From NCBI GenBank assembly GCA_977018835.1, contig OZ361256.1, forward strand, positions 2,356,001 through 2,420,000: a DNA stretch of 64,000 nt. The letters run 5' to 3'. The notes under the pieces were generated by a model. The model saw only the letters and a program-made list of their open reading frames with translations. It was not told the DNA's origin and ran no database searches. Both the position numbers and the translations under genes were made by a program. Within the stretch, counting starts at the first letter, position 1, and each line of letters begins with the position of its first letter. Positions 1 through 64,000 of this stretch are shown piece by piece. The DNA comes from Minutocellus sp. GHC0000111. Taxonomy: Eukaryota.

Positions 1-1175
1 GGTAATGGCCGCCGCCAATCAGCAGCAAGTGGCCCCTCAAGTCTGAGCAACCCTTTATCATCCACCGCTTACATTTGTCACATTGATGATGACACGTTCT
101 CCTATCGACAACCCAGAGAACACACGCACAAGCATGAATTAAATTATGTAATGCTTCGTGATAACAGCATGTACATAAAAATAGGTGGTCTGGACGACGG
201 TTGTTAACCCCCACAAACTTATTTCCTTATTGTTAATAGTAAAAAATAATAAATATAGTTCGAGCGCACCATGTCCTCCATGTCAATGCTCTTGCTAATG
301 CTGCAATGGCATCTGCGCATGTAACAGTGGCAAGGATTGAAGACGACAAAGAAATGCCCGCACAGAGAAGAAGAGAACCATGCCAGGAGGAGCCAGCCAG
401 TCAACCAGCCACAGACTTAATCTAGCAGCTACCTTTGAAGGCTTCATGCAGGCCAACAATCCCAATGCTTGGAGAGACCACGACCTGCACTTCAGTAAAT
501 CTACATGAGCTGACTCCTCCTACCCCCCATCCTCACCCCATCTTGTGTAACGACTGCAACCGTGCGATTCTTGTTTTTTTATGTTTTGTTGACATTCGTC
601 CTTCCTGATGATGCAAGTGCGGCTGCCTGCCTACATAGATTTGGTTCTAACTTTTCACTATGACAGATAGATGTAAGCTGTACTTAATAGGACGACACTA
701 CCCCCTACCACCACTTTCATGGGGCTAGCTACTAGAGAAGAAGAACAGTCTCTCTACCGGCCTCAGGTTGAGGTTGTTTTTATGCCGCTCCTGTTGCTGC
801 TTTGCCCCAAGTAACCCGGACTTTTTCCCGAGAGCGTGCTCGCGGCCTCTCGCATTTGTTTTCTTCAATAAGCCCAAATGGTGCAGAGTTCTGCATGCTC
901 TCAACCATACTTGCGATCGATCCGTCGCTCCAGTCAGGGATCTACTCTGCATATAGTCTTACAACTGTATCTACAATTATGTCGCATTACGTCGATCCGT
1001 TCGCGGGTTGTGTGCAGGCGAAACTCTGCACTAAGACCCTACGCCTGGTTTTCGAGCAATGTGCCAGCCCCCAGTTCCTGCCCTCCTCCCTGCTTGCATT
1101 TGTCATCAGACGAGGTCGGTATCCCACTCTCGTTCACTAGCATCACGCCGGTGCCAACACAACACGAGCGACACG

Positions 1176-2237
1176 TCAGTAAACAATACCTAACAAATTG
1201 GTAAGATCAGGATGTCTGGTGGTCCGGCCCACGTGAGGAGAAGAAACCAGATCGACCCCGTGGTCATCCTCTACCCAGCCATCGGGGTTGACATCCTCAT
1301 CACGGAGCCCCCAGCGATGATACAAAAAATGGCCAGGATCAGTCTCCGGGGACCTCGAACATTGAAGACCTGTAAAATTAGCCACGCACGTGTTCCCTCG
1401 GAGACCCCTGTTATATGAAAGTCGGCTGCATCTTCCAAATTTCTCTCGTCCCTCTGTTCGCGTAGCCTCCAACCGAGACTGGCGCACACGAAGAGCGACC
1501 TCATAAGCAGCCTTCGTAATCATACCAGTGCGTACCCCCAATCTTACTAACGCGGCATTTTCGCGGTCGAGTGTTCTGTCGTAGCAGCCTAGAGCCACGG
1601 CAATAAGCAAATGACGGAACGATGACCACAGGCGATCCTGATCAAATTCCATGCACCCAAGATGGAAGTGCGCACCTCCATCTGCACAACCCAGTAATAT
1701 CGCTTCTTTGAAATATGTCTCGGCCCTTTTGAAATTGGGATGCAGCCCATGCTTGCCGATATAAAATGCTTCAGCAAGAAGGAAGATTCCCTCCGCACAT
1801 CCGAGCTGGTGTAAGCGAAACAAGTGACGAACGACAGTATGATCAGACAGTTCACCCGAGCGCACTTCATGCAAAATGACATTAACATCCTTCTTTTCCA
1901 GCCGGGCTTTCAAAAACTGTTCTATAACCCCAATGCAGTCGGAACTCGACTGCCTACAAAAAGGGCAAGACGAGCCTCTCGTTCGTGTGGTAATGTCCAA
2001 GTAGCAACCCCCGCACATGATCTGGCCGCAACAAGGACTAAGGACGCACTGCTCGGGCCTGGTTGGCAACGATTCGAAGCATATTGAACAGCACGCGGGC
2101 AGCGAAGGAAGTTTATGTAGGCGAGCATCATAACGGATATATGACCGGATCGACGATTCAGTCATTAATCTAGTTCGTGTACGACTCGATAGCTTTAGCA
2201 TCTTAGCTGGAAGAATCGGATGTGGGAAATTTTGCAA
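1176..2237 (-). CDS. RING-finger + Sel1-like repeat protein
   Basis: CSICFESLP...PCCGQIMCGGC...CPFCR is a RING-type Cys pattern. It is followed by Sel1-like helices (LAEAFYIGKHGL...KRAETYFKEAILLG, AHFHLGCME). The true start may be the internal Met of MLKLSS. Confidence 0.8.
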   Translation of the reverse strand: MQNFPHPILPAKMLKLSSRTRTRLMTESSIRSYIRYDARLHKLPSLPACCSICFESLPTRPEQCVLSPCCGQIMCGGCYLDITTRTRGSSCPFCRQSSSDCIGVIEQFLKARLEKKDVNVILHEVRSGELSDHTVVRHLFRLHQLGCAEGIFLLAEAFYIGKHGLHPNFKRAETYFKEAILLGCADGGAHFHLGCMEFDQDRLWSSFRHLLIAVALGCYDRTLDRENAALVRLGVRTGMITKAAYEVALRVRQSRLEATRTEGREKFGRCSRLSYNRGLRGNTCVANFTGLQCSRSPETDPGHFLYHRWGLRDEDVNPDGWVEDDHGVDLVSSPHVGRTTRHPDLTNLLGIVY

Positions 2238-2320
2238 TATAGGGCGACAAGAAAATACCAGATAATCCGATAATGCAATAACAAATGCCTTAATTTCAAA
2301 TTTATGGAATGGACTTGGCT

Positions 2321-4157
2321 CTAAACTCCAGAAATAAGGTTAAACAGAGACGAAGATAATTCCGAATCAATGTCGGATATGTCCGCAGGTACATAGGGAG
2401 GTAGCCCCGGTACCAAGTTTGATATCGCCTTCCGAAGATCACGCCAATCATCACGGATCCTTTTATCATCATATTTGATAATATCGACTTGATTCATCGC
2501 GTGTGCGAAATTAGTAACCGAATGTCTCGCCAGATCTCTCCGCCTCGATTCCTCTTCTAGGGAATTCGTTAGATCGCGATCGGCTGTAACCAACGCGGCC
2601 ATAATCTCATCCATCTCATCAACAATCTTGATCACAGTATCATTGAACTTGCGCTTGGAAGCTTCTTCTCGCGCCGTGACCTGATGGTCCGCCGGTGGCA
2701 TGCCATCATCACCGTCGCTGTCATCACTCGACTCATCCGATGCATCCGCATCGGACGACACTCCTGCTGGATCATATGGTGCCCCCGAGGGGACCCCAGT
2801 GACGGTGTACGAGTTCAGATCGAGATACCCTTGCCCAGAACGCAAATGTTCCGCTCGGTCCTTTAGCCTTTCGCATGCACATCTCAATGAACGACCTTGT
2901 AAAGCAGTCGGCAGTACCGAGCTAACCACGGCCGACATATATTGCCCGATGAAGGAAAGAGAGTGCTGGATAGCCACTATCTCCATCCCAGCATGCAGCA
3001 AGGTGCAAAGATCGGCCCCTCGAATGCAGGTGGCGCCTTGAGAAAGTGAATCTGATCTCGTGGCCTCGATGTTTTCGCCAAGCATGTCTAAATTGTTCGG
3101 GAGGAAAGTATTCAAGTGGAACTTCAATCGATCAACCCCGGTAAGAAACCCAACATCTCTCTGCGGCAAAGTGATAAGCAAGACGCCGAACATTGACAAG
3201 AATCGGTAAGATTGGAATGAGTAAGCACGTAAAGCATCGACGCAAATAGTACAGCACCAAGTCACAGATACGCACGCCGTCCATCGCCAGCATCCTCCAC
3301 ATAGCAATCTGAACAGGAATAGGGTAGTCAGAAACGTTATGTAGGCCATTCACACCGTGATTGTAACACAAAACGGCATCCCATTCGTCGAAATCGCTTA
3401 TCGCACGCTGCAACTCGGATTGCTGTGCCACCGTCAATGCGTCCGTACGGGGAAACGTTTTGCAAGCAACAACACCCTCCATCAGGTTCAAAATATCAAA
3501 TACGTCACTGGACGCGGGTGCTTGTTTCATATCATTGAAGTAGTTGCACACGACATGGCTCGCCGCCCACTCGGAATGCACCATCGACAGTCTAGCGGCT
3601 AGTTCCCAGACACGGATAGCATTGCGGAATGATAAAAGTTGATTCCGACCACTGGACTCACTGAAGAGCCCATCGAATTGTGACAGGATGGCACCGTTTG
3701 ACATCTTCCCACGGGACTCCACAGCAACAACCTCTATCGCAATAGTTCTGTCGCATAGTTGCAAGAGCCAGTCTAAACCGAAAAAGGCTGCCCACGGCGC
3801 CACCTTTTCGGCGATTTCGGCAGTGAAATTTTTTCCCAGACTTGTTCTGGGATGGACAGCATCGAAAAACGCACGAAGCGAGTCGCTTGAATGAGCCTCC
3901 AATCGAATTGTTAGCACATCACTTCTATCCTTTCCAGTGCAATCAGGTGACAACGCCGTATGGACCACGCCCCCTTCCCCGCCAGTTATCTCAATCAAAA
4001 AACCCGAATAGAACATCTGTTCGAAATGGCCCTGATTATCTGACACGACTCTTACCATCATGCGCTCATCCCACGAGCTGTTCGAGTGAGAGACGTCAGT
4101 CGCGTCTCGCTTCTTCGCTCGCTTCTGTGATTTGTAAGCACCAGCATCCATGTGCAC
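2321..4157 (-). CDS. BTB/POZ-like domain protein with acidic/coiled-coil C-terminus (spliced; paralog 1)
   Basis: ORFs 3132-4157 and 2321-3349 join in frame through a GTGCGT...GCAG intron at 3161-3275 (..AMDG|RDVGFL..). BTB-like signature: SLRAFFDAVHP...AAFFGLDWLLQLCD. Colinear similarity to 9561-11451. Confidence 0.65.
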
Positions 4158-4318
4158 TCGCTCCCAGACAAAAAAAGTAAAGTATCAAGTAAGATTATCG
4201 GCTGGTAGAATGAGATCCTTCAATATCCCGGTATTCGATTTGTAGTTGTACCGCAGAGCAACTTATGACCAGAGAGGGAGCGTCAGCGCGTCAGCGCCGT
4301 CGAGGCGAACGAGCTGAG

Positions 4319-4378
4319 GAGTCGAAGAGTGAGTCGAATCGAGTGAGTCAGGAGGAGTCAATCGAGTGAGTCGACTCG
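4319..4378. repeat. Cluster of GAGTC / GAGTGAGTC motifs ending in palindrome GAGTCGACTC
   Basis: Five GAGTC copies plus one inverted copy in 60 bp, read directly. Confidence 0.8.
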
Positions 4379-4390
4379 TTTACGCCAGAT

Positions 4391-4535
4391 AAGACACCCG
4401 AATACCGCGTCCCTCTTTTCACTTTTCCCTTTGCGTTGTCAGAAAGGAATTTCAAAGACACCCGAATACAGCGTCCCTCTTTTTACTTTTCCCCTTGCGT
4501 TGTCAGAAAGGAATTTCGAAGACACCCGAATACAG
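4391..4535. repeat. 64-bp tandem repeat, about 2.3 copies
   Basis: AAGACACCCGAATAC starts at 4391, 4455 and 4519. The unit continues GCGTCCCTCTTTT...TTGCGTTGTCAGAAAGGAATTTC. Confidence 0.95.
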
Positions 4536-4581
4536 GGATGTCTTTGCTTGCTTGCTTGCTCGAACGCTCGAACGTCAATCA

Positions 4582-4684
4582 TACCTAGGCCTAGGTACGT
4601 GCTACGTAGTAGGCTACCTAGGCTAGGTACATGTACTACGTAGCTACTTAGTACGTAGCTAGGCCTAGCTACGTAGTAGTAGCC
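4582..4684. repeat. TA-rich palindrome patch (16-bp and 24-bp perfect palindromes)
   Basis: TACCTAGGCCTAGGTA at 4582-4597 and TACGTAGCTAGGCCTAGCTACGTA at 4652-4675, between divergent genes. Confidence 0.9.
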
Positions 4685-4863
4685 CTGACGAGAAGGCAAA
4701 GAGCAAGGAGCAATGAGCGAACGCTTCGGCTACTGCCAGCCAGCTAGCCAGTATCGCGCGCCGACAACTCCAAGCACCCGACATCACATGTACCACAATC
4801 CGAAGCGCTCCATCATCTCCATATTAAACTCGTCACAACAAGCACCACGATCTGGTATTGATC

Positions 4864-6944
4864 ATGCCAAAAGAAATGGAAAGCCGTCGAGGGAAACGGC
4901 CGATAGCAGACGATCCCGACAAAAGGCAGCAGGTTCAGTTGCAGGAGAAACGCGGTAAGCAGCTGGATCAATTGCAGAAGCAACGAAAACAGAAACGCGG
5001 CAAGCAGAGCATAAAGGCCAAACGAGGTGGCGGGAAGAGTGTGTTCCCATGCAGGCTGCAGTATCACCTCCACCCGATGGCCGCCGCGTTGAGCAAGAAC
5101 GATAAGCGTCTCCAAAAGTTAGTAGACCAAGGAGTCATCCCGAAAAAACTACCAGTGTTTTGCATGAATCTCCCCGCGAACGACGTGGTAGTAGAGGCAG
5201 ACCTGTTCATCGAAAATGCGCTCAAAGCGTGCGGCACGATGGAGGGATCCCTGGAACGATGTAGGGCAATCGTCGCCGCAATCTCATCTCGACAGCAAGA
5301 GATTTATGGCGCGGTTTTCACGGCTAATGCTCCAGATCTAAAGAGGTACATCAGCAACAGGGATGATCTACACATCCCTAGCGGCGTCGATTGCAGAATG
5401 TCGAGAATGCGAGTAATCATCGAAAACGAGCAGGCCCAGGAACTCAAGAACGCAATAATCGAAAAAAGAACCGCCGATGAAATGCCCAGGGAAGAGGGAT
5501 GGCTATATCTCTTCATTCGGGAAATCGACCAACCACACAAAAAAGGAACTCTCAGCTCTGTAGTATATAAGGGCTGGGGACGCCTGCGATTTGGTAAGTG
5601 CAAGACACCTGCTTGGAATGAGTGTCGTGCTGACATCATTAATCGTCCTAACCCTTCCGTTTCTTGATGTTTGTTCCCCCTACACCCCGATTATCAGGCA
5701 AAGGATGGAGTCCCTATAGCGACGGGGACTGGAAGACTAGATTTCCAAAATCTGATCCAAGCGAGTTTTATTGGGATGGCAACGTGTTCATGATGACCAG
5801 GGCCAAGGAAAGCGAGCTACGAGAGGGGAACAAACTCCCACCTCAGCCGGAGTCAGGCGAGCCATGTAGCTCCAGCTCGAATGACAGCAGCTCTGGAACC
5901 GGTTCATCCCGCACGATCGAACGTGGCGCAGTCTCCGATGCCGATAGTAACATGACATCTGATCACGATGATGACAGAAAACGACTAGCAACAGCGGCCC
6001 ATCCACAAGACGATCCGGTCAACAAAAAGACACCTACACGTTCTGCCGGAGCCCGTATTGAGCCTGCTCCCAGGAAAACATTCCTGGGGGTAGCAGGCAA
6101 ACCAAACAGGCCTGCGGCCTCAGGTTCCGTCCCCGATCGAGACAACCTGCCCTCCGATGCAAAAGATGCATCTAACGAATCCACGAAAACGGCGAAGTCC
6201 GATGACCAATTCAAACCAATTCCCCACGACCAGTTTCGATCCGTTGACAGCGAATTTGATAAGAGAATGGGCGGGCTAGGACAGGTCCTAATGTCACTCA
6301 GCAGCAGAGACTTTGCTGCTGTTGATCCCGCTGTTGCCAACCAGGATGATGACATATCCTCCCTATCAAACAATTACAACACAACCAAAACAGATCTTGG
6401 AGTGGCAACGAAAGTAGCGTGCTGTAAACAACGGCAACTAGCAAACGATTCAACAAGTATCGGTGAAAGCGCAACTACCGAGTCACCACCATCCGAGGAG
6501 TTGGAAACCAAAAAGCCTACATGTACCAACACCACTCCCACAGATGTTGGAACCGACAACAAGCTCGCATCGCCGGCTGCTGATCTACCACATAAGCCGC
6601 CTGGTGAACAGCCCCAAGCTTCCGATGTCACCAACCTCCCTTTGTCGGCCACGAATCCACCATCTGTCGAGGATCGGCATCAAACTCGCAACAACAGCGT
6701 CGGCATGAACACGAGACCCGGTAAAATGGCTCGGTATTCCCGCAGAAAGTCGTCGAGCGAACTGGATTCCAGCTCGGATGTAGGCAGTTACGCGTCAGGG
6801 TATGCACCGGACGAAGAATGCACTCCCACCCGGGCAAATATAATGCGCTTAAGAGCAACAAAAGTGTCACGCCATAGTAGGAACAAAGGTAGCAAGAAAG
6901 CCAAGGCCCTAAAATTTAGGTCGGGGCGCCGTCACATACCATGA
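4864..6944 (+). CDS. Hypothetical protein, basic N-terminus and long low-complexity C-terminus (spliced)
   Basis: ORFs 4858-5667 and 5664-6944 join through a phase-1 intron GTAAGT...TCAG at 5594-5697 with a CTAAC branch point (RLRFG|KGWSP). Confidence 0.65.
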
Positions 6945-7157
6945 AATGGTTGGAGAATGAATGAGATAGATATATTATACTTAGGAGCAGTTCATATACG
7001 CGGTAATGGTGTACATATATCACTATTTACACACACGATAACGTGCACGCATCTATCGATCATACGCCATGAAGCAACCAGGGAGACAATTCAAATGATC
7101 ACAACAAAATATATATGTGTATCCGTGGAAAGTAATCCAAAAGTGTTGGACAGTTCA

Positions 7158-8237
7158 CTATGAGATTCCACGCAATCCACCCAGGACATGAAGAGGGCTG
7201 ATTGAATCAATCTTGTCGTCTCCGTAGCATAGGGGGCGCCAATTCAGTTGATCCTGATCCGGGGTCCGCCTCACAAGCGTACCGTACATGATACTCAGTC
7301 GCACAGTCGACAGACCAATACATTCGCCATTCGGAAGAAGATCGACAGGGAATTGAATCGACACATCTACAGGCCGTTGGCCAAGAATAACCCTGATTTT
7401 CATGCCTAAATCAGATTGCTCCAGCTCTAACCCACGTGACTCAATTCTGGTAGGACCTCCGTCCTCTGATACGTTTGATGAAAACATCACAACCGAGCTG
7501 ACACCGTTTCTCTTGTAGCCCGAGGACGCCTCATCTCGGACAATAGCAAGATCACCAGGGGATAACACATACCGGACCTTATTAGACGAAATCACAACAA
7601 TATCAGTTCCGCGCACTAGACGAAGACCAACCCGAAGCCCCCTATGCTCACCATGACCATCAAGCCCAATACACGGTCTTACACATGTACATGTCTGACT
7701 CAGGTGACAGCTTGCCTTACCAATGTTGATAGGAGCGCTAAGAGGATAGAGCGCCGATCTGTATTCGAGCATTCCTCCCTCAAATGCCAACCGCTCACCA
7801 AGAACCGCCTCGCCATCAACGCTTACGTCCATGTGGAATGTCAACTTGTCCACACCAACCGGGACAGGAGGAAGTGGAGGAATCGTCGCATGTCTGCTGG
7901 TAAGTCGATCGGAACCATATAACCGACAACAATTACGGATCCCCCCAAAGGATGAAAGAATTTCATCGTCATCGAGGAGCCGCGAGGTAGGCCAATTCAA
8001 TTTGCAAAGTTCGGACCAAACTTCCTCTGAAACACGACAAGAAGTACCAGCCTGATCCACGCGGCCAACATCCCTCACACTTAGCCAGCCATTCGCAACT
8101 AAATCAACCAGGACACCGGCCAACGTAGGCTCGTGTCCATCCCGATGATTAGACTCGGCAACAATGGCGGCATTTGCAAGACGACAGCGTTTATTAGGAC
8201 GACCACCCGAAATTCGCCTCTCTTGTGAACTCATCAT
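7158..8237 (-). CDS. F-box-like protein
   Basis: The 361-codon ORF has N-terminal LVDLVANGWLSVRDVGRV...SEEVWSELCKLNWP, which resembles an F-box plus its typical 'W..LC...WP' tail. Confidence 0.5.
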   Translation of the reverse strand: MMSSQERRISGGRPNKRCRLANAAIVAESNHRDGHEPTLAGVLVDLVANGWLSVRDVGRVDQAGTSCRVSEEVWSELCKLNWPTSRLLDDDEILSSFGGIRNCCRLYGSDRLTSRHATIPPLPPVPVGVDKLTFHMDVSVDGEAVLGERLAFEGGMLEYRSALYPLSAPINIGKASCHLSQTCTCVRPCIGLDGHGEHRGLRVGLRLVRGTDIVVISSNKVRYVLSPGDLAIVRDEASSGYKRNGVSSVVMFSSNVSEDGGPTRIESRGLELEQSDLGMKIRVILGQRPVDVSIQFPVDLLPNGECIGLSTVRLSIMYGTLVRRTPDQDQLNWRPLCYGDDKIDSISPLHVLGGLRGIS

Positions 8238-8445
8238 AATCAAAACAGAGGAAGTCGAGAAGCAGATACACTAACTGCCACCGCAAAAGCCAAGCCCACT
8301 GAAATACCCGAACCACGGCAACTCCAAACCGTAGACAGCTCGTTCGCTCACAAAGCGGCGAAAGGGACCGGGAGACCACCTTTATCCCGGCGTTCATGCC
8401 GGTTAGTTCGGCTCGTGCGGCATATTCTGCTTTGCAGTGCATCAA

Positions 8446-9451
8446 AATTCCCGGCTGGGGGCTGGCGAGTTTCCATTTCTATGAAATAGTTTCCATCTTA
8501 CAATGCGAAGTTCATGTTTTTGATCGGCTCAAGGTTGGACACCTTGACAACTCCTGTGACAGTATATCTTGTGTGGATTGATTGTAGGTAGCTCACTTCC
8601 TAAAGTAAGCTGAGTTGAGTACCATCTTTTCTCTCTCTGTGCAAGAGTCTCCGCTTCAGTGACGAGCTCTTCGAGGTCCACATCTTTTGGATCGTCGATG
8701 AACACCTGCTGTAACTGGCGTGAGAACACAACACAGATCGACATGTGGCAAGTTGGCAGCGATGCAGGTAGCTACTCAATTGTAAAAATAAAAAAGAATG
8801 GGTAAACATACATGCATGTCCCCACCTCCACCTCCACCTCCACCACGAGATCTAGGTCTAGCTACAGGCTGCACACTCCGATGGCGCAAGGCGATGTCTG
8901 TGTGCTAAACCACAAACAAAAGATGGCAGTGTCTACAAAGTGCAGATTGTTCTACAAGTCAGGAGTGTCGTTTCCAACTACACCACCACGACCACCAGCA
9001 AATCTGTGGATTGTTGACACCGATACTTACTCCCACAACGACACCTACACAAACCGATTGCCACCCTGCACCTGGCAAATTGTAGGCGATTTAGTCCATC
9101 CTACGTTAAGATCGAGGTAGAGGCCAACCAGACCTAGGGGAAACTAGCCTACCTTTCAACATGCACTTCAAGACAGATCCAGGAACAACATTTTGTAAAA
9201 AAATATAATCGTTAATAAAACAAATGCATTGAAGAACATAAGAAGAATTTTCTTGTGGTCTGTCCGTCCCCAAAGATGGAATTTTAGCGGAAGACGGCCA
9301 GATAGAATGAGACCGGAATGGCAATCTGTCACAGGGTCACACAATTGTGTCAGATCTGCAGCGACGATCGAAGGCCTACATGTAGATCGAGTAAAATATA
9401 TTATGCTCGTCAAATTCTGCTATTTTTAGACCCTCTCGTGCGATACCCCCC
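8446..9451. mobile_element. Possible degenerate transposon remnant
   Basis: Appears CpG-poor and holds only broken ORF fragments (FIDDPKDVDLEELVTEAETL). It interrupts an otherwise gene-dense block. Termini not established. Confidence 0.3.
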
Positions 9452-9560
9452 TACACATTGGCCGTACATGGGACTGTCGTTCGAAGTCCCTACACTACTA
9501 CTTGCTCTCCACGAGATCTACGCAAAGGGTAGGCCCCATCTACACCTCCACCTCCACCAC

Positions 9561-11451
9561 TCAGTGTGTCTCTGCCTCTTGTATCCCTTTATCACCGAGA
9601 TATTTTAGTAGTTTCACAAACACAGCTTTCAACTTTTTACCTCCGATGTTCAAATTACCGACGTGCCTTTCAAATTCTTTACCTAGCAGGCCATCGCCGT
9701 CGTCATTGCCCCGGCATGCCAGCAAAAGCTCCTCATTGGCCTCTATAAGTGTCTCGATAATCACATCCAGCCCTTGTGTTACTCGGGTAACAGTCCGCCG
9801 AAATCTCTCGCGCCTCGCCCGTTTATCAGGGTCATGACGACTGCAAGCACTGCTCAGGCTGGAGTCGTCATCGAATAACACAATTGGATTTCCTACGCTT
9901 CCCAGTGGTGCCCGTAGGATACCAGTGTCATCGAAAGGACGTTTCCTCCGCCGTATCGAGCCAATCGCATCGTCTCCGTCATTGGAATCGGAAATTCCGT
10001 CCGATGGCAACATCACAACTCTGTATTTATTCAACGTGATATATCCATCACCAGACGACAATGCTCTTGTCCGTTGCGCCAACTGACGATACGCAAGACT
10101 CAAGGGATGGCATCGTACGGCGAGTGGCAATTCCTCATCAACAACATCTGGCAGTCGCTCGACGAGAAAATTGATCGACCGGCGCATGGCATCCACCTCC
10201 ATGCCAGCGTGGAATAAGAGGACAGTTTCGAACGACGCAGGGTCAATCGATATGAAGGTCTCGTCAGAGTAATCCTCGACGAGGCAAGTGTGCCCAGACG
10301 GCAGGAAGGTATTAAGAAGATATCTCAGCCGAACGACCGACGGATGTGAACCGGTGTCGTCCAAAAACCACCAGGGATACCAAACCATTAGAATGACCGC
10401 GAAAAGTAGCGCATATGTCAACACACTTATTTACGAACCACCCAACAAGCAATCAAGGGCCATCAAAATAACGAGATAATCGCGGACTCACAACTTTAGC
10501 TTCCATCATTTCTTGCATTGCCAACTGCACCTTACAACTGTACTTTGAAACATAGCGACCATTATCAACCCCCATATTAAAGCAACGAATAGCATCCCAT
10601 ACATCCTCCGACCGCTCAGTAAGAGTCGTCTGTAGCCATTGCCGATCCTCGTCAGTCAATGAGCCTAGCGCCTTTCCTTCAGAACGGAAGTTACTATACG
10701 CTGAATCTGCTTCCACAAATAAAAATAGGAGGTCACGAACGTCATCAACAGAGGGGGCTTGAGTCATACACCGAAAGAAATCACAAACCACATGAACTGC
10801 TGTCAATTTCGAGATCGGAAGCGAGCATCTATTAGCCAGTCGCCAGATGCAGAGACATTCACGAAAATATCCGAGCCCAGCAGCCCCGCTATCCTTGCTG
10901 AATAAGCAGCTAAACGACACACCCTCAAGTCGACACCGCGCAGCGCTTTCAACCATTGATTCGGCAACAATCTCGTCACACTTGTCTCTCAACCAACCAG
11001 TATCAAAGTAATCAGCCAACACCACGACCCCTTTTGCCTCAGACACGCTCAGGGGTTTGTCGAATATCGTCTCAGCGTGCGTGGCTCGCCACCATGCATC
11101 AACTGCATCGACCGGGAACTGATCAAGGCATATCTCATTGCTTCGTCTGAACTCACTATTAGGAGACAATGCCTTGGCAACCCAGCCCTCCGCCCCGCTT
11201 GTATTATTAATAAGCGCTAGCCTGTGTTCCCTGTTTTCAAAGTGCCCACCATTGTCACACTTTATTGTAACATAATCGTTAGTCAAATACTCGAAGTACC
11301 CAGGAGGCGTGCCACACAAGGGCCTTCTGCCTATGTCGGGATCCCGGACATCCGTATTCAGAAAAATAGCGCAAATTATAACTGTTAATACGGAAAGCAT
11401 TTTTTTATGACAATCAATGACAAGCGTAACGTAGAATAATACACCGAACAA
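9561..11451 (-). CDS. BTB/POZ-like domain protein (paralog 2; intron acceptor non-canonical, possibly pseudogene)
   Basis: Shares DNxGHFE, ALSP, WL..CD..IA, LFS..SG, HVVC.FF..M.QAP, WDA..C.N.GV, LNTFLP, HAGME and SG.GY..LN.Y with 2321-4157. The intron sits at the homologous position 10362-10491 with a GTGAGT donor but ends in TG. Confidence 0.6.
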
Positions 11452-11617
11452 ACATGCCTATTTGTACTCATATCTACTCTAGCTAGTACGTAGCTATGTA
11501 CGTCGAACGAGAACCATGACACCGAACTCAGAACAGAAGCATCACGTCCTGATTCATCTCAAGGATATCAGCAAACCGAGATACCACACACCGATGGTAG
11601 CTAGGCCAACATCGGTG

Positions 11618-12415
11618 TCATTCGGGTATCTCATTATCTCCAGACCCCGAAACTATGCCTTTGACATAAATCCCACGATGAACCTCATGAGACTCAAACC
11701 TCAACGACTCTAGCCACGGTCTTATCCAGTCAAGGTCCTTTATTAGAAATCCACACGCTTCCGTCACTTTAATTACGTCCGTTGGCGGATTCAATCCGGC
11801 TCCGTCCCCAGCCAATCTCACGACACGAATTCCATCCCCATCGCAACCAGTAGAAGGAACACTAACGCCAACGCCATCACAACCAACGCCTACATCTTCC
11901 TCTGTATCAGTTCGTATAACAATACGTTTTTTAGGTCGACAGGATTCAGCTCTACCACCGGTCTCATCCTCACTATCTTCGAACACCCCGTGCCCACCCG
12001 AATACCCGGGGGTGCCGCTACTTCCTCCATTGGTAGCTGCAAAATAAGACAATGATTTGCTCTCCCCGGCCTCGGTAATGTCGAATAATGATTCCGAGTC
12101 ATCAGATTCACTGCGTCTGGCGCGTAATCTTGCCAGTCTTCTTCTACTCATCAGCATTCTCCTGCTCGACAATCTCCTTCTGCTTACACGAATTTTCTTC
12201 GCGTGAATTTTCCCCGGCAAAGATAAATGACGACTGAATATCGATACATAGGGCCGACTGTCCTTCACGATAAATCCTCCGAGTGTGCTGTCATCGCTTG
12301 AATCGTGTAAATCGTCACCCCCTTCCTCCGAGCTATTCTGATGACCACTCTCAACGGCCTCTTCGTCGACATATTGGCTCGAACGGTCCCACTGGATTGC
12401 CTGCATGTATGCCAC
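11618..12415 (-). CDS. Hypothetical protein (acidic and Arg-rich low complexity)
   Basis: 265-codon ORF; no recognisable domain. Confidence 0.4.
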   Translation of the reverse strand: MAYMQAIQWDRSSQYVDEEAVESGHQNSSEEGGDDLHDSSDDSTLGGFIVKDSRPYVSIFSRHLSLPGKIHAKKIRVSRRRLSSRRMLMSRRRLARLRARRSESDDSESLFDITEAGESKSLSYFAATNGGSSGTPGYSGGHGVFEDSEDETGGRAESCRPKKRIVIRTDTEEDVGVGCDGVGVSVPSTGCDGDGIRVVRLAGDGAGLNPPTDVIKVTEACGFLIKDLDWIRPWLESLRFESHEVHRGIYVKGIVSGSGDNEIPE

Positions 12416-12918
12416 TTCCTATTTCGGTTTTCCGTATAACACGTGCAGCCAAATGCGAATTATTCGCGGTATCAATCTTCGTATGCACCACATTAACATT
12501 TTATGGCAACAGCCCCAACAATCGAATCTAAGTCGCGCGAAATAAGTAACCTGGAGTAGCCAAACGAATGCAATGATAACCCGGTTGCCAAAGATTCCGA
12601 CCTCGAAATCTCTACCGGCTACGTAGTAGCAGCTACAACGCCGAAAGAAGGCGAGCCTCTAATTCAGCATGTGATGCATTACAACACGCCGATATTGTAA
12701 ATAGAAAATTACTACCTGCAAACAAGACTACAACCTAACAGTCCTACATAAAAGCGTAGTACACCCGTCGTTTCTCGAGGCACCAGGCGGTCGAAGACCC
12801 TGTGCAATTAGCCCTACGGAATTTTCTTCCAAGGAACCGGTCAATCCAGCTTGGAACAAAAAATCTAAAACCAATCACCGACCCAAACAAACAGGTCAAA
12901 ACAATCATAAAGTAAGTC

Positions 12919-13896
12919 CTACTCAGTCCGACGAGAGTCAGTATCAGGATATTTGTATCCAACTGCCCTAATAAACTGATTGTCTAAGTCGCAGCCGGGG
13001 TACATCCTCGACAGCATCTCCATAATCGTGGTATCCAGATAAAAAGTGTCTAAGGGCTCATCATAACGAATTTCAAGAGTATGACTACGCAAAGCCTCCC
13101 AGACAAAATAGTCAGGATCTTTGATGGCGCCGTACATCCCCTGCCTACCCCCCTCGCCCACAGTCTCTTTTGTATTCTCCTGAAGGACACTTAAATAGAC
13201 ATCCCGGAAAAGCTTAGACCGCAGGAAATCAGACAACCGACTCCCAATGCTGCTTATCTCTTCCTTGACATCAGCGCCGTCTTTGATGTACACAAACCCA
13301 GCCATGACACGAGTCTCGTAGCGACTACCCTTGTAAACGCGGGTCAGAGGAATATTTGGCCCCTGGGCAACCTCTCGCATCGAATACTCACGAAGATTTG
13401 TGAAGAACTCAGGCCACCCCATCCCAGGAATCATAGCACGAACACTATGAATAGCATCGATGAGATGGGAAGACTTAATACACCAGCAGTCCTGATTGAG
13501 AATCAGTCTCTGAAATCGGATAGTCACGACAACAGCACGCTGGAGGTAACCTTCCCCACTGGCCATCGGGCAAACCGACACTCTCAAGGTGTAACCATCA
13601 GCTGCTTTAACAACGGATTCAACAGTTGCCCGGATAGCCTCAGGCTTCACGCCAAAGGCATCAAATACACCCAATCCTCCCTGTTTCTTATCAGCCAACC
13701 CGCTCTCCAAATCAACCGCCCCTTTCCCATTGGCCGATTTGGCACAGGGAGCCAAACCGCGGTCCACGCCGCCATTATCCTTTTTGACCTTCTTGCTTTC
13801 TCTCTCGTCTCCGGAAGACGGATCAACACCCGGGATGCCATTATTCGTTACGGCATCCGATTTGCCTCGGCTCTTATCAAATCGCTTGGATTTCAT
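12919..13896 (-). CDS. Hypothetical protein
   Basis: 325-codon ATG-initiated ORF with a globular-looking C-terminal two thirds; family not recognised. Confidence 0.6.
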   Translation of the reverse strand: MKSKRFDKSRGKSDAVTNNGIPGVDPSSGDERESKKVKKDNGGVDRGLAPCAKSANGKGAVDLESGLADKKQGGLGVFDAFGVKPEAIRATVESVVKAADGYTLRVSVCPMASGEGYLQRAVVVTIRFQRLILNQDCWCIKSSHLIDAIHSVRAMIPGMGWPEFFTNLREYSMREVAQGPNIPLTRVYKGSRYETRVMAGFVYIKDGADVKEEISSIGSRLSDFLRSKLFRDVYLSVLQENTKETVGEGGRQGMYGAIKDPDYFVWEALRSHTLEIRYDEPLDTFYLDTTIMEMLSRMYPGCDLDNQFIRAVGYKYPDTDSRRTE

Positions 13897-14116
13897 GATT
13901 ATAGTCGTATGTCCACCGAACTTAATATTATGACTACATAAATCCCACCCCCCACACCTCTCTCCCTAAGCGGTGATGCACGACCCCGGGCTAGACCGGC
14001 ACCTCGATTCAATGTACCTAGCTAGTCTGATTGCGGAGCCTAACGCCATAAAAAAAACAAGCGGGATACTCGTATAGCAATCACAACCAAAACCCAACAA
14101 ACACACCTCCAACAAA

Positions 14117-15750
14117 ATGGACATGTACCTCCCTCAGTGCGTTCATCTATGTATTGCGTCTTATATAAGCAGCCCAGCTGATCTCTACCATTACACCCGA
14201 TATTTGTATAACGCAAGACGCTGCACGACCCCTCAACAAGATGGATTCTGCGGATCTGTGCTGCATCTCCGGTCAGATGCAACAAACCCTCGAAGACAAT
14301 ATTGCGATAATCGCAATGCATGGAGATGGATACGCTCGCTGAGACCAGAGCTCGGAAACAGAACAAAACAAGCCATCTGTAGAAGGCTCGAATTCATGGG
14401 TCTCGGTTTTCTCCCCCAGGCTCTTATCGAATGGAATGATCTCGACGGTAATGAGAACCCTGAATCACCCGCCGGGGCAAATGTATATCTTGCTGGGTCG
14501 GTACCACTGTGTGCCGTGACAGAAATGTCCCTTGAGCAGGTAAGCGACGCAGATCTATACGTAAGAAGTAAGAGCTTCAAGAAAGTAAAAGCTGTGTTGC
14601 AAAAGGAGGGCTTCATTCTCCAATACAAATCAACCGGCGCACATTACACAAACCTGCTAAAGTGGTGGGTATACAGGTATATCCGCCCTCCGGTAACTCC
14701 GATAATAACAGAGACCGTCAAGCCAGAATTGACGTAATCAAGCTCGATAAAACCAGCCTAGATGTCAATGAGCGTATAAGAGATCACCAACTAGCATCGA
14801 GCTTCGACATGTCAGGATGTGCGGTTGCCTTTGATGGTAAGACAACCGTTGTACCAGCCCCCGAACAAACATTTGCGCGCAGACTGAAACTTCGTCAACC
14901 TTTTCCGTATATTTTTCGAAAACTACTGGTTATGCCACACCGATACGACCCAATCCGATGTGAGGAGCTAATCAGCCTCTGTTTACCCCCACCCTTACTC
15001 GAACGTAGAACCAACAACCAACCCAAACGACCATTCCGTAACGAAGAAAATCGGGCGATCTACGTCACCTTGGCCCTATTACACGTCAGGAAAGTGTTGG
15101 AACGGATTTTCAAATACGAGCAAAGAGGTTTTACAATCTCCAAATGTCATGCATACCACGCTCTTGTGCTGCTAGATATCTCCACCAGGATAATTGAGTT
15201 CCGGCGGAGCAACATTTTCCGACGGCACGCATGTACGATCCAAAGAACAGCGTTCACGAGGCAAATACGCGAAGACTCCCGCTTCCTCCGCTCTACTGCT
15301 ATAGATCTCGTTGCGATAATGCGCCTCGATGGACACCAACGGAGAGCACACGAGTTCAACTTACTCCATGATGGGTCCACTGGATCAGAAGCCACTACTG
15401 CCAACCGGCTACATCGCTTTTATGTCCTCATTCGATCGTTATCCCGCCTTAGAAGATATCTCGAATCAATCGAGAAAGCCGATCTTCTCCCTCCGAGATT
15501 AGTTAGATGGCATCGTCTGGAGTTCATACAAAGTCTCGATCACTTGCCACCGTCAGTCAAAAAAGAGATGAAAGGGCAAATTGACTGGCGATGGACGTCA
15601 TCTGATCTAAATGCAAGTGACTGGCCGCCAAACCAACAACACCAGAACCGCCATTTAAAACGAATGCTGGCCGAGCTGGGACCGATAATGGGCGACGAAA
15701 GAGGAAATGTGTCGGATCACACGAGATCAAAGAGGCAACGAAACAATTGA
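14117..15750 (+). pseudogene. Pol-beta superfamily nucleotidyltransferase-like protein, one frameshift
   Basis: YLAGS...SDADLYV (hG[GS]...DxD) lies in ORF 14117-14737. The third acidic motif RIDVI, plus FDMSGCAVAFDG and RIFKYEQRGF, lie in ORF 14662-15750. The frame changes at about 14680-14730. Confidence 0.65.
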
Positions 15751-16278
15751 ATTGTGGCACGTGAATTTAAGGCGCGTTAGTTACAACAGATAATCATCGA
15801 CTAATTGCCGCCCTTCGATGCATCCAGACCCAGCCAGCAGGGAAAGATACGTTGTACATGTAACATCCGGTATCGTGTATATCATGCAAATCCCAAAAAG
15901 GTAGACAACGAAAAAGTCCAAATTGACCTGAGCAACAACCGCCAACCTCAGGAGTCGATCGATCAGGCACTCCACGACCCTAGTATTCGTAAAAATAGAA
16001 GAGTAAAAAGTTGAAAACATACTCAATACTTAACCAGACCTGCAGACTATACGGCAGCTAGCTAGATAGGCCCCTCTAGCTAGTCACACATGTATAGGGC
16101 AGCAGCAAATAAATTGGCTACTGCGTAGCGTACGTACAGCTACATACCTAGCTCTAGTCTAGGTACGGCGACGGCACACCACATAAATCAATAAACCGAG
16201 ATATAAAATTGCTATGTTGGATGTCTTCATTTATCCCCCACCAACCACCAATACAGCCATACCACCATTCTGCCTGTC

Positions 16279-17793
16279 ATGATCTCAACACGTCGCGACT
16301 TCAGACGCAACCCTTCATGCCTTTATCCGAACAAATACCCAATAAATGAGATATGGTTCGGCGGTCCTCTCTATGATTTCAAAAACTTCACACTCCCTGA
16401 AGAGATTTTCGGAAGCGATGACCCGGCGTCGGAGCTATGCTACTGGCATGAGATCTGCCCGCTCTATTACGAATGCAATTCCGTCTGGCGTGATTTCCAT
16501 TGGCCATGCAATGACAAAGACCGCCAATTCTGCATTGCATTCCGCAATAGCTTTCTTGATGCTAATCCCAGCCTCTCTATCCGAGATCTATGTACCCATA
16601 GAGCACCTATGTGTGACGTCGAACCCGACGTTTTGAAATGCTTACAGAAACTACCAGTTGTTAATTATCCTTGGGATCCTGCATACGCCACTCCAATGTT
16701 GGCCATGGCGCATCTGACATACGTACCACTACGCCACGTTGCTCGCCATCCGCGATATCAAAAGGTGTCTCAAGAGCAAATTACAAACACCGTTCGTCCT
16801 TTTGAACCTTTCGAACAGTTACCAGACCTTCTTCGCATCGTCCATAGCCGGTCTCATTACGCGATGGACAAATACCGTGAAGAGATTCTCTGCTTCCCCT
16901 TGCCGCACATGACATCGGAAGAGACACAAGAACGCCATCGCTATCTTTCCGATCTGTACGAAGCAGCGTTGACTCACTTGTACGATAATCCACGTTGGAG
17001 AGCGTGGGCGTCTCAATTCCCAAGAGAACTCGCATGGCGCAAGCCTTCATCTGCATTCCCGGCTCGTCTCCTGTCCCCGTCTATTCCAGCACAGTATCGA
17101 GTGACGCTCCGATATCACAAGTGTGAGACCCAGAAGGAGAAGGTCACAAACAAAACAACCAACCCCGAAGATAGCATCACCTCCAACAACCACCTGTACT
17201 ATCTCGATGGTGCTAAGCGCTGGTATGAAAAACCCCAGCCCAGCAAAAAATACGTCATGTATGCCGGGGAGCCATTTGGCCCTATATTTTGTGACTTCTT
17301 ACAAAGCATATCAGGTGACGCAGACGTCGGCCCCGACATTGACCCAAATAAACCAGACGACTATCTGTATCTTCTATCTACACCCGACGACGATATTGGG
17401 CTAGCCCGAGAAGCATTATCGACATTACGGACCTTCGGGTATGAGCTTCGCTGGCCGTTACTTGGACCCCAAGACAATCCTCTCAACCGGACTCTGCCCC
17501 GAGTACAAGGCGGGCCAAAATGTCCGTATCCACCGAACCAGCACGATGGTGGACCTCCTGTAACCCCATTCTCAACTCGTATAACTTCAATCGACGCACC
17601 GGATACGATCATCAGACGCGGAACTTCCCCTGCCATCCCTCACGAGTTTACTGTCATCGTGATTAAACGAATCGAAGCCGACGTCATTGCTCTCATGTTT
17701 ACTCATTGTCCCATGCGGATTCTCGACGTAAAAAGTCTTACCGGGTCTACATCAGAATCAGACCCAGCCCAGCAAATAGCCACTCAGCTCTAA
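16279..17793 (+). CDS. Hypothetical protein
   Basis: 504-codon ATG-initiated ORF, rich in Pro/Trp/Tyr; no recognised domain. Confidence 0.6.
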   Translation: MISTRRDFRRNPSCLYPNKYPINEIWFGGPLYDFKNFTLPEEIFGSDDPASELCYWHEICPLYYECNSVWRDFHWPCNDKDRQFCIAFRNSFLDANPSLSIRDLCTHRAPMCDVEPDVLKCLQKLPVVNYPWDPAYATPMLAMAHLTYVPLRHVARHPRYQKVSQEQITNTVRPFEPFEQLPDLLRIVHSRSHYAMDKYREEILCFPLPHMTSEETQERHRYLSDLYEAALTHLYDNPRWRAWASQFPRELAWRKPSSAFPARLLSPSIPAQYRVTLRYHKCETQKEKVTNKTTNPEDSITSNNHLYYLDGAKRWYEKPQPSKKYVMYAGEPFGPIFCDFLQSISGDADVGPDIDPNKPDDYLYLLSTPDDDIGLAREALSTLRTFGYELRWPLLGPQDNPLNRTLPRVQGGPKCPYPPNQHDGGPPVTPFSTRITSIDAPDTIIRRGTSPAIPHEFTVIVIKRIEADVIALMFTHCPMRILDVKSLTGSTSESDPAQQIATQL

Positions 17794-18165
17794 CCGCCCC
17801 CCTATTCCCATAGGCGTTTAAGTCCCGACAAAACGAGCCAAATTATATACTATCTATATGTAACTCTATAATAATTAAGCATCACACAGCGCATCTTTCC
17901 CACATTGTCCCGTCACATCCTGGTGAATCCACCGAACCTACATCCACCTCGCTTGTGCGAGTCACCTGCCTTGTAACACGTACTAGCATGCGTATGAACG
18001 ACACCACGGCGAATGAGGCTATTGAAACCACTCTATTCTAACTTAACTTCTACTTCTTTCTCGCTGCAAACATCACTGTTTTTTTCCCTCTGGCATCTTG
18101 ATTTTCTTTACATCTGGCATGATACAGCATTTTATGTTCATAGAGTGCCTCAGCCACGATTCTAT

Positions 18166-21100
18166 CTATCGCCTGAACAAGTCTCGGTGACCTTGCACAT
18201 ATGAAATCACCTCTGTTGGATCCCAACTATCCCCCGTCACACCATACCCGCTGACGTAGGCGTCTACGAACGGAGATGGCCGCAAAGATGTGATGTAATC
18301 GAACGACCTCAGTCCAGCCGATCCAGGACCAAGTAATCTAATGCCATCGCGTTCTCTTACTCTGCTCATTGCAACAAGGATAGATGTATGTCCCATCTGG
18401 CAGGCCGAAACTGGTCTCTCACAAAGGGCAATAATAATCTTCTCGATTGTCCGTCCTTCTAATAAATTAACAATGAAGCACATCGATTAGACCAAATATC
18501 ATTCAATGAAAGTTAAAAAGTTGAAGCCCCCCTGGCAACTCACCTGCTTTGTGAATCGTTACCGCAAACCCCAACTCACAACGAATGCGATCCCGGACCT
18601 GAACCTTCGACGGAGGATACCCCGCATCGCGATCCCCGCGAACCGCGCGACTGTGCCACTCAGAAAAACGTGGTTGGCAGGTGATAGGTACTATTACCCG
18701 AGACGCAAGCCCAGTCTGTCTATCACGCTCCGAGACACGAGGCAATCCACCCCCATTCCCTCCAACAGAACGTATAACCCGTTCAAACTCCCGCACGCAA
18801 CAGTGACCGCCAAGTGGAACCTCAACGTTCACTGATCTCGGAGGGGTAATAGTCAAGACGGTCCCAGGAGGGCTGCTAGCCACTTGCTGTCTTACTATCG
18901 CATCCTCCTCAGGCGAGCTCATAGAGACGGAATGATAAACAACAGACGAGCCGTTTGCCAAATTGAATCTGGCGATGATTAAAAATCAAAGAGGGAGGAA
19001 AAGAACGCAACATCAGAATAAATTATTAGAAAATATCAAAGACATACGTACAACATGCACATGACATAGGCGAACTGCAAAATAAAATACAAAAACTGTG
19101 AGAACTCACGAAGGACAAAAATTAGCAGTTATGAACCCAGGCGCCCCAGCAACAAAATACTCGAAAAAGCTCGGATCGTCGAGCGCGCGGGCCCGTCACT
19201 ATCGAGAGGTCTGCCCCTCCACTGCTTCATATCCAAACGCCATCGCAGCACACAGGTCCCTCGTAGCCTGGCAAACGAAACAGCCCGGGAATGCACAAGC
19301 GCCAGCCTCTCTTGATTAGTGGATACCAAAACCGGAGCGGACAACCAGTCAAGATTACGATCAAGGTCGGCAGGCTGTAACACCTTATAACGCATTAAAT
19401 CCCTAACTCTGATTGCCTCGCCGCGCCACATCCGCATCACGAATTCTGTATGGTCAAGGTCCGTAGACCGATGTTGTGTGGTAAGAGGCATCCAAACAAA
19501 AGCCTTGATCAAAGCAAGCCCTCGCCTCATCGAGGACACAGGGCTATACCTATTTCTCAGCACCGCCCAAGTTCTTCTCGTAAATAGCGAGTTGTTGCCT
19601 TCAGTAGTGGCATCGTACACCGCCATCTCCACTGCCCCTTGGCAGATCGAGATGGCTTTGACCGGAGGAAGTTGCCTGAGATCCCCAAACTTAAAGAAAA
19701 CGACATCACGAATAAGCAAATAGATACAGCGAATGAGACGAAGATAACTCAAAAGGGAAACACTACATGCACTTACCAGCAAGATAGATACACCACCGAA
19801 AGGTGCATCCAGACTTGTAGCTTGTCTCAGCCTAGAGTCAATCACTGAAATCAGCTGGGGAGTCAACATTGACATCTCATCCACCAACAAACAACACATG
19901 CTATCAACACAAATACTATCTCTAAATTCCTGGAGGCGGGCCGAGCTCAACGGACGAATCCGAATTTTACATGCACGGCAGTCCTCCTCTCCGTCGTCTG
20001 CTTTCTCGGCAAAAGGAATCTGAAATAAAGAACAAAGCGTCTGTCCTCCAATATGGGATGCAGCTACACCGGAATAGGCTGTCGACACAAGGGCTCCAAA
20101 CCCACATATGTTACACATGCGCTTAATCAACTGCACCAAATATGACTTGCCAGTGCCCGGTCCCCCCGTGACAAGAAGACACGTTGGGTGTGCTGTCGCA
20201 CCGCCACCAGTGTTCCCAACAAATCTAGAATGCAAGAAGCGTAAAACCGCCAACTGATCTCGCGGCGGTTCTCGTCCTCCTTCCAGGATAAAATCTCTAA
20301 TAAACTCTCCAAAACTCCCATTGTTCACTCTCTGATTGGTCATGGTCAACGGCAAGCCTCGTACTCTGTGTGCACCCGAAGTCAACTGCTCAGTCAATGC
20401 CTCCGCTGCTCCATCAGGCAGCGTCGTCACCAGCGATGCAGTGGTCCTGGACCCGGCGCTATTCTGACAGGAAAGTCGAGAGACATCATCGATCTGATGA
20501 GATTGATGATGCACATAGTCGCACATTTTCCATGCATTACGAATTTGAGCAGAAGTTAGATTCTCCTCCTCCCATCGTAATAGATAACCCTTGAGCATCT
20601 CGGAGAACGACGCACCATCGTCTCTAGCAGCGCCTCGGGTAGACCTCCATTTTGTTCTATGTCGAGCACGATAATTGGACAAAGCATCCCTCATCACACT
20701 TGTACACGAATCACGATAAATAGTTCTCATGATAGAAGCATATCGAAATCGGCCAAGAGCATCACTACCCCGCCGAAGATCAGCTATATAAGAAAGGAAA
20801 GCCTGCCAGTCATAACAAAGGCTTACACTCGTCCTAGACCCGGGTCTAAAACACACAAGGTAATAGCGGGCAAAACTATCAGCACGAATAATCCAAGAAT
20901 CTGCGTCCTTGTCAGCTGCGCTAGGCCTTGGTCCCGGCAACATAGGAGCTCTCCCATACATTATCGGCGTACGCTGCTTCGAGCGGATTATTTGCTCATG
21001 CGACTCAAACAAAGGGCAGTCCCGATCAAACTCAAAACGGCGGGTGTATGGCCGTCCCGCTCCCTCGTGACACCTCTTCTTACTCTTGCGTCTGACATCA

Positions 21101-22687
21101 ATCAGAGATGCATATTCGATTCTACTTAAATCCGCCAACGCAAACCCCCTATACTGATATTGCCATGACTGGGTGACCAAAACAGACCGTCCGTCACGTC
21201 CGGTCACTATGTCCCCTGGGCCAAACTGGTCTACCGACACAAAAGGCAGTGGATCCACGTCCATGCCTTCCGCCAGATCAGCGTGACTCGGCAGATCATC
21301 CATACGCTCCCCGGAACCAAGGAAATCTACGAATCTGATGGCTGCATCCCCCCTGAATGGTACAAAGGATTCTGACGTAACGGCTACCTTAAAACCCAAC
21401 AAAGCCGATGCAGCCTGGACATCACTAACCTCCATGATGACGTTGAGCTTATTCAGAAGCCGAGTCAAGAAATGCTGCACAGTTCGACTAATGCTCTCCT
21501 CTGCGGTCTCATCAGCACGATGAAATAAACTAGGGTAGCGTATTACATCTGAAAAAGATTGATGGGCCACGCTAAGATCGTGCACCAGCTGCCTCTTGTT
21601 CTTATTCAGATACGGCACGAGGTACAGGCTCGCCAACCGGGATTCTGTTGAACCACCTAGAGGGACTACGGCAGAATGGCATCGTATTGCAGCCGTGAGC
21701 ACTGGATTGTACGGCACCACCCACTCATTTCGAGTAGGCAACCTCGTCCTAACCCGGTCATACAGCGCTAAAAGGCGATCCGGACTTAAGGCCCTCAATT
21801 GCGCCAACTGAGTAAATGTAAGAGACATTCCAGAGGACTCCATAAGCTCCTGTACACACAAATGCGGATTCGCCTTAAAGTCAAGAGTGGGTGGTAAATC
21901 CCGCTGCAATCGCCGCTTCAACTCCCATCGGATCAGCCTTCTCTCAGGAGGTGCCAACGGCCAATATAGTTCACTGCCTGCACAAGGCGCCTCCACATCT
22001 GACACTGGAGTAACAGATGCATCGTTCCCAGTCACAAGTTGAAACGGTTTCGTGCCGCATTGTTGTTCCCATGGCGCATCAAATCTACAACCGTCTTCAC
22101 CATGTCTGCCTTTGTGACAGGTGTCGCGGTGACGGTGTATGCCATTGCAACAAATGCACTCCTCCACATCTCCTCGAAAGCCGGCAGCATCATACAAAGG
22201 AGATCGCGCTACACCCAACGCGGGCCACACACACCCAGACTCGTCTGCTAGGCCTTCCAGCCTAGCTTCGCTTCTTACCAAATCCCGCACATGCATCCAC
22301 CTAGGTAACTCGGCAACGTACATCTTGTCCATCGCATCTGCCAAAACGCTGCGAGCCGTCGAATGATGAGCGCCACCTTCTAGCATGCGGGCAGTCAGAC
22401 CACCCCACAACAAAGCGTGAAAATGAAGAGAGCCGCGCCCCTGGGCCTCTACAACCCCAAAACACGCTCTACACCGACCAAATGCACCTTTAGGGCGCTC
22501 ACCGAAGTAGGTGGTCTTTCTATCGCAGCCCCTATCACTCGTCAAATATGAAAAATCAGTACAACCAACAAGGGCGCTCACAATGTCGCCTATCAGATCA
22601 CAAAAACCAACTGCCGCGGCAACGGGGTTCCGCTGGGCCGACCGCACACGACAGGCATGGGAACAGTCAATAGTAACAAGACCGCCC
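18166..22687 (-). pseudogene. Helitron RepHel transposase (HUH Rep + PIF1 helicase), 5'-truncated, 3 introns, 1 frameshift
   Basis: Rep motifs: NPVAAA, FGVVEAQGRGSLHFHALLW (HUH), HRHRDTCHK...CRF, YLVPYLNK (Y2). PIF1 motifs: TGGPGTGKS, AYSGVAA..IGGQT, VDEMSM, PFGG..FGDLRQLPPV, LTTQHR, LANGS, FAVTIHKAEGRTI, VAMSRVR. Introns at 19690-19776, 18969-19109 and 18459-18543. Frameshift near 19190. The frame stays open up to the LTR at 22688. Confidence 0.93.
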
Positions 22688-22883
22688 TGCTAAGAGGTCC
22701 TAAAGCTAAGCTAGATAGATATAGCTAGTAGAGGTTAATAGGACCTACGTAGATGAAAAATGGGCCATCGGAGATGTCGTTGGCCCATGGATCAACGGTC
22801 AGGAGAGGGCACTGAGTCAGTGGTCTGATCACCGTACGTACCGTACGTATGTATACGTACGTACGTATCCCACGGTGTCAACA
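22688..22883 (-). repeat. 3' LTR (196 bp)
   Basis: TGCTAAGAGG...GTGTCAACA; direct repeat of 28688-28885 with 6 substitutions and one 2-bp indel. Confidence 0.97.
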
Positions 22884-22894
22884 CACCCTCGCAG
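22884..22894 (-). promoter_or_regulatory. Polypurine-tract-like plus-strand primer site (CTGCGAGGGTG)
   Basis: Immediately precedes the 3' LTR on the element's sense strand. Confidence 0.75.
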
Positions 22895-22931
22895 ATCAAT
22901 GACTAGTGCCATTGAATCTACATGTAGAGTC

Positions 22932-25900
22932 CTAATTGGAATCTACATGTAAGTAGACTGGTCGCATGTCGACATGGTAGCGGGCGGGATGGTGCTTTGT
23001 AAAATAATCGGCCAAATTTTGCGGTCCTTTCCGCCAGCACACCTGGAATTGTCGTTGCTCTATGCGATCTTGGACCCAGCAGAGTCTCATGTCCATAGCC
23101 TTAGACCGTCTTTGCTTGACGCGATTCCAGATGCTGTAGAGTTGTCAACGACGATAGCAGTAGGGGGCTGCGGGTGACCCATTTCTTCTAGTGCTGCCCG
23201 GATTGGCACCACTGCTGCATCTTTCATGTTGAAAAATAGTCCTCCCAATTCGGCTTCAGCGGCTGAGGACATTGCATGCTTGATGACATCGGCATTGACG
23301 AGGATGGCTCCATTCATTGGTGGCATGGGATCACTTGAGTCAGGCTGGCGGTGCGGGTCCTTAGGTTGGGAGCTTAGGTAGAAGTGCCCACCGAGCTTGC
23401 TTCTTGATTTCGGGGCTGATGAGCAGGAGGCGTCGCCATGTGCATGTGGGATCATGTCTGACTTGACGTGTCGAATGACTGCATCGGGATGGGTTGCAAG
23501 GCAATCTAGAAGCTTCTTGGCATCTTGTCGAGTGCGCTCGGTAGCTTTGGATTGTTCCGCTGAGATGCCATTGAGCGCCGGTAAAATTGTTGAATCAATT
23601 GCTCGACCATAGTGCAAGGAGCTGCCCACCACCTGTTGAATTTCGTTGATGCCTTTGGCGTCGAGTGGTGGTGAGTCGTCTTCCGGTTCTGGCAGCTGGG
23701 GTCCCGGGCCATGCGTCGGACGATTCCATCGACATGGCGCATGCTCGGGCCGTGAGGGGCGGTCGTGTTGGAACTTGTGGCGCATCTCCTTGACGTAGTT
23801 AGGCATAGATAGATCCACCCATTTGGCCTCGTAGTTCCACTCGAGTTGAATGCCACAACAAAGTCGGCCTTCCCAATCGGTAGTGATCTTGTGCTTGGAG
23901 TTGAGGGCCTGAATGAGATGGTCTGCGTGCTCTTTCCCGACACACTTTACTCCAAAATCGTCAACGGTTAGGCAAAAGGTAATTGGGCGGGTTTTGTGCC
24001 TCCAAAGGCCGGCAGTGCGCTTGCAAGGGAAATAGCCATGGGGTTTGAGATGCTTGACAAGTTGATCGTAGGCTAGGCGCCCTGCCTGGGGTAATCCATG
24101 CATTCCGCCATCGATTCTGACCAATACTCGACCATTCTTTACTTTGTCGTGGAGGTCGTAGGCTTCCATGACTTCGTCGGGGATGAGAGCTACTGGCGCC
24201 CACATCCATTCTGGCTCTGGCATGGTGCTGTTGAGATAGAAGTCACTGATGTCAATTCCCATGAAACGAGCGTTGTCTGTAGAGATGACGCTGTTGAAAA
24301 GCAACTTTGCAGTCAACATTTCAGCGGTCGGGGTCGAGACTGTACCAGGGTAATGAATTTTGTCGCCTCCTGCAGTCCATCGAACTCGATTGGGATTTGG
24401 TTTATGGGAGCGATAGTCGGCGACAATGCGGAGGCATGTGGCTTTTTCCCCCGAGGCAGTTCGGACCAGTGGACGAAAGCCATTGTATTGGAGGGAATGC
24501 TAGCACTGTTTCCAACTCGGCCGTCCGTTAGCCGTCCAATTTCATCGATGTTTGCTTGAATGAATTGGTCCCTCATGTTCGTTTTGAGGAGGTCGCGGTA
24601 TTCAAGCATTGCACCAGTATCGGGATGGACGACGGCGTTAGCAAAGTGTTGGAGGTTTGGTAAAGGCGAGAAAGCTGCCATGTTGGCCACGTGGTGGGCA
24701 CTACGACGAGATGATGGCCGTGGGGGAGGGTTCCGATGTGGAATGTACCCTCGCTGACGGTGTGATCGTCGTCGAGGTGGTTTGGCGGTCGATGGTTTGG
24801 ACTTGCTTGTCGATTTTGCTGGAGCTGGTAATGTTGGAGTGGTATCGATCGTTGGAGACTTGCGTTTACGTTGCCGACGGGAGGTGGGGGCATTGGAACT
24901 TTGATTGGATGTTACGACGGTTGCATCGTCGTCATGATTGTCATCATCGTCGCCGTTGGGCTCGTCTACTGCAGCCAAAGGATTGTAGTAGTTGGAAGAA
25001 ACTGACGAGCGAGGTGGCGCGTTGGATCGACGTGATCGACGGCTTTCAGTGGTGGCTGCATCATGTGTGGAGGATTTTGCCACCCTCGGAGGTTGCTGGG
25101 GCTGAGGTAACGGAGCGTTGGGGTTGGAGACAAGGTGACGGCCTACTTCAGTCTCGTTCATCTCTTCTACGTCGTCGTCCTCGTATTTGATTTTGTAGTA
25201 CTTATACTTCTTGTCAAATGCAACGACTCTACCCTTGTAATTGCGATCTCCAAACACTTTGGCGACGATGGTACCGAGGAGGAATCGTTGGGAGTCGTCA
25301 TCGTTCTCCAGCACCCTCGGAGCTGCGGTTGTCTGCATCGTCTCATCAGAGGCGGAGGTGGCAGATTCTGCTGGGGTCACGCTGTTGAAAATCTCGGAGA
25401 GCTTTTCTAAAGCTTGACGATGCTCGTCTCGAAGGGGAGCAAGGGGTGCCGCTGGATGTGGATTCTGTAGAGCGTGCAGGAGTTCATGAGCTGCGACTAT
25501 TGCTGCATCGGCCGACGACGTTTTGGGTACCGGAATCATTTTGGGGAGCCAGACGAGTGTGTTACCAGTGCGTTCCGCCCGAGTTTCCTCAATCCAAACC
25601 TTGTAACACCGGGAGTGTTCCATGGCTGGACCGACATAGTACCCATCAACGCCATGCGGGGACCAAGAGCCGCGTGCCGAGGGCATCTCGTGAAAGATGA
25701 CCTTGCATCCGAGGGGGCCGAGAGGCGTGCGATTGAAATCAAAGCCGCCATTGAGTTGCTCGTACGCTGATAGTCGAGGGTTGACTCGGGATGCTCTCAG
25801 GAAATTGAGGGTCATTACCGCCTGCTCCAGCAATTTGTCCCACAAGATGAGGGGAAAGTCGGGATCGGTACCACAGAGAATCGCAATGAAATGATTCTTA

Positions 25901-27000
25901 AAGGTTCGAATGGCTCGTTCGGCCGCATTTCGGCGGTGGGAGTGCGTTGGGGTCAATTGAAAATCTACATCCTTTTCTTCCATGAACTCCTTCAGCTCTC
26001 GACTCACTTCATTGTCCAATCGTTGCAATTTTGGGCGAAATCCTCGCTTGGAGAGGTGTTCGAAAATAGTTTGGTGCGCTCGGCGCATTTCCGTTCCCGA
26101 TCGGCTTTTCATTGGTTCGGCCAAGATGCTGTTGGAGTCATAGTCATAGACGACCATTATGTGCTGGTGGCCAGAAATAGACGATGCCAAGAAACGGCCG
26201 GGCTGATCTGAGAAGATCTGGCCCGTTATGTCATGACAATCAGCAAAGACATAGTTGGTGCGCTGTTGGTGTTGTGCCGGGTGGAGATCCTGCTCGGTTT
26301 CGTCCACCCCAGGGAGAGATTTTGGCGTAGCCATCGACCGTTTGGGCTTGGTCGACCTGATGTTCTTGCGCTGCTGGTCTAAGTGACCTTTAATCATCGG
26401 TATCGACTGTGGCATGTGCTTACGTACAAGCTTTGATGTGAGGCCTGGCCAAGATCTATAAAATCCCGCATCGATTGCTTTGCACCAGGTGGATAGCTGA
26501 GGACTGCCAGCGCACCAATGTAAAAAGGCTACACGTTCTGGAACCGTCTCCTGGGCAATTGCGGCGTTGGCAGCATGTTGGATGACGTTGGGGCCGGGGA
26601 GCGGCGACATGGTGGGCGAGCAATTAAGATCTACCATCCACAATTTCGTTGAGGGGTCTCGTTTACCTTGCAAAATGACGGCATTGTCCTTGGCGATGAC
26701 TACCGAATCCTTATCGAAAGTGGCAACACATCCATCGTCACACAGCTGCCCAATCGATAGGAGCGATGATGCCATATTATTGAAAATATAGGCCTTGCTA
26801 GCCGATGGGAAACCCCAGGGAGGCGAAGCGTGGCCTCGTGGGTGTTCGTCATTGTGCTATTATCCGGAAGGGTGACGCTGATAGGAATTGCTGTCTGTTG
26901 GACGTTGAAAATAGGGCCATCGCACGATAGGCATTGGGGCTTCTGGACAAAATGTCCCGTCGTTCCAGTATCTGCTGCGAGGACGATTGGCTCTTGAGTT
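22932..27000 (-). pseudogene. pol: Copia pol: protease, integrase, Tudor-like domain, reverse transcriptase, RNase H
   Basis: PR: AADTGTTGHF (~26960). IN: IFSDQPGRF, LDNE, HRRNAAERAIRTFKNHF. RT: DISDFYL, GMHGLPQAG, LTVDDFGVK. RH: DAS, SSAAEAE, VDNSTA, NLADYFTKHH. Frameshifts near 26850, 24445 and 23120. Confidence 0.95.
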
Positions 27001-27099
27001 GGAGGTTTGCTTTAGAAAAGCTAACGAAGGCGGGGAGGAGGTGGATTCAGATATACTATCCTCTATTTTATACTGATTAATATCCACCGTCCCTCCCGC

Positions 27100-28386
27100 T
27101 CAGTTACGACGCGAGCTACCACCGCAAGGATTGTACTTGGTGGCGTTATCAACGTGGTTGGGCCCTTTGCAAGTGCATTCAAAGCTGGGGTGGTTGGACG
27201 AATAGCAGCACGTGTGGCAATAATGGCCTCTGGGGAGGATCGACTGCAGTTCCCGCTTCTCCTGGCGGTTGAGGTTAGGACCTTGGCCTGGGAAGTGGCC
27301 GGTGCCGTTCTGCTGGCCACCGCCGCGGTAGCCTCCACTGCCACCAGCATGGTTGCGTCCCTCACGCAGAGCGCGGTTCTCGGCCTTGAGTGAAGCTATT
27401 TCTTGGCGAAGTTTGGCAATGGTATCATCCTTCTCGTTGCTCTTTTTGGCGAGGTTCGCCATCATGGCTTGGTTGGTCTTGAGGGCTTCGGTGGTGTCAG
27501 CCAAAAGGAGATCGGCTCGAGAAAGAAATGGATCGTCCGAGGCCGATGAGGCCAAATTCGCGCCATGATATCCTGCCGCTTCGGTGGTGGTGTTGGCCAT
27601 CTTCTTGTCATGCCAATCGCGGAAGTCCGACTGCATGTTGGCCCACGTGCGTTCGGCCTCCGGTCTGTCGTCCCAGTCCTCGCATGCCTTCTTTGCCAAT
27701 GAGAACCTGCGCACGGAGCGGTAGAGCTTGGAGACCTTTTGCTTGTTGGTGAAGGGTTCGCCGGCCGTTTCAAACGCCTTGAAGACTTTGTTGAATGTGG
27801 CGATGTGGGTGTCGATGGGTCCCCCGTCGCACTGCTTCTCGAGCTGCCTGCTTCTCTAATTCCTCCTTCTGAGTCTCGTTGAATTTCAAGCAGCGATCGG
27901 CAATGCTGTCGATGATTTGGCGGATGGTGACTGGCTGGAAACCGAGCATGTCATCTTCGAGATGATTGATGTAGACAGCGTCGATCGAGTCGAGGAGGAG
28001 ATTCTTGAGCGCCGTGTTGACTTGCTCGTACAAGTTGCAGTGGCCCTTTTCGATGTGACATCCCCGGATTGCACGATCGCGTTGGTCTAGATTGGCCACG
28101 GCGGAAATGGTGGGGCTGGGACCAGGATTTGCCGGAGGCACATGTGGTCGGCCGTTACTTTTGGTGGTGTGTTCGGCATCGCTGACGACGAGGCCCAAAT
28201 GGCCGAGGTCATGTGGTCATTGTGCCCTGCTGGAATGCTGGCCGCCGCTTGTTGAAGTTCCTTGAGCGCTTTGGCAACACGCTCGCGTTGGGGAGGTTGT
28301 CCTGGGTCATTCATGCGTGTGATTAACTTGGTGGGGAGAATCGGCGCTGCGCCGAGAGGTTGGCCAAAAACTGCGTCGGGATTCAT
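27100..28386 (-). pseudogene. gag: Copia gag, fragmented
   Basis: Fragments ALKNLLLDSIDAVYINHLEDDMLGF, ACEDWDDRPEAERTWANMQSDF and Zn-knuckle-like HYCHTCCYSSNHPSFEC...H lie across three frames. Confidence 0.85.
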
Positions 28387-28678
28387 GCTGGTGTTTCAGT
28401 CAGCGAAGACAGGCAGCACGCGGCGGTGTTGCTGCGAGACGTGTGATCGACAGAAGGTTCGATCCAGAGAAGTGTGATCGATTGGATGGGTCGATCTGGT
28501 CAGGACTTTCGGGGAAGGGATTGGATCGTCGTTCCAATATTGTCGAAAGAAACGGTCGTTTTGGCCGATTGAAGATGTGTCGGTTTTTCTTGCGCGTGAC
28601 GACGAGTGAGAACCAACCCAAGACAAACCGGTGAGGTGCGAACCGAAATGGGGCGAGCACGGGTGGAAAAGATGTATC

Positions 28679-28687
28679 ACGTAGGTC
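28679..28687 (-). promoter_or_regulatory. Primer-binding-site position, complementary to the element's own LTR
   Basis: Sense-strand GACCTACGT directly after the 5' LTR, with no TGG tRNA-type start. Its exact complement lies inside the LTR at 28742-28750. Confidence 0.6.
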
Positions 28688-28885
28688 TGCTAAGAGGTCC
28701 TAAAGCTAAGCTAGATAGATATAGCTAGTAGAGGTTAACAGGACCTACGTAGATGAAAAATGGGCCATCGGAGATGTCGTTGGCCCATGGATCAAGGGTC
28801 AGGAGAGAGGGCACTGAGTCAGTGGTCTGATCACCGTACGTACCGTACATATGTATACGTACGTACGCATCCCACGGCATCAACA
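28688..28885 (-). repeat. 5' LTR (198 bp)
   Basis: TGCTAAGAGG...GCATCAACA; matches 22688-22883. Confidence 0.97.
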
Positions 28886-29323
28886 GAAGTGTTTGATGAA
28901 TTGAGTGAGCAGCACTTGATGCTCGACTCGAGCGTTGAATCCTCGAGAAGTAATGCCAGTCAGTCTTCGACGGCGTCGAGTTGGCAGAGTGAATCGGCTG
29001 AGGATTTTTCAGTCGGTATTATCGAGGTGTTAGAGGCAGTCGAAGCTGCTGAGATCATTGCCGATCTCTCAACGTCGAGGGAAGTGTTTTCCGCATTTGA
29101 CGATGGAACACGTTGTGCGGAATGCAATCGCGAATTCGATTCGGAGGGTTTAGTTTGGAAGATCCACTACAATAATTGCGCGTCGTGTTCGGTCTCCATT
29201 TGTCCCGCCTGTTATTTGGTGGTTCCTATGATGAACGGCAAGATGTGTGGTTGCTGCGGCGAGTGGCATTGCGACAACTGTTACAACGATCATGAGATTG
29301 AAAGTGGCTTCATTGACGAGTAA
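28886..29323 (+). pseudogene. Cys-rich zinc-finger ORF, 5' end cut by the LTR
   Basis: CAEC...H..NCASCSVSICPAC...CGCCGEWHCDNC. The upstream part of the listed ORF is LTR sequence. Confidence 0.55.
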
Positions 29324-30163
29324 AAGCGGAAGTGCTGAAGTCCTCTCTTTTCAGCGCATCAAAAAAGACCGGCTGTAGATGTAGAGTTGATGCACGGATG
29401 TCCACAATTTCTCGGTCATTGTTTGTTTTTTTGTACGTAAATTAGACATGAACATGTGTGCATGCGTTTTTGATTGCTGCTGCGGCTTGACATGCTGGTT
29501 GTTTTGACATGCTGCGGATTTGATGAGGCGCCGTCATTCACAAGCACATTTACTATTCCAACGGGGCTTCAACAGTAGATCTCGTGTGAAAGCTGAGGCC
29601 TAGGTGAATGGTTTTGTCTATGTGGGCATTGGCACCACCACCATTGTGGTCGTGTAGTTGAAATTTGAAGCGAGGACGCAAAGGCATTTTGTCATAGAAG
29701 CTTCTACCGAAGCAAGCTACTAGTACGGAGATACAGGTAGTTTGAAAGTGAAGTTAAGTCTATGCACATATATTTTTTCGTTCATTCATTGGTTTAGGGC
29801 AATCATGTAATATGCGGTAGGTAACGAAACACCCCTCGAGGTGTGTTGAGGCCAACGTAATGCACTTTCAAGAGACAATGGCGCGCCTGGAGCACGGAAA
29901 ATGAAGTTTCGGTGGGAGATGCGCGAGCGGGAGACATGCTAGATGCGCGAGCGTTAGATGCTCCGTAGCTACGTAGATCGCGCAGCGTTAGTGTTAGCGA
30001 GCTTTTTGCGCGAGATTGACGACGTGTCCACAATGTTTCTGATAAGCGGATGGTTGAAGTGAAATCTGTCTGACATGCTGGATGACACCCGGCGCATGTG
30101 TGGCACGCTGATAAATTCGCTTTTGTGTCCTGCCTGCCCTTGGGGCAAAAGAAGCTGCTATCG

Positions 30164-30459
30164 ATGACAGGAATTGGATCAATCCCAAGCCACGAAAGCA
30201 CCCTTGTCGTCCACATGTTGGAATCAGATGGCGAGATTACTAGCACATGTTCGAAGCATTCGGAACCGATGTCGGAGGTGCTTAGCAAGTGCCACGAGAA
30301 ACGAAAGAAAGCAGACTCAGGCACCTACAGGTGTCTAATGGACGGCGAGCGCGTGTCACCCAAAAGTGAGAACATGAAGACAGTCGGTGATTGTGCTTTA
30401 GAGTGCGAGTCAGACGGCGTGTGTTGCAGTTGACCTGTTTTGCCGAGCAGGTGGGTGGA
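30164..30459 (+). pseudogene. SUMO/Rad60-like ubiquitin-fold relic
   Basis: PMSEVLSKCHEK...YRCLMDGERVSP...KTVGDCALE, followed after frameshifts by VDLF/AEQVGG (SUMO-type Q-x-GG). Confidence 0.65.
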
Positions 30460-31316
30460 AGTTTTGTAGCCTTTGATCCTCCTGAGACGGTGACTCGACA
30501 CGTGTGCGCAAGCACATCAGCAAGCAGTGGTCCAGGGATGATGTTCTTAAATGGATTCCTGAGCCTGTTTCTTCTTCGGCGTGGACTTGGTTTTGCGCGC
30601 GCCGATCGATGCTGTGGGGTTTTTGCACTGACTGGCATTGGCCATGGTTGAGCGTGGGCAAAGGAACATGTGTTTGACTTTTCCGGTGCATCTGTTAATG
30701 AAAAATGAGCATTAAGGAAGTGCTACGGAATGTGGAAGGAGACGCAGATCCCGTGCCGATTCGATCAGCAGCATGTCATGTTTGCCATGCTGCGCCAGGA
30801 CATGTGCTGCTCCAGCATGTCTGATTTTTTTTAAACGTGAGTCGTATGAGTCGACTGTCTCGGCAAGACAGGCCTGTCTTGAAAGTAGCCGCCGCATGGG
30901 TTGGAGTGCTCGACTCTCACATTCCTCATCTGTAACATCAAGGACATAGCACTTTTTATTGGAGTATTACTACAGAGTTCGCCAAGAGGTATTGTTGCTC
31001 ATCCCCCCAGAATGGTCTGCGTTCGAAATCGTGTCGGCGGGACGAAGCGACCGGTTGTTGCTAGATGGGCCGCGCCCACCCTCCAAGCGGTGACGACTGT
31101 CTGTCTTAGAAGGCACCCGGGCCCACCTACGTAGGTACGAACATATGTACGTACGAACCAAAATTGGTACGTACGGCATGCCGCCGCCGAGCGTATCTTT
31201 TTCTCGAGTGTGTCACTGTGCGTAGTAGCGGACACCATGGCAACGAAGGGGGCACAACAATTGCGCAGTTGAGGACGCTACCTCCTACATCATAGAGACA
31301 CAAAAGAAACAAGAAA

Positions 31317-32222
31317 ATGAGCGGTGATCTTTCCTCGCCTGCGGCGGCTGCTGGCGATAACAGCAACAACAAATCCCAGAAAACCAAAGGAGAGATCGAG
31401 AACCCATATGAATCTTCCGAACAGCTCAACATGTACCTCTCTCTGCACTATCCTTCACCGGCATCATCCCAAACATCAGCTCTTGGTGTCGAGGCAATCA
31501 TGCCTCACGCAGGTGCTCCGACTCATGCACTGCACTTTGCCCAGCGAACTGCTCGCCTACTTTGCTCACTTTGCGATCCAAATCAAATGGGGAAAGCGCT
31601 TGACATCGGCTGTGCCGTCGGTGGCGCCGCCTTTGACCTTGCTACGAAATTCACTGAAGTGCAGGCCTTTGATTACAGTCAATCCTTTATTGAAGCAGCA
31701 AAAATCATGCAGAAGGATGGGAAAATGTCGTACTCGATAAGGATCGAAGGCGACATATCTGAAACAACGACCGCAATTCTGGATGACAACATCACATCAG
31801 AAGTTCGCAATCGATGCCACTTTTTCCAGGGAGATGCCTGCAAGCTTAAGGACTTGGTCCACACGAAAAATCTCCGGAAGTTCGATGCCATTCTCATGTC
31901 AAATCTACTTTGTCGCCTTCCAGATCCAATTGCTTGTATTGATGGCCTGCGGTACATTGTCAACAACGGTGGAGTCGTTCTTTTCTTGACGCCCTACACA
32001 TGGCTCGAAGAATACACACCCCGATGCAACTGGATAGGAGGTCATCGATGTCCAAACAGCGGCGATGTTATTCGATCGAGAGACGTTCTCAAGCAATTGA
32101 TGGAGGATTGCGGCTTTGAACGAATTCACGTCGAACAGGTTCCGCTTCTCATTCGCGAACACATGCGGAAATATCAATACATTATTAGCGAGGCTACTGG
32201 TTGGAGGAAGGTTAGAGATTAG
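31317..32222 (+). CDS. SAM-dependent methyltransferase, OvoA C-terminal (mercaptohistidine N-methyltransferase)-like, stand-alone
   Basis: NPYES...YLSLHY, ALDIGCAVGG, DYSQSFI, FQGDAC, NLLCRLPDP, PYTWLEEYTP..NWIGG, LIREHMRKYQ. Confidence 0.85.
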   Translation: MSGDLSSPAAAAGDNSNNKSQKTKGEIENPYESSEQLNMYLSLHYPSPASSQTSALGVEAIMPHAGAPTHALHFAQRTARLLCSLCDPNQMGKALDIGCAVGGAAFDLATKFTEVQAFDYSQSFIEAAKIMQKDGKMSYSIRIEGDISETTTAILDDNITSEVRNRCHFFQGDACKLKDLVHTKNLRKFDAILMSNLLCRLPDPIACIDGLRYIVNNGGVVLFLTPYTWLEEYTPRCNWIGGHRCPNSGDVIRSRDVLKQLMEDCGFERIHVEQVPLLIREHMRKYQYIISEATGWRKVRD

Positions 32223-32835
32223 CCACGTACATACTACGGTAGTATGGTCTATTTGTACGCATTTAGACTTTTGCATTTTTCTTTGGCATTCTAAATATAG
32301 AAATGCTAATGAAAAAGACTCTTCTCAAAGTACGGCTCTACATTACATAACTTTCACACCGCCCTCCATTCAACTACCAGCCTTTCACCGGAACTCACTC
32401 GTCAACGATATCTTGATCTTCCGCAAAAGCGCTATCTTTGCCATCAATGATATAATGTCGATCGAAACATGTCGCAGATAAGCAGCTATGGTTCGGAACA
32501 AGTGTGACGACACACCCGAGAGGGAAGTCCTCGAAGAATGTTTCAGTGGAAGCAGAAGGGTCTCGGTGTTGGCAGGTCCGAGATCCGCATCGTCTTGGCT
32601 TTACCCTTTATCGATTACAGGAGCACTTCAAACTTACTTTTGTGCCGAAGTAATACTTACTATCACCCAAGTTTGGTCGACAAGATACCGACACCATGCA
32701 AATCAATCATCAAAATAGCCAGCCAAAAGATCTTCCGCGTCACGAATTCGCAAATCGTATACGTACGTTTCGACTGTCCGTCAACCGGCCCTGTGACGCA
32801 CGAAATGCATCCACAATCACAATCGAAGCTCCAAG

Positions 32836-33728
32836 ATGACGTCCCTCCGCCGAGTAGCCGCTCCCCTCGTCCTCATCCTGTCGACGGCCACGGCTTTTGT
32901 GCCGTCGTTGCTGACCTCGCACACGACGAGCTCGCAGCTTGCGGCCGAGATCACTCTCGACGGCGAGACCATCCGAGGTCCCATCACCCCCCTGGGCAAC
33001 TTCGTCCTCGTTCAGACCAAGGATACACTCGCGGCAACGTCGGGCGGAATCCTTCTGCCAGATCAGGTGCGTTTGGATGTTTGGATTAGCATAGCTTGTT
33101 TGCGTTACTCTTACTATCGTGATTTTCCAATCATTCTGATCTAAACATCTGATGCGCCACATTTCGTCTCTCGCGCGCGAAACAATCGAAACTGGAACAA
33201 CTCAAACGATAACAGAGCAAGAAGAAGTCCAACGAGGGAGAGGTGATTGCCGCTGGTCCTGGAAAGCTCCACCCACACACTGGCGTGCGAATTCACAACC
33301 CAGTCAAGGAGGGAATGTCGGTCCTGTATGGTGAATTCTCCGGTGTTTCCATGGTATACAACGATGAGCAGGTGCAAATGATCCGCGACGATGATGTTAT
33401 GATGTACTACACTGGCGTGCAAATGACCAAGGAGAATGTAACACCCTGCCGAGATTATGTGCTGGTGAAGATCGAGGAAGAAAAGTTGGAGACTGCGTCG
33501 GGCATCGTCGTGGCACAATCGGTGACCAAGGATCAGGTTCCGTGCGAGGGAGTTGTGTTCAAAGTCGGTGAAGGTCGGATGGCAAGCAATGGAGAGTTCA
33601 CGCCCAGCCCCTGCAAGGTTGGGGACAGAGTCAAGTTCAAAGATTATGCGGGCAACGAGGTCAAAATCCAGGGAGAGCTTTACTCATTGACAAGGATGGT
33701 GGATGTTCTCTGCGTGATTGACGAGTAA
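32836..33728 (+). CDS. cpn20: Plastid co-chaperonin Cpn20 (tandem GroES domains)
   Basis: Signal peptide ending ATA-F. PLGNFVLV..TSGGILLP and PCRDYVLV..TASGIVV. Intron 33067-33215. Confidence 0.93.
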
Positions 33729-34024
33729 ATCTCTTTGGAGAGAGTTTTGGATGTGCGTGCTCGATTCGACTTTACCGGATATTTATTCGCTGCAAGAGAT
33801 AGATCTAGCTAGCTAGTGCATCGGATGTATAACGATAATTCTCAGCGAAAATCGACTGTGAACGAAAAGATATGGCGTAAGAGCACACACTTCATGGAGC
33901 GGATTAGATTACACTCAAGCATTGTGGAAATGGGCGCAAGCGTGGCAGCAAGATGAGAGCGACGGCCAGACGCACAAATCGCAATTTTGCAATTTGCAAT
34001 TTGCTCATTCTCATTTAGAGCAAG

Positions 34025-35251
34025 ATGGATCTCCTCGACCTCGCTTCGCGTCAACGATGGTCGTCTCTGGCCGCTCGTGCGGTGTCCCACCCAGAGGAGA
34101 TTAGACTGTCCGATCCTTCGGGATTGACCCCGCTTCACTGGTGTTCTTTCAACCGGCCACCTCTATCGGTAATCCGGGCGATGCTTGACAACGCACCAGA
34201 TGATGAGAATAATGATGGCAACAATTTGCTGCCCCCATTGGTATGTTTGGCGGACGTTCATGGGACAACCCCCTTGCACGCGGCATGTTCATCGCATGCA
34301 TCACCCGCAGTGATCCAAGCTCTCGTGGATTCGCACCCACCCTCAATTCTGATCCAAGATGAGATGGGATGGACAGCACTTCATTACCTCACCGGCACGG
34401 CTTTCGCCTCATTATCGTTCTCAGAAGCGGAGGGACGAGATGCAATCGCTTCAGTGAGAATGTTGATAGAAAGAGAAACACAATGTGTAAAGTGCGTCGA
34501 TCGGGAGGGACAAACCCCGATTGCGTTACTGTGCGAGGTGATGGGCAGCCATCACGATCCAGGATGGCAGTTCATACGTCGTCGGGTGAGAAGCAATGTC
34601 CAAAACGATAATGAAGCTGGGCAAGCTTCAGCGGCTGCAATTGGCAATCTATCATTAGAGCAAGAGGATGCGGCAGAAGACACTTTTTGGACACTGGCAA
34701 AGATATTGGTCAGGGCTATGTATCAGAACTGGTGTATACAATTTTCTATTACACACCAAGAGCTCGAAATGCCAACAGATCTTCATCAGATGTGTGTGTT
34801 ATTTGTTCCAGGAGACCTAATTCGTTACACACTGACTAGACACCCCGAGCAGACACGAATATCACGCGATATAGGCAAGTTGAAACGTCAGCTTCCGTTG
34901 CATCTAGCTTTGCGTTTCACAAAGCACAATTCCTCAACTATTTGGAATATTCTTTCGGCAAATCGAGAGGCTGCGAAAATACGTGACGGCGATGGAATGT
35001 TGCCACTACAGCTTGCTCTCAAGGCGCAGCGTCGTTGGGGAAATGGGACGGGGGATGTCTTGATTGCGTATCCGGAAGCTCTGGAAGCAATATATGGACT
35101 TAATTGTTCTACTTATCCCTTTATCATTCAGAGGGCAATGCGAAACTCAGTCAAAGCACAGCAGGTTCAGGCAGTATTCAGAATTCTCCGATCAAGACCT
35201 GACCTTGTACATCAACAGCCCGAAGGAAGTTGGACTAACGCAACTACGTAG
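34025..35251 (+). CDS. Ankyrin-repeat protein
   Basis: GLTPLHW, GTTPLHAAC, GWTALHY, GQTPI, LPLHLAL, GMLPLQLAL. Confidence 0.9.
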   Translation: MDLLDLASRQRWSSLAARAVSHPEEIRLSDPSGLTPLHWCSFNRPPLSVIRAMLDNAPDDENNDGNNLLPPLVCLADVHGTTPLHAACSSHASPAVIQALVDSHPPSILIQDEMGWTALHYLTGTAFASLSFSEAEGRDAIASVRMLIERETQCVKCVDREGQTPIALLCEVMGSHHDPGWQFIRRRVRSNVQNDNEAGQASAAAIGNLSLEQEDAAEDTFWTLAKILVRAMYQNWCIQFSITHQELEMPTDLHQMCVLFVPGDLIRYTLTRHPEQTRISRDIGKLKRQLPLHLALRFTKHNSSTIWNILSANREAAKIRDGDGMLPLQLALKAQRRWGNGTGDVLIAYPEALEAIYGLNCSTYPFIIQRAMRNSVKAQQVQAVFRILRSRPDLVHQQPEGSWTNATT

Positions 35252-35305
35252 ATAATTGAAATCAAGATTACACTACAATTGAATGTTTTAAGTCCACCAC
35301 AATTC

Positions 35306-36853
35306 TCACGTCCAATCATGCGGTATGACAATGGATCCATCATCAGCTAAATGTACGAAATGCCCTCGTCCTGTGATGCCAAGTGATTGTCCTGCCAACT
35401 TGACTACCTCTTGATTATGAACTGCATCGATTTTTACTAAACGCAAAAGTGAATCGACGACCTCTGGAAGCGTCACAGTTGAATTTGTTTCATGATACAC
35501 TCTTGAAAGACCGAGCTGGCTCCTCGCTAATGCAACAGCATCTTTTGCTTTTGTAATCTCTACAGTTCGTTCTTCGACCATCTCCCTCGCGTCCTTACTC
35601 CAACGAGAAATACTCTTCAAAATCTCGTTGCCGCCCATGCCCGATCCAACCCTTATAGATCCATCTTTATTCAACCTAGCTCTCCTGCATGCCTGGTCAG
35701 CCTCTACCACCAGCTGAAGTCGCGTGAGTGCTACCTTATTCGATGTTTGTGCTATTCCACTTTTTAGAGCTTCAGCGTCTTTCTCTAACCATCTTGCAAG
35801 TCGTTTCACAAATGCATGGTACTCAATCGATGGGCATGTCAATCCCTTCTTCAATTTCACATTCAGGCCATTCTGCACTGCTTTGGCATTGAGCCTCAGG
35901 GCGCGCTGATTTTTGTCCAATTCTGTAAGAGAGTCCTCTGTGACGCTTTTTAATATCTCAAGCCATTGAATAGGTGTTGCCGCGGGATGTAATCGTATCA
36001 CACCGCCATACAAGTCTACATTCGACGTTGCATCATCATCGTATGATATGACAAGACGCATTGGATAGAAGGTTTCGACCTGCAGGGCTGACTTGTGCTC
36101 ATCGTGCAATGCCGTCAGTGAAGAGAGCAGCATTGCGAGAGATGACGATGACCAGCCCATGCCCGTGCCATCGATTGCTTGGAATCCGTAGGCCCTCCGA
36201 GCCACCAACGCCGCTGCCGATGCATCGAGTCGGCTTGCCTTTCTGTCCTCAATGTCTGATAGCTCCAAATTGCGAAGAAATCCACCCAGAGAGCTCCCTC
36301 TTTTGCTGTTCACATCATACTTGTGATCGATTTCTTGAAGCCTGGGTTTTGCGTTACCATCGGATGCTCTGCTGGCCGCCCATATAATGCCATGCATTCG
36401 ATTGAATTCAGATGCCGCCGACCCAGTTCGGGTTGCATTCTCAGCCTCGGCATTTCTTTTCCACGCTATGTCAGTCGGCACTTCGGGTGGCGGAGGAGGG
36501 TCAGGCAGACCCGCCACGCCAGATACTTCGAGTGCTTTGGCCATCTGCTCCAAAATGTTGGGAACTGTGTCATTCAGCCTAATCGTGTGTTTCACACTTC
36601 TGCCGTCATTCCGCTGCAGATAGTATGTGTAGTGACCATTATTTTTGGATTGGTGCACGCCAGCGGGCGCCAAAACAGCTCCACTTGCCTGATAGGAAAG
36701 GAAGTCGGGCGAAGAGCACCTCTCCCCAAGTGCTTGCACCAGATTGGCTTGTCGTTTGCGCACCGATGCATTGTCAGATCGGAATCTGTCTGGGTGGGAG
36801 CGGAGCAAGAACGCCTTGCGGATACGCTGCACGTAGGCCGATCGGTTTGTCAT
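35306..36853 (-). CDS. TCAIM-like (DUF4460/DUF4461) J-domain-like protein
   Basis: N-terminal FLLRSHPDRF (HPD) and C-terminal DDGSIVIPHDW. Confidence 0.65.
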   Translation of the reverse strand: MTNRSAYVQRIRKAFLLRSHPDRFRSDNASVRKRQANLVQALGERCSSPDFLSYQASGAVLAPAGVHQSKNNGHYTYYLQRNDGRSVKHTIRLNDTVPNILEQMAKALEVSGVAGLPDPPPPPEVPTDIAWKRNAEAENATRTGSAASEFNRMHGIIWAASRASDGNAKPRLQEIDHKYDVNSKRGSSLGGFLRNLELSDIEDRKASRLDASAAALVARRAYGFQAIDGTGMGWSSSSLAMLLSSLTALHDEHKSALQVETFYPMRLVISYDDDATSNVDLYGGVIRLHPAATPIQWLEILKSVTEDSLTELDKNQRALRLNAKAVQNGLNVKLKKGLTCPSIEYHAFVKRLARWLEKDAEALKSGIAQTSNKVALTRLQLVVEADQACRRARLNKDGSIRVGSGMGGNEILKSISRWSKDAREMVEERTVEITKAKDAVALARSQLGLSRVYHETNSTVTLPEVVDSLLRLVKIDAVHNQEVVKLAGQSLGITGRGHFVHLADDGSIVIPHDWT

Positions 36854-37230
36854 TGTGCGGCTACGAGGGCAACGGCCGCCGCTTACATCATGCTATCCGG
36901 CGCGGCAGCAGCATCCAGCACTTGTTCTGTTTCGGCATGTTCTCTGCCTGCAAAATGGGTGCAGTTCGAAGAAGAGACATGAGAGAGAGCGAGAATCGCG
37001 AGAGATCGCGTGCATTTGAGCCACTAAAACTGGTCGTTCTAACCACTAAAATGAGATCGATCTGCACACACACACCCGCGGGGCTGAAGCCTGAAAGATC
37101 CATCCACACGACGACGAACGACGAATTATCCGACCATAGCGAATGTCCGCAGTCACATCACACTTGAAGCCACACCAGCAAGATCCATCTCCTCATCGCC
37201 ATACGACGACGAATTATCCGACTATCGCGA

Positions 37231-38445
37231 ATGTCCGCCGAGCCTATTACCACAAACCGCCACCTAGAAGTAGCCGCACCAGGGGGGCTATTCTCGTTTG
37301 CCGATGAGAATCCAAAGCAATTGGCAGGCACCTTCTTCCAGGCATCTCTATTGCCATACCTGCTGTTCCTCTACTTTTTGGCGTTCTCGGCAAATAGAAT
37401 GCCCTGGATCGGCAACTTCGGCTTTCAACATCTACTCCTCTTTGTGGCGATGACGATCGTCGCGGGTATTCTAGCCAAGGCGAATTACGATCTATCGCTT
37501 GCCGACTCGGATTGGCTGCATGGATTGTCAGAGTCGTTGCTGACGGTATCGAATCTTTTAATTGTCTTTGGATTAAACGATGCAATGACAAAAAGAGAAC
37601 CACCGCCCAAAATAGGCTGTCTTGCTGCATTAGGATATGCTGCAATTTGCTTTGTGATGGTGGCTTTGGGAGTTTCTACATTTGCATACGAGAAACATTC
37701 ACAATTGCTTGGTGGCTTTGGAAATTTGAGCTCCTCGTGGATATCGCATTTCCCTTTGGCCATTCACGCTGAACCGAAGAATGCCCTCTCCATACCAACT
37801 TGGATCGTCCACTTCTCGTCGGTGTATGAATGTCTCTTTGCAATGAATCTTATTTGGAAATTTGCAAGCTGTGCGGGGAATACTACCTGGAAAGGGCTTA
37901 CGTGGGGCATGGTGCCACTCCACGTTTCTAGCATATGTGCAGTTACACACCACTTCTTCTACAATGCACCAGACCTATTGTTTTTGGTTTCCACGCAGGG
38001 CTTCTTGACATTGTTGGGAAACACGACATGTATGATTGCTGCCTATCGCATTGCTAGAAGCAATGGATGGTCACTAAATCAATTGCTGGACCCATTTGGA
38101 TGCCAACGACAATATAATGTCCTAAGCGAACCACCACTCGCTTTACAAGAAAATGGAAGCACAAGCGCTCGTCTTGCAACCAAGCTATTGCTTCTGGTGG
38201 CGGTAAGCGCCTACATGACAAAATATGGCGAACTTGGTCTGGAACTTCCGTTCAACCCTAATGTTCCGGCCGCACTCGCTTTTGTCATTGGTATTCCCGC
38301 GATAACAATAATACAATATGGTACCCTTTCAATAGGGAGAAACGAAAGTGTCGGTGGCATGCAATTTGCCGGTAGCAGCAGCTTAGATCTGGCAAGAGGG
38401 CGAGAATATGATGAAGATTTGGACGAAGAATCCCCATTGAAATAA
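37231..38445 (+). CDS. DUF3593 + Ycf49/DUF2499 membrane protein
   Basis: FQASLLPYLLFLYFL, DWLHGLSESLLTVSN, NALSIPTWIVHFSSVYE, WKGLTWGMVPLH...THHFFYN. Confidence 0.85.
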   Translation: MSAEPITTNRHLEVAAPGGLFSFADENPKQLAGTFFQASLLPYLLFLYFLAFSANRMPWIGNFGFQHLLLFVAMTIVAGILAKANYDLSLADSDWLHGLSESLLTVSNLLIVFGLNDAMTKREPPPKIGCLAALGYAAICFVMVALGVSTFAYEKHSQLLGGFGNLSSSWISHFPLAIHAEPKNALSIPTWIVHFSSVYECLFAMNLIWKFASCAGNTTWKGLTWGMVPLHVSSICAVTHHFFYNAPDLLFLVSTQGFLTLLGNTTCMIAAYRIARSNGWSLNQLLDPFGCQRQYNVLSEPPLALQENGSTSARLATKLLLLVAVSAYMTKYGELGLELPFNPNVPAALAFVIGIPAITIIQYGTLSIGRNESVGGMQFAGSSSLDLARGREYDEDLDEESPLK

Positions 38446-38653
38446 ATGTAATCAGAGAGGTCGATCACAATAAAGTAGCGTACAGCAGCTGTAGCTGGAA
38501 AGCAACCCGAAATATTCCATGCAGGCACTAGGACCGGTTCCGGGCGGAGTCGTGTGAGCATTAGCCGGCGGCTGCCACCAAGCGTGCAATGGCAAGTTCC
38601 AATTAGATAAGGAAGGATAAGGATATGTAAAAGATTGGTCTATTGAGACCTGA

Positions 38654-41600
38654 TTGCATGATGGCTGGGGAAGCAGATCACCTCACACTGGCGACAGACA
38701 GACAGACCGAATAGAACAGATTTATTTTCCCAGCCCCACCCACCCCACGCACGCCATTTTGCCGCCAAGTCAGAGAACCATGAGCTCAAACACTGATTCT
38801 TCCGGCGCAGACGGCGGACTACCAAGAAAACGCCAGAAGCTATCAAATAGCTCGAAAGACGATGCCGGTGACCCCGCTCTTGCCTGTTTCCCCGATCTCA
38901 ACCCCGACAAAGCACAAGAGCAACCTCAACGCGATGTGAGTTGTGACAGCACGGATGGTCTCAAAAGTGCCGTGGGTGGGATGGAGATTGATTCTACCAC
39001 TGACGAGCGGGCCCATGCTTCAGATGCCACTCCCATGGGCAACAAAGATCCGCAAATGAAAGTAACTGGTCTGCGCCTTGAGGCCATCTTTCACCCAAAG
39101 TTTGACAATGAAAATCGAACGACGGCCGACATACGAAATAGGATGTTGGAACGGGTCGCCCAATCCCGCGGATATCTGGAAGTTTCACTGAAACATTCCG
39201 GATCTCTTCTGCTCTGGAGCGGCTGCATGAGATATTACTCCAAAAATTCGACGGATAACCGATTTGCCCATGCAGGTGAAATCATTCTGAGGCAGCACTT
39301 TGCTCGTGCGTGGAACGAAGACGACACCAACCAAAATGATGTTGCCGCAGAGTCAAAGTACAAGGTGTGTTCCGATGTTGTCGAGTCTCTGCGCTTGACT
39401 TTATCGTTTGAGGTGGTCACTTCTGTGCTGGGTCAGCATGGAGATATTTCCAATCGGGACTTTTTGATTCTGACTGCCATTGCAGATAGATCATCCGAAG
39501 GAGGTCGAGGCCGTTTCTTCGATACGCTTGAATTGGTGGAATTCGCCCAAAGATTCCGATTGCCGCACAACGATTTTTGGCTGTATCAGACAACAGAGTC
39601 GTGCAACAAACTTTTTCATCTATACGACAATTCAAGAGAAACAGCCCTTGCCGATGGGACTGTCGCGTCTCTGTCAGCAACTTGTGATGGAGGCAATCAT
39701 ATCGAAAGCATTTATCCGCATGTTGTGTTCCAAGGCAACATCTTGGAAGGACTTGTCATTCGATATGTGTCGTATGGAAATCAGGATACCGACGGCAAAG
39801 ACGATACAGCCAGTGAAATAATGATGAAAACAAAGAGATTGGCGATGTCATCCAGCGGAATTCTCAAAGTTGTGCCGCCCGAGAAAGCATCATCGTTTGA
39901 ACAGCCGCTGAAAGACACCGCTGCCAAGGTTTTGCGTACCGATATTCGAACTCTTCGCAAAGATCACCCCGACCCAGTAGTGCCGCCCGCCTTCGATCTT
40001 GCGCTAGCGGAAGTATTAGGCGAAACGTCTGGCGAACGTAGACGACGACAAATTTTGTTTCTGCAGGGAAAACAGAAGAAGGAATCATTTGATCCACTTC
40101 AATGTGCGCGAGAAATATTGCAGGATGCAGGCGGCGCCGCTGTTCGTAGTTTGGATTCTGAATCATTGGCGATTGCATCTCTGATCACAAAGCTCGATGA
40201 ATTGCACATTCCTATTGACTACAAGATCTTTGAGGAAACAGTGGGAGGTGAAAGTCGTACCCTCGTTACAATCCACATCAAGAACGATTATTCGTTCCAG
40301 AAATATTCTCGTCACATGAAATCTGGAGACTTACCGCTTTATCGTGGATTTGTGGTGCAGCTTGTCTTTGAAGGCGAGCCAAACGAAAAATTTCCAACGA
40401 AATCTGAGCCATCGCTGGATCCATCAGCAAATTTTGAAGAGCCTCTCATGCTCAAGATGAAGTGTCTACCATACATGGTTAGGACCTTTGCTATTAGAAA
40501 TGGCCTGTCAATTTTGGAGAAATCTGGATGTGAGGCTTATGATCGTTATACAATGAATCTTCTCAAGACATGGGGTGTATCCCGCGCCGCAATGGAGCAA
40601 TGGCAACCATTTTTTCACGCTTGGGGTATATATGCTCGGAATCTTGTCGGCAAAGATCGGATTGAATCATCTTTGGTCTCTAATGGCGTGCCGGCGTTGA
40701 CCACGGACACATACCTCTTCCATCTGGATCATTTTTCTAATTTATTATGCTGGGAAAGTAGGAGGGAAAGACGAGTCTTCTCCAGGGACGGCGTGACCCT
40801 TGAGAGGGCTTGTCATTGTTGTTGGCCTAACAAAAGAAGCATCGGAGGAGGCCGCAAATAAGCTTGCATCGACATTGCATAGCCGTCGAGCGAATGAGAT
40901 TAACTCCTTCACAGAAAATGACATGCTCAATGCAATGATGCAAGGCACCGGAGGCGTTGTCTGCAGCGCTACAATTGAAGATGGAATCAAAACTGCCCGA
41001 GTTTTGTCGAAAAAGTACGTCCAATCACTGCGCATAATTTTTCTCAATTGCAGTGATGCGGTTGTCGAGAAATCCCTTGAGCCAGGCAAAGATCTCAAGA
41101 AGCGAATAGGCATGCTCAAGGGGTGGCGCAAGGTACCGTGTAAATCTATGCTGGAGTGGCAAGATTCATCAAACTTGAACGCAGACATTGACGCACTTAT
41201 TAGTGAAATTACTCATGAATCTGCTTCAGTATCATCCGAAGAAGACGAGTCTGGCCCAGGGTTGCTGGTGTTCTTTCCGAGCATTCCCGGCTGCGGTAAA
41301 TCGTCAATTTGCAGCGGTATCTCAGCTGAAACATTCGCTTTGAACTGGGCAGTCAAACCACGTACCACTAAAATACTCGTGGGAGACAAAGTTGAAGGGA
41401 AATATTGGCCAATGGCTCGGCGTGAAAGAATGTCCAAACCATCGTCGATCTTTATCGCCGACAAGAATGCACCCCCAGGCATTTGGTCTACCGTTGGTGA
41501 CATTGCATCTGCATCCCGAGGAGTCCCTAAACCGGTCCTTCCAGATCAGTTGGCCCTGTGTACAACATCCGTCGAAACTGCGTTGGGAAAGCAGTCAAAT

Positions 41601-42683
41601 TTTCCTTTCTCGCTGTCCTTTCTCGCGATATGTATGCTACGGGTTATCAGTAGACCAGAAGATAGTCATTGTGGAAAGCTCGACGCGTCGTGCAAAGACG
41701 CGTGCATGGTTGTCGTCAAGTTTTACTGTTTGTATCGAAATCTGTCGACAGAACAATTCTTGGATAGGCTTCGGGGTACAATTGAGATGTCAGGGGCGCA
41801 GTTTCCCTCCGAATTAATTCGAATTCCCTTCTTTTCGGCCGATGCAACGTCAGACTTGCCCAAAGATCTTACCAGTGTAATCCAGGAGGCAATTCGTTTA
41901 CAAATCGAGATTGAATTGTCAAAGACAGGCGACTTTGATGTGCGAGTGCTTGATATCGAGGGGCGCCTTCGGAAAGCTTTGGCATTGCATCGGCAATTAC
42001 TCGAGGGTCTTGCTGCAAATGAGGAGGAGTCCAAGTCCTCATTCGTTTCTCAGTTATTAAAGCACGTCGAATATTTGGAGAACTTGGATCTTGCTCCGCC
42101 CAAAATAGCATCTACGAACGGATCTAAAGATCCTGAATTCATCAAAATTGTGTCGATCGATGTTGATAGTGCTTGTTTCACCAAGGTCTTGCAAGATTTG
42201 TCCTCGAGAAACGAAGATCTGGCTTTGCAACTCAAAACTGTTGGTGCAATCGGGCCGAACGACGACAGCAGCGTCCCCGGAGGCACTCTAGTAAAAGAGC
42301 CACATGTGACAATGGCACATTATTCACAGCTGTCGCAGATCGAAATGCGTTCTCGGTTTGGCACGGTCGTCAACAAGAAAGTCAAGCTCAAGGTTTCAGC
42401 GTGTCTCTTTGGCGAGAGCAATATTGCCCTCTCGGTTGTTCTGCCTAGCACTGTTGATGGTGAGGCCCCAGTTCCATTACCCGCGTCACAAAACAAGTAT
42501 CCTCATATAACAGTTTGGTTTGGGGAGGGTTCAGTCGCAGCCGATTCGAACAAGCTACCTGACATGGTCGCGGCTGGAACTGCGAAGGCACTTCAACCCT
42601 CGAATGAAATTGAAATGGATGGCACTTTGACCTTTTGGCTCATTGATAATCCCTCTCCTACTCCTATCAGTACCGGTAGCTAA
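38654..42683 (+). CDS. Trl1/plant-RNL-type tRNA ligase (ligase-kinase-CPDase), split by a frame break near 40750-40860
   Basis: EVSLKHSGSL (motif I Lys), EGLV, KMKCLPY; kinase FFPSIPGCGKS and IADKNAP; 2H phosphoesterase PHVTMAH and PHITVW. Confidence 0.88.
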
Positions 42684-42964
42684 AGGCAAAATTAAATCCT
42701 AAAGTACCTCTTGGTTATACCATGCATGTTCTTGGTTTGTTGTTGGAAGATTCATTTGAGTTTTGTCTTGGTTGACTGGCGGAGCTCTTGATTTGGACCT
42801 GACCCTTTTGCCCACACTTAACGTGACTACCAGTCTACGCTACAATGGTTACACCGCAAGGCTGACTGTCTGACTGCCTCCATGCTGTACTTCTAGAGTA
42901 TGTGAGCAGCCGGTGACCAACCGGCCGGCATGCCAATAGCAGCATAACGCAAGAGCAGTGTGGT

Positions 42965-44278
42965 GTGATGAATGCACCGTGGCGTCTGGTGACTGTTTTG
43001 GCACCTGAATTGCGCGTGTGTGGTCAGCAGCAACGTCGTCTCTGCTCAACGCATCATGCTCGTGTCTCAAACCAGCACGAGGTGAACTCTCGTCAATATA
43101 ATAACCAATTGGGAATTGCACGAGCTTACTCCAGCATGAACTTCAAACTTCGCATCTCGGCACAGCGCAAGCCACTTGCTGGGGTGTCTCTGAGCTCTTC
43201 TAGTAGGCCTCGAAATTATTCAGCAACGGCGATGCGGCGATCAGAGCATGGTAAGGGACAGAGAACAGGTGAATCGCCCGGCAATACAAAGATGACAGAA
43301 CCAAGCAAGGAGTTACCCTTACCACCAAATATGCCACAGCCTTCAACCAAAGACGATGTACTCTTTTGGTCAGAAACTCTCATGCGCATAGTTATTGGAA
43401 TGGGCATTGCGCACTGTTTTGACGAATATTTTTTCCGGCTCACGCACACGGAGGGACCGTCTATGATGCCAACAATAAAAAAGAGAGGAGAAATCATACT
43501 GATGGAGCGATTTTCTTATCGGATTCGAGGCTTGGAAGATGGAGACAAAGGGCAGGAAAGATCGCGGTTGGCTAGGTTGAGGCAGATAGAATGGGAAACT
43601 TCTCCATCGTATCGCCATTCGATGCAAGTCGGAGAAAGGGATAAGGGTGCAAAGGAAAATAATGAGGAAAATGACAATATTTGCAATGAGCCAATATGGC
43701 ACAAAGCACGGCCTCTCGAAGTGTCCCACCCATCCAACTCAACCTATGGGGCTCTCTGGAAACAAGTGACATCGCCCTTGGCAGTTGGTGATGTTGTCGT
43801 GGTTCACAGGCCTGGGCGAGAGGGCACCGTTTGCAAGCGCATATTAGGACTACCTGGAGATATTGTTGTCATGCCAAGAGGAGCAGAATCACGTAACCTA
43901 ACCGAGGCAGTGGTGCGCAAGAAGGCAGAGGTTGCGATGGAAAATATGTTGGCCAGCAATCGAGGAAAGCCATCGACGTGGCCCACGACGTCCTTTGAGG
44001 GCAATGTCCCCTTCACACAAAATCAAATATTAATAGTGCCGGATGGTCACATATGGCTTGAGGGAGATAACTCCCTCGATTCTGTTGACTCCAGATCATA
44101 TGGGCCAATCCCAGCTGGACTTGTTATTGGGCGTGTTGTCTGCCGCGTCTGGCCTATCCGTGGCAAAGCTCTTCTTGGACGAGGGGGGAGACCCTTAGAG
44201 AAGGGCCGTTGCTTCAATGGAAGCATTGTTTTCCCCGCTGGTTACGAAGGCGAACGAATATTAGCAGCTAAAGCTTAA
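42965..44278 (+). CDS. IMP1: Mitochondrial inner membrane peptidase (S26, IMP1-like)
   Basis: GPSMMPT (Ser), VCKRILGLPGD (Lys), VPDGHIWLEGDN..DS.DSRSYGPIP. Confidence 0.9.
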   Translation: MMNAPWRLVTVLAPELRVCGQQQRRLCSTHHARVSNQHEVNSRQYNNQLGIARAYSSMNFKLRISAQRKPLAGVSLSSSSRPRNYSATAMRRSEHGKGQRTGESPGNTKMTEPSKELPLPPNMPQPSTKDDVLFWSETLMRIVIGMGIAHCFDEYFFRLTHTEGPSMMPTIKKRGEIILMERFSYRIRGLEDGDKGQERSRLARLRQIEWETSPSYRHSMQVGERDKGAKENNEENDNICNEPIWHKARPLEVSHPSNSTYGALWKQVTSPLAVGDVVVVHRPGREGTVCKRILGLPGDIVVMPRGAESRNLTEAVVRKKAEVAMENMLASNRGKPSTWPTTSFEGNVPFTQNQILIVPDGHIWLEGDNSLDSVDSRSYGPIPAGLVIGRVVCRVWPIRGKALLGRGGRPLEKGRCFNGSIVFPAGYEGERILAAKA

Positions 44279-44457
44279 TTGCACTAATAGTTCAAAGAAG
44301 TTAGCTCATGTATGGCATTGGCTTTATCTATCTCCGAAAAATGCGAAATGCAAGATATGGTTGGTGCAAGGAACTGTATTTTGATGAAAGATTGGCCACA
44401 TGACGAGATGAGCCATGCACTGACTTATGTGACCCCAAGATGCAGCAAACTTGAGTA

Positions 44458-45123
44458 TTACAAACCAGCATTGAAGTCTACAGGGAATCCCAGAAGATAG
44501 TTGATAATATAAGGGTTGTTGTCAAGTTTTTCATGAACCATGAGGGCTAATATGCCCATCATGGCGGCACGGCCGTTGTTCAGCTCAATTGCTCTCTTTT
44601 GCAGCTTGGTATCCTCATCGAAGGTGTCCCAGCCGAAATCAATGTATCCGTTGCGGAAATCACCAGGAAACTCGGCTTCACCAGTCACATCTTTCATCAC
44701 GCTCAATTCCAATAGACCGACAAAGGCTAGAATTTGGACGAAACCAGCTCCTGGTATCTTGGTAAGTGCCGCGATGCCGGTGGGGATGGATTCAAACGGT
44801 GTGCCTTCGAGATCGATATTGCCTGGAAGGCGAACGCCGGCCGACGTCGTCACGTGACCTAGCACAGCAAGCATCGATATCCGACCATGCTTGAGCTCGA
44901 CGTATCGTAGACGATCGAAGCGTTCCTGGTCGGCCTCCTCAAGGAGACCGAGAGGGTCGAAGAAGCCGAGGGGTGGTTGTGCGCCGAGTTCGGACTCAAA
45001 ACTTTGCGCTTGCAGCCCAATATGTGCTGCGTTATCTCGGGGAAAAGATACCGCTGGCGATGTGATGAATGCGCTCACTACGGGAGAGACGGCAAGCAGA
45101 GGGAGGAGGCGTTTGCTATGCAT
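44458..45123 (-). CDS. Lhcf: Fucoxanthin-chlorophyll a/c binding protein
   Basis: VSA-F presequence, GAQPPLGFFDPLG, RLRYVELKHGRISMLA, ELNNGRAAMMG. Confidence 0.97.
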   Translation of the reverse strand: MHSKRLLPLLAVSPVVSAFITSPAVSFPRDNAAHIGLQAQSFESELGAQPPLGFFDPLGLLEEADQERFDRLRYVELKHGRISMLAVLGHVTTSAGVRLPGNIDLEGTPFESIPTGIAALTKIPGAGFVQILAFVGLLELSVMKDVTGEAEFPGDFRNGYIDFGWDTFDEDTKLQKRAIELNNGRAAMMGILALMVHEKLDNNPYIINYLLGFPVDFNAGL

Positions 45124-45686
45124 GGTTTCTATTCAAGTGGTTACGAAAGTTTGGAGAGGAAGGATTTGTATTAGCTCTACTTCAACCTGCGCCATAGACA
45201 CCGATGAGAAGCAATAAAAATGAAAGCTGCGATCGCGAAAGCAGAAAGGCGCCAAGAGCACCAATGTATGGCCAAGACGAAGACGCGAGAACAAACTACG
45301 CCAAAAGGCTGCAAACAAATGCTAAATGAATACTTATACGCAGCTACGTAGTTCTAGAATGTTGTTGTTGACATGCCAAAGTATTCTTACTAATAAAAAT
45401 AATTATGAGAAAGAGCTAAAATCGAACATCTCACAAGAGAAGAGGAGAGTAAACTACCTCTTCCCTCGGAATTAAGTGCCCAATGACGAGCAACCGTTCC
45501 AGCACTTGGTAGGGAGGCTCACGAGCGGGGGTTGGTGTGGGTAATCAATAAAGCAATTTGATATAATCCCTTAGATCATACTTCTTCAGTATGGGTTGGT
45601 TGGTTTGGTATGTAGATATATGTAGAATATTGTCATTGGTGTCGACAATTGTAAATCAGATCAGTAGGTAGATACCGACCGACTGT

Positions 45687-46322
45687 TTACTGAAGGGCAC
45701 CGATGATGGGGAGGTCGGCAACCATGTCGATCTCGTTGAGCTTCTCGTGGACCATGAGGCCGAGGATGCCCATCATGGCGGCACGGCCGTTGTTGAGCTC
45801 GATGGCGCGCTTGGCGAGCTTGGTCTCCTCACCGAAGGTGTCCCAGCCGAAGTCGAGGGCACCGTTGCGGAAGTCACCGGGGAATTCACCGGGCTCGGCA
45901 CCGTTGGCGGAGTCCTTCATGACGAAGAGCTCGAGAGCGCCGACGAAGGCGACGATCTGGAGAAGGCCCTCCTGGGGGATGGCGCTGGGGCCCTGGATGG
46001 CGGCGAGGCCGTTGGGGAAGGAGTCGAAGGAATCACCGGCGTTGTTGATGGCGCCATCGAGGTGGATGCCGGCACGGGTGGTGATCTGGCCGAGGAAGGC
46101 AAGCATACAGATGCGGCCGTGCTTGACCTCGACGTAACGGAGGCGGTCGAAGCGCTCCTGGTCGGCATCCTCGAGGAGGCCGAGGGGGTCGAAGAAGCCA
46201 AGAGGGGGCTGGGCGCCGAGCTCAGACTCGAAGGCCTTGAGGGCGGTGGAGGCCTTGCCGGTCTGGGCAGGAGAGAAGGCAGCGGCAGAGCCGATAAGGG
46301 CGAGGGCGGCGAGCTTGAACAT
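45687..46322 (-). CDS. Lhcf: Fucoxanthin-chlorophyll a/c binding protein
   Basis: MFKLAALALIGSAAAFSP presequence, the same LHC motifs, strong C-ending codon bias. Confidence 0.97.
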   Translation of the reverse strand: MFKLAALALIGSAAAFSPAQTGKASTALKAFESELGAQPPLGFFDPLGLLEDADQERFDRLRYVEVKHGRICMLAFLGQITTRAGIHLDGAINNAGDSFDSFPNGLAAIQGPSAIPQEGLLQIVAFVGALELFVMKDSANGAEPGEFPGDFRNGALDFGWDTFGEETKLAKRAIELNNGRAAMMGILGLMVHEKLNEIDMVADLPIIGALQ

Positions 46323-47169
46323 GGTTGAAAGTTGGGTGGGGTTGTTGCGTTTGCGCAAAAAAGTGAGCTTCCTCCGAGCCAAAAGTGAAGTCAACCGGCC
46401 GGTCAAGCGTCAAGGCGGCGTATCTTCGAGAAGATTTCGGCTCAACTTGCAAAACGTCGACTTTTTGCGACTTGGATTTTCGAAGTATGCTTGCAATTAC
46501 CCAAGGCGTACCTCGCAGCCATCTTTTCGCTGGCGGACGTCTGGCCTGCTTCCGCCTTCATTTTTTCACTTTCGGCATCAAAAGTCACAATTGAGGTGGC
46601 AGGCCTGCCACGACAGATATCCACCGAATGCATCCGAATATCATGCATGTATTATTTGGCCTGAGTTGCAGCTCTCTGGCTCGGCAGCTGTCTCCGTGAC
46701 AGCGAAAAAATGAGGGTGGTGGCCGAATTTGGTCGGTTGGCCGGGTGGCTTTTCCGCCACTGGCGGATGACGGCGGAGGATGCTCCTGGCACGAGCATCT
46801 TGTCCGCCAGCAAGCTCCGTGCTGCTGCCGATCTTCGAATCTACTCGCTTCCTCGCCCTGACACCCCCGTCGCCCGTGGTTGCCAAAAGATTTGTTATTA
46901 ATGGATGGAGATATCGAGGCACCGGCCTCGGTCCCCGTGGATCGCGCCGAGGACGGCGCCGCCGAGGATTCGTCTCGAAACAGCGTCACCGGCGCAACAC
47001 CAACCAACTCACATCGGATGTCACCGCCGCCCCGCCTTGCTCGGCCAACACCATCCCCTCCGAATCGTTCAACTCCTTCCAATGCAGCTTTGGCCGGTGG
47101 GAATTCACAGGGCGTAGCAGAAACCCTGTCAAAAGTTGCTCGTCCTCATCAGCCAAGGCCTCCAGCACG

Positions 47170-47862
47170 ATGTCCTCGCCGGCCAATGAGTCGGGCAAGG
47201 GGCGCAAACGCAAAAATAATGACTATGACGATGAAGAACTTGCATCATACCAAGGACAGCCAAAACGCTCGAGGGGTGGTGCTCGTGGCCAGAAAGAAGC
47301 TCCGAAAAGATGCCAAGAGGAAGAATGTATCCTTGATCGGCAGAAAGAACAAGAAGCTCTGATGAGACGCCAACAGGAAAAACGCACCCTTGCTCGCCAA
47401 GAGGCAGCAGAGAAACGCCGAAAGCGGGCGCGCATACTCGCTCGACGGAAGCGGCTCGAACAGAGATTGGAATTCGAGTCTCTACAACAGAATGTCACGG
47501 ACATGCATCGTGAGAATGTGATGCTGAAGGCGCTGGTACGCAATCGTTTCCACCCCGATGATGCTGACGAAATACTGGAGCAATGCGAGGCAAATGAAGA
47601 GATACCCCGCATTGTCAGGGATCTGCTACATGTATCACACTCATCGCATAATCCAATCCCCAATGATCAGATTGATATTATTGATTCTCTCGCTGCCGCC
47701 GCCACCGCTGCCGCCGCCGCCTCTGTATTTGATGCCGTGTTCGATGACTTCGACTTCGAGACCAATACCCTCGATGCCGCCGCCACCGCTGCTGCCGCTG
47801 CCTCTGTGTTTGATGCCGTGTTCGATGACTTCGACTTCGAGACCAACATTCTGGAGGAATAA
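47170..47862 (+). CDS. bZIP-like transcription factor (aureochrome-like basic/zipper region, no LOV domain)
   Basis: EKRRKRARILARRKRLEQRLEFESLQQNVTDMHRENVMLKALV: basic region plus heptads. Confidence 0.65.
   Translation: MSSPANESGKGRKRKNNDYDDEELASYQGQPKRSRGGARGQKEAPKRCQEEECILDRQKEQEALMRRQQEKRTLARQEAAEKRRKRARILARRKRLEQRLEFESLQQNVTDMHRENVMLKALVRNRFHPDDADEILEQCEANEEIPRIVRDLLHVSHSSHNPIPNDQIDIIDSLAAAATAAAAASVFDAVFDDFDFETNTLDAAATAAAAASVFDAVFDDFDFETNILEE
47689..47850 (+). repeat. 81-bp in-frame tandem duplication
   Basis: L[A/D]AAATAAAAASVFDAVFDDFDFETN encoded twice (47689-47769 and 47770-47850). Confidence 0.95.
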
Positions 47863-48026
47863 GTGGGATTGTGCGACTGGTGGGTTCAGTAGAAGAATAT
47901 ATTCCATGTACAAAATTAGAATCATTATTGTACGCAACAAAGATCATTAGCTCTTTATTTTCTTCGCACTTGTGTGAGAATCGTTGGAAGGGTATGCCTA
48001 ACCTTCAACGACAAGTTACTAACATC

Positions 48027-50256
48027 TTAGCTGAGATTGAAAACTCCACGTCCGGCATTCACCGCGTAGAAGGTATCGGCAAAGACAAGCGAGAGGACGG
48101 CCATGAGCTTCATGACAATGTTGAGAGCAGGACCGGAGGTGTCCTTGAACGGATCACCGACGGTGTCACCAACAACGGCGGCCTTGTGGATGTCGGATCC
48201 CTTGCCCTTGAGCTCGGAATCCGGGGAGGCCTTCTCAATGTACTTCTTGGCATTGTCCCAGGCACCACCGGAGTTGGACATGGAGATGGCCAGCTGCACA
48301 GAGGCGATGAGAGATCCGACGAGAAGACCGGAAACGGCAGTAACGCCGAAGAAGATACCGGTGAGGAGGGGAGTGCCCATAACCATGATACCAGGGGGGA
48401 CCATCTCTCGCAGGGAGGCCTTGGTGGAGATGGCAATGCAGGCATCGTAGTCGGGACGCTCGGTGGGGTTGGCATCGAGAAGGTGGGGCTTCTCATCAAA
48501 CTGGCGCTGAACCTCCATAACCATGGCCATGGCGGCCTCACCGACAGACTTAATGGTCATGGCGGCAAAGGCAAAGGGGATCATACCACCGATGATGAGG
48601 AAGGCGAAGGTCAGAGGCTCGAGCATGTTGACACCAAGAGAGAAGAGGGCATCATCCGAAGAGTGACGGATGCGGGTGACGAAGGCACCGAACAGAGCCA
48701 ACGACACAAGGGCGGCGGATCCGATGGCGAAACCCTTGCCGATGGCGGCGGTGGTGTTACCGGCGGCATCGAGGGCATCGGTCTTCTCACGGACGGCGGG
48801 GTCGAGCTCGGCCATCTCGGCAATACCTCCGGCGTTGTCACAGACAGGTCCGTAAACATCGATGGTAAGGCCGGTGGCGAGGTTGGAAAGGAAGCCAATG
48901 GCGGCAAGGGCGACACCATACATGTCGCAGAGGGTGAAGGAACCATAGACGACAAGGGCAAGGACGATGACGGGGATGATGACGGACTTGCATCCGAGGG
49001 CAATGCCGTAGATGATGTTGGTGGCGGCACCGGTCTTGCACGAGTTGGCAACCTCACGGACGGGCTTGTAAGAGTGGGAGGTGAAGTACTCGGTGAGGAG
49101 ACCAATCACGAGACCACCGACGGCACCCATGATGACGCAAACAGCGGCCTCCCAGGGGCTGAGAGTAAGAGTCTTGTCAATACCGACGGCAGCCTTGAGC
49201 TCGAAGGCGGGGGGAAGGAAACCGACGGCGGCACCGTAGACGGCGGGGATCATGAGGACGGTGGTGGAGATGAGCTGAAGCTTGAGGGCGTTCTCAACGC
49301 CGGCCTCGGTCTTGACGGGGAGGATGTGAGTGGCCAAGAAGGAGCAGACGAGGCAGACGGCGATACCGACGGCCGACACAATGATGGGGAAGACCATGGC
49401 ATCCCAACCACCGGTGAGGCCGATGGAAGAGCCGATGACGAGGGCAGCGCAAGTGGCCTCGGCGAAGGAGCCGAAGAGATCGGAACCCATACCGGCGACG
49501 TCACCGACGTTGTCACCGACGTTGTCGGCAATGGTGGCGGGGATCGTCCTCGGGGATGCCGTGGACGACCTTGCCGACGAGATCGGCACCGACGTCGGCG
49601 GCCTTGGTGTAGATACCACCACCGACACGTCCGAACATGGCAATGGAGGAACCACCGAGGCCGTATCCGGTAAGAGACTCGGTCAGGTAGATCCAGTCAT
49701 CGGCGACGGGGTAGTGGACACGGAAGGCCAGAGCGGTGAGGTAGAGCATGAGAATGCCCAGACCGCAGAGGGCGAAGCCCATGACGGCACCGGCGCGGAA
49801 GGCGGTGTTGAAGCAGGCGGTCCAGCCGGGCTTCTGGGCGGCGACGGTGGTACGGACGTTGGAGAAGACGGCGACCTTCATGCCGAGGTATCCGGAAACG
49901 ATGGAGGTTCCGGCACCAAGGACGAACGACACAGCCGTGAAGAGACCACGGGCAAAGTCCCATCCGGTGCCCCAGGAAACCAGGACGAAAATGACAGCGC
50001 CGAAGACCACAATGAAGTAAGCGCAGACGGTGTACTCGGCCTTGAGGAAGGACTCGGCACCCTCGTAGATGGCCTCGTAGATCTCGATGAGACGGCGGGT
50101 GGTGGCCTCGTCGTTGGCGCCGGAGACGAGGGACGATCCCTCATCGACGGCCTCGGACTTGACGGGGATCCGGGCGATGACCAGGAACTGCAGGAGGCCC
50201 CAGACCATGCCGATGATGGCGGCACCGATGATGATGCTCGTTGCGGAGAACTGCAT
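48027..50256 (-). CDS. Vacuolar-type H+-translocating pyrophosphatase, frameshifted by an 8-nt deletion
   Basis: [84 protein letters not shown]. The frame breaks at about 49540. Confidence 0.95.
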
Positions 50257-52258
50257 TTTTGTGAGGTGAGGTGTAGGAATTATAAAAATGTGTGTTTGTG
50301 AGTATCGGTGTGCACAAACAAATGGACTGGAAACTTGATGTCCTTGAAAGGCCCAGCACAACCCGAAATCTGGTAATGTTGTTGGCGCAACCGCCGCGAC
50401 GAAAAACGAGCGCATGTCGTGCCAATTAATGATCCGGGGGTCACTGCGCCACAACCGAGCCGAATACCCGCATTATCTGCCACATATATCCAATGGTAGA
50501 TGCATTGCGCAATTCCTCCGGAGGAAGATTCGTCAGCTTCCACGTCGGGATCGGCATTTGCATTTGCGTCCTCCGGCGGTTGTCACTCCGCCCGTTGTAA
50601 GCGGGGGCCCACCCGACGAAAATGCACGCGGGGTCGTTCGCCTTCCGATACCTCATCTCCTGATGATAATATTCCAGCGCCGCCCGAAAGATATCTCACC
50701 GCCATGGTTATTGTTTGTGATTAGCGAATGAACGGCTGGGATTGATGCTTCCCTCGGCCCGTTGATTGCTTTATGCGTGAGGCTGACAACCAGCGTCAAT
50801 GACCGCGCACGTAAAAGCAAGCGGAACCGCGAACGTCGGCTGACTGGATGCCTGACGAAGGTAAGACGCTTCCAATAAAACGGGACCAGAAATGTCCATA
50901 ACTTGATCCCGGTTCTCGAATGTAATGCAACCATGGCGGTCGGAACGGTATCCCTCGTTCGAGCGGTGAATGCACCCGCATCGATGTGTCCATCACCTAA
51001 CCAACCCCCCCATCGGCTCCGCAACATCTCCCCACACCCGACCATATAAAAATATCTCCCAACGAGACTCACCGGGTTGATCACCCACGTCGGATGGAGA
51101 GAAAAAACACCAAGAGACCGCCCAGCAGTATTGGCAATAAGAACCAGGAATATTTGATGCATTTGGCGTCGCGCGTTCTCCGTTCCGGCGTATCCTCCGG
51201 TGACGAACCGGGCGGCGATGCCATATTGGTCTCGCTCGATCGTTTTCGCAAGTTCATTATTGTGGTATTGTATTCGTTTGGCTTTCGTTCTATTTCCCTT
51301 TGTTTCCCCTGAAGATGATGTGTTATGTGCTGCTGTTGCAATCTGACGAGAATGAATCAGTGGATGCTGGGGTGTCTCATAAGGAAGAAGTGTTTTTGTG
51401 CAGTAAAATTTTTTGAAAAATGTTATGCTTGTAAAATTATTTGAAGAAGAAATTATTTCAATAAATGTTTCTTACTAATCATGCTTTTACTCAATCCCAT
51501 CGCCACGCCATGAGGTCATTTGGGTCATTGGATTGTCATTTCTCGAATCATCATTCTCGTCATCCCTGTTCTGCACACTTGCTGGGAAAGAGAGCAAAGC
51601 GAGCAAAAAGAATACATAATGCCGCGAATCACACACAGTGGATGTGCTGACCGGGCACATAAGTGGGCTGGCTAATCATGCCTAGCAAGCTGCTCAAGTA
51701 GGCGCCGTTCGAATGTTTTCGCCGTTGCAGCATCTCCCGACGACTTTTTGTCATTGCTACTTATCGTCGACTTGCGACATGACTTGACTTGCTTGGCCCA
51801 TCTTCCAATCGTTGGGCGTTCTCCTGAGTGCCCTCGGGATAATTTGTCAAGCATAAGGGTAATTGTCAACCATGGGCCGGACATATATCGGCTTGCAGTC
51901 CCTACATCTTGAAGAATCGCCAGATGTCTCTGGTCGTCATGGCGGCGTGTTTCGATGCTCAGACCCACGAATGTATGTGCTCCTTGCATGTGCCCAGGCC
52001 ATTTGCCGTCAACTGGGGCGCTTTTTTCATTGTGGAATCGTGTGGGAAATCAAAGAGCGACAATGAGACAACTAATATTTACTGGAAATTTTGCAGTGGT
52101 GCCTTATCTAGCTAGCGCTAATATATATGCAGTGGGCTCCTGAAAAGACATTCATGGGTTTTTACCACAAACGTTTCGGAATACATGGCAATATATCTAC
52201 TTAGCAGATGTGCAACGGAAGAAAGCTACTCATTGCTATTCATAGTCGAGCGCAAGCA

Positions 52259-53935
52259 CTATGAAGTCGACATCGCGTGCGAGTATCCCCATGCAGCCAA
52301 AAAATGATCAGTCAGTTCTATCCCACCATATTTTGCTTGCCTTTTATCCATTATCGCCGTCACTTCCATTAACAACTTTCGAGCTTCCAGGGCACCTTTC
52401 CCATTGATGGCTACTGCCTTTCGCAGATCAAAGTAGGCCTGAGACACAAACAAGCCAGTGCAATTCTTCATATACAAACATGCTTTGGCATTCCTAACTA
52501 AACTTTTCTCGTGCCTCGGATCCAAGGCAAGAGCTTGTGTCGCCGACCAACTCGCTTCTTCATACATTTTGAGACGGAGCAAACACTCGGATTTATTTGA
52601 CAGAATTTTCACGATTTCGTCTCTATGAACCCCTGCAAATGCATTTGCCTTGGTGCACAGCTGGAATGGGTTACCCAGGGAAGATAAGCCACTGTGGTAA
52701 ACGAGACGTTCTTCCATTGGCATAAGGTAATAATCTGCGAAATAGTCCTCCTCTTCGTCTTCAGAATCATATCCATGGTCAGCTTGAAACTCTTTCACAC
52801 GCTGCATCAACGGTGACAGGTCGTCTCCTAATTTTTCTTTAGGTTGATTCATTGCCCGGGCAAATTTGTGCAGGGCTCGGTCATACTTTTCAATTGCCTT
52901 TTCGTATTTCTTTTCGAGGAAATATTTGTTCCCACCATCCTTCAATTTTAAAGCGGCTTGATAGAACTTCTGGTCAACATCGATTGCCATCTTTACCGCC
53001 TTTCTACCATCAGCATTCCTCACAAAGTCAGCAATCAAATCGACAGTGACGTCTTCAAGATTATGATCTCCAAAATATCCTACAATGCCTGGGCCAGTCC
53101 AATTCATCTCATGCACAGCGATGCAACAATCAAAGTCCTCTTCGGGATCGCCAGGGCGGATTCGCTCTCTTTGCCAGACCTCGTTCTTTGACTCTCTAGG
53201 GACAAGACCGAAACACCGCAGCTCAGGCCGAACACCCTGAATTGAGGTTGCTTTCACACTAAATCTCATTTCGTTGGCTGCTTGGCCAAATACATCGGTC
53301 ACGGCATCCTCGTCGCACGGTCCCCACAGGGAGCGGTAATAAGACGTCGCTTTCCAATTGGCGATCTCAGTGCCCTTAAAAATTCGATTCATATGTTCAA
53401 TGTTATGCCCTCCTTCCGGCCCACAGAAGGCAATAGCGCCACCAAGTTCGACGAATAGGCGAAGGACGCCCTCCAAAGGCTGTGGAATGTCGTTCTCGGT
53501 TTCATTAGCGGGGAGATCGATAACGACAATGGCATGATATTCTCCGTTCAAGATCTCTTTCCATACCTTATCGAGATCGTACGTGCTGAGTATCTTGATG
53601 GTAGAATTTGATCGACGTGGGAAGGTATCGCTCTCCTCGTCTGCTTCCTCGACCTCGTCGCCTCCTTCAAAGCGCCTTGGCCAAAAGCCCAGTGAGAGGC
53701 CTGACCCGTCGAGGTCGAGGATCAGCACCTTCTTCTTTGGGCCCCGTGGCCGCGCTCTTTTCTCACTACTAAGCTTGGCTTTGGACATCTTCCCCGACAT
53801 ACTTCTTGCGTCTTGGCCCGCTTTTGACCTCATTCTCTCATTCGCCGCGTGCGCGCGTGCTCGCTCGCGGTGGCGTCGGTCGTCTGTCCATGCCCCCGCC
53901 AGAGAAAACGATGTCATAACAATACCCACCGGCAT
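52259..53935 (-). CDS. TPR-repeat protein
   Basis: ALKLKDGGNKYF..KKYEKAIEKYDRAL, ILSNKSECLLRLKMYEEA...ALALDPRHEKSLVR. True start uncertain, probably an internal Met. Confidence 0.8.
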   Translation of the reverse strand: MPVGIVMTSFSLAGAWTDDRRHRERARAHAANERMRSKAGQDARSMSGKMSKAKLSSEKRARPRGPKKKVLILDLDGSGLSLGFWPRRFEGGDEVEEADEESDTFPRRSNSTIKILSTYDLDKVWKEILNGEYHAIVVIDLPANETENDIPQPLEGVLRLFVELGGAIAFCGPEGGHNIEHMNRIFKGTEIANWKATSYYRSLWGPCDEDAVTDVFGQAANEMRFSVKATSIQGVRPELRCFGLVPRESKNEVWQRERIRPGDPEEDFDCCIAVHEMNWTGPGIVGYFGDHNLEDVTVDLIADFVRNADGRKAVKMAIDVDQKFYQAALKLKDGGNKYFLEKKYEKAIEKYDRALHKFARAMNQPKEKLGDDLSPLMQRVKEFQADHGYDSEDEEEDYFADYYLMPMEERLVYHSGLSSLGNPFQLCTKANAFAGVHRDEIVKILSNKSECLLRLKMYEEASWSATQALALDPRHEKSLVRNAKACLYMKNCTGLFVSQAYFDLRKAVAINGKGALEARKLLMEVTAIMDKRQAKYGGIELTDHFLAAWGYSHAMSTS

Positions 53936-53957
53936 AGCTCACTTCATCCCGACGACA

Positions 53958-55654
53958 ATGTACCGTGTGAGACTACTTGCCTCGGAAAATGTTGTCACCG
54001 GCCGTACCGGCGGCATCAAGCGCCGTCTGCTCGCAACGACATTGAGGCAAGAAGTGAAAGTAGGGGGAAAGAATTTTGGCCATGCAACTAACAGCAGAAT
54101 CGGTAGAATACGACCACGGCAATACATCTCAACTTATGTCGCAGAGCCCTTTACTGTCCCGCTGACCCTTAGCGACGTGTATCTGAAGGATGAACAGCTA
54201 CCTTTCGCTTACGTCTTCAGGGAAACACTTGACTCTCAGCGCCTCATCGATTCCTTCGGCGAGATACTTCGGCGCTACCCAATACTCGGCTCGCAAAAGG
54301 ACTTTACAGCTGGGAAAATACCAACATTGCAGTGTTCAAAAGGAGACAGTGTCACCATGTCTTTTGGTGGAAGCAAGGACACACTAGAAGAATGGATCGA
54401 ATCAAAGAAAAGTGGAGAATTACAACATGACGATTGGTATGAAGGAGGTGGAGCTCCTGTTCTTTCGCCTCTATTTGATGATCTTGTATCGAATAGATGG
54501 GCTGATTTTGACTCAATGTCCATGACTGAGCAAGCAGAGGCAAATGAAACTGAGGGCTTGGCAACTGCTCGCATCACATACTTTGCTGGCGGAGGAACTG
54601 CGGTTGGGGTCAACATATCCCACCTCTTAGGTGACGCAAGCAGTTGCTTTCGAATCGCTCAGGCCTGGGGGCGAGAAATGAGAGGCCTGGACCATCCCGT
54701 TGGCGCATCGAACGACCGTGCTAGCGCAACTCTGACTGGGATGGTGAGCTTGGAAATGGCAGATGCGCTGAATCGTTTTTCGGTGCCTTTGAATATATCA
54801 AGACTACATTGGGGATGAGTAAGCAGACAAGCGACAGGGATGAAAGAAACAATAGCAAATGCAAGACTGATGTGCCAATATCGGAACAGCATGAATATGT
54901 GAGACTACACTTTTCTCAAGAATTATTGCAAGCCATGAAATGTTTTGGCATGGACCACTGTGAGTTGCTTCCACGTCCTAACGGAGAAGAACGCAAGCTC
55001 GAAGCACCGTTCGTATCAACAAATGATATGATTACTGCGTTTGGATGGATGATTAAGAGGCATGTCAGCACTGAAAAGGAGTGGAATATTAGCATGGTTG
55101 TCAATCTACGGAACCGCGGACAGGTCGATGGTCAAGGAGGGGTCGACGATTTCAGTAGTGTGCGCGATGGTGCTGGCTCGGATGGTACATTTGGGAATGC
55201 TCTCACGAGTATCGTGGCCGAGCTTCCACGGTCCATTGATCAAACGATCAGCATGGAGGAAGTTGGCGATGCCGCTTTGGCAATTCGTAATGCGTTGCAA
55301 TCGAGAATGGCAGATATGCCTGCGTTACTTGCCCTCTCACAATCGGGAAACGCAGCTCATGCTCAAAGCCAAGGATCGTGTTTCTCAAGTACAAGCTGGC
55401 GCCAATTTCCACTCTGGGAAATAAACTTTGGGGGCGTCGATGCTACCGATATGCCAGGCGAGCCCATGTTTGCATTCTATGGGAGACCATCCTACGCTTT
55501 GCCGGCTGGCGACACCTATTCCTCCGTTCTTGTGCCGAGTCAGTGCGGCGGCTGTACATACAAGATGCTTGCCCCTTCAAGGCAAGTGCAGTCAATTTTG
55601 AAGCTCCATTCAGATCTATCGCAATTGTTTTTATCATGGGCAAAATCTCAATAG
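53958..55654 (+). CDS. HXXXD (BAHD/CoA-dependent) acyltransferase, one frameshift near 54775
   Basis: NISHLLGDASS, VSTND, VVNLRNR, FGNA, TSWRQFPLWEINFGG. The halves lie in ORFs 53583-54818 and 54809-55654. Confidence 0.8.
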
Positions 55655-55835
55655 ATACATGTAGGCCTGCTTGGTTGAGCTCTGCTCCCAGCAGGATGGT
55701 CTGTTCGTCGTTGGTAGTTCGCTGGGATTTGACCGTTAGGATTCGTTCCAACGATCACCTAACTCGCCTACTAATGACATTCTTTGCTGATTTGTAATAT
55801 GTATGAGTAAGTTGTTAAAAGTTAAATATGTCTGC

Positions 55836-57062
55836 CTAGTCCCAACATGCTTCAATGACTTTTCCGAACACCACTTCGATCTCTCGAACCTTTGCTGGTA
55901 GATGAGATAGTGAAGGGGCAAGAAAATGTGCCAAAATGATCAAGATGAGCACAAGCACAAAGCTTCCCATAAGCTTTGTGCCAATACCGCCCTTACCAAT
56001 TCGACGCTTCAGCTTGCGCTTGGATCGGACGATAGCCTTGCGAATCCTTCCATACAGCGTGGGAGGAGGAGGCAACTTGTTGGTCCGTACGATGCGATTC
56101 ACCAGCTTCTGAACACGCCCATCGGCCAGAAGCGATGCTGCCATAGGTGCAATGACCCTCCCCTCAAACCCTTTGGGGATGGCCACCAGCATCTCATCAG
56201 GTTGAATGTCGTAGTCCGCCAAGCTGAGCACGGAGATGAGTTCCTCCTCAGGCTCTGTGGATCTACGGGAGGCACTGGTCCTCCTCTGAACTCTGGTGAG
56301 ACCGCGGTAGCGCATCCGAGACCTTGCCTTGTCCGAGAAGCATTTCGACGTTGCAACCTTGGGTATCTTGTGGATAATATTGGAAAGTCCCGTCCGCTCT
56401 CGCGTGTCGTAGTACAACGCAACGATCTCAAATTCCTGTGTTTCCGGCGACAGGAGCATGATCAGCACACGGCGATAGTACTGCTCCGCCTCGGTAAGAC
56501 TGGTGGGTGGAAAGCCGGCATATTCTTCTCCCGGGGAAGGTTGGACGGACTTGGCCCGAGCCCTGCCAGCAACACGTGCTCCATTGGTTGTGCCAGTTGC
56601 GCTTTCGATCAATTTCGTGGTGTGCAGCGGAGCATCCACAGAACCCTCGTCGGCAAATTTGACAGATCTTCCCACGTTGGTCGTGCTAGTAGCAGCTGCG
56701 GTAGCGTTGACATTATTCGTCGGGCCTTCCCCTGGATTCATCACAGCATTTCGGGGCGAATCAGATGCCACCGAGGTTCCCAACGATTCCGACGATGACG
56801 AGCCCTTCTTTTTGGATGTGAGACGCTTCCGAATTCCGGCTGACCAACCGGCCTTCCCTTTGCCGGTTGCTTTTGTCCCGGATTCAGCAAACGACGGTCC
56901 CTTCATGGGCGACACCAAGTCGGAGTAGTTGGCGTTCGTGCTGTACTCGACCGAGGAAATTCCGATGCTTGCCGCTTCGTCGTGGTCGGCACCTGCTGCT
57001 TCTGCTGGCGCGCCAGCGGACGGTTTGGCACCGCCGCCGCGGAACAATTTCTTCACGCCCAT
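55836..57062 (-). CDS. Hypothetical protein with C-terminal transmembrane helix
   Basis: Long ORF with globular segment VLIMLLSPETQEFEIVALYYD...EMLVAIPKG and TM FVLVLILIILAHFL. Confidence 0.7.
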   Translation of the reverse strand: MGVKKLFRGGGAKPSAGAPAEAAGADHDEAASIGISSVEYSTNANYSDLVSPMKGPSFAESGTKATGKGKAGWSAGIRKRLTSKKKGSSSSESLGTSVASDSPRNAVMNPGEGPTNNVNATAAATSTTNVGRSVKFADEGSVDAPLHTTKLIESATGTTNGARVAGRARAKSVQPSPGEEYAGFPPTSLTEAEQYYRRVLIMLLSPETQEFEIVALYYDTRERTGLSNIIHKIPKVATSKCFSDKARSRMRYRGLTRVQRRTSASRRSTEPEEELISVLSLADYDIQPDEMLVAIPKGFEGRVIAPMAASLLADGRVQKLVNRIVRTNKLPPPPTLYGRIRKAIVRSKRKLKRRIGKGGIGTKLMGSFVLVLILIILAHFLAPSLSHLPAKVREIEVVFGKVIEACWD

Positions 57063-57348
57063 AGGAAAGCAAACTGTGACCGACCCTCGCCCCGTCCAAC
57101 AGTTATCAATGCCGCCGAAGTGCCGGCGGCAAGCGGCTTCTCTACTACGCCTGGCCTTGAGCAACTCAACAAGCACATCTACTAGTATCTGCTGGCAAGC
57201 TGGCAAGGGCGACGAAAAACGGGCGGACCACAGATCGGCAGGCACAAAAGGTGTTTCGAGTAAGTGATACATGACTGTTTCGAGTGTGATCTGATCAACA
57301 TTGAAGTTCGCATGCGTCTGGACATTTCGGTCCGCACTACGATCTGAA

Positions 57349-57368
57349 TGTACCTAGGCCTAGGTACA
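57349..57368. repeat. 20-bp perfect palindrome TGTACCTAGGCCTAGGTACA
   Basis: Read directly; lies between divergent genes. The core is identical to 4582-4597. Confidence 0.9.
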
Positions 57369-57535
57369 CGTATAAGCTTATTGCAACAGCTGCTGCCGCG
57401 CGGCAGGAAACTCCGAAGCGAAGAGCTCCTCGCTCAGGCCCAGTTTTTGATAAGACCGATTTCAATTGGATATCCCGTGCAATAGCTCCACGGAAATTGC
57501 ACGATCGTAGACGAATACAATCAGAGAATTTCATC

Positions 57536-60500
57536 ATGACCAACAGCAGCGGCGAGCCGGAGGCGGCGCCGAAGGATCCGTCCGGTCATGTCTTTGACAA
57601 CGTGGGTGACACAAAGCAGCCAAGCGAAGATGCGGGCCATACTCGTAATAATAAGATGGAGGTCACAGACACCAATCCGGTAGCCGTGACTGCATCGGCT
57701 TCTACCGCCGCGTCGTCTGCCCCGTCGGCTCAAGAAATTGCCTCCGGTGCCATCGTGGGAGAGACGTCCAGCAGAGGCGATGCGGACGGAGATCCGGCAT
57801 CGTACAGTGATGCCAAAATGCCTCCGTCGGCCCTCCGTCCGAACAAGACGCGGCGATATTCCGGAACTTCCGAAGATCTTGCCGGCAGCGCCAGCAACAG
57901 CAAGGGGGAAGATGCACTCCCCGACACGGCCGCGGCGGTGGCCATCGCCGCCAATCGCATCTCCGGCCTGTCGGAGCACTCCTACTCGGCCACGTCGCAC
58001 TCGTCCCGCCGGTCGTCCGGGGCTGGATCCGACACATCGTCCCGCCGGGCCAGCGTGAGCTCGAACGGAAAGTCCCATCGGAGGGGGAGCGGCCTCATCG
58101 CCCTGATGCAGCGGCGTTTGAGCAATGAGGGGAGCGTCTGCAGCCAGCGCAATTCCGACGTCGACGACACCCGCAGCCGGAGGAGCTCGACGGCGTCCCG
58201 GCGGAGTTCCGCCCTTTTGTCTTGGGGGAGGTAAGTAGAGACCACATGCACTTCTCACGTAATTTATTCCAAGAGACTTTGTGGTTTTGACTTATACATT
58301 GGTTTCATCACATCTCTCACAAAACCAACTCGAAATCTCCATCGCCACCATGCTTCGTATTGATACTACAGAATGGCCCAGAAGAATGATATGTGGGCCA
58401 GCATCAGTGACCTCGGAGATGATGATCACGGAGTAGGAGACGGCGTTAAGAACGATGCCAAATCCTGCACCAAATCAGTGAGCCACACCTTCGGCACCGC
58501 CCTTCGTGACCCGTGGATCATCGGTGCCACCCTCCTTACACTGGCCGTCCTCCTCACGGCCGGTCTGGTTACCATCAATGCTCTGGCAAATGCCTATTCG
58601 GCCCAGCTCGAGGACGATGCCGTCGACACCGCCAACGAGTTGGGACTGTGGATTTCCAGCCAGCTTGACGAGGCCCTCCTCCCACTGTTTGCCATGTCCC
58701 AGTTTGTCAAGCACCTCGATGATTTCAAGAAGCTCCCGTACGAGATTGGCCCGCGCGGAGCTGTGGGCTCCGCTCCGCCTCTTGTTGGCAAGGAGATCTC
58801 CCATCGCAATGTGTCAGGCATCTGCGATGACCCCGAGACGAGCAAGGTTTTCAACGAGATTGCCGCCAATGTCAAGAAGGATGCCGGCATGGAGGGAATT
58901 TTGGTCAATATTCAGCTGGCCCCAGCTTCGGTCGTTTGTCTACTCCATCCGTTGGTCAACACGGAGGACTTTGAGGATGGCATCGTCATGAACAATACCG
59001 GCGCCGTCGGCCATGACCTCTTGAATGATCCCAATCGCGTCGCCATTGCCAGAGCTACTGTCCCCGCTGATGGCGTTGTGATTGCTGGACCTCTTACGCT
59101 GATCCAAGGCGATGTGCCTGTGGTGCAAGAAGCCTTTATCGCCCGGCTTGCCATCAACATGGAGGGATATACCATTTCGTTGGATGGTGTCGATTATCCC
59201 TGCTGGGGATTTGCCGTAATCCTGCTAAACTGGGCTGCTCTGAAGGAAAAATCTGGTATTGACGAAATGTTCAAAAAAGAAGGTCTGGAATATCGACTGA
59301 CCCGCACAGACATCAAGACGGATCCTGATACAGGTTTGCCCTATGAGAAAGTAAGTTGTCGACGAGGGTTCTAGAAGGGTACCCTTGTTTGGTTTGACTT
59401 GGCTTGGACTTGTGCACTCATCTTCACATTTCCTTGGGCATTATGATCTAATCTTATATCCTTTACTCTCTCGTACTTAGGTCGCAACTATCGCCGAATC
59501 AGCTTACTCGAGTGTTCTTGGACCCAAAAACAGTGTGTCAGTGGATCTCGACACTACGAATAACATTTGGCAAATGACCGTGGGCTATTCGGAGGGCTTT
59601 GCTGCTCCCTGGCTCAAGGGCCTCACAGCGCTGGTTGTCATCCTATCGGTGGCCATTTCGCTCCTGCTCATGACGATTCTTGTCGCCAAAAAGGATATGA
59701 AGGTCTTGCTCTACAAAATGATGCCTCCCATGGTCGTCAGGAAGCTTCGAAGAGGCGAGACCGTTGTCCAGAGGTATGATCTTAGCACTCTTTTCTTTTC
59801 GGATATCGTAGGATTCACGAAAATGTCGGGCGAGATGAGTCCCTTAGAGGTTATGGACATGCTCAATGATATGTACTCCAAATTTGATGACCTCGTCATC
59901 AAGCACAAAGTTTACAAAGTTGAGACGATCGGGTGAGTTGGAGTTATTGTGTTTTTGTTTGCACCGATACTTTGAAGTACGAACAAAAGGCCAAATATAT
60001 GTGCACTCATCCAACAAACCCCATCGAAATATGTCCCCTTTTTCTCGCAGCGACGCATACATTGTTATTGGAGGAGGTCCGGACAACTGTTTGGGGCGGA
60101 CCGGTGCGGAGAAAGTGGCCTTGTTTGCACTGGATGCAATGGAGGTTTGTGAATCTATAGTAGCGAAGAATGGTGCCCGCGTTTGTATTCGAGCAGGCTT
60201 GGCCAGTGGACCCGTCGTAGCTGGAGTTGTCGGTAAGACTATGCCAAAGTTCACATTGTTTGGGGACACGGTCAACTTCGCAAGCAGAATGGAATCAACA
60301 TCGATCAAGATGAAGATACAGTGCTCGGACATGACGTACCGATTGTTGACGGATGCGGAAGGCCATGAATTTGACTTGGAGAAGCGAATAGAAAATGGAG
60401 TTGCTGGTGTTCATGCCAAGGGCAAGGGTCAGGTGAGCACCTGGTGGATCAACAGTGCTACGCCGAGGAAGGGACGGGAGTACATCAAGGTGGTGGAAAA

Positions 60501-60711
60501 TGTTGGCAAGGTGCCGGAAGTGGCGACCTTCGAGCCTCAGGCAAGTCGGGACAGCCTCGACACGATGGAGAGAGCAGACCCAAGCAATGAAGAGTCGGAT
60601 GAGCCCGAGAGGCGGAGATCCATTACATTTGAAGACGAAAAATCGCCGATGATGCAACTCCAAATGTCGTCAGATTTGGCCTTAGCTGCTGCAGAAGTAG
60701 CTTCGGGGTAG
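57536..60711 (+). CDS. Membrane adenylate/guanylate cyclase with CHASE sensor domain
   Basis: TM-CHASE (GHDLLNDPNR, AGPLTLIQG, WGFA)-TM-cyclase (FFSDIVGFT, YKVETIGDAY, FTLFGDTVNFASRMES). Introns 58231-58371, 59351-59480 and 59933-60050 all restore frame. Confidence 0.95.
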
Positions 60712-60848
60712 AGTGGTGACGATAGGTAATTTGGAGGACAAGAGGGACGGTAGTTTACATTAATTTATTCATATGTATGAAGTCAACTTATTCTTATTCT
60801 TCTGTAATGTGCTGTATATGTACTATGCGCTAACTGATTCATTCGAAC

Positions 60849-61997
60849 CTAAGCCGTCTTGATATCCCTCACTGCATGCAACAGCAAGGGAAACAGATCA
60901 TTCATCGTTTGTCGAACACCTGCCGGACTGCCAGGTAGGTTGACAATGAGCGTGTTGCCGCGCATTCCAGCCGTACCCCGGGACAGGGCCGCCAAGGGCT
61001 GACCCTCCGAGCACTCCGAGCTTACATACGCCATCAGCCCATGGCTCTCCTTGTCCAGCACCGACCGAGTAGCTTCCGGTGTCACATCTCGCGGACTAAG
61101 TCCCGTCCCACCGGTGGTAAAGATGAGATCGCACGATGCCCATTCCTTCAATTTTGTCGCAATGGCTTCCATATCGTCTGGGACAATATCTTTGTCCAAC
61201 ACATTGTACGAAATGTTCCCACCACCACTGTTCAAGTTAGCAACAAGTGATTCCACACTTTGCTCCACGGCCGGGCCGGACAGATCGCCAGTCGCGTACT
61301 GTCCAGCCGCCGCTCGATCGCTTACGGTGAGGATGCCAATGTTGATCGACAAGTCGCCCGACGGTGGGGGTACTGCGGTCGCCGGCTTGGCGGAGGCTGT
61401 CGGAAGGCACACGGCCGCTGAAGCCGCTGCACCTGCTGCACCTTCCACGTCTTCGCAGCACACATCCGACAACAGCGGATTCTTCGCATTGTTATCAGGC
61501 GCTGGCGATGCCACCCCTGTCGGTTGAGAACTGGATGCTGCTGCTAATGCTACAGCCTCATCACCTGTCGGCTTCTCGGCCTTGACGGCCAACAGTTCCT
61601 TATCATGGGCGGCATGCAACGGTTTGCTGGCGTTGTACCTGTCCATCTGCTCGTCGGTGGCCTTTTGGGCATGACGCTTCTTCCATTCTCCATACGCACA
61701 TCCGTACACGTGCTCGGCCGTCTCGTCGTATCCCAGTGCATCCAGGGCCTGTATGAGCTGGGCATTATTATTTGTACCTGCATCTGCCTTGAGCTTGAGG
61801 TCGGCCGACAATTTGCGCGCCTCGACCACGAGCCACTTGGCCAGGCAGTTGCGGCAGAATCCACTGAGGGTCATCAGATCGATGTTCTGGACGGCATCGG
61901 AGCGGTCCTGCAGGTGGGTGCACAGGGAGGCAAAGGCCCCGGCCTCCAACTTGGTTCGGATGGATGGGGGGAGGGTCGAGTAGTAGGTTTCGTTCAT
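60849..61997 (-). CDS. DUF1244 - MogA/Cnx1G molybdopterin adenylyltransferase fusion
   Basis: N-terminal LEAGAF..L..HLQ.R..VQNIDLMTLSGFCRNCLAKW...VYGCAYGEWK (DUF1244). C-terminal ILTVSDR, DLSGP, TTGGTGLSPRDVTPEAT, LSRG.AG, NLPGSP. Confidence 0.9.
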   Translation of the reverse strand: MNETYYSTLPPSIRTKLEAGAFASLCTHLQDRSDAVQNIDLMTLSGFCRNCLAKWLVVEARKLSADLKLKADAGTNNNAQLIQALDALGYDETAEHVYGCAYGEWKKRHAQKATDEQMDRYNASKPLHAAHDKELLAVKAEKPTGDEAVALAAASSSQPTGVASPAPDNNAKNPLLSDVCCEDVEGAAGAAASAAVCLPTASAKPATAVPPPSGDLSINIGILTVSDRAAAGQYATGDLSGPAVEQSVESLVANLNSGGGNISYNVLDKDIVPDDMEAIATKLKEWASCDLIFTTGGTGLSPRDVTPEATRSVLDKESHGLMAYVSSECSEGQPLAALSRGTAGMRGNTLIVNLPGSPAGVRQTMNDLFPLLLHAVRDIKTA

Positions 61998-62463
61998 GAT
62001 TATTTTGGATTGATTGATTATCGGTCGGGAAATAAATATAGAGCCAGACAGCAGCAGGCACGCAGATGATGATGACTGGCGGTAGTGTTGGTCTACTTTT
62101 TCTCTTCCTTTCCAGAGCAGTGGGTCGCGGTATGTCCGTATCTTGACTTGTGAGATAACACATCATGTGTGCGATCGACGGACAGACATAGACTTATGGT
62201 GACGGACAGACCCAAAGCACCTCTGCAAATCCATCCGATCCATCCACACAAGCCGCCGGCCCGCCACAAGTCAAGATCGATAAGAGCAAGAGGGCAGAAG
62301 TCACCCAGCAAGTCGAAGTGATTGTGGAGGGAGCAGCAGCAGCAATATCAAACTTGCTCCTCTCTCGTCTCATTTTCTTCTCTGAAGTCATTGTCTTCCC
62401 AACCTACCTTAACTTGACGCATATGCCGTACAGCCGCTCGAGAGCATTACCAATAATACCATC

Positions 62464-64000
62464 ATGATGTCTTCCACCTCCAGCACGACGGTGAGCATGC
62501 GGACCCACCGCATCGGCGGTCCGCTCCTCGACTCGCTGCCTTCGAACGTTGGCAACTCCGGCTCTTCCACTGGCGGCGGAGGTCATCGCCGGCCGGTCAT
62601 CACCCCTCCCGTTTCCACCGCGAGCGCTGCCGCCAATACTTCTACCAATAACGACGTCGCTGCAACCGCCGATGCCCGGCAGTACCTCCTCCTCCCCAGC
62701 CGTCGCACCGTCGACGTCCTGAGCATGGAGAACGGCCGCGTCGTCGGCCGGCTGGCCGTGGCCTCCCCCAACGAGGACGACGGCACCGACGAGAGCGACG
62801 TCGAGATCAATACCGTCTGCCTCGCCCGCGTCGTCGTCCTGTCCTCGTCATCCGACAATTCTGCCAGAAATGCCAATAAGAACAGTCAGGACAGCGATGA
62901 GGACGATGATAGCTCTTCTGATGATGGCGACAGTGACGACAGTGACGATGACGATGCCAAGATGAAGGACGTGAGCGTCAACGACATTCTGTCCACCAAC
63001 CCCAACTCCGGTGAATCGCAGCAGAAAACCGAATGGGTCATCCTGGCGGGCTGTACCGATGGGACCGTCCGGGAGTGGAGTTTGCGGGAGGCGGTCCTCC
63101 GGAGCCATTTCGGCAGGGGTGGTGGCAGCAAGACCAACAGGAAGAAGCGGGGTGGTGGCGCCTCGGCGGGTCGGATCGGGGAGGACCACGCCCTCCAGCC
63201 TCGGAGGGTGCTGCCCATCGTCCTTGCCGGTACCGAGGACAAGGACAGGGATGGTGATGAGAATGACATTGTGGATGGCAGCAACGGTCGGGCCAATAAT
63301 GGCCAAAAGAGCAAGACCAAGAACATCAATGGCAAGAAGCACAAGAAGAGGCTGAACGGGGTGACCCATCTGTCCTGTCCTCCGACGGCATCGAACGTCG
63401 GTGCCCTCGTCGGTACGGCCTTTGCATTGGTCCAGGTCGATGAGGTCACCACCCGTCTTGTTCGAATTGGCATCCCTCCCTCGCCCCCGAAGAAGGCTGG
63501 TGGTGGCACTGCCGCTGCTGCTGCCTCGGCAGCCACGGCGGTTTCCTCCATCGTCGAGCTGGGCACCTTCTCCCTCAAGCGCAAGGGAGAGGCCAAGGTC
63601 GACCGGCGTCGCAAGAAGAAGGAGAAGAAGGCTGCTGCTGCCGCGGCTGCTGCTGAAGCTGCAGGTGGTGACGATACCGATGGGGAGATGGATGGTGACG
63701 GTGGTGGTACTCGCCGAAAGGTATTCAAGGTCCAAGCCCTTCCTTTTGACTTGCTCGCAACCATTTCTGGAAGTAGCGGTGACGAGGATGCGTCGGTCGT
63801 TGTCGTGACCAAGGCCGGCCTCGCCATTTACTGCGACAAGCTGGCGGCGACGTACGATGCTGAAGAGGGCACCGGTGCCTCCGCGAACACTCCCGAATCC
63901 CGCATCTTGTACTATCCCAAGACCCGGCACTACAACCGCATCGTGTCGGCGTGCGTGGCGCCCAATGGATCCGACGTGGCCGTTGGCTATGCCGAGGGAT
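62464..64000 (+). CDS. WD40-repeat protein, possibly WDR75/Utp17-like; runs off the window
   Basis: Frame from ATG 62464 reads RIGG...QYLLLPS..TVDVLSMENGRVVGRL; downstream VILAGCTDGTVREWSL and HYNRIVSACVAPNGSDVAVGYAEG. Confidence 0.65.
   Translation, partial: MMSSTSSTTVSMRTHRIGGPLLDSLPSNVGNSGSSTGGGGHRRPVITPPVSTASAAANTSTNNDVAATADARQYLLLPSRRTVDVLSMENGRVVGRLAVASPNEDDGTDESDVEINTVCLARVVVLSSSSDNSARNANKNSQDSDEDDDSSSDDGDSDDSDDDDAKMKDVSVNDILSTNPNSGESQQKTEWVILAGCTDGTVREWSLREAVLRSHFGRGGGSKTNRKKRGGGASAGRIGEDHALQPRRVLPIVLAGTEDKDRDGDENDIVDGSNGRANNGQKSKTKNINGKKHKKRLNGVTHLSCPPTASNVGALVGTAFALVQVDEVTTRLVRIGIPPSPPKKAGGGTAAAAASAATAVSSIVELGTFSLKRKGEAKVDRRRKKKEKKAAAAAAAAEAAGGDDTDGEMDGDGGGTRRKVFKVQALPFDLLATISGSSGDEDASVVVVTKAGLAIYCDKLAATYDAEEGTGASANTPESRILYYPKTRHYNRIVSACVAPNGSDVAVGYAEG

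Follow-up and report, generated by a model that had tools for sequence, protein, structure and literature searches.

A candidate giant Helitron-like element with nine accessory genes in the diatom Minutocellus

Results

Gene content of the block

A gene-dense block in a 64,000-nt stretch of the Minutocellus sp. GHC0000111 genome (GCA_977018835.1 OZ361256.1:2356001-2420000; hereafter the window) is probably one giant cargo-bearing element of the HLE2 class (Helentron/Helitron2), at least 24 kb long, with nine whole accessory genes, now truncated and immobilised. We put the probability of this reading at roughly 0.65. The surviving block measures 21.6 kb (Table 1). A preliminary description had reported RepHel and about nine compact genes, four of them orphans, and ORF lists, splice tests and Pfam bear this out: RepHel and the nine further genes give a gene span of 78% in 1176-22687, and four of the nine are orphans. 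None of the 13 cargo ORFs reached the Pfam cut-off, vs 10 of 17 host ORFs. The window was compared with contigs from five of 17 sequencing runs, X1, X4, X5, X7 and X8.

Table 1. Features of the block and its right-hand neighbour, in window coordinates
Feature	Position	Strand	Details
Putative giant HLE2 element, surviving part	1038..22687	-	left edge approximate; 5' end lost
RING-finger-like gene, helical C-terminus	1176..2201	-	Pfam zf-C3HC4_3 E=0.0016, below cut-off
BTB-like gene A	2321..4151	-	2 exons, 571 aa, GT-AG intron 3275-3161
Orphan 1	4864..6944	+	2 exons, 658 aa, GT-AG intron 5594-5697
F-box-like gene (by eye only)	7158..8237	-	359 aa; no Pfam match
Non-coding spacer	8270..9560		short repeats common to other loci; raised depth and loose ends at 8463-8700, 9506-9561
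BTB-like gene B	9561..11400	-	intron 10491-10362; 569 aa; absent from X7
Orphan 2	11618..12406	-	262 aa, acidic/low complexity; orthologue P0039 91.6%
Orphan 3	12919..13896	-	325 aa; orthologues P0035-P0037 about 95%
F-box-like nucleotidyltransferase-like gene	14117..15750	+	frameshifted in window and X1
Orphan 4	16279..17793	+	504 aa, convergent with RepHel; homologue search returned own cluster only
RepHel, 5'-truncated	18166..22687	-	Pfam, motifs, splice model
High-copy Copia LTR retrotransposon cutting RepHel	22688..28885	-	Pfam, LTRs, run contigs

A strand bias common to cargo and RepHel

What ties the cargo to RepHel is a strand bias that both have in common, independent of gene orientation. 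At four-fold sites, G+T on the coding strand was 0.609 in minus-strand cargo (n=1171) vs 0.391 in plus-strand cargo (n=800; Fisher p=2e-21), while RepHel had 0.60 on its own sense strand. All 13 cargo ORF segments were G+T-rich on the RepHel strand whichever way the gene pointed, the eight minus-strand segments lying at 0.56-0.65 and the five plus-strand ones at 0.36-0.43 on their coding strand. The host genes right of 31 kb are ordinary and include fucoxanthin-chlorophyll proteins, which points to a diatom as the most likely host. Four-fold G+T in host ORFs (n=17) ranged from 0.19 to 0.50, none above 0.50, and their orientation effect (p=0.016 for all) fell to p=0.48 without three strongly biased genes. 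Bulk plus-strand A+C was 0.566 in 1038-22687, 0.494 in 481-1037 and 0.501 in 31059-64000, these 33 kb of host DNA showing no bias of this sort; the high-copy repeat at 1-480 had 0.573. The bulk bias is lower left of about 5800 (0.542 vs 0.573), and the four-fold-site bias is equal on either side of that point. The bias also alters the amino-acid composition of the block's proteins. Two database homologues, P0046 and P0002, have a composition typical of a G+T-rich strand, no more than an indirect hint that they might lie side by side.

Single-stranded DNA drifts to G+T through deamination. In the Helitron Helraiser, the plus strand is the one displaced and transposed (PMC5876387). As a control, we measured G+T inside and outside the elements of an unrelated family of marine HLE2s that has three different 3' flanks: 0.591 and 0.493 for L082, 0.585 and 0.534 for L050, and 0.589 and 0.578 for L041, where the flank stays biased past that element's end. 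A bias of at least 0.56 was found in 11 of 68 scored Helitron-like loci, six of the 11 coming from two related families; 12 of 80 loci had been left out, having either under 100 four-fold sites or no motif ORF. As an element marker, strand bias is informative in the loci that have it, but it is not universal.

The control family (L041, L043, L044, L050, L082 and L099) has a 2,900-aa RepHel fused to a Ulp1 protease, is at least 14 kb long, and carries extra upstream ORFs on both strands together with strong strand bias. A 280-bp stretch lies upstream in L041 and downstream in the related L099, and an NB-ARC plus WD40 gene (L041:15058-17046) directly behind that element is also G+T-biased.

RepHel and its class

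RepHel fuses an HUH Rep domain (motif 2, Y2 motif) to a Pif1 helicase, with Pfam matches to PIF1 (2e-12) and Helitron_like_N (8e-6). Its catalytic motifs are intact, namely Rep motif 2, the two tyrosines of Y-x3-Y-x2-K and the Pif1 motifs; introns lie at 19776-19690 and 18543-18459, and a putative middle intron would end near 18969. Rep motif 2 reads EAQGRGSLHFH, with S and not L after RG, and S at this place marks HLE2 (PMC4067079). The closest full-length homologue, P0002 (48% identity), carries DUF6570 (E=1.4e-12), and the corresponding part upstream of Rep is lost in the window: the alignment begins at P0002 residue 890, so about 2.7 kb (about 890 N-terminal residues) is missing. Judged by sequence features, the S in motif 2 and the DUF6570 of P0002, RepHel belongs to HLE2. 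Pfam and motifs thus uphold the RepHel reported earlier at 18166-22687, though not as a whole gene, because Copia at 22688 cuts its 5' part. Endonuclease, RPA and OTU domains had no match in the surviving part of the element, and the tyrosine-recombinase captain that marks Starships had none in the block's ORFs, the element's 5' end being missing.

Edges of the block and the lost 5' end

Two lines place the left edge near 1038-1100. Homology with X7 begins at 1038, where the leftmost X7 contig departs from the window, and the strand bias begins near 1.1 kb, so the two edges coincide at 1.0-1.1 kb. The element had earlier been drawn from 725, and we moved the edge because the CTAG with hairpin near 725-735 (CTAGT at 735) is at chance level (6 of 104 such sites in 1-22687, 8 of 82 in host DNA). 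With an HLE2-type RepHel, a CTAG end is not expected. The canonical Helitron class (HLE1) was rejected on the chance-level CTAGT at 735 and on motif 2, which has S where HLE1 has L. HLE2 elements have sub-terminal inverted repeats and a 3' stem-loop and insert at T/T sites; in the window a 6-bp hairpin lies at 1012-1031, just outside the X7 match, and no hairpin was found in 17790-18170. Termini, an empty site, a second insertion and a circle were not found in the window and run contigs, and no internal HLE-like end was recognised inside the block.

Around this edge, 1-680 is a degenerate, CpG-poor high-copy repeat with depth above 1500, and 772-960 is a fragment that looks coding on the minus strand and has diverged copies at other places in X1, X4, X5 and X7. 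Inside the block, the divergent promoter region at 4391-4690 holds a 64-bp tandem repeat and palindromic TAGCTA/TACGTA clusters; similar clusters also occur upstream of several cargo genes, in LTRs and in host DNA.

On the right, the LTRs of the Copia element (22688-22883 and 28688-28885) differ at seven positions. No target-site duplication was found around it; its two flanks do not match, the right one being another truncated ORF. The X7 contig matches the window to exactly 22687 and then continues for 852 nt unlike the LTR, so that RepHel is uninterrupted there by Copia. From the sequence of this junction, the missing duplication and unlike flanks point to either recombination between two Copia copies or a mis-join. 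Farther right, 28886-31058 (about 2.2 kb) is biased opposite to the block and contains a truncated Cys-rich zinc-finger-like ORF at 28886-29323; a 1.6-kb multi-copy insert at 29491-31084 is absent from another haplotype.

Relatives, haplotypes and copy state

X7, a wild relative of about 95% identity, spans 1038 to beyond 22687 in the same order at 92-95% identity, retaining the cargo and RepHel without Copia and without BTB-B. A single X7 contig (16747-19755) joins orphan 4 to the 3' part of RepHel. Divergence to X7 is 2-6% in host genes and 4-8% in the block, and the substitution counts, being unpolarised, give no mutation direction. The preliminary description had named two arrangements that would speak against it: cargo syntenic in relatives lacking RepHel, and RepHel copies ending just downstream of 18166. 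What we found is cargo syntenic with RepHel in X7, and an unbranched contig over 8630-22711 in both X1 and X4, which means that no near-identical copy ends after 18166 there. The remaining unbranched contigs cover 582-8520 in X1 and 115-8547 in X4. Neither run has a second copy or an empty-site branch at 1038, and the block is single-copy in both. For the earlier claim of one large rolling-circle element with cargo, the shared strand bias and the X7 order speak in favour, while termini, an empty site and mobility left no sign.

Read depth over the block is about half that of host DNA at 36-39 kb (94 vs 199-220 in X1; 124-130 vs 290 in X4), depth not being equal to copy number. We discarded half depth as element-specific evidence, since it runs on left of 1038 without a contig break. 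In X8, which mixes organisms, depth was 5-9 over the block and 49-56 over host DNA, a gap that may reflect presence or absence of the block. Separately, depth over 31125-35938 in X1 is about double that at 36-39 kb, and this host segment differs from the runs by 15 substitutions and 15 gaps, a possible segmental duplication.

For each of five cargo genes, the longest contig bearing an orthologue measures 18,672 bp, and it is likely the same contig in all five cases. These orthologues are full length and 4.6-8.4% diverged, vs about 10% expected under neutrality at 5% DNA divergence, an expectation that uses X7's DNA divergence and is compared with orthologue clusters admitting only proteins at least 90% identical. 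The chance that all five would have no stop without selection is about 0.0007, as a product with the divergence borrowed from X7.

Cargo genes

Against the PDB, the RING-like gene matched RING E3 structures at E 0.026-0.86. Its Sel1 label, like the F-box label of the gene at 7158-8237, is a putative one; Pfam gave no match to Sel1 or F-box in these two genes. The F-box-like gene has an orthologue, P0030, at 94.7%. For BTB-A, whose orthologue P0025 is 92.6% identical, the language-model features of the Atlas led to BTB clusters at 0.90-0.93, with 22 of 30 matches being BTB and 149 of 256 features in common. A BTB/POZ fold had no Pfam match, and the structure model (pLDDT 46) had no Foldseek match, so that for both A and B the BTB assignment comes from Atlas features alone and is weak. 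The domain labels given earlier thus fared unevenly: RING stays below cut-off, BTB gains weak backing, and Sel1 and F-box lack a Pfam match.

BTB-B is a paralogue of BTB-A (32% identity, two exons each, matching intron position). The acceptor of its intron reads TG in the window but AG in X4. In X7 the gene is missing, with a joint at 8946-11530 where the module 8947-11529 is replaced. The BTB cargo gene was duplicated, and one copy varies between lineages. Orphan 1 had no meaningful family match in Pfam, PHROGs or NCBIfam, and the predicted fold of orphan 3 (pLDDT 33) was uninformative.

In X4, X5 and X7 the nucleotidyltransferase-like gene is a single ORF of about 544 aa; the window and X1 both lack 1 nt of it, which breaks the frame. 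An intron is ruled out by the intact ORF in those three runs and by homologues P0045 and P0046, which span both halves. Pfam NTP_transf_5 stayed below cut-off (E=1.7e-4), and the PDB gave no match. A search of 1.84 billion representatives gave eight relatives, of which two are full length, at about 40% identity. GS...DxD plus a third Asp is the Pol-beta-type nucleotidyltransferase motif, and these residues appear to be present, conserved in P0044-P0046. The Atlas leads were fungal F-box-like clusters (0.93-0.95) and a cluster of Nucleocytoviricota, or giant viruses, containing Gad2 (0.90). Gad2 is a predicted nucleotidyltransferase (bioRxiv 2023.05.01.538930).

Introns were modelled in three of the nine cargo genes (BTB-A, BTB-B and orphan 1), the other six having none, and in this haplotype disabling changes affect two of the cargo genes. 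The earlier statement that several have proper introns therefore holds for three genes, with the reservations that the BTB-B acceptor is TG in the window and that the nucleotidyltransferase gene is frameshifted, not spliced. At window positions 1562, 16294, 16597, 19586 and 21578, X1 and X4 both depart from the window sequence, and small differences from it also occur in the database proteins P0001 and P0024.

Searches for homologues

A metagenome scan with a two-sequence RepHel alignment found no relative, and one with a broader alignment found 80 distant loci. Cargo homologues beside RepHel in several loci, the check proposed at the outset, were sought by tblastn in 101 loci, all of them RepHel/Pif1 matches far more distant than P0002, and none matched at E<=0.01. 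Viral scans returned generic Pif1 matches (21 loci) and none for Rep or cargo; four cargo queries had no relative in IMG/VR, and prokaryote genomes had no match. Searches with the BTB exon and orphan 4, run with length and word limits, returned this lineage only, and PHROGs, NCBIfam and PADLOC found nothing meaningful on the block. Among the top-ranked papers of the open literature, none described a multi-gene diatom Helitron or strand bias as a Helitron marker; supplements (e.g., HELIANO tables) and figures may hold diatom cases.

Discussion

By analogy with its family, RepHel would nick the element's end and peel off its own sense strand. Deamination (C to T, A to G) of the displaced strand during repeated single-stranded phases could then make the entire unit rich in G+T on the RepHel strand, in whichever direction its genes point. 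Genes may have been captured by read-through beyond the 3' terminator, and recombination between two Copia copies would have removed the 5' half. For the anti-silencing or host-manipulation role proposed in the preliminary description, one hypothesis is that the putative RING, BTB-like and F-box-like products serve as ubiquitin-ligase adaptors and direct the breakdown of host silencing factors to the element's benefit; we regard it as rather unlikely.

Several results weigh against a single giant element: no terminus, empty site, second insertion or circle came to light, and the block is single-copy; the bias is seen in only 11 of 68 scored loci and extends into the flank of L041; the 2.2 kb right of Copia are biased the other way; and cargo homologues are missing from the 101 loci, all of them distant relatives. 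The disabling changes in two cargo genes and the BTB model without a Foldseek match also count on this side.

The block could instead be an ordinary HLE2 of 7-8 kb, an old insertion in a hemizygous, repeat-rich island of lineage-specific host genes, with vertical synteny in X7 and a bias owed to local replication or repair. A single copy, no termini, half depth running beyond the proposed edge, and a divergence to X7 (4-8%) similar to that of host genes (2-6%) all fit this account. It has difficulty with the 33 kb of host DNA without bias (0.501), with a four-fold bias equal in RepHel and cargo and directed as expected for a displaced strand, and with the bias and homology edges meeting near 1.0-1.1 kb, and we think it improbable. 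We would give the same low weight to a composite origin, in which several HLE2 derivatives lie in one orientation, in tandem or nested, and each brought part of the cargo. Such a history would suit the BTB-B module (8947-11529), which is replaced in X7 and adjoins short repeats common to other loci, as well as the weaker bias left of about 5800 (0.542 vs 0.573) and BTB paralogues only 32% identical; against it, there is one RepHel only, the four-fold bias is the same either side of 5800, and no internal HLE-like end was seen.

A fragment of an endogenous giant virus or Polinton-like element invaded by a Helitron is far less probable still. Gene density (78% gene span), the many orphans and the 0.90 lead from the nucleotidyltransferase to the Gad2-containing cluster would agree with a viral origin. 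However, capsid, PolB and packaging ATPase had no match in Pfam, PHROGs or NCBIfam, in agreement with the preliminary description, three cargo genes have spliceosomal introns, the top Atlas matches are eukaryotic, and the four IMG/VR queries came back empty.

One giant cargo-bearing HLE2, the reading that we prefer, resembles known HLE2 elements in the S of its Rep motif 2 and in the DUF6570 of its closest full-length homologue (PMC11417382, PMC4067079), and HLE2 is present in algae (PMC8226300, PMC9977147). It departs from them in its load of nine separate, complete genes, which lie downstream of RepHel on both strands and of which three have introns, where HLE2 as described in these sources has one or two extra domains or fragments (PMC11417382, PMC4067079). 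Protein-degradation domains are known from HLEs, namely OTU, UCH, Ulp1 and FBA_3 (PMC11417382). Helitron2-7_cRei of Chlamydomonas reinhardtii, 20.4 kb long, is described as autonomous and among actively inserting Helitrons (PMC9977147), which makes such a size feasible for an algal Helitron2; compared by size and not by gene content, the present element would be larger, at least 24 kb, and it is single-copy and truncated. Gene-capturing Helitrons of maize and fungi reach 39 kb with up to nine captured pieces, and full-length capture has been called exceptionally rare (PMC6431247). Unlike those fragments, the genes here are whole and conserved in relatives. Starships are large elements with accessory genes, mobilised by a tyrosine recombinase. 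The giant cargo DNA transposons KDZ, EnSpm and Sola of the brown alga Ectocarpus are likewise large, contain nested TEs and carry accessory genes whose function is unknown (PMC12477816); the present element has a rolling-circle RepHel, in contrast to the tyrosine recombinase or DDE enzymes of these systems.

Conclusions

More broadly, diatoms may host a lineage of giant rolling-circle elements that serve as Starship-like gene vehicles. Their virus-like payload, made up of ubiquitin-ligase adaptors and an F-box nucleotidyltransferase, would be stable and under selection and would have been copied along with RepHel for so long that the bias is imprinted on codons and amino acids; this bias would map such elements without termini. 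We hold this wider view tentatively, at somewhat less than even odds. The strand-bias test is cheap and applicable to any algal assembly. If one unit of at least 24 kb does carry nine whole, conserved genes, HLE2 elements would count as cargo vehicles in diatoms, some annotated lineage-specific RING, BTB and F-box genes would belong to transposons, and part of the orphan-rich hemizygous islands of diatoms would be explained.

Follow-up and report, generated by a model that had tools for sequence, protein, structure and literature searches.

The element and its flanks

The window, that is, the whole stretch of 64,000 nucleotides that we analysed, holds a copia-type element at 22688..28885. It is bounded by a 3' LTR of 196 bp (22688..22883, minus strand) and a 5' LTR of 198 bp (28688..28885, minus strand), which bear TG...CA ends on the sense strand, are 96.9% identical and have precise ends on both sides; no third copy was found within the window. 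The U3 of the 3' LTR contains a GTAC/GTAT tandem array (22833..22868, plus strand) whose nine RTAY sites are all intact in the left LTR. Directly before the 3' LTR lies a purine-rich tract that is likely the PPT (22884..22892, minus strand). After the 5' LTR, at the primer-binding position, there is no TGG start; instead, a 9-bp stretch of the LTR recurs there in inverted form.

The RT-RNase H frame (23087..24499, minus strand) matches RVT_2 with an E-value of 9e-6 and 25.9 bits, below the cut-off of 31.6, which its relative P0002 (59%) clears with 32.8. In this frame 18 of 64 scorable TpA strand-sites have changed, on both strands, and one of the changes turns a tyrosine of the conserved YGL motif into histidine. 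The pol frame upstream of it (24313..26856, minus strand) gives weak matches to DDE_3 (E 0.011) and SH3_retrovirus (E 0.0012), so that it likely encodes the integrase, and carries a Tudor-like domain; searching the PDB with the integrase region gave no useful match. Further upstream, a likely gag region (27100..28386, minus strand) is broken by frameshifts and matches L027 at 75% of DNA positions.

L027, a sister element, comes from an independent metagenome and is the one real relative among 29 metagenome loci; the other 28 were rejected as chance 18-mers without a BLAST match. Its identity to the element is 75% over 816 bp and 89% over a 144-bp LTR core, and an end-anchored, ungapped comparison with the left LTR matches 34 of 45 terminal bases. 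Further outgroups were sought in viral contigs and in prokaryote genomes, with no match in those searched.

The two flanks are of different nature. On the left, a Helitron Rep/PIF1 helicase gene (19129..22687, minus strand), low in copy number and with nearly all its tyrosines kept, is cut at the LTR, and the N-terminal 889 amino acids of Rep have no match anywhere in the window. On the right lies a multi-copy, RTAY-depleted sequence with TA/TG/CA variants (28886..30300, plus strand). Its unoccupied form runs on into other sequence (X9 loose end, X2 record 24), and this continuation was not found in the window either. The flanks share no target-site duplication, with zero to one matches at lengths of 3-7 bp and two at 8 bp.

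The LTR pair

Six substitutions and a single 2-bp indel separate the LTRs, exactly as had been claimed in a preliminary description of this DNA. Their polarity rests on one outgroup sequence, L027, which has T at 22739 and 22866, G at 22847, C at 22796 and TA at the site that is TG in the left LTR (22876..22877, plus strand) and CA in the right (28878..28879, plus strand). At this last site, in RTAY context, A>G on the plus strand has thus occurred in one LTR and T>C on the plus strand, equivalent to A>G on the minus strand, in the other. Two further sites read CA in the right LTR (28739..28740 and 28868..28869, plus strand, the latter in RTAY context) and TA both in L027 and in the left LTR (22739-40 and 22866-67), T/C differences that the preliminary description had read as TA>CA. 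Because L027 keeps TA at the TG/CA site and a T at both of the others, the polarity proposed there holds, along with its count of four TpA losses among six substitutions (three of five sites); the outcome that it named as contrary, in which the TG/CA site would be CG and the two others CA, was looked for in the outgroup and is absent. At the 28739 site, one sequencing-run contig (X7 record 20) has the letters of the left LTR; such contigs are single records, and the alleles they carry are not family frequencies. The variants listed for these contigs lie about 31 letters or more from a contig end, and X7 records 22 and 23 carry further differences outside that listing.

Both remaining substitutions sit at CpG. 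One is a CpG-type transition, CA from CG (22847/28849, G/A; 28848..28849, plus strand), with CG in the left LTR and the outgroup; the other is a C>G transversion (22796/28796), which has a 2-bp GA length difference nearby (28803-28804; both within 28796..28804, plus strand). Five of the six derived letters lie in the right LTR and one in the left. The LTR is rich in TA (46 of 196 bases within TpA), and the probability of at least four of six substitutions falling at TpA is 0.030 if all changes are transitions and 0.007 if transitions make up 0.67 of them; counting three of five sites, it becomes 0.088 and 0.030, respectively. The TpA excess in the pair is hence above chance (P about 0.007-0.03), and weak when taken alone. 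Small LTR numbers, two of six substitutions at CpG and a single outgroup all speak against the main reading.

Plain CpG decay of methylated repeats would derive both TG and CA from CG, an origin that the preliminary description had allowed for the TG/CA site. The CG>CA change at 28849 is of this type, and an LTR contig from X13 is compatible with CA, TA or CG at the TG/CA site. However, L027 has TA there and not CG, and together with the data on the reverse transcriptase given below this makes CpG decay a very improbable account.

It had also been proposed that the pair, identical at insertion, acts as an internal control for the mutator. This part of the earlier interpretation does not survive, while its TpA>CpA/TpG mutator in the family and its ancestral TA do. 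Given that there is no target-site duplication and that the flanks come from different loci, the pair is probably a recombinant that joins two family members or insertions; with ends that probably do not stem from one insertion, the LTRs are not a clean internal control, and they also show fewer hits than the interior. In addition, TG at 22876-77 is found in the 3' LTR of an RNA-library contig from another sample (X7 record 26); the family may therefore have passed this allele on, rather than the copy having been hit after insertion. A true single insertion, and with it a valid control, would agree with the near-identity of the LTRs and their precise ends, the duplication being absent because integration used two cuts far apart, or because a subsequent deletion stopped precisely at the LTR. 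We consider it unlikely in view of the missing duplication at 3-8 bp, the unrelated flanking loci and the TG of the other sample, and recombinants of such a kind are described in diatoms in the part of the literature that we consulted (PMC2806351).

The LTRs under-record the TpA process: 3 of their 22 RTAY sites are hit, versus 8 of 8 in the reverse transcriptase of the same copy. Compared with L027, 6 of 15 interior TAs are CA or TG in the window, and none of 6 the other way. The pair adds only a small, non-coding, polarised confirmation of the mutator, and it is the family of reverse transcriptase copies that supplies the strong evidence.

TpA changes in the reverse transcriptase family and their possible origin

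We compared 20 reverse transcriptase copies, the one in the window and 19 sister proteins of 79-98% identity that may include alleles of one locus. TpA strand-cells were derived in 147 of 818 cases (18%), as opposed to 14 of 6856 (0.2%) for other non-synonymous transitions; the 18% is inflated, since a site derived in the window copy was counted only when the TA residue had been observed or had outgroup support. At sites where the window keeps the majority residue, the counts are 27/437 for TA, 3/1029 for AA, 9/1363 for CA and 0/1397 for GA. At DNA level, among the 40 variant rows listed, 22 oppose TA to CA/TG and six more agree with CA/TG swaps. The effect is most visible in 19 tyrosine columns comprising 256 cells, with 145 Tyr, 59 Cys, 51 His, one Phe and no Arg, so changes there are almost exclusively transitions (110 Cys/His versus one Phe). 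Sharing among copies is far from tree-like: 217 of 285 site pairs (0.76) are incompatible with one tree, and shuffles assuming full independence give 0.69 +/- 0.03. Recombination or gene conversion could also produce such sharing. A mutator turning TpA into CpA or TpG in this element family is, we believe, almost certainly real.

These data bear on several other explanations. For CpG decay, transitions at CpG in the reverse transcriptase do exceed background (about 1% versus 0.2%): 30 of 1000 CpG cells are derived, 21 of them in three mis-polarised columns, and 9 of 966 remain once these are removed by hand. Yet Tyr is held by 102-117 of up to 117 distant relatives at most Cys/His columns, and Arg is absent from the 256 cells, which largely refutes CpG as the apparent source of these changes. 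Editing of the transcript by an ADAR-like enzyme, or of cDNA on one strand, followed by fixation through reverse transcription, would fit the sequence context, as ADAR favours U before the edited A according to the consulted part of Mettrop et al. (bioRxiv 10.64898/2026.01.13.699255). It predicts A>G confined to the sense strand, or hits on a single strand in any given copy; what we see is a balance of 59 Tyr>Cys and 51 Tyr>His, with both kinds interleaved within the window copy, and the same variants in a second repeat, the one in the right flank. This scenario is thus very unlikely.

Error-prone repair synthesis of the polymerase-eta kind leaves A>G at WA, with TA as its hottest context. The hot TA would suit it, but AA stands at background (3/1029) and transversions at TA are nearly absent (one Phe in 256 cells), making its involvement extremely doubtful. 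An artefact of base calling or assembly at modified TA sites has to be considered too, because the comparison drew on assembled contigs. Against it, Illumina libraries (X9 and/or X13) show CA or TG at nine of the nine listed rows within the element where the window keeps TA, and the adjacent Helitron is nearly spared; its likelihood is in our opinion negligible.

The flanking bases grade the process. RTAY sites are changed in 93 of 262 cases (35%), YTAY in 35 of 252, RTAR in 19 of 233 and YTAR in none of 71, a context effect that no site-level permutation matched (0/20000 as extreme). On the 3' side, TAC (26%) and TAT (22%) exceed TAG (7%) and TAA (3%). Some sites in TAG context are nonetheless often hit (13 of 80 in ATAG), so the 3' pyrimidine is a preference and not a rule. 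The RTAY share falls to 30 of 221 in the element interior and 7 of 83 in the right-flank repeat, versus 374 of 1454 in host genes. This index separates the element from host genes; plain TpA observed/expected was rejected as a separator (0.49 in the element, about 0.45-0.7 in host genes). Measured against its relative P0138, the Helitron has 3 of 23 tyrosines turned into Cys or His (none of 11 in RTAY), versus 12 of 20 for the window reverse transcriptase against P0002 (Fisher P=0.003). Two multi-copy repeats are hit and one low-copy Helitron nearly spared, a comparison in which age and chromatin are not controlled.

As an explanation of the whole, we lean towards the following course of events. 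Each copy of the family would separately lose TA steps to TG or CA, on both DNA strands, probably once integrated and with the lesion made on chromosomal DNA; a host adenine deaminase, possibly of the TadA/ADAT2 kind, would deaminate the adenine of TpA to inosine, which is then read as G, perhaps being targeted to silenced multi-copy repeats; and the three LTR sites would be such hits, the pair itself probably being a join of two separate insertions. The likely source of the TA loss is an adenine-editing defence whose only description to date comes from an unrelated alga. RNA libraries include contigs of the element that bear derived letters, so the target may not be silent. For the deaminase chemistry itself we see about even chances. 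A lesion on T instead of A would leave an identical pattern.

5-formyluracil can pair with G, and TET/JBP enzymes oxidise T. A different chemistry, to which we give a distinctly lesser chance, would have a double-strand enzyme mark the self-complementary RTAY, as N6-methyl-adenine later deaminated or misread or as oxidised thymine pairing with G, the transition arising at replication. Its appeal lies in the palindromic context, in which both flanks count (35% at RTAY, 8-14% with one unsuitable flank, 0/71 with two), and in the absence of double hits at any one tyrosine site, where about 13 would be expected if the strands mutated independently. However, the order of TAC and TAT over TAG and TAA fits a TadA-like enzyme too. 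We would tentatively go further and imagine a diatom "reverse-RIP", in which a repeat-sensing system attacks palindromic RTAY on the double strand of multi-copy DNA, erasing TA and recoding Tyr to Cys or His without stops, with LTR promoter arrays and low-copy elements escaping.

We found no published report of a TpA-directed mutator in diatoms in open PMC and bioRxiv, and a term search for 'TpA' had no hit in a Phaeodactylum mutation-rate paper (PMC6604790) or in bioRxiv 10.64898/2026.07.24.739820. If our reading is true, this would be a second eukaryotic lineage with an A:T>G:C, TpA-directed mutator, acting on retrotransposons, a mirror image of RIP that runs counter to the usual AT bias. 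LTR dating would be distorted and, because elements are killed without stop codons, dead copies would pass as intact; under the reverse-RIP scenario, dating by LTR pairs would underestimate damage and stop-free ORFs would overstate element activity. The RTAY gradient is a concrete fingerprint for testing candidate enzymes, and diatoms are transformable.

Comparison with known systems

In Phaeodactylum tricornutum, intact-looking elements that lack target-site duplications are described as products of recombination (Maumus et al., 2009; PMC2806351). As far as the consulted part of that work goes, ours resembles these CoDi recombinants in being an intact-looking copia element with near-identical LTRs, TG/CA ends and no duplication, and its length and LTR size fall inside the reported range. 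The likeness is one of overall description, and a partner locus of the element was not recovered.

TadA and TadA-derived adenine base editors likewise convert A to G where a T precedes it and, preferably, a C follows, and the derived editors prefer UACG in the portion of the source consulted (PMC8052359). Those systems are engineered or tRNA-directed and act on single strands; their UACG motif includes neither the preference for a 5' purine nor the palindromic RTAY of the window.

The closest parallel comes from Bigelowiella natans, in which integrated DNA of NCLDVs and virophages undergoes TpA hypermutation, for which an ADAT2-like deaminase is proposed, not shown, and RT and DDE domains are noted among TpA-poor genes in the consulted part of the preprint, which mentions neither diatom, LTR, retrotransposon nor trinucleotide; its discussion also summarises RIP (Mettrop et al., bioRxiv 10.64898/2026.01.13.699255). 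As there, TpA>TpG and TpA>CpA affect both strands of chromosomal DNA and are local to selfish DNA, and our changes are almost only A:T>G:C and restricted to TpA, with the Helitron nearly spared. B. natans is a Rhizarian alga whose targets are single-copy viral regions, and the reported rate was measured in mutation-accumulation lines (in some of them about 1000 times the background), whereas the window comes from a likely diatom, its target is a multi-copy LTR retrotransposon, and the RTAY figure of about 35% per strand is a standing load, not a rate. The window also differs in its four-base context gradient and in the near-sparing of LTRs and of a low-copy Helitron.

Repeat-induced point mutation (RIP) of ascomycete fungi changes C to T at CpA, producing TpA. 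The process in the window is like RIP in that dinucleotide-specific transitions accumulate independently across repeat copies and on both strands; unlike RIP, it runs in the opposite direction, removing TpA, making CpA and TpG, and creating no stop codons.

LTR differences and their direction

The copia-type LTR element (22688-28885, 6198 bp, minus strand) is bounded by LTRs of 196 and 198 bp that carry TG...CA ends. A purine tract precedes the 3' LTR, gag is broken, and the pol frame, whose matches to integrase-type domains are weak, is followed by a frame encoding an RVT_2-type RT and RNase H. Between the likely integrase and the RT, pol contains a Tudor-like domain (PF21743, E 7.5e-12, about 25140-25275). 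A 9-bp inverted copy of the LTR segment 28742-28750 replaces the tRNA-type primer site at 28679-28687, which may point to self-priming; the inverted copy also occurs in the sister element L027. The window is eukaryotic and holds two light-harvesting genes (44458-46409, Pfam Chloroa_b-bind), which we take to resemble fucoxanthin-chlorophyll proteins, making a diatom host likely.

Aligning the left (3', 22688-22883) and right (5', 28688-28885) LTRs reproduced the six substitutions and one 2-bp indel of the preliminary description, positions included. Two substitutions are TA versus CA, two form TG versus CA at 22876-22877/28878-28879, one is CG versus CA, and the last, C versus G, is a transversion within a CpG. 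An 18-nt word from the LTR, searched against metagenome contigs, hit 29 loci, only one of them a true relative: L027, an outgroup from an independent metagenome, 75% identical to the element over 816 bp and 89% over the LTR core. Some 200 bp past its LTR, at about 1098-1135, lie telomere-like TTAGGG repeats. In an ungapped alignment anchored at the LTR end, L027 matches at 34 of 45 bases and reads TA at the TG/CA site, so that the proposed ancestral TA is borne out by this one outgroup sequence; elsewhere it has T at both TA/CA sites, and its letters at 22847 and 22796 are G and C, respectively. With this polarity, TpA loss does explain four of the six substitutions (three of five sites), as had been claimed, three of the four events falling in RTAY and the fourth in YTAY (R, purine; Y, pyrimidine). 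The right LTR carries five of the six derived letters. Four TpA losses in six would arise by chance with a probability of 0.007-0.03, according to the transition share that is assumed, or 0.03-0.09 by site: the pattern is real and its polarity correct, yet it is weak alone.

An LTR pair serves as a control only if both LTRs derive from one insertion. The use of this pair as an internal control for the mutator turned out to be unsupported, because comparison of the flanks revealed no target-site duplication at the element's two ends, and the flanks come from different loci. On the left, the frame of a Helitron Rep/PIF1 gene extends up to the LTR, and nothing in the window matches residues 1-889 of P0138, its relative of 1903 aa. 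The right flank is another, multi-copy sequence; in its unoccupied form it runs on into other DNA (a loose end before 28886 in run X9; record 24 of run X2) that was not found in the window. P0137, which matches the cut Helitron at 99.7% identity and has the same start point, hints that another haplotype or assembly shares the Helitron/LTR junction. TG at the TG/CA site also occurs in a 3' LTR contig of another sample (run X7, record 26, no differences over 22855-22925) and may therefore predate this locus; a contig of run X13, which could read CA, TA or CG at that site, has two of the three terminal differences in common with the right LTR. For Phaeodactylum, Maumus et al. (2009, PMC2806351) describe five intact-looking elements lacking target-site duplications as recombination products between family members.

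RNA-library contigs of X7 and X9 (window 22771-22818) represent a related LTR subfamily with a different U3 past 22818. In the X13 RNA library, two contigs meet exactly at the LTR/purine-tract junction (22883/22884) without the usual 30-letter overlap, perhaps owing to cDNA or RNase H ends, perhaps to a tool effect.

Family-wide loss of TpA in the RT

A mutator changing TA to CA or TG is well supported at the level of the family. Our RT search yielded three clusters (92-96% identity) totalling 19 members. Contigs of 0.6-5.2 Mb hold 18 of them and a 3.7-kb contig the other; with the window copy they make 20 copies, and a further 117 proteins, more distant, were used as outgroups. At 19 RT Tyr columns (256 cells) we counted 145 Tyr, 59 Cys, 51 His, one Phe and no Arg, although about 13 Arg would be expected if the two strands mutated independently of the dinucleotide. 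Derived cells amounted to 147/818 at the 64 scorable TpA strand-sites versus 14/6856 for other non-synonymous transitions. Read on the strand whose A changes, the hits were graded by context: RTAY 93/262, YTAY 35/252, RTAR 19/233 and YTAR 0/71. The derived states fit no single tree (217/285 site pairs incompatible; independence predicts 0.69 +/- 0.03), the outcome of separate hits in each copy, though recombination could give the same.

A conservative count, restricted to sites where the window copy has the majority residue, gave 27/437 for TA, 3/1029 for AA, 9/1363 for CA and 0/1397 for GA. WA-type signatures are known from polymerases, and such an origin is excluded by AA being at background. 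CpG decay is excluded by the outgroups; in the RT about 1% of CpG cells are derived (30/1000 including three mis-polarised columns, 9/966 without them). Equal strand use, with both strands mixed within one copy, excludes both transcript editing and the editing of a single cDNA strand. In DNA comparisons with run contigs, 22 of the 40 differences listed are TA versus CA/TG and six more fit swaps; a base-calling artefact is opposed by the Illumina libraries, which carry derived letters at all nine listed in-element sites where the window has TA.

Spared and affected neighbours

Within the same copy, RTAY was changed at 3/22 sites of the two LTRs versus 8/8 RTAY Tyr codons of the RT (Fisher P = 3e-5). 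L027 has 14 of the 18 intact LTR TAs, so that hits shared by the two LTRs are not being missed. The adjacent low-copy Helitron kept 20/23 Tyr (RTAY 11/11) versus 8/20 in the RT (P = 0.003), and the multi-copy right flank is RTAY-poor (7/83 in 28886-30300 versus 374/1454 in genes), these being raw counts from sequences that may differ in age and chromatin.

This second multi-copy sequence (28886-31000) encodes a Cys-rich ORF without a Pfam match, has RTAY at 3/64 in 30001-31000, and shows TA/TG/CA variants at 28951 and 29085-29086. Just upstream of the host gene at 31296, a GTAC-rich array (31126-31180) similar to the LTR U3 array appears intact, and may be a host promoter motif that the LTR has as well. 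The large low-copy region 1-22687 contains the Helitron Rep/PIF1 gene along with numerous compact ORFs (no Pfam match in the six scanned). It has more TA than the host genes and has mutated little, and might represent a giant Helitron carrying cargo.

Possible mechanism and known systems

With editing, a WA polymerase and CpG decay excluded, the remaining candidate is a lesion that arises where TpA is intact in double-stranded chromosomal DNA. The explanation we prefer, at about an even chance, is that a TadA/ADAT2-type enzyme recruited to the chromatin of repeats would deaminate the A of TpA; Mettrop et al. propose such a deaminase for Bigelowiella natans. TadA favours UACG, according to PMC8052359, and the excess of TAC/TAT over TAG/TAA here resembles that preference. 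The main rival, a double-strand marking enzyme acting at palindromic RTAY through methylated A or oxidised T, is less probable than deamination.

The direction of change is reversed relative to RIP, so this is not RIP, and our literature searches (open PMC, bioRxiv) found no diatom report of a TpA mutator. The TpA hypermutation measured in Bigelowiella natans, for which the preprint by Mettrop et al. (bioRxiv 10.64898/2026.01.13.699255) proposes an ADAT2-type deaminase, shows the same change at the same dinucleotide on both strands, whereas here the host group is another, the target is a multi-copy retrotransposon and context is graded. The signature would thus be a variant of the B. natans type rather than an established member, and what is new in the pattern is the RTAY-graded context, the sparing of the LTRs and that of the low-copy Helitron.

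Follow-up and report, generated by a model that had tools for sequence, protein, structure and literature searches.

TpA-directed A:T to G:C hypermutation, reverse to RIP, in copies of a diatom Copia-type retrotransposon

Introduction

In the alga Bigelowiella natans, integrated NCLDV and virophage DNA accumulates A>G and T>C changes at TpA only, on both strands, locally, and unevenly in time and between lines, at a de novo rate, measured directly, that is raised about 1000-fold (Mettrop et al., bioRxiv 10.64898/2026.01.13.699255). The same study proposes an ADAT2 homologue as the enzyme and describes reverse transcriptase and DDE domains as enriched among TpA-poor coding sequences (bioRxiv 10.64898/2026.01.13.699255). 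Its main text makes no mention of diatoms, retrotransposons or LTRs.

Other systems share single features with this process. RIP in ascomycetes leaves repeats densely marked by context-bound transitions, on either strand, and strikes the copies independently, as was observed here. RIP is also known to spill into flanks. However, it converts C:G to T:A, mostly at CpA, and creates TpA, whereas the diatom process destroys TpA and raises GC, so that the direction is reversed. ADAR and APOBEC3 are likewise responsible for host-made hypermutation of retroelements and mark one strand of a copy, a signature that single diatom copies do not carry, since TA>TG and TA>CA occur in them together. The TadA and ADAT2-3 enzymes and the adenine base editors turn A into I, which is read as G, with a strong preference for a 5' U or T. 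TadA8.20 favours a 5' U by 5- to 10-fold, in line with the preference stated in the first-pass annotation of this DNA, with UAU edited most and UAG also edited well, and the natural substrate context of TadA is U-A-C (PMC12027372). The natural enzymes, however, act on tRNA, and the context UAG that TadA8.20 accepts is cold in the diatom copies.

The DNA analysed here, called the window, is a stretch of 64,000 nucleotides from the diatom Minutocellus sp. GHC0000111 (contig OZ361256.1, positions 2,356,001 to 2,420,000). It contains a Copia-type element struck by a real and apparently targeted, reverse-RIP-like mutator, which works like the B. natans process and not like RIP: the TpA-only spectrum and the involvement of both chromosomal strands match. 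B. natans is a rhizarian and its targets are single-copy viral inserts, whereas the present host is a stramenopile and the target is a multi-copy LTR family that can be followed copy by copy. The diatom case is further marked by a preference for RTAY, by LTRs that were largely spared in the window copy and by an adjoining Helitron-like gene that escaped, and the accessible B. natans text describes no flank preference. New are therefore the host group, the target class and the four-base preference; the pattern was found in print for one unrelated alga only, and a literature search at listing level, in which subscription journals were thinly covered, returned no report of TpA hypermutation in diatoms.

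Sequences and Methods

Near-identical siblings of the element were collected by protein search, nearly all of them on long ENA contigs. The seven sibling clusters held 74 members, of which 59 were used and 58 cover the main frames; five siblings that were identical over their overlap with another were removed, leaving 53 copies (fragments) and 884 codon columns. The siblings are predicted proteins, which do not record silent sites and represent copies with open frames. The direction of change was set by distant relatives, 117 for the RT-RNase H part and 116 for the integrase. Contigs of public runs were compared over positions 18500-31000 (40 of 146 differences listed) and 22890-24500, and sites near contig ends are missed by both comparisons. 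The 2010 run X5 covers part of the region with TA alleles only and was not counted in favour of the derived alleles. In a metagenome scan all matches were distant relatives (45-48% identity), apart from one short piece (L006) that was left out; five of these relatives served as unmutated controls. In run X10 the element contigs reached a depth of about 8,000-14,000 against 130 for the neighbouring RepHel; the run depths suggest tens of element copies and provide no copy number.

The Copia Element

The region under study lies in a Copia-type element of 6.2 kb, LTR-bounded and dead, of which it makes up the RT-RNase H part (Table 1). The paired LTRs with TG...CA ends are as in Ty1/Copia, and so is the order of the domains, with the integrase preceding the RT-RNase H part and a reverse transcriptase of the RVT_2 type. 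In the mutated copy the RVT_2 match has an E value of 9e-6, and its score of 25.9 lies below the curated cut-off of 31.6. PF07727 is present in many relatives, and the named relatives of the integrase come from Phaeodactylum, Fragilaria and Mayamaea. The gag-like region is putatively assigned from its position and a C-terminal Cys/His cluster. Frame breaks near 23120, 24445, 26806-27013 and 27844 and further upstream show that this copy is dead.

Table 1. Features of the Copia-type element and of the compared DNA (window coordinates)
Feature	Position	Strand	Remarks
RepHel (Helitron-like helicase)	19129..22687	-	N-terminus cut by the LTR; used as control
Copia-type element	22688..28885	-	
3' LTR	22688..22883	-	196 bp; 22 TA retained, 10 of them RTAY
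Purine-rich tract	22884..22893	-	Just before the 3' LTR; read from the sequence
RT-RNase H part	22932..24460	-	Region under study
RNase H tail	22932..23144	-	Shifted reading frame, following a 10-nt deletion near 23120
pol ORF 2	23087..24499	-	RVT_2 reverse transcriptase and RNase H
pol ORF 1	24313..26856	-	Integrase-like region and Tudor domain (PF21743); TpA-hit
gag-like region	27100..28400	-	Broken into ORF pieces; TpA o/e 0.31; indels against run contigs
Primer-site position	28676..28687	-	No TGG-type tRNA end; pairs with an LTR-internal stretch in the folded RNA
5' LTR	28688..28885	-	TG...CA ends; 198 bp; 20 TA retained, 9 of them RTAY
Low-copy right flank	28886..31000	.	17/25 differences TA-type, among those listed (40 of 146 rows)
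H+-PPase codon TGC (Cys)	48990..48992	-	ATAC-type context; relatives Tyr 103, Phe 17, Cys 0 (n=120)

No target-site duplication was found at the element ends, where the flanks read CGCCC and GAAGT, and the missing N-terminus of RepHel (about 700-900 residues) does not lie on the far side of the element. The locus is likely a recombinant of two insertions, or else a mis-join. Because the duplication is lacking, the two LTRs may derive from different insertions, which makes the pair weaker as a clock. They differ by six substitutions, of which four are TA-linked, and one site reads TG in one LTR and CA in the other. The left junction is bridged by just 24 letters of one run contig.

Substitution Spectrum and Direction

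In the diatom Copia copies, A:T>G:C transitions are confirmed to occur almost only at TpA. The 34 Tyr-type columns hold 485 residues over all copies, namely 284 Tyr, 117 Cys, 81 His, two Asn, one Phe and no Arg, which amounts to 198 transitions against three transversions, and one and the same Tyr codon can read TG in some copies and CA in others, but never CG. Counted where the window carries the majority residue, A>G was seen at 38 of the 84 TpA sites open to it, compared with 22 of 735 in other contexts (p 1e-26; 27-fold in event rate). This contrast is conservative, since the 22 probably include TpA sites lost in the window itself. At the 17 Tyr columns that are conserved in the 117 relatives, these relatives have Tyr in 1,885 of 1,970 residues and His or Cys in 10, while the window has five Cys, four His, seven Tyr and one Trp.

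The first-pass annotation had proposed from the window alone that TpA-specific A:T>G:C changes, as TA>CA and TA>TG on both strands, had replaced conserved Copia residues, with the ancestral residues taken from a family consensus. The TpA specificity is borne out by the spectrum among copies, tabulated by context at the protein level as had been suggested there, and the ancestral state by the siblings and the 117 relatives, which carry Tyr at the Tyr columns. The motifs that it quoted are present in the minus-strand ORF at 23087-24499. Nine of its ten TA-linked examples are backed by siblings with Tyr or Val: with the window included, the bracketed position reads Y2/C2/H8 in GM[H]G, Y5/H4/C5 in K[C]VG, Y4/C3/H6 in K[H]K, Y8/H1/C4 in L[C]CG, Y3/C8/H5 in L[H]Y, Y10/C4 in D[C]L, Y3/C5/H6 in IR[H] and Y7/C1/H10 in PT[H]G, and in KH[A]M six of seven siblings have Val. 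The tenth, WT[A]GG, found no support; both siblings that span the site have Ala and the main run contigs agree with the window there, so Ala may be the family's own residue. With this exception, siblings hold Tyr or Val at the same codons. The five changes listed for the RNase H motif are all TA-linked, and sibling P0132 reads ILHVHSDASYLS.

The run contigs extend this to the DNA level. Among 22 variable sites in the RT-RNase H part, 14 are TA-type, six are CA/CG-type (one of these is half of a TA swap, and two more may be) and two are other, where about 22% of positions are able to give a TA-type transition. Silent TA sites, at 24230, 24251 and 24302, are also hit.

Composition tells less. 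The TpA o/e is 0.50 in the RT-RNase H part, 0.68-0.74 in the five unmutated relatives and 0.57 in host genes, and in the 1-kb windows that had been recommended as a check the element could not be separated from host genes. The ratio alone is indecisive and the residual context is decisive: RTAY makes up 2 of the 35 TA sites surviving in the RT-RNase H part but 18 of the 53 in relative L003 (p 0.002), and none of the 10 remaining Tyr codons lies in RTAY.

Sequence Context of the Hits

Sites of the form purine-TA-pyrimidine go fastest. In the context of the A strand, 154 of 468 RTAY were hit, 36 of 248 YTAY and 8 of 248 RTAR, YTAR being unsampled by Tyr codons, and the median load per site was 0.67 at the 15 RTAY sites against 0.15 at the 19 YTAY sites (p 4e-6). 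In the reads, 32 of 37 TA-type differences are TAY, among the differences listed, for a background of 55-60%.

An adenine deaminase is the candidate enzyme for this chemistry, a reading that we hold at even confidence, by analogy and with a sequence record that is symmetric. An A followed by a pyrimidine is a T preceded by a purine on the other strand, and a TA>TG change becomes TA>CA when read from the opposite strand. The context thus does not tell an A target from a T target, and a thymine-centred chemistry would leave the same record. In such a chemistry the T of R-T-A would be modified in silenced DNA, for example by oxidation of the TET/JBP type, and mispair with G; oxidised thymine can indeed mispair with G. 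This symmetry favours attack on thymine as much as attack on adenine, and TadA8.20 edits UAG well while TAG is cold here, which leaves the fit of a deaminase partial. Known polynucleotide adenine deaminases, on the other hand, already show the 5' T/U preference, and the authors of the B. natans report favour an adenine deaminase. We regard attack on thymine as improbable, although it is the alternative to be taken most seriously.

The spectrum bears on a second alternative, an error-prone, pol eta-like polymerase that is engaged in copying or patching silenced repeats and, at TA, wrongly places G opposite the template T. Pol eta errs most at WA, above all at TA, and mainly by A>G, and such a polymerase would act in patches on both strands of chromosomal DNA. 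However, A>G after A is rare in the copies (7 of 206 sites, against the 38 of 84 after T), and three transversions beside 198 transitions at Tyr codons make a cleaner spectrum than that of pol eta. Such a polymerase is a less probable source than modified thymine.

Timing, Independence and Load per Copy

Variants of different types have different histories. Transversion variants are private (39 of 43 are singletons), so the copies radiate star-like from a single burst. TpA variants, in contrast, recur in several copies yet are incompatible, with 157 of 246 pairs of TpA characters failing the four-gamete test against 135 +/- 8.5 in 300 shuffles, so the TG and CA states are recurrent and not inherited, and each copy was hit alone after the burst. 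In 28 of the 36 copies with at least two Tyr hits, both His and Cys are present, that is, both strands were hit, as the first-pass annotation had held. In the 44 copies that were sufficiently covered, the load per copy ranges between 2% and 57% (from 1/41 in P0276, which is almost intact and speaks for the direction of change, to 13/23; the window has 24/96) and is overdispersed (permutation p 0.001). It is uncorrelated with other divergence (rho -0.02, n=44), at the low power given by 86 other changes in 10,179 residues. By analogy, this pattern fits the on/off process of B. natans, as an indirect test.

These data also bear on a further alternative, in which RNA or cDNA of the transposing element is edited in the manner of ADAR or APOBEC, once per copy. 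A load that varies among copies and does not track age is what a one-off event at insertion would give, and double-stranded cDNA edited before integration could account for the element itself. However, editing of one strand of RNA or cDNA would not give both outcomes in a copy, as seen in 28 of 36, at one site the TG of one LTR faces CA in the other, and the same signature occurs in DNA outside the element. Editing during transposition is thus marginally less probable again than the polymerase. A chromosomal TpA mutator that acts after insertion is, by contrast, very probable.

Sequencing or assembly errors in unpolished repeats would be suggested by the small indels in the window copy and many siblings, and the runs carry no record of their platform. 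The read support that had been called for was found: both alleles are present in the public-run contigs, and the derived alleles occur at large and similar shares in contigs from two studies (e.g., at 23080, 23424 and 23437-23438). The load differs 25-fold among copies, and no such changes occur in the adjoining RepHel; errors are therefore a very remote explanation. Finally, the origin of TG and CA by CpG deamination of a methylated CG ancestor, or His and Cys as native residues, is refuted for the Tyr columns and has next to no probability overall, since a CG ancestor would read Arg (0 of 485 residues) and the siblings and 117 relatives have Tyr, although there is a mild excess of CpG transitions (17 of 193 sites; for transversions, 37 of 3,961) and the Ala of WTAGG may be native.

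Reach of the Process in the Window

RepHel adjoins the element and retains all 11 of its conserved Tyr, with 17 Tyr codons still in RTAY. None of its three read differences is TA-type, among the differences listed, and all three are transversions. It had no match among the viral contigs scanned. The LTRs of the window copy are also little affected, with 3 of about 23 RTAY sites hit against 13 of 15 inside the element. The low-copy right flank, whose ORFs had no useful Pfam or PDB match, is hit. The suggestion that the process looks targeted stands as far as RepHel is spared, but it has to be qualified: most of the LTR sites escaped, while the right flank and possibly one host codon did not.

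On two simple models these observations point both ways. In favour of a repeat trigger, the multi-copy body is hit and the low-depth RepHel is not; against it, the LTRs, although repeated, mostly escaped, and hits occur in the low-copy flank. The spared LTRs in particular are not predicted by a plain repeat-sensing model. For confinement to foreign or mobile DNA, the element is hit, but RepHel, itself mobile DNA, is spared, and one H+-PPase codon reads Cys.

The H+-PPase, whose named relatives are diatoms (84-88%), keeps nine of ten strongly conserved Tyr, the tenth being Phe, and one further Tyr/Phe column reads Cys (Table 1). This codon is Tyr in a 99%-identical protein, and the change is possibly a stray hit, judged from the sequence; that protein differs at three residues, of which one is TA-type, so that chance or error is possible. 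At conserved positions the two proteins differ by this Tyr>Cys and by a Met>Ile (query residue 333), which may represent a stray hit, an allele or an error.

Each LTR contains a tandem, self-complementary GTAC array (22835-22870 and 28837-28872), in which the RTAY sites mostly survive. Protection by a hairpin is an idea only: the array folds with most RTAY paired, as any palindromic array would.

Proposed Mechanism and Its Implications

Taken as a whole, we favour, with somewhat better than even confidence, chromosomal TpA hits made copy by copy, likely after insertion and likely by a host adenine deaminase on unpaired, silenced DNA. The near-identical copies would stem from a burst of one master. 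An ADAT2/TadA-like deaminase, active only at certain loci and times, would turn the A of T-A-Y into inosine, its substrate being transiently single-stranded DNA of silenced loci, and replication would fix inosine as G. A hit would destroy its own target, so that the other strand would no longer be a substrate and TA>CG would not arise. With the loss of Tyr, Val, Leu, Ile and Ser codons in the catalytic region, the copy would die. That the mutator is an evolved defence and not a by-product seems to us the better of the two readings, again with somewhat more than even confidence.

More speculatively, and on balance doubtfully, the process could be a natural DNA adenine editor of diatoms, guided to silenced mobile DNA, acting at RTAY on unpaired DNA in locus-wise bursts that spill into flanks and occasional host genes, and shared with Bigelowiella. 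It would then represent a SAR-wide "reverse RIP" immunity and a natural counterpart of the engineered adenine base editors. The engineered editors were obtained only by evolving an enzyme of tRNA, and a natural version for genomic DNA, if true, would be both a new defence and a tool.

The process acts in the opposite direction to the prevailing AT bias of mutation. It would make dead elements richer in GC, and in diatoms it would lead both LTR dating and the annotation of repeats astray. With dozens of copies of about one age and loads between 2% and 57%, the Copia family can serve as a test bed in which locus, chromatin and sequence context are separated in one genome.

Further Features of the Element and the Window

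The primer-site position and the LTR-internal stretch (28660-28770, minus strand) pair over about 12 bases (z -4.67), and none of 200 shuffles was equally stable. From the sequence, this pairing may allow self-priming. Self-priming is known from Tf1-type elements, and a literature search at listing level returned none for a diatom Copia. A Tudor domain (PF21743, E 7.5e-12) lies at 25140-25275 on the minus strand, at the C-terminus of the integrase, and could guide insertion to marked chromatin.

The first part of the window (1-22687) is ORF-dense, with a TpA o/e of 0.75-0.78 and a low, flat read depth over 18500-22700, and gave no Pfam or PHROG matches except RepHel and one weak nucleotidyltransferase match. 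It is possibly a giant Helitron-like element with cargo, as yet unmutated. The genes around the element mark the host as a diatom: besides the H+-PPase, the window carries a light-harvesting gene that, among solved structures, is closest to fucoxanthin-chlorophyll proteins. A second light-harvesting gene (45687-46409) has a TpA o/e of 0.17 at a GC of 0.64, with the motif RLRYVE intact; such low TpA results from codon bias and represents a risk of false positives for scans by composition.
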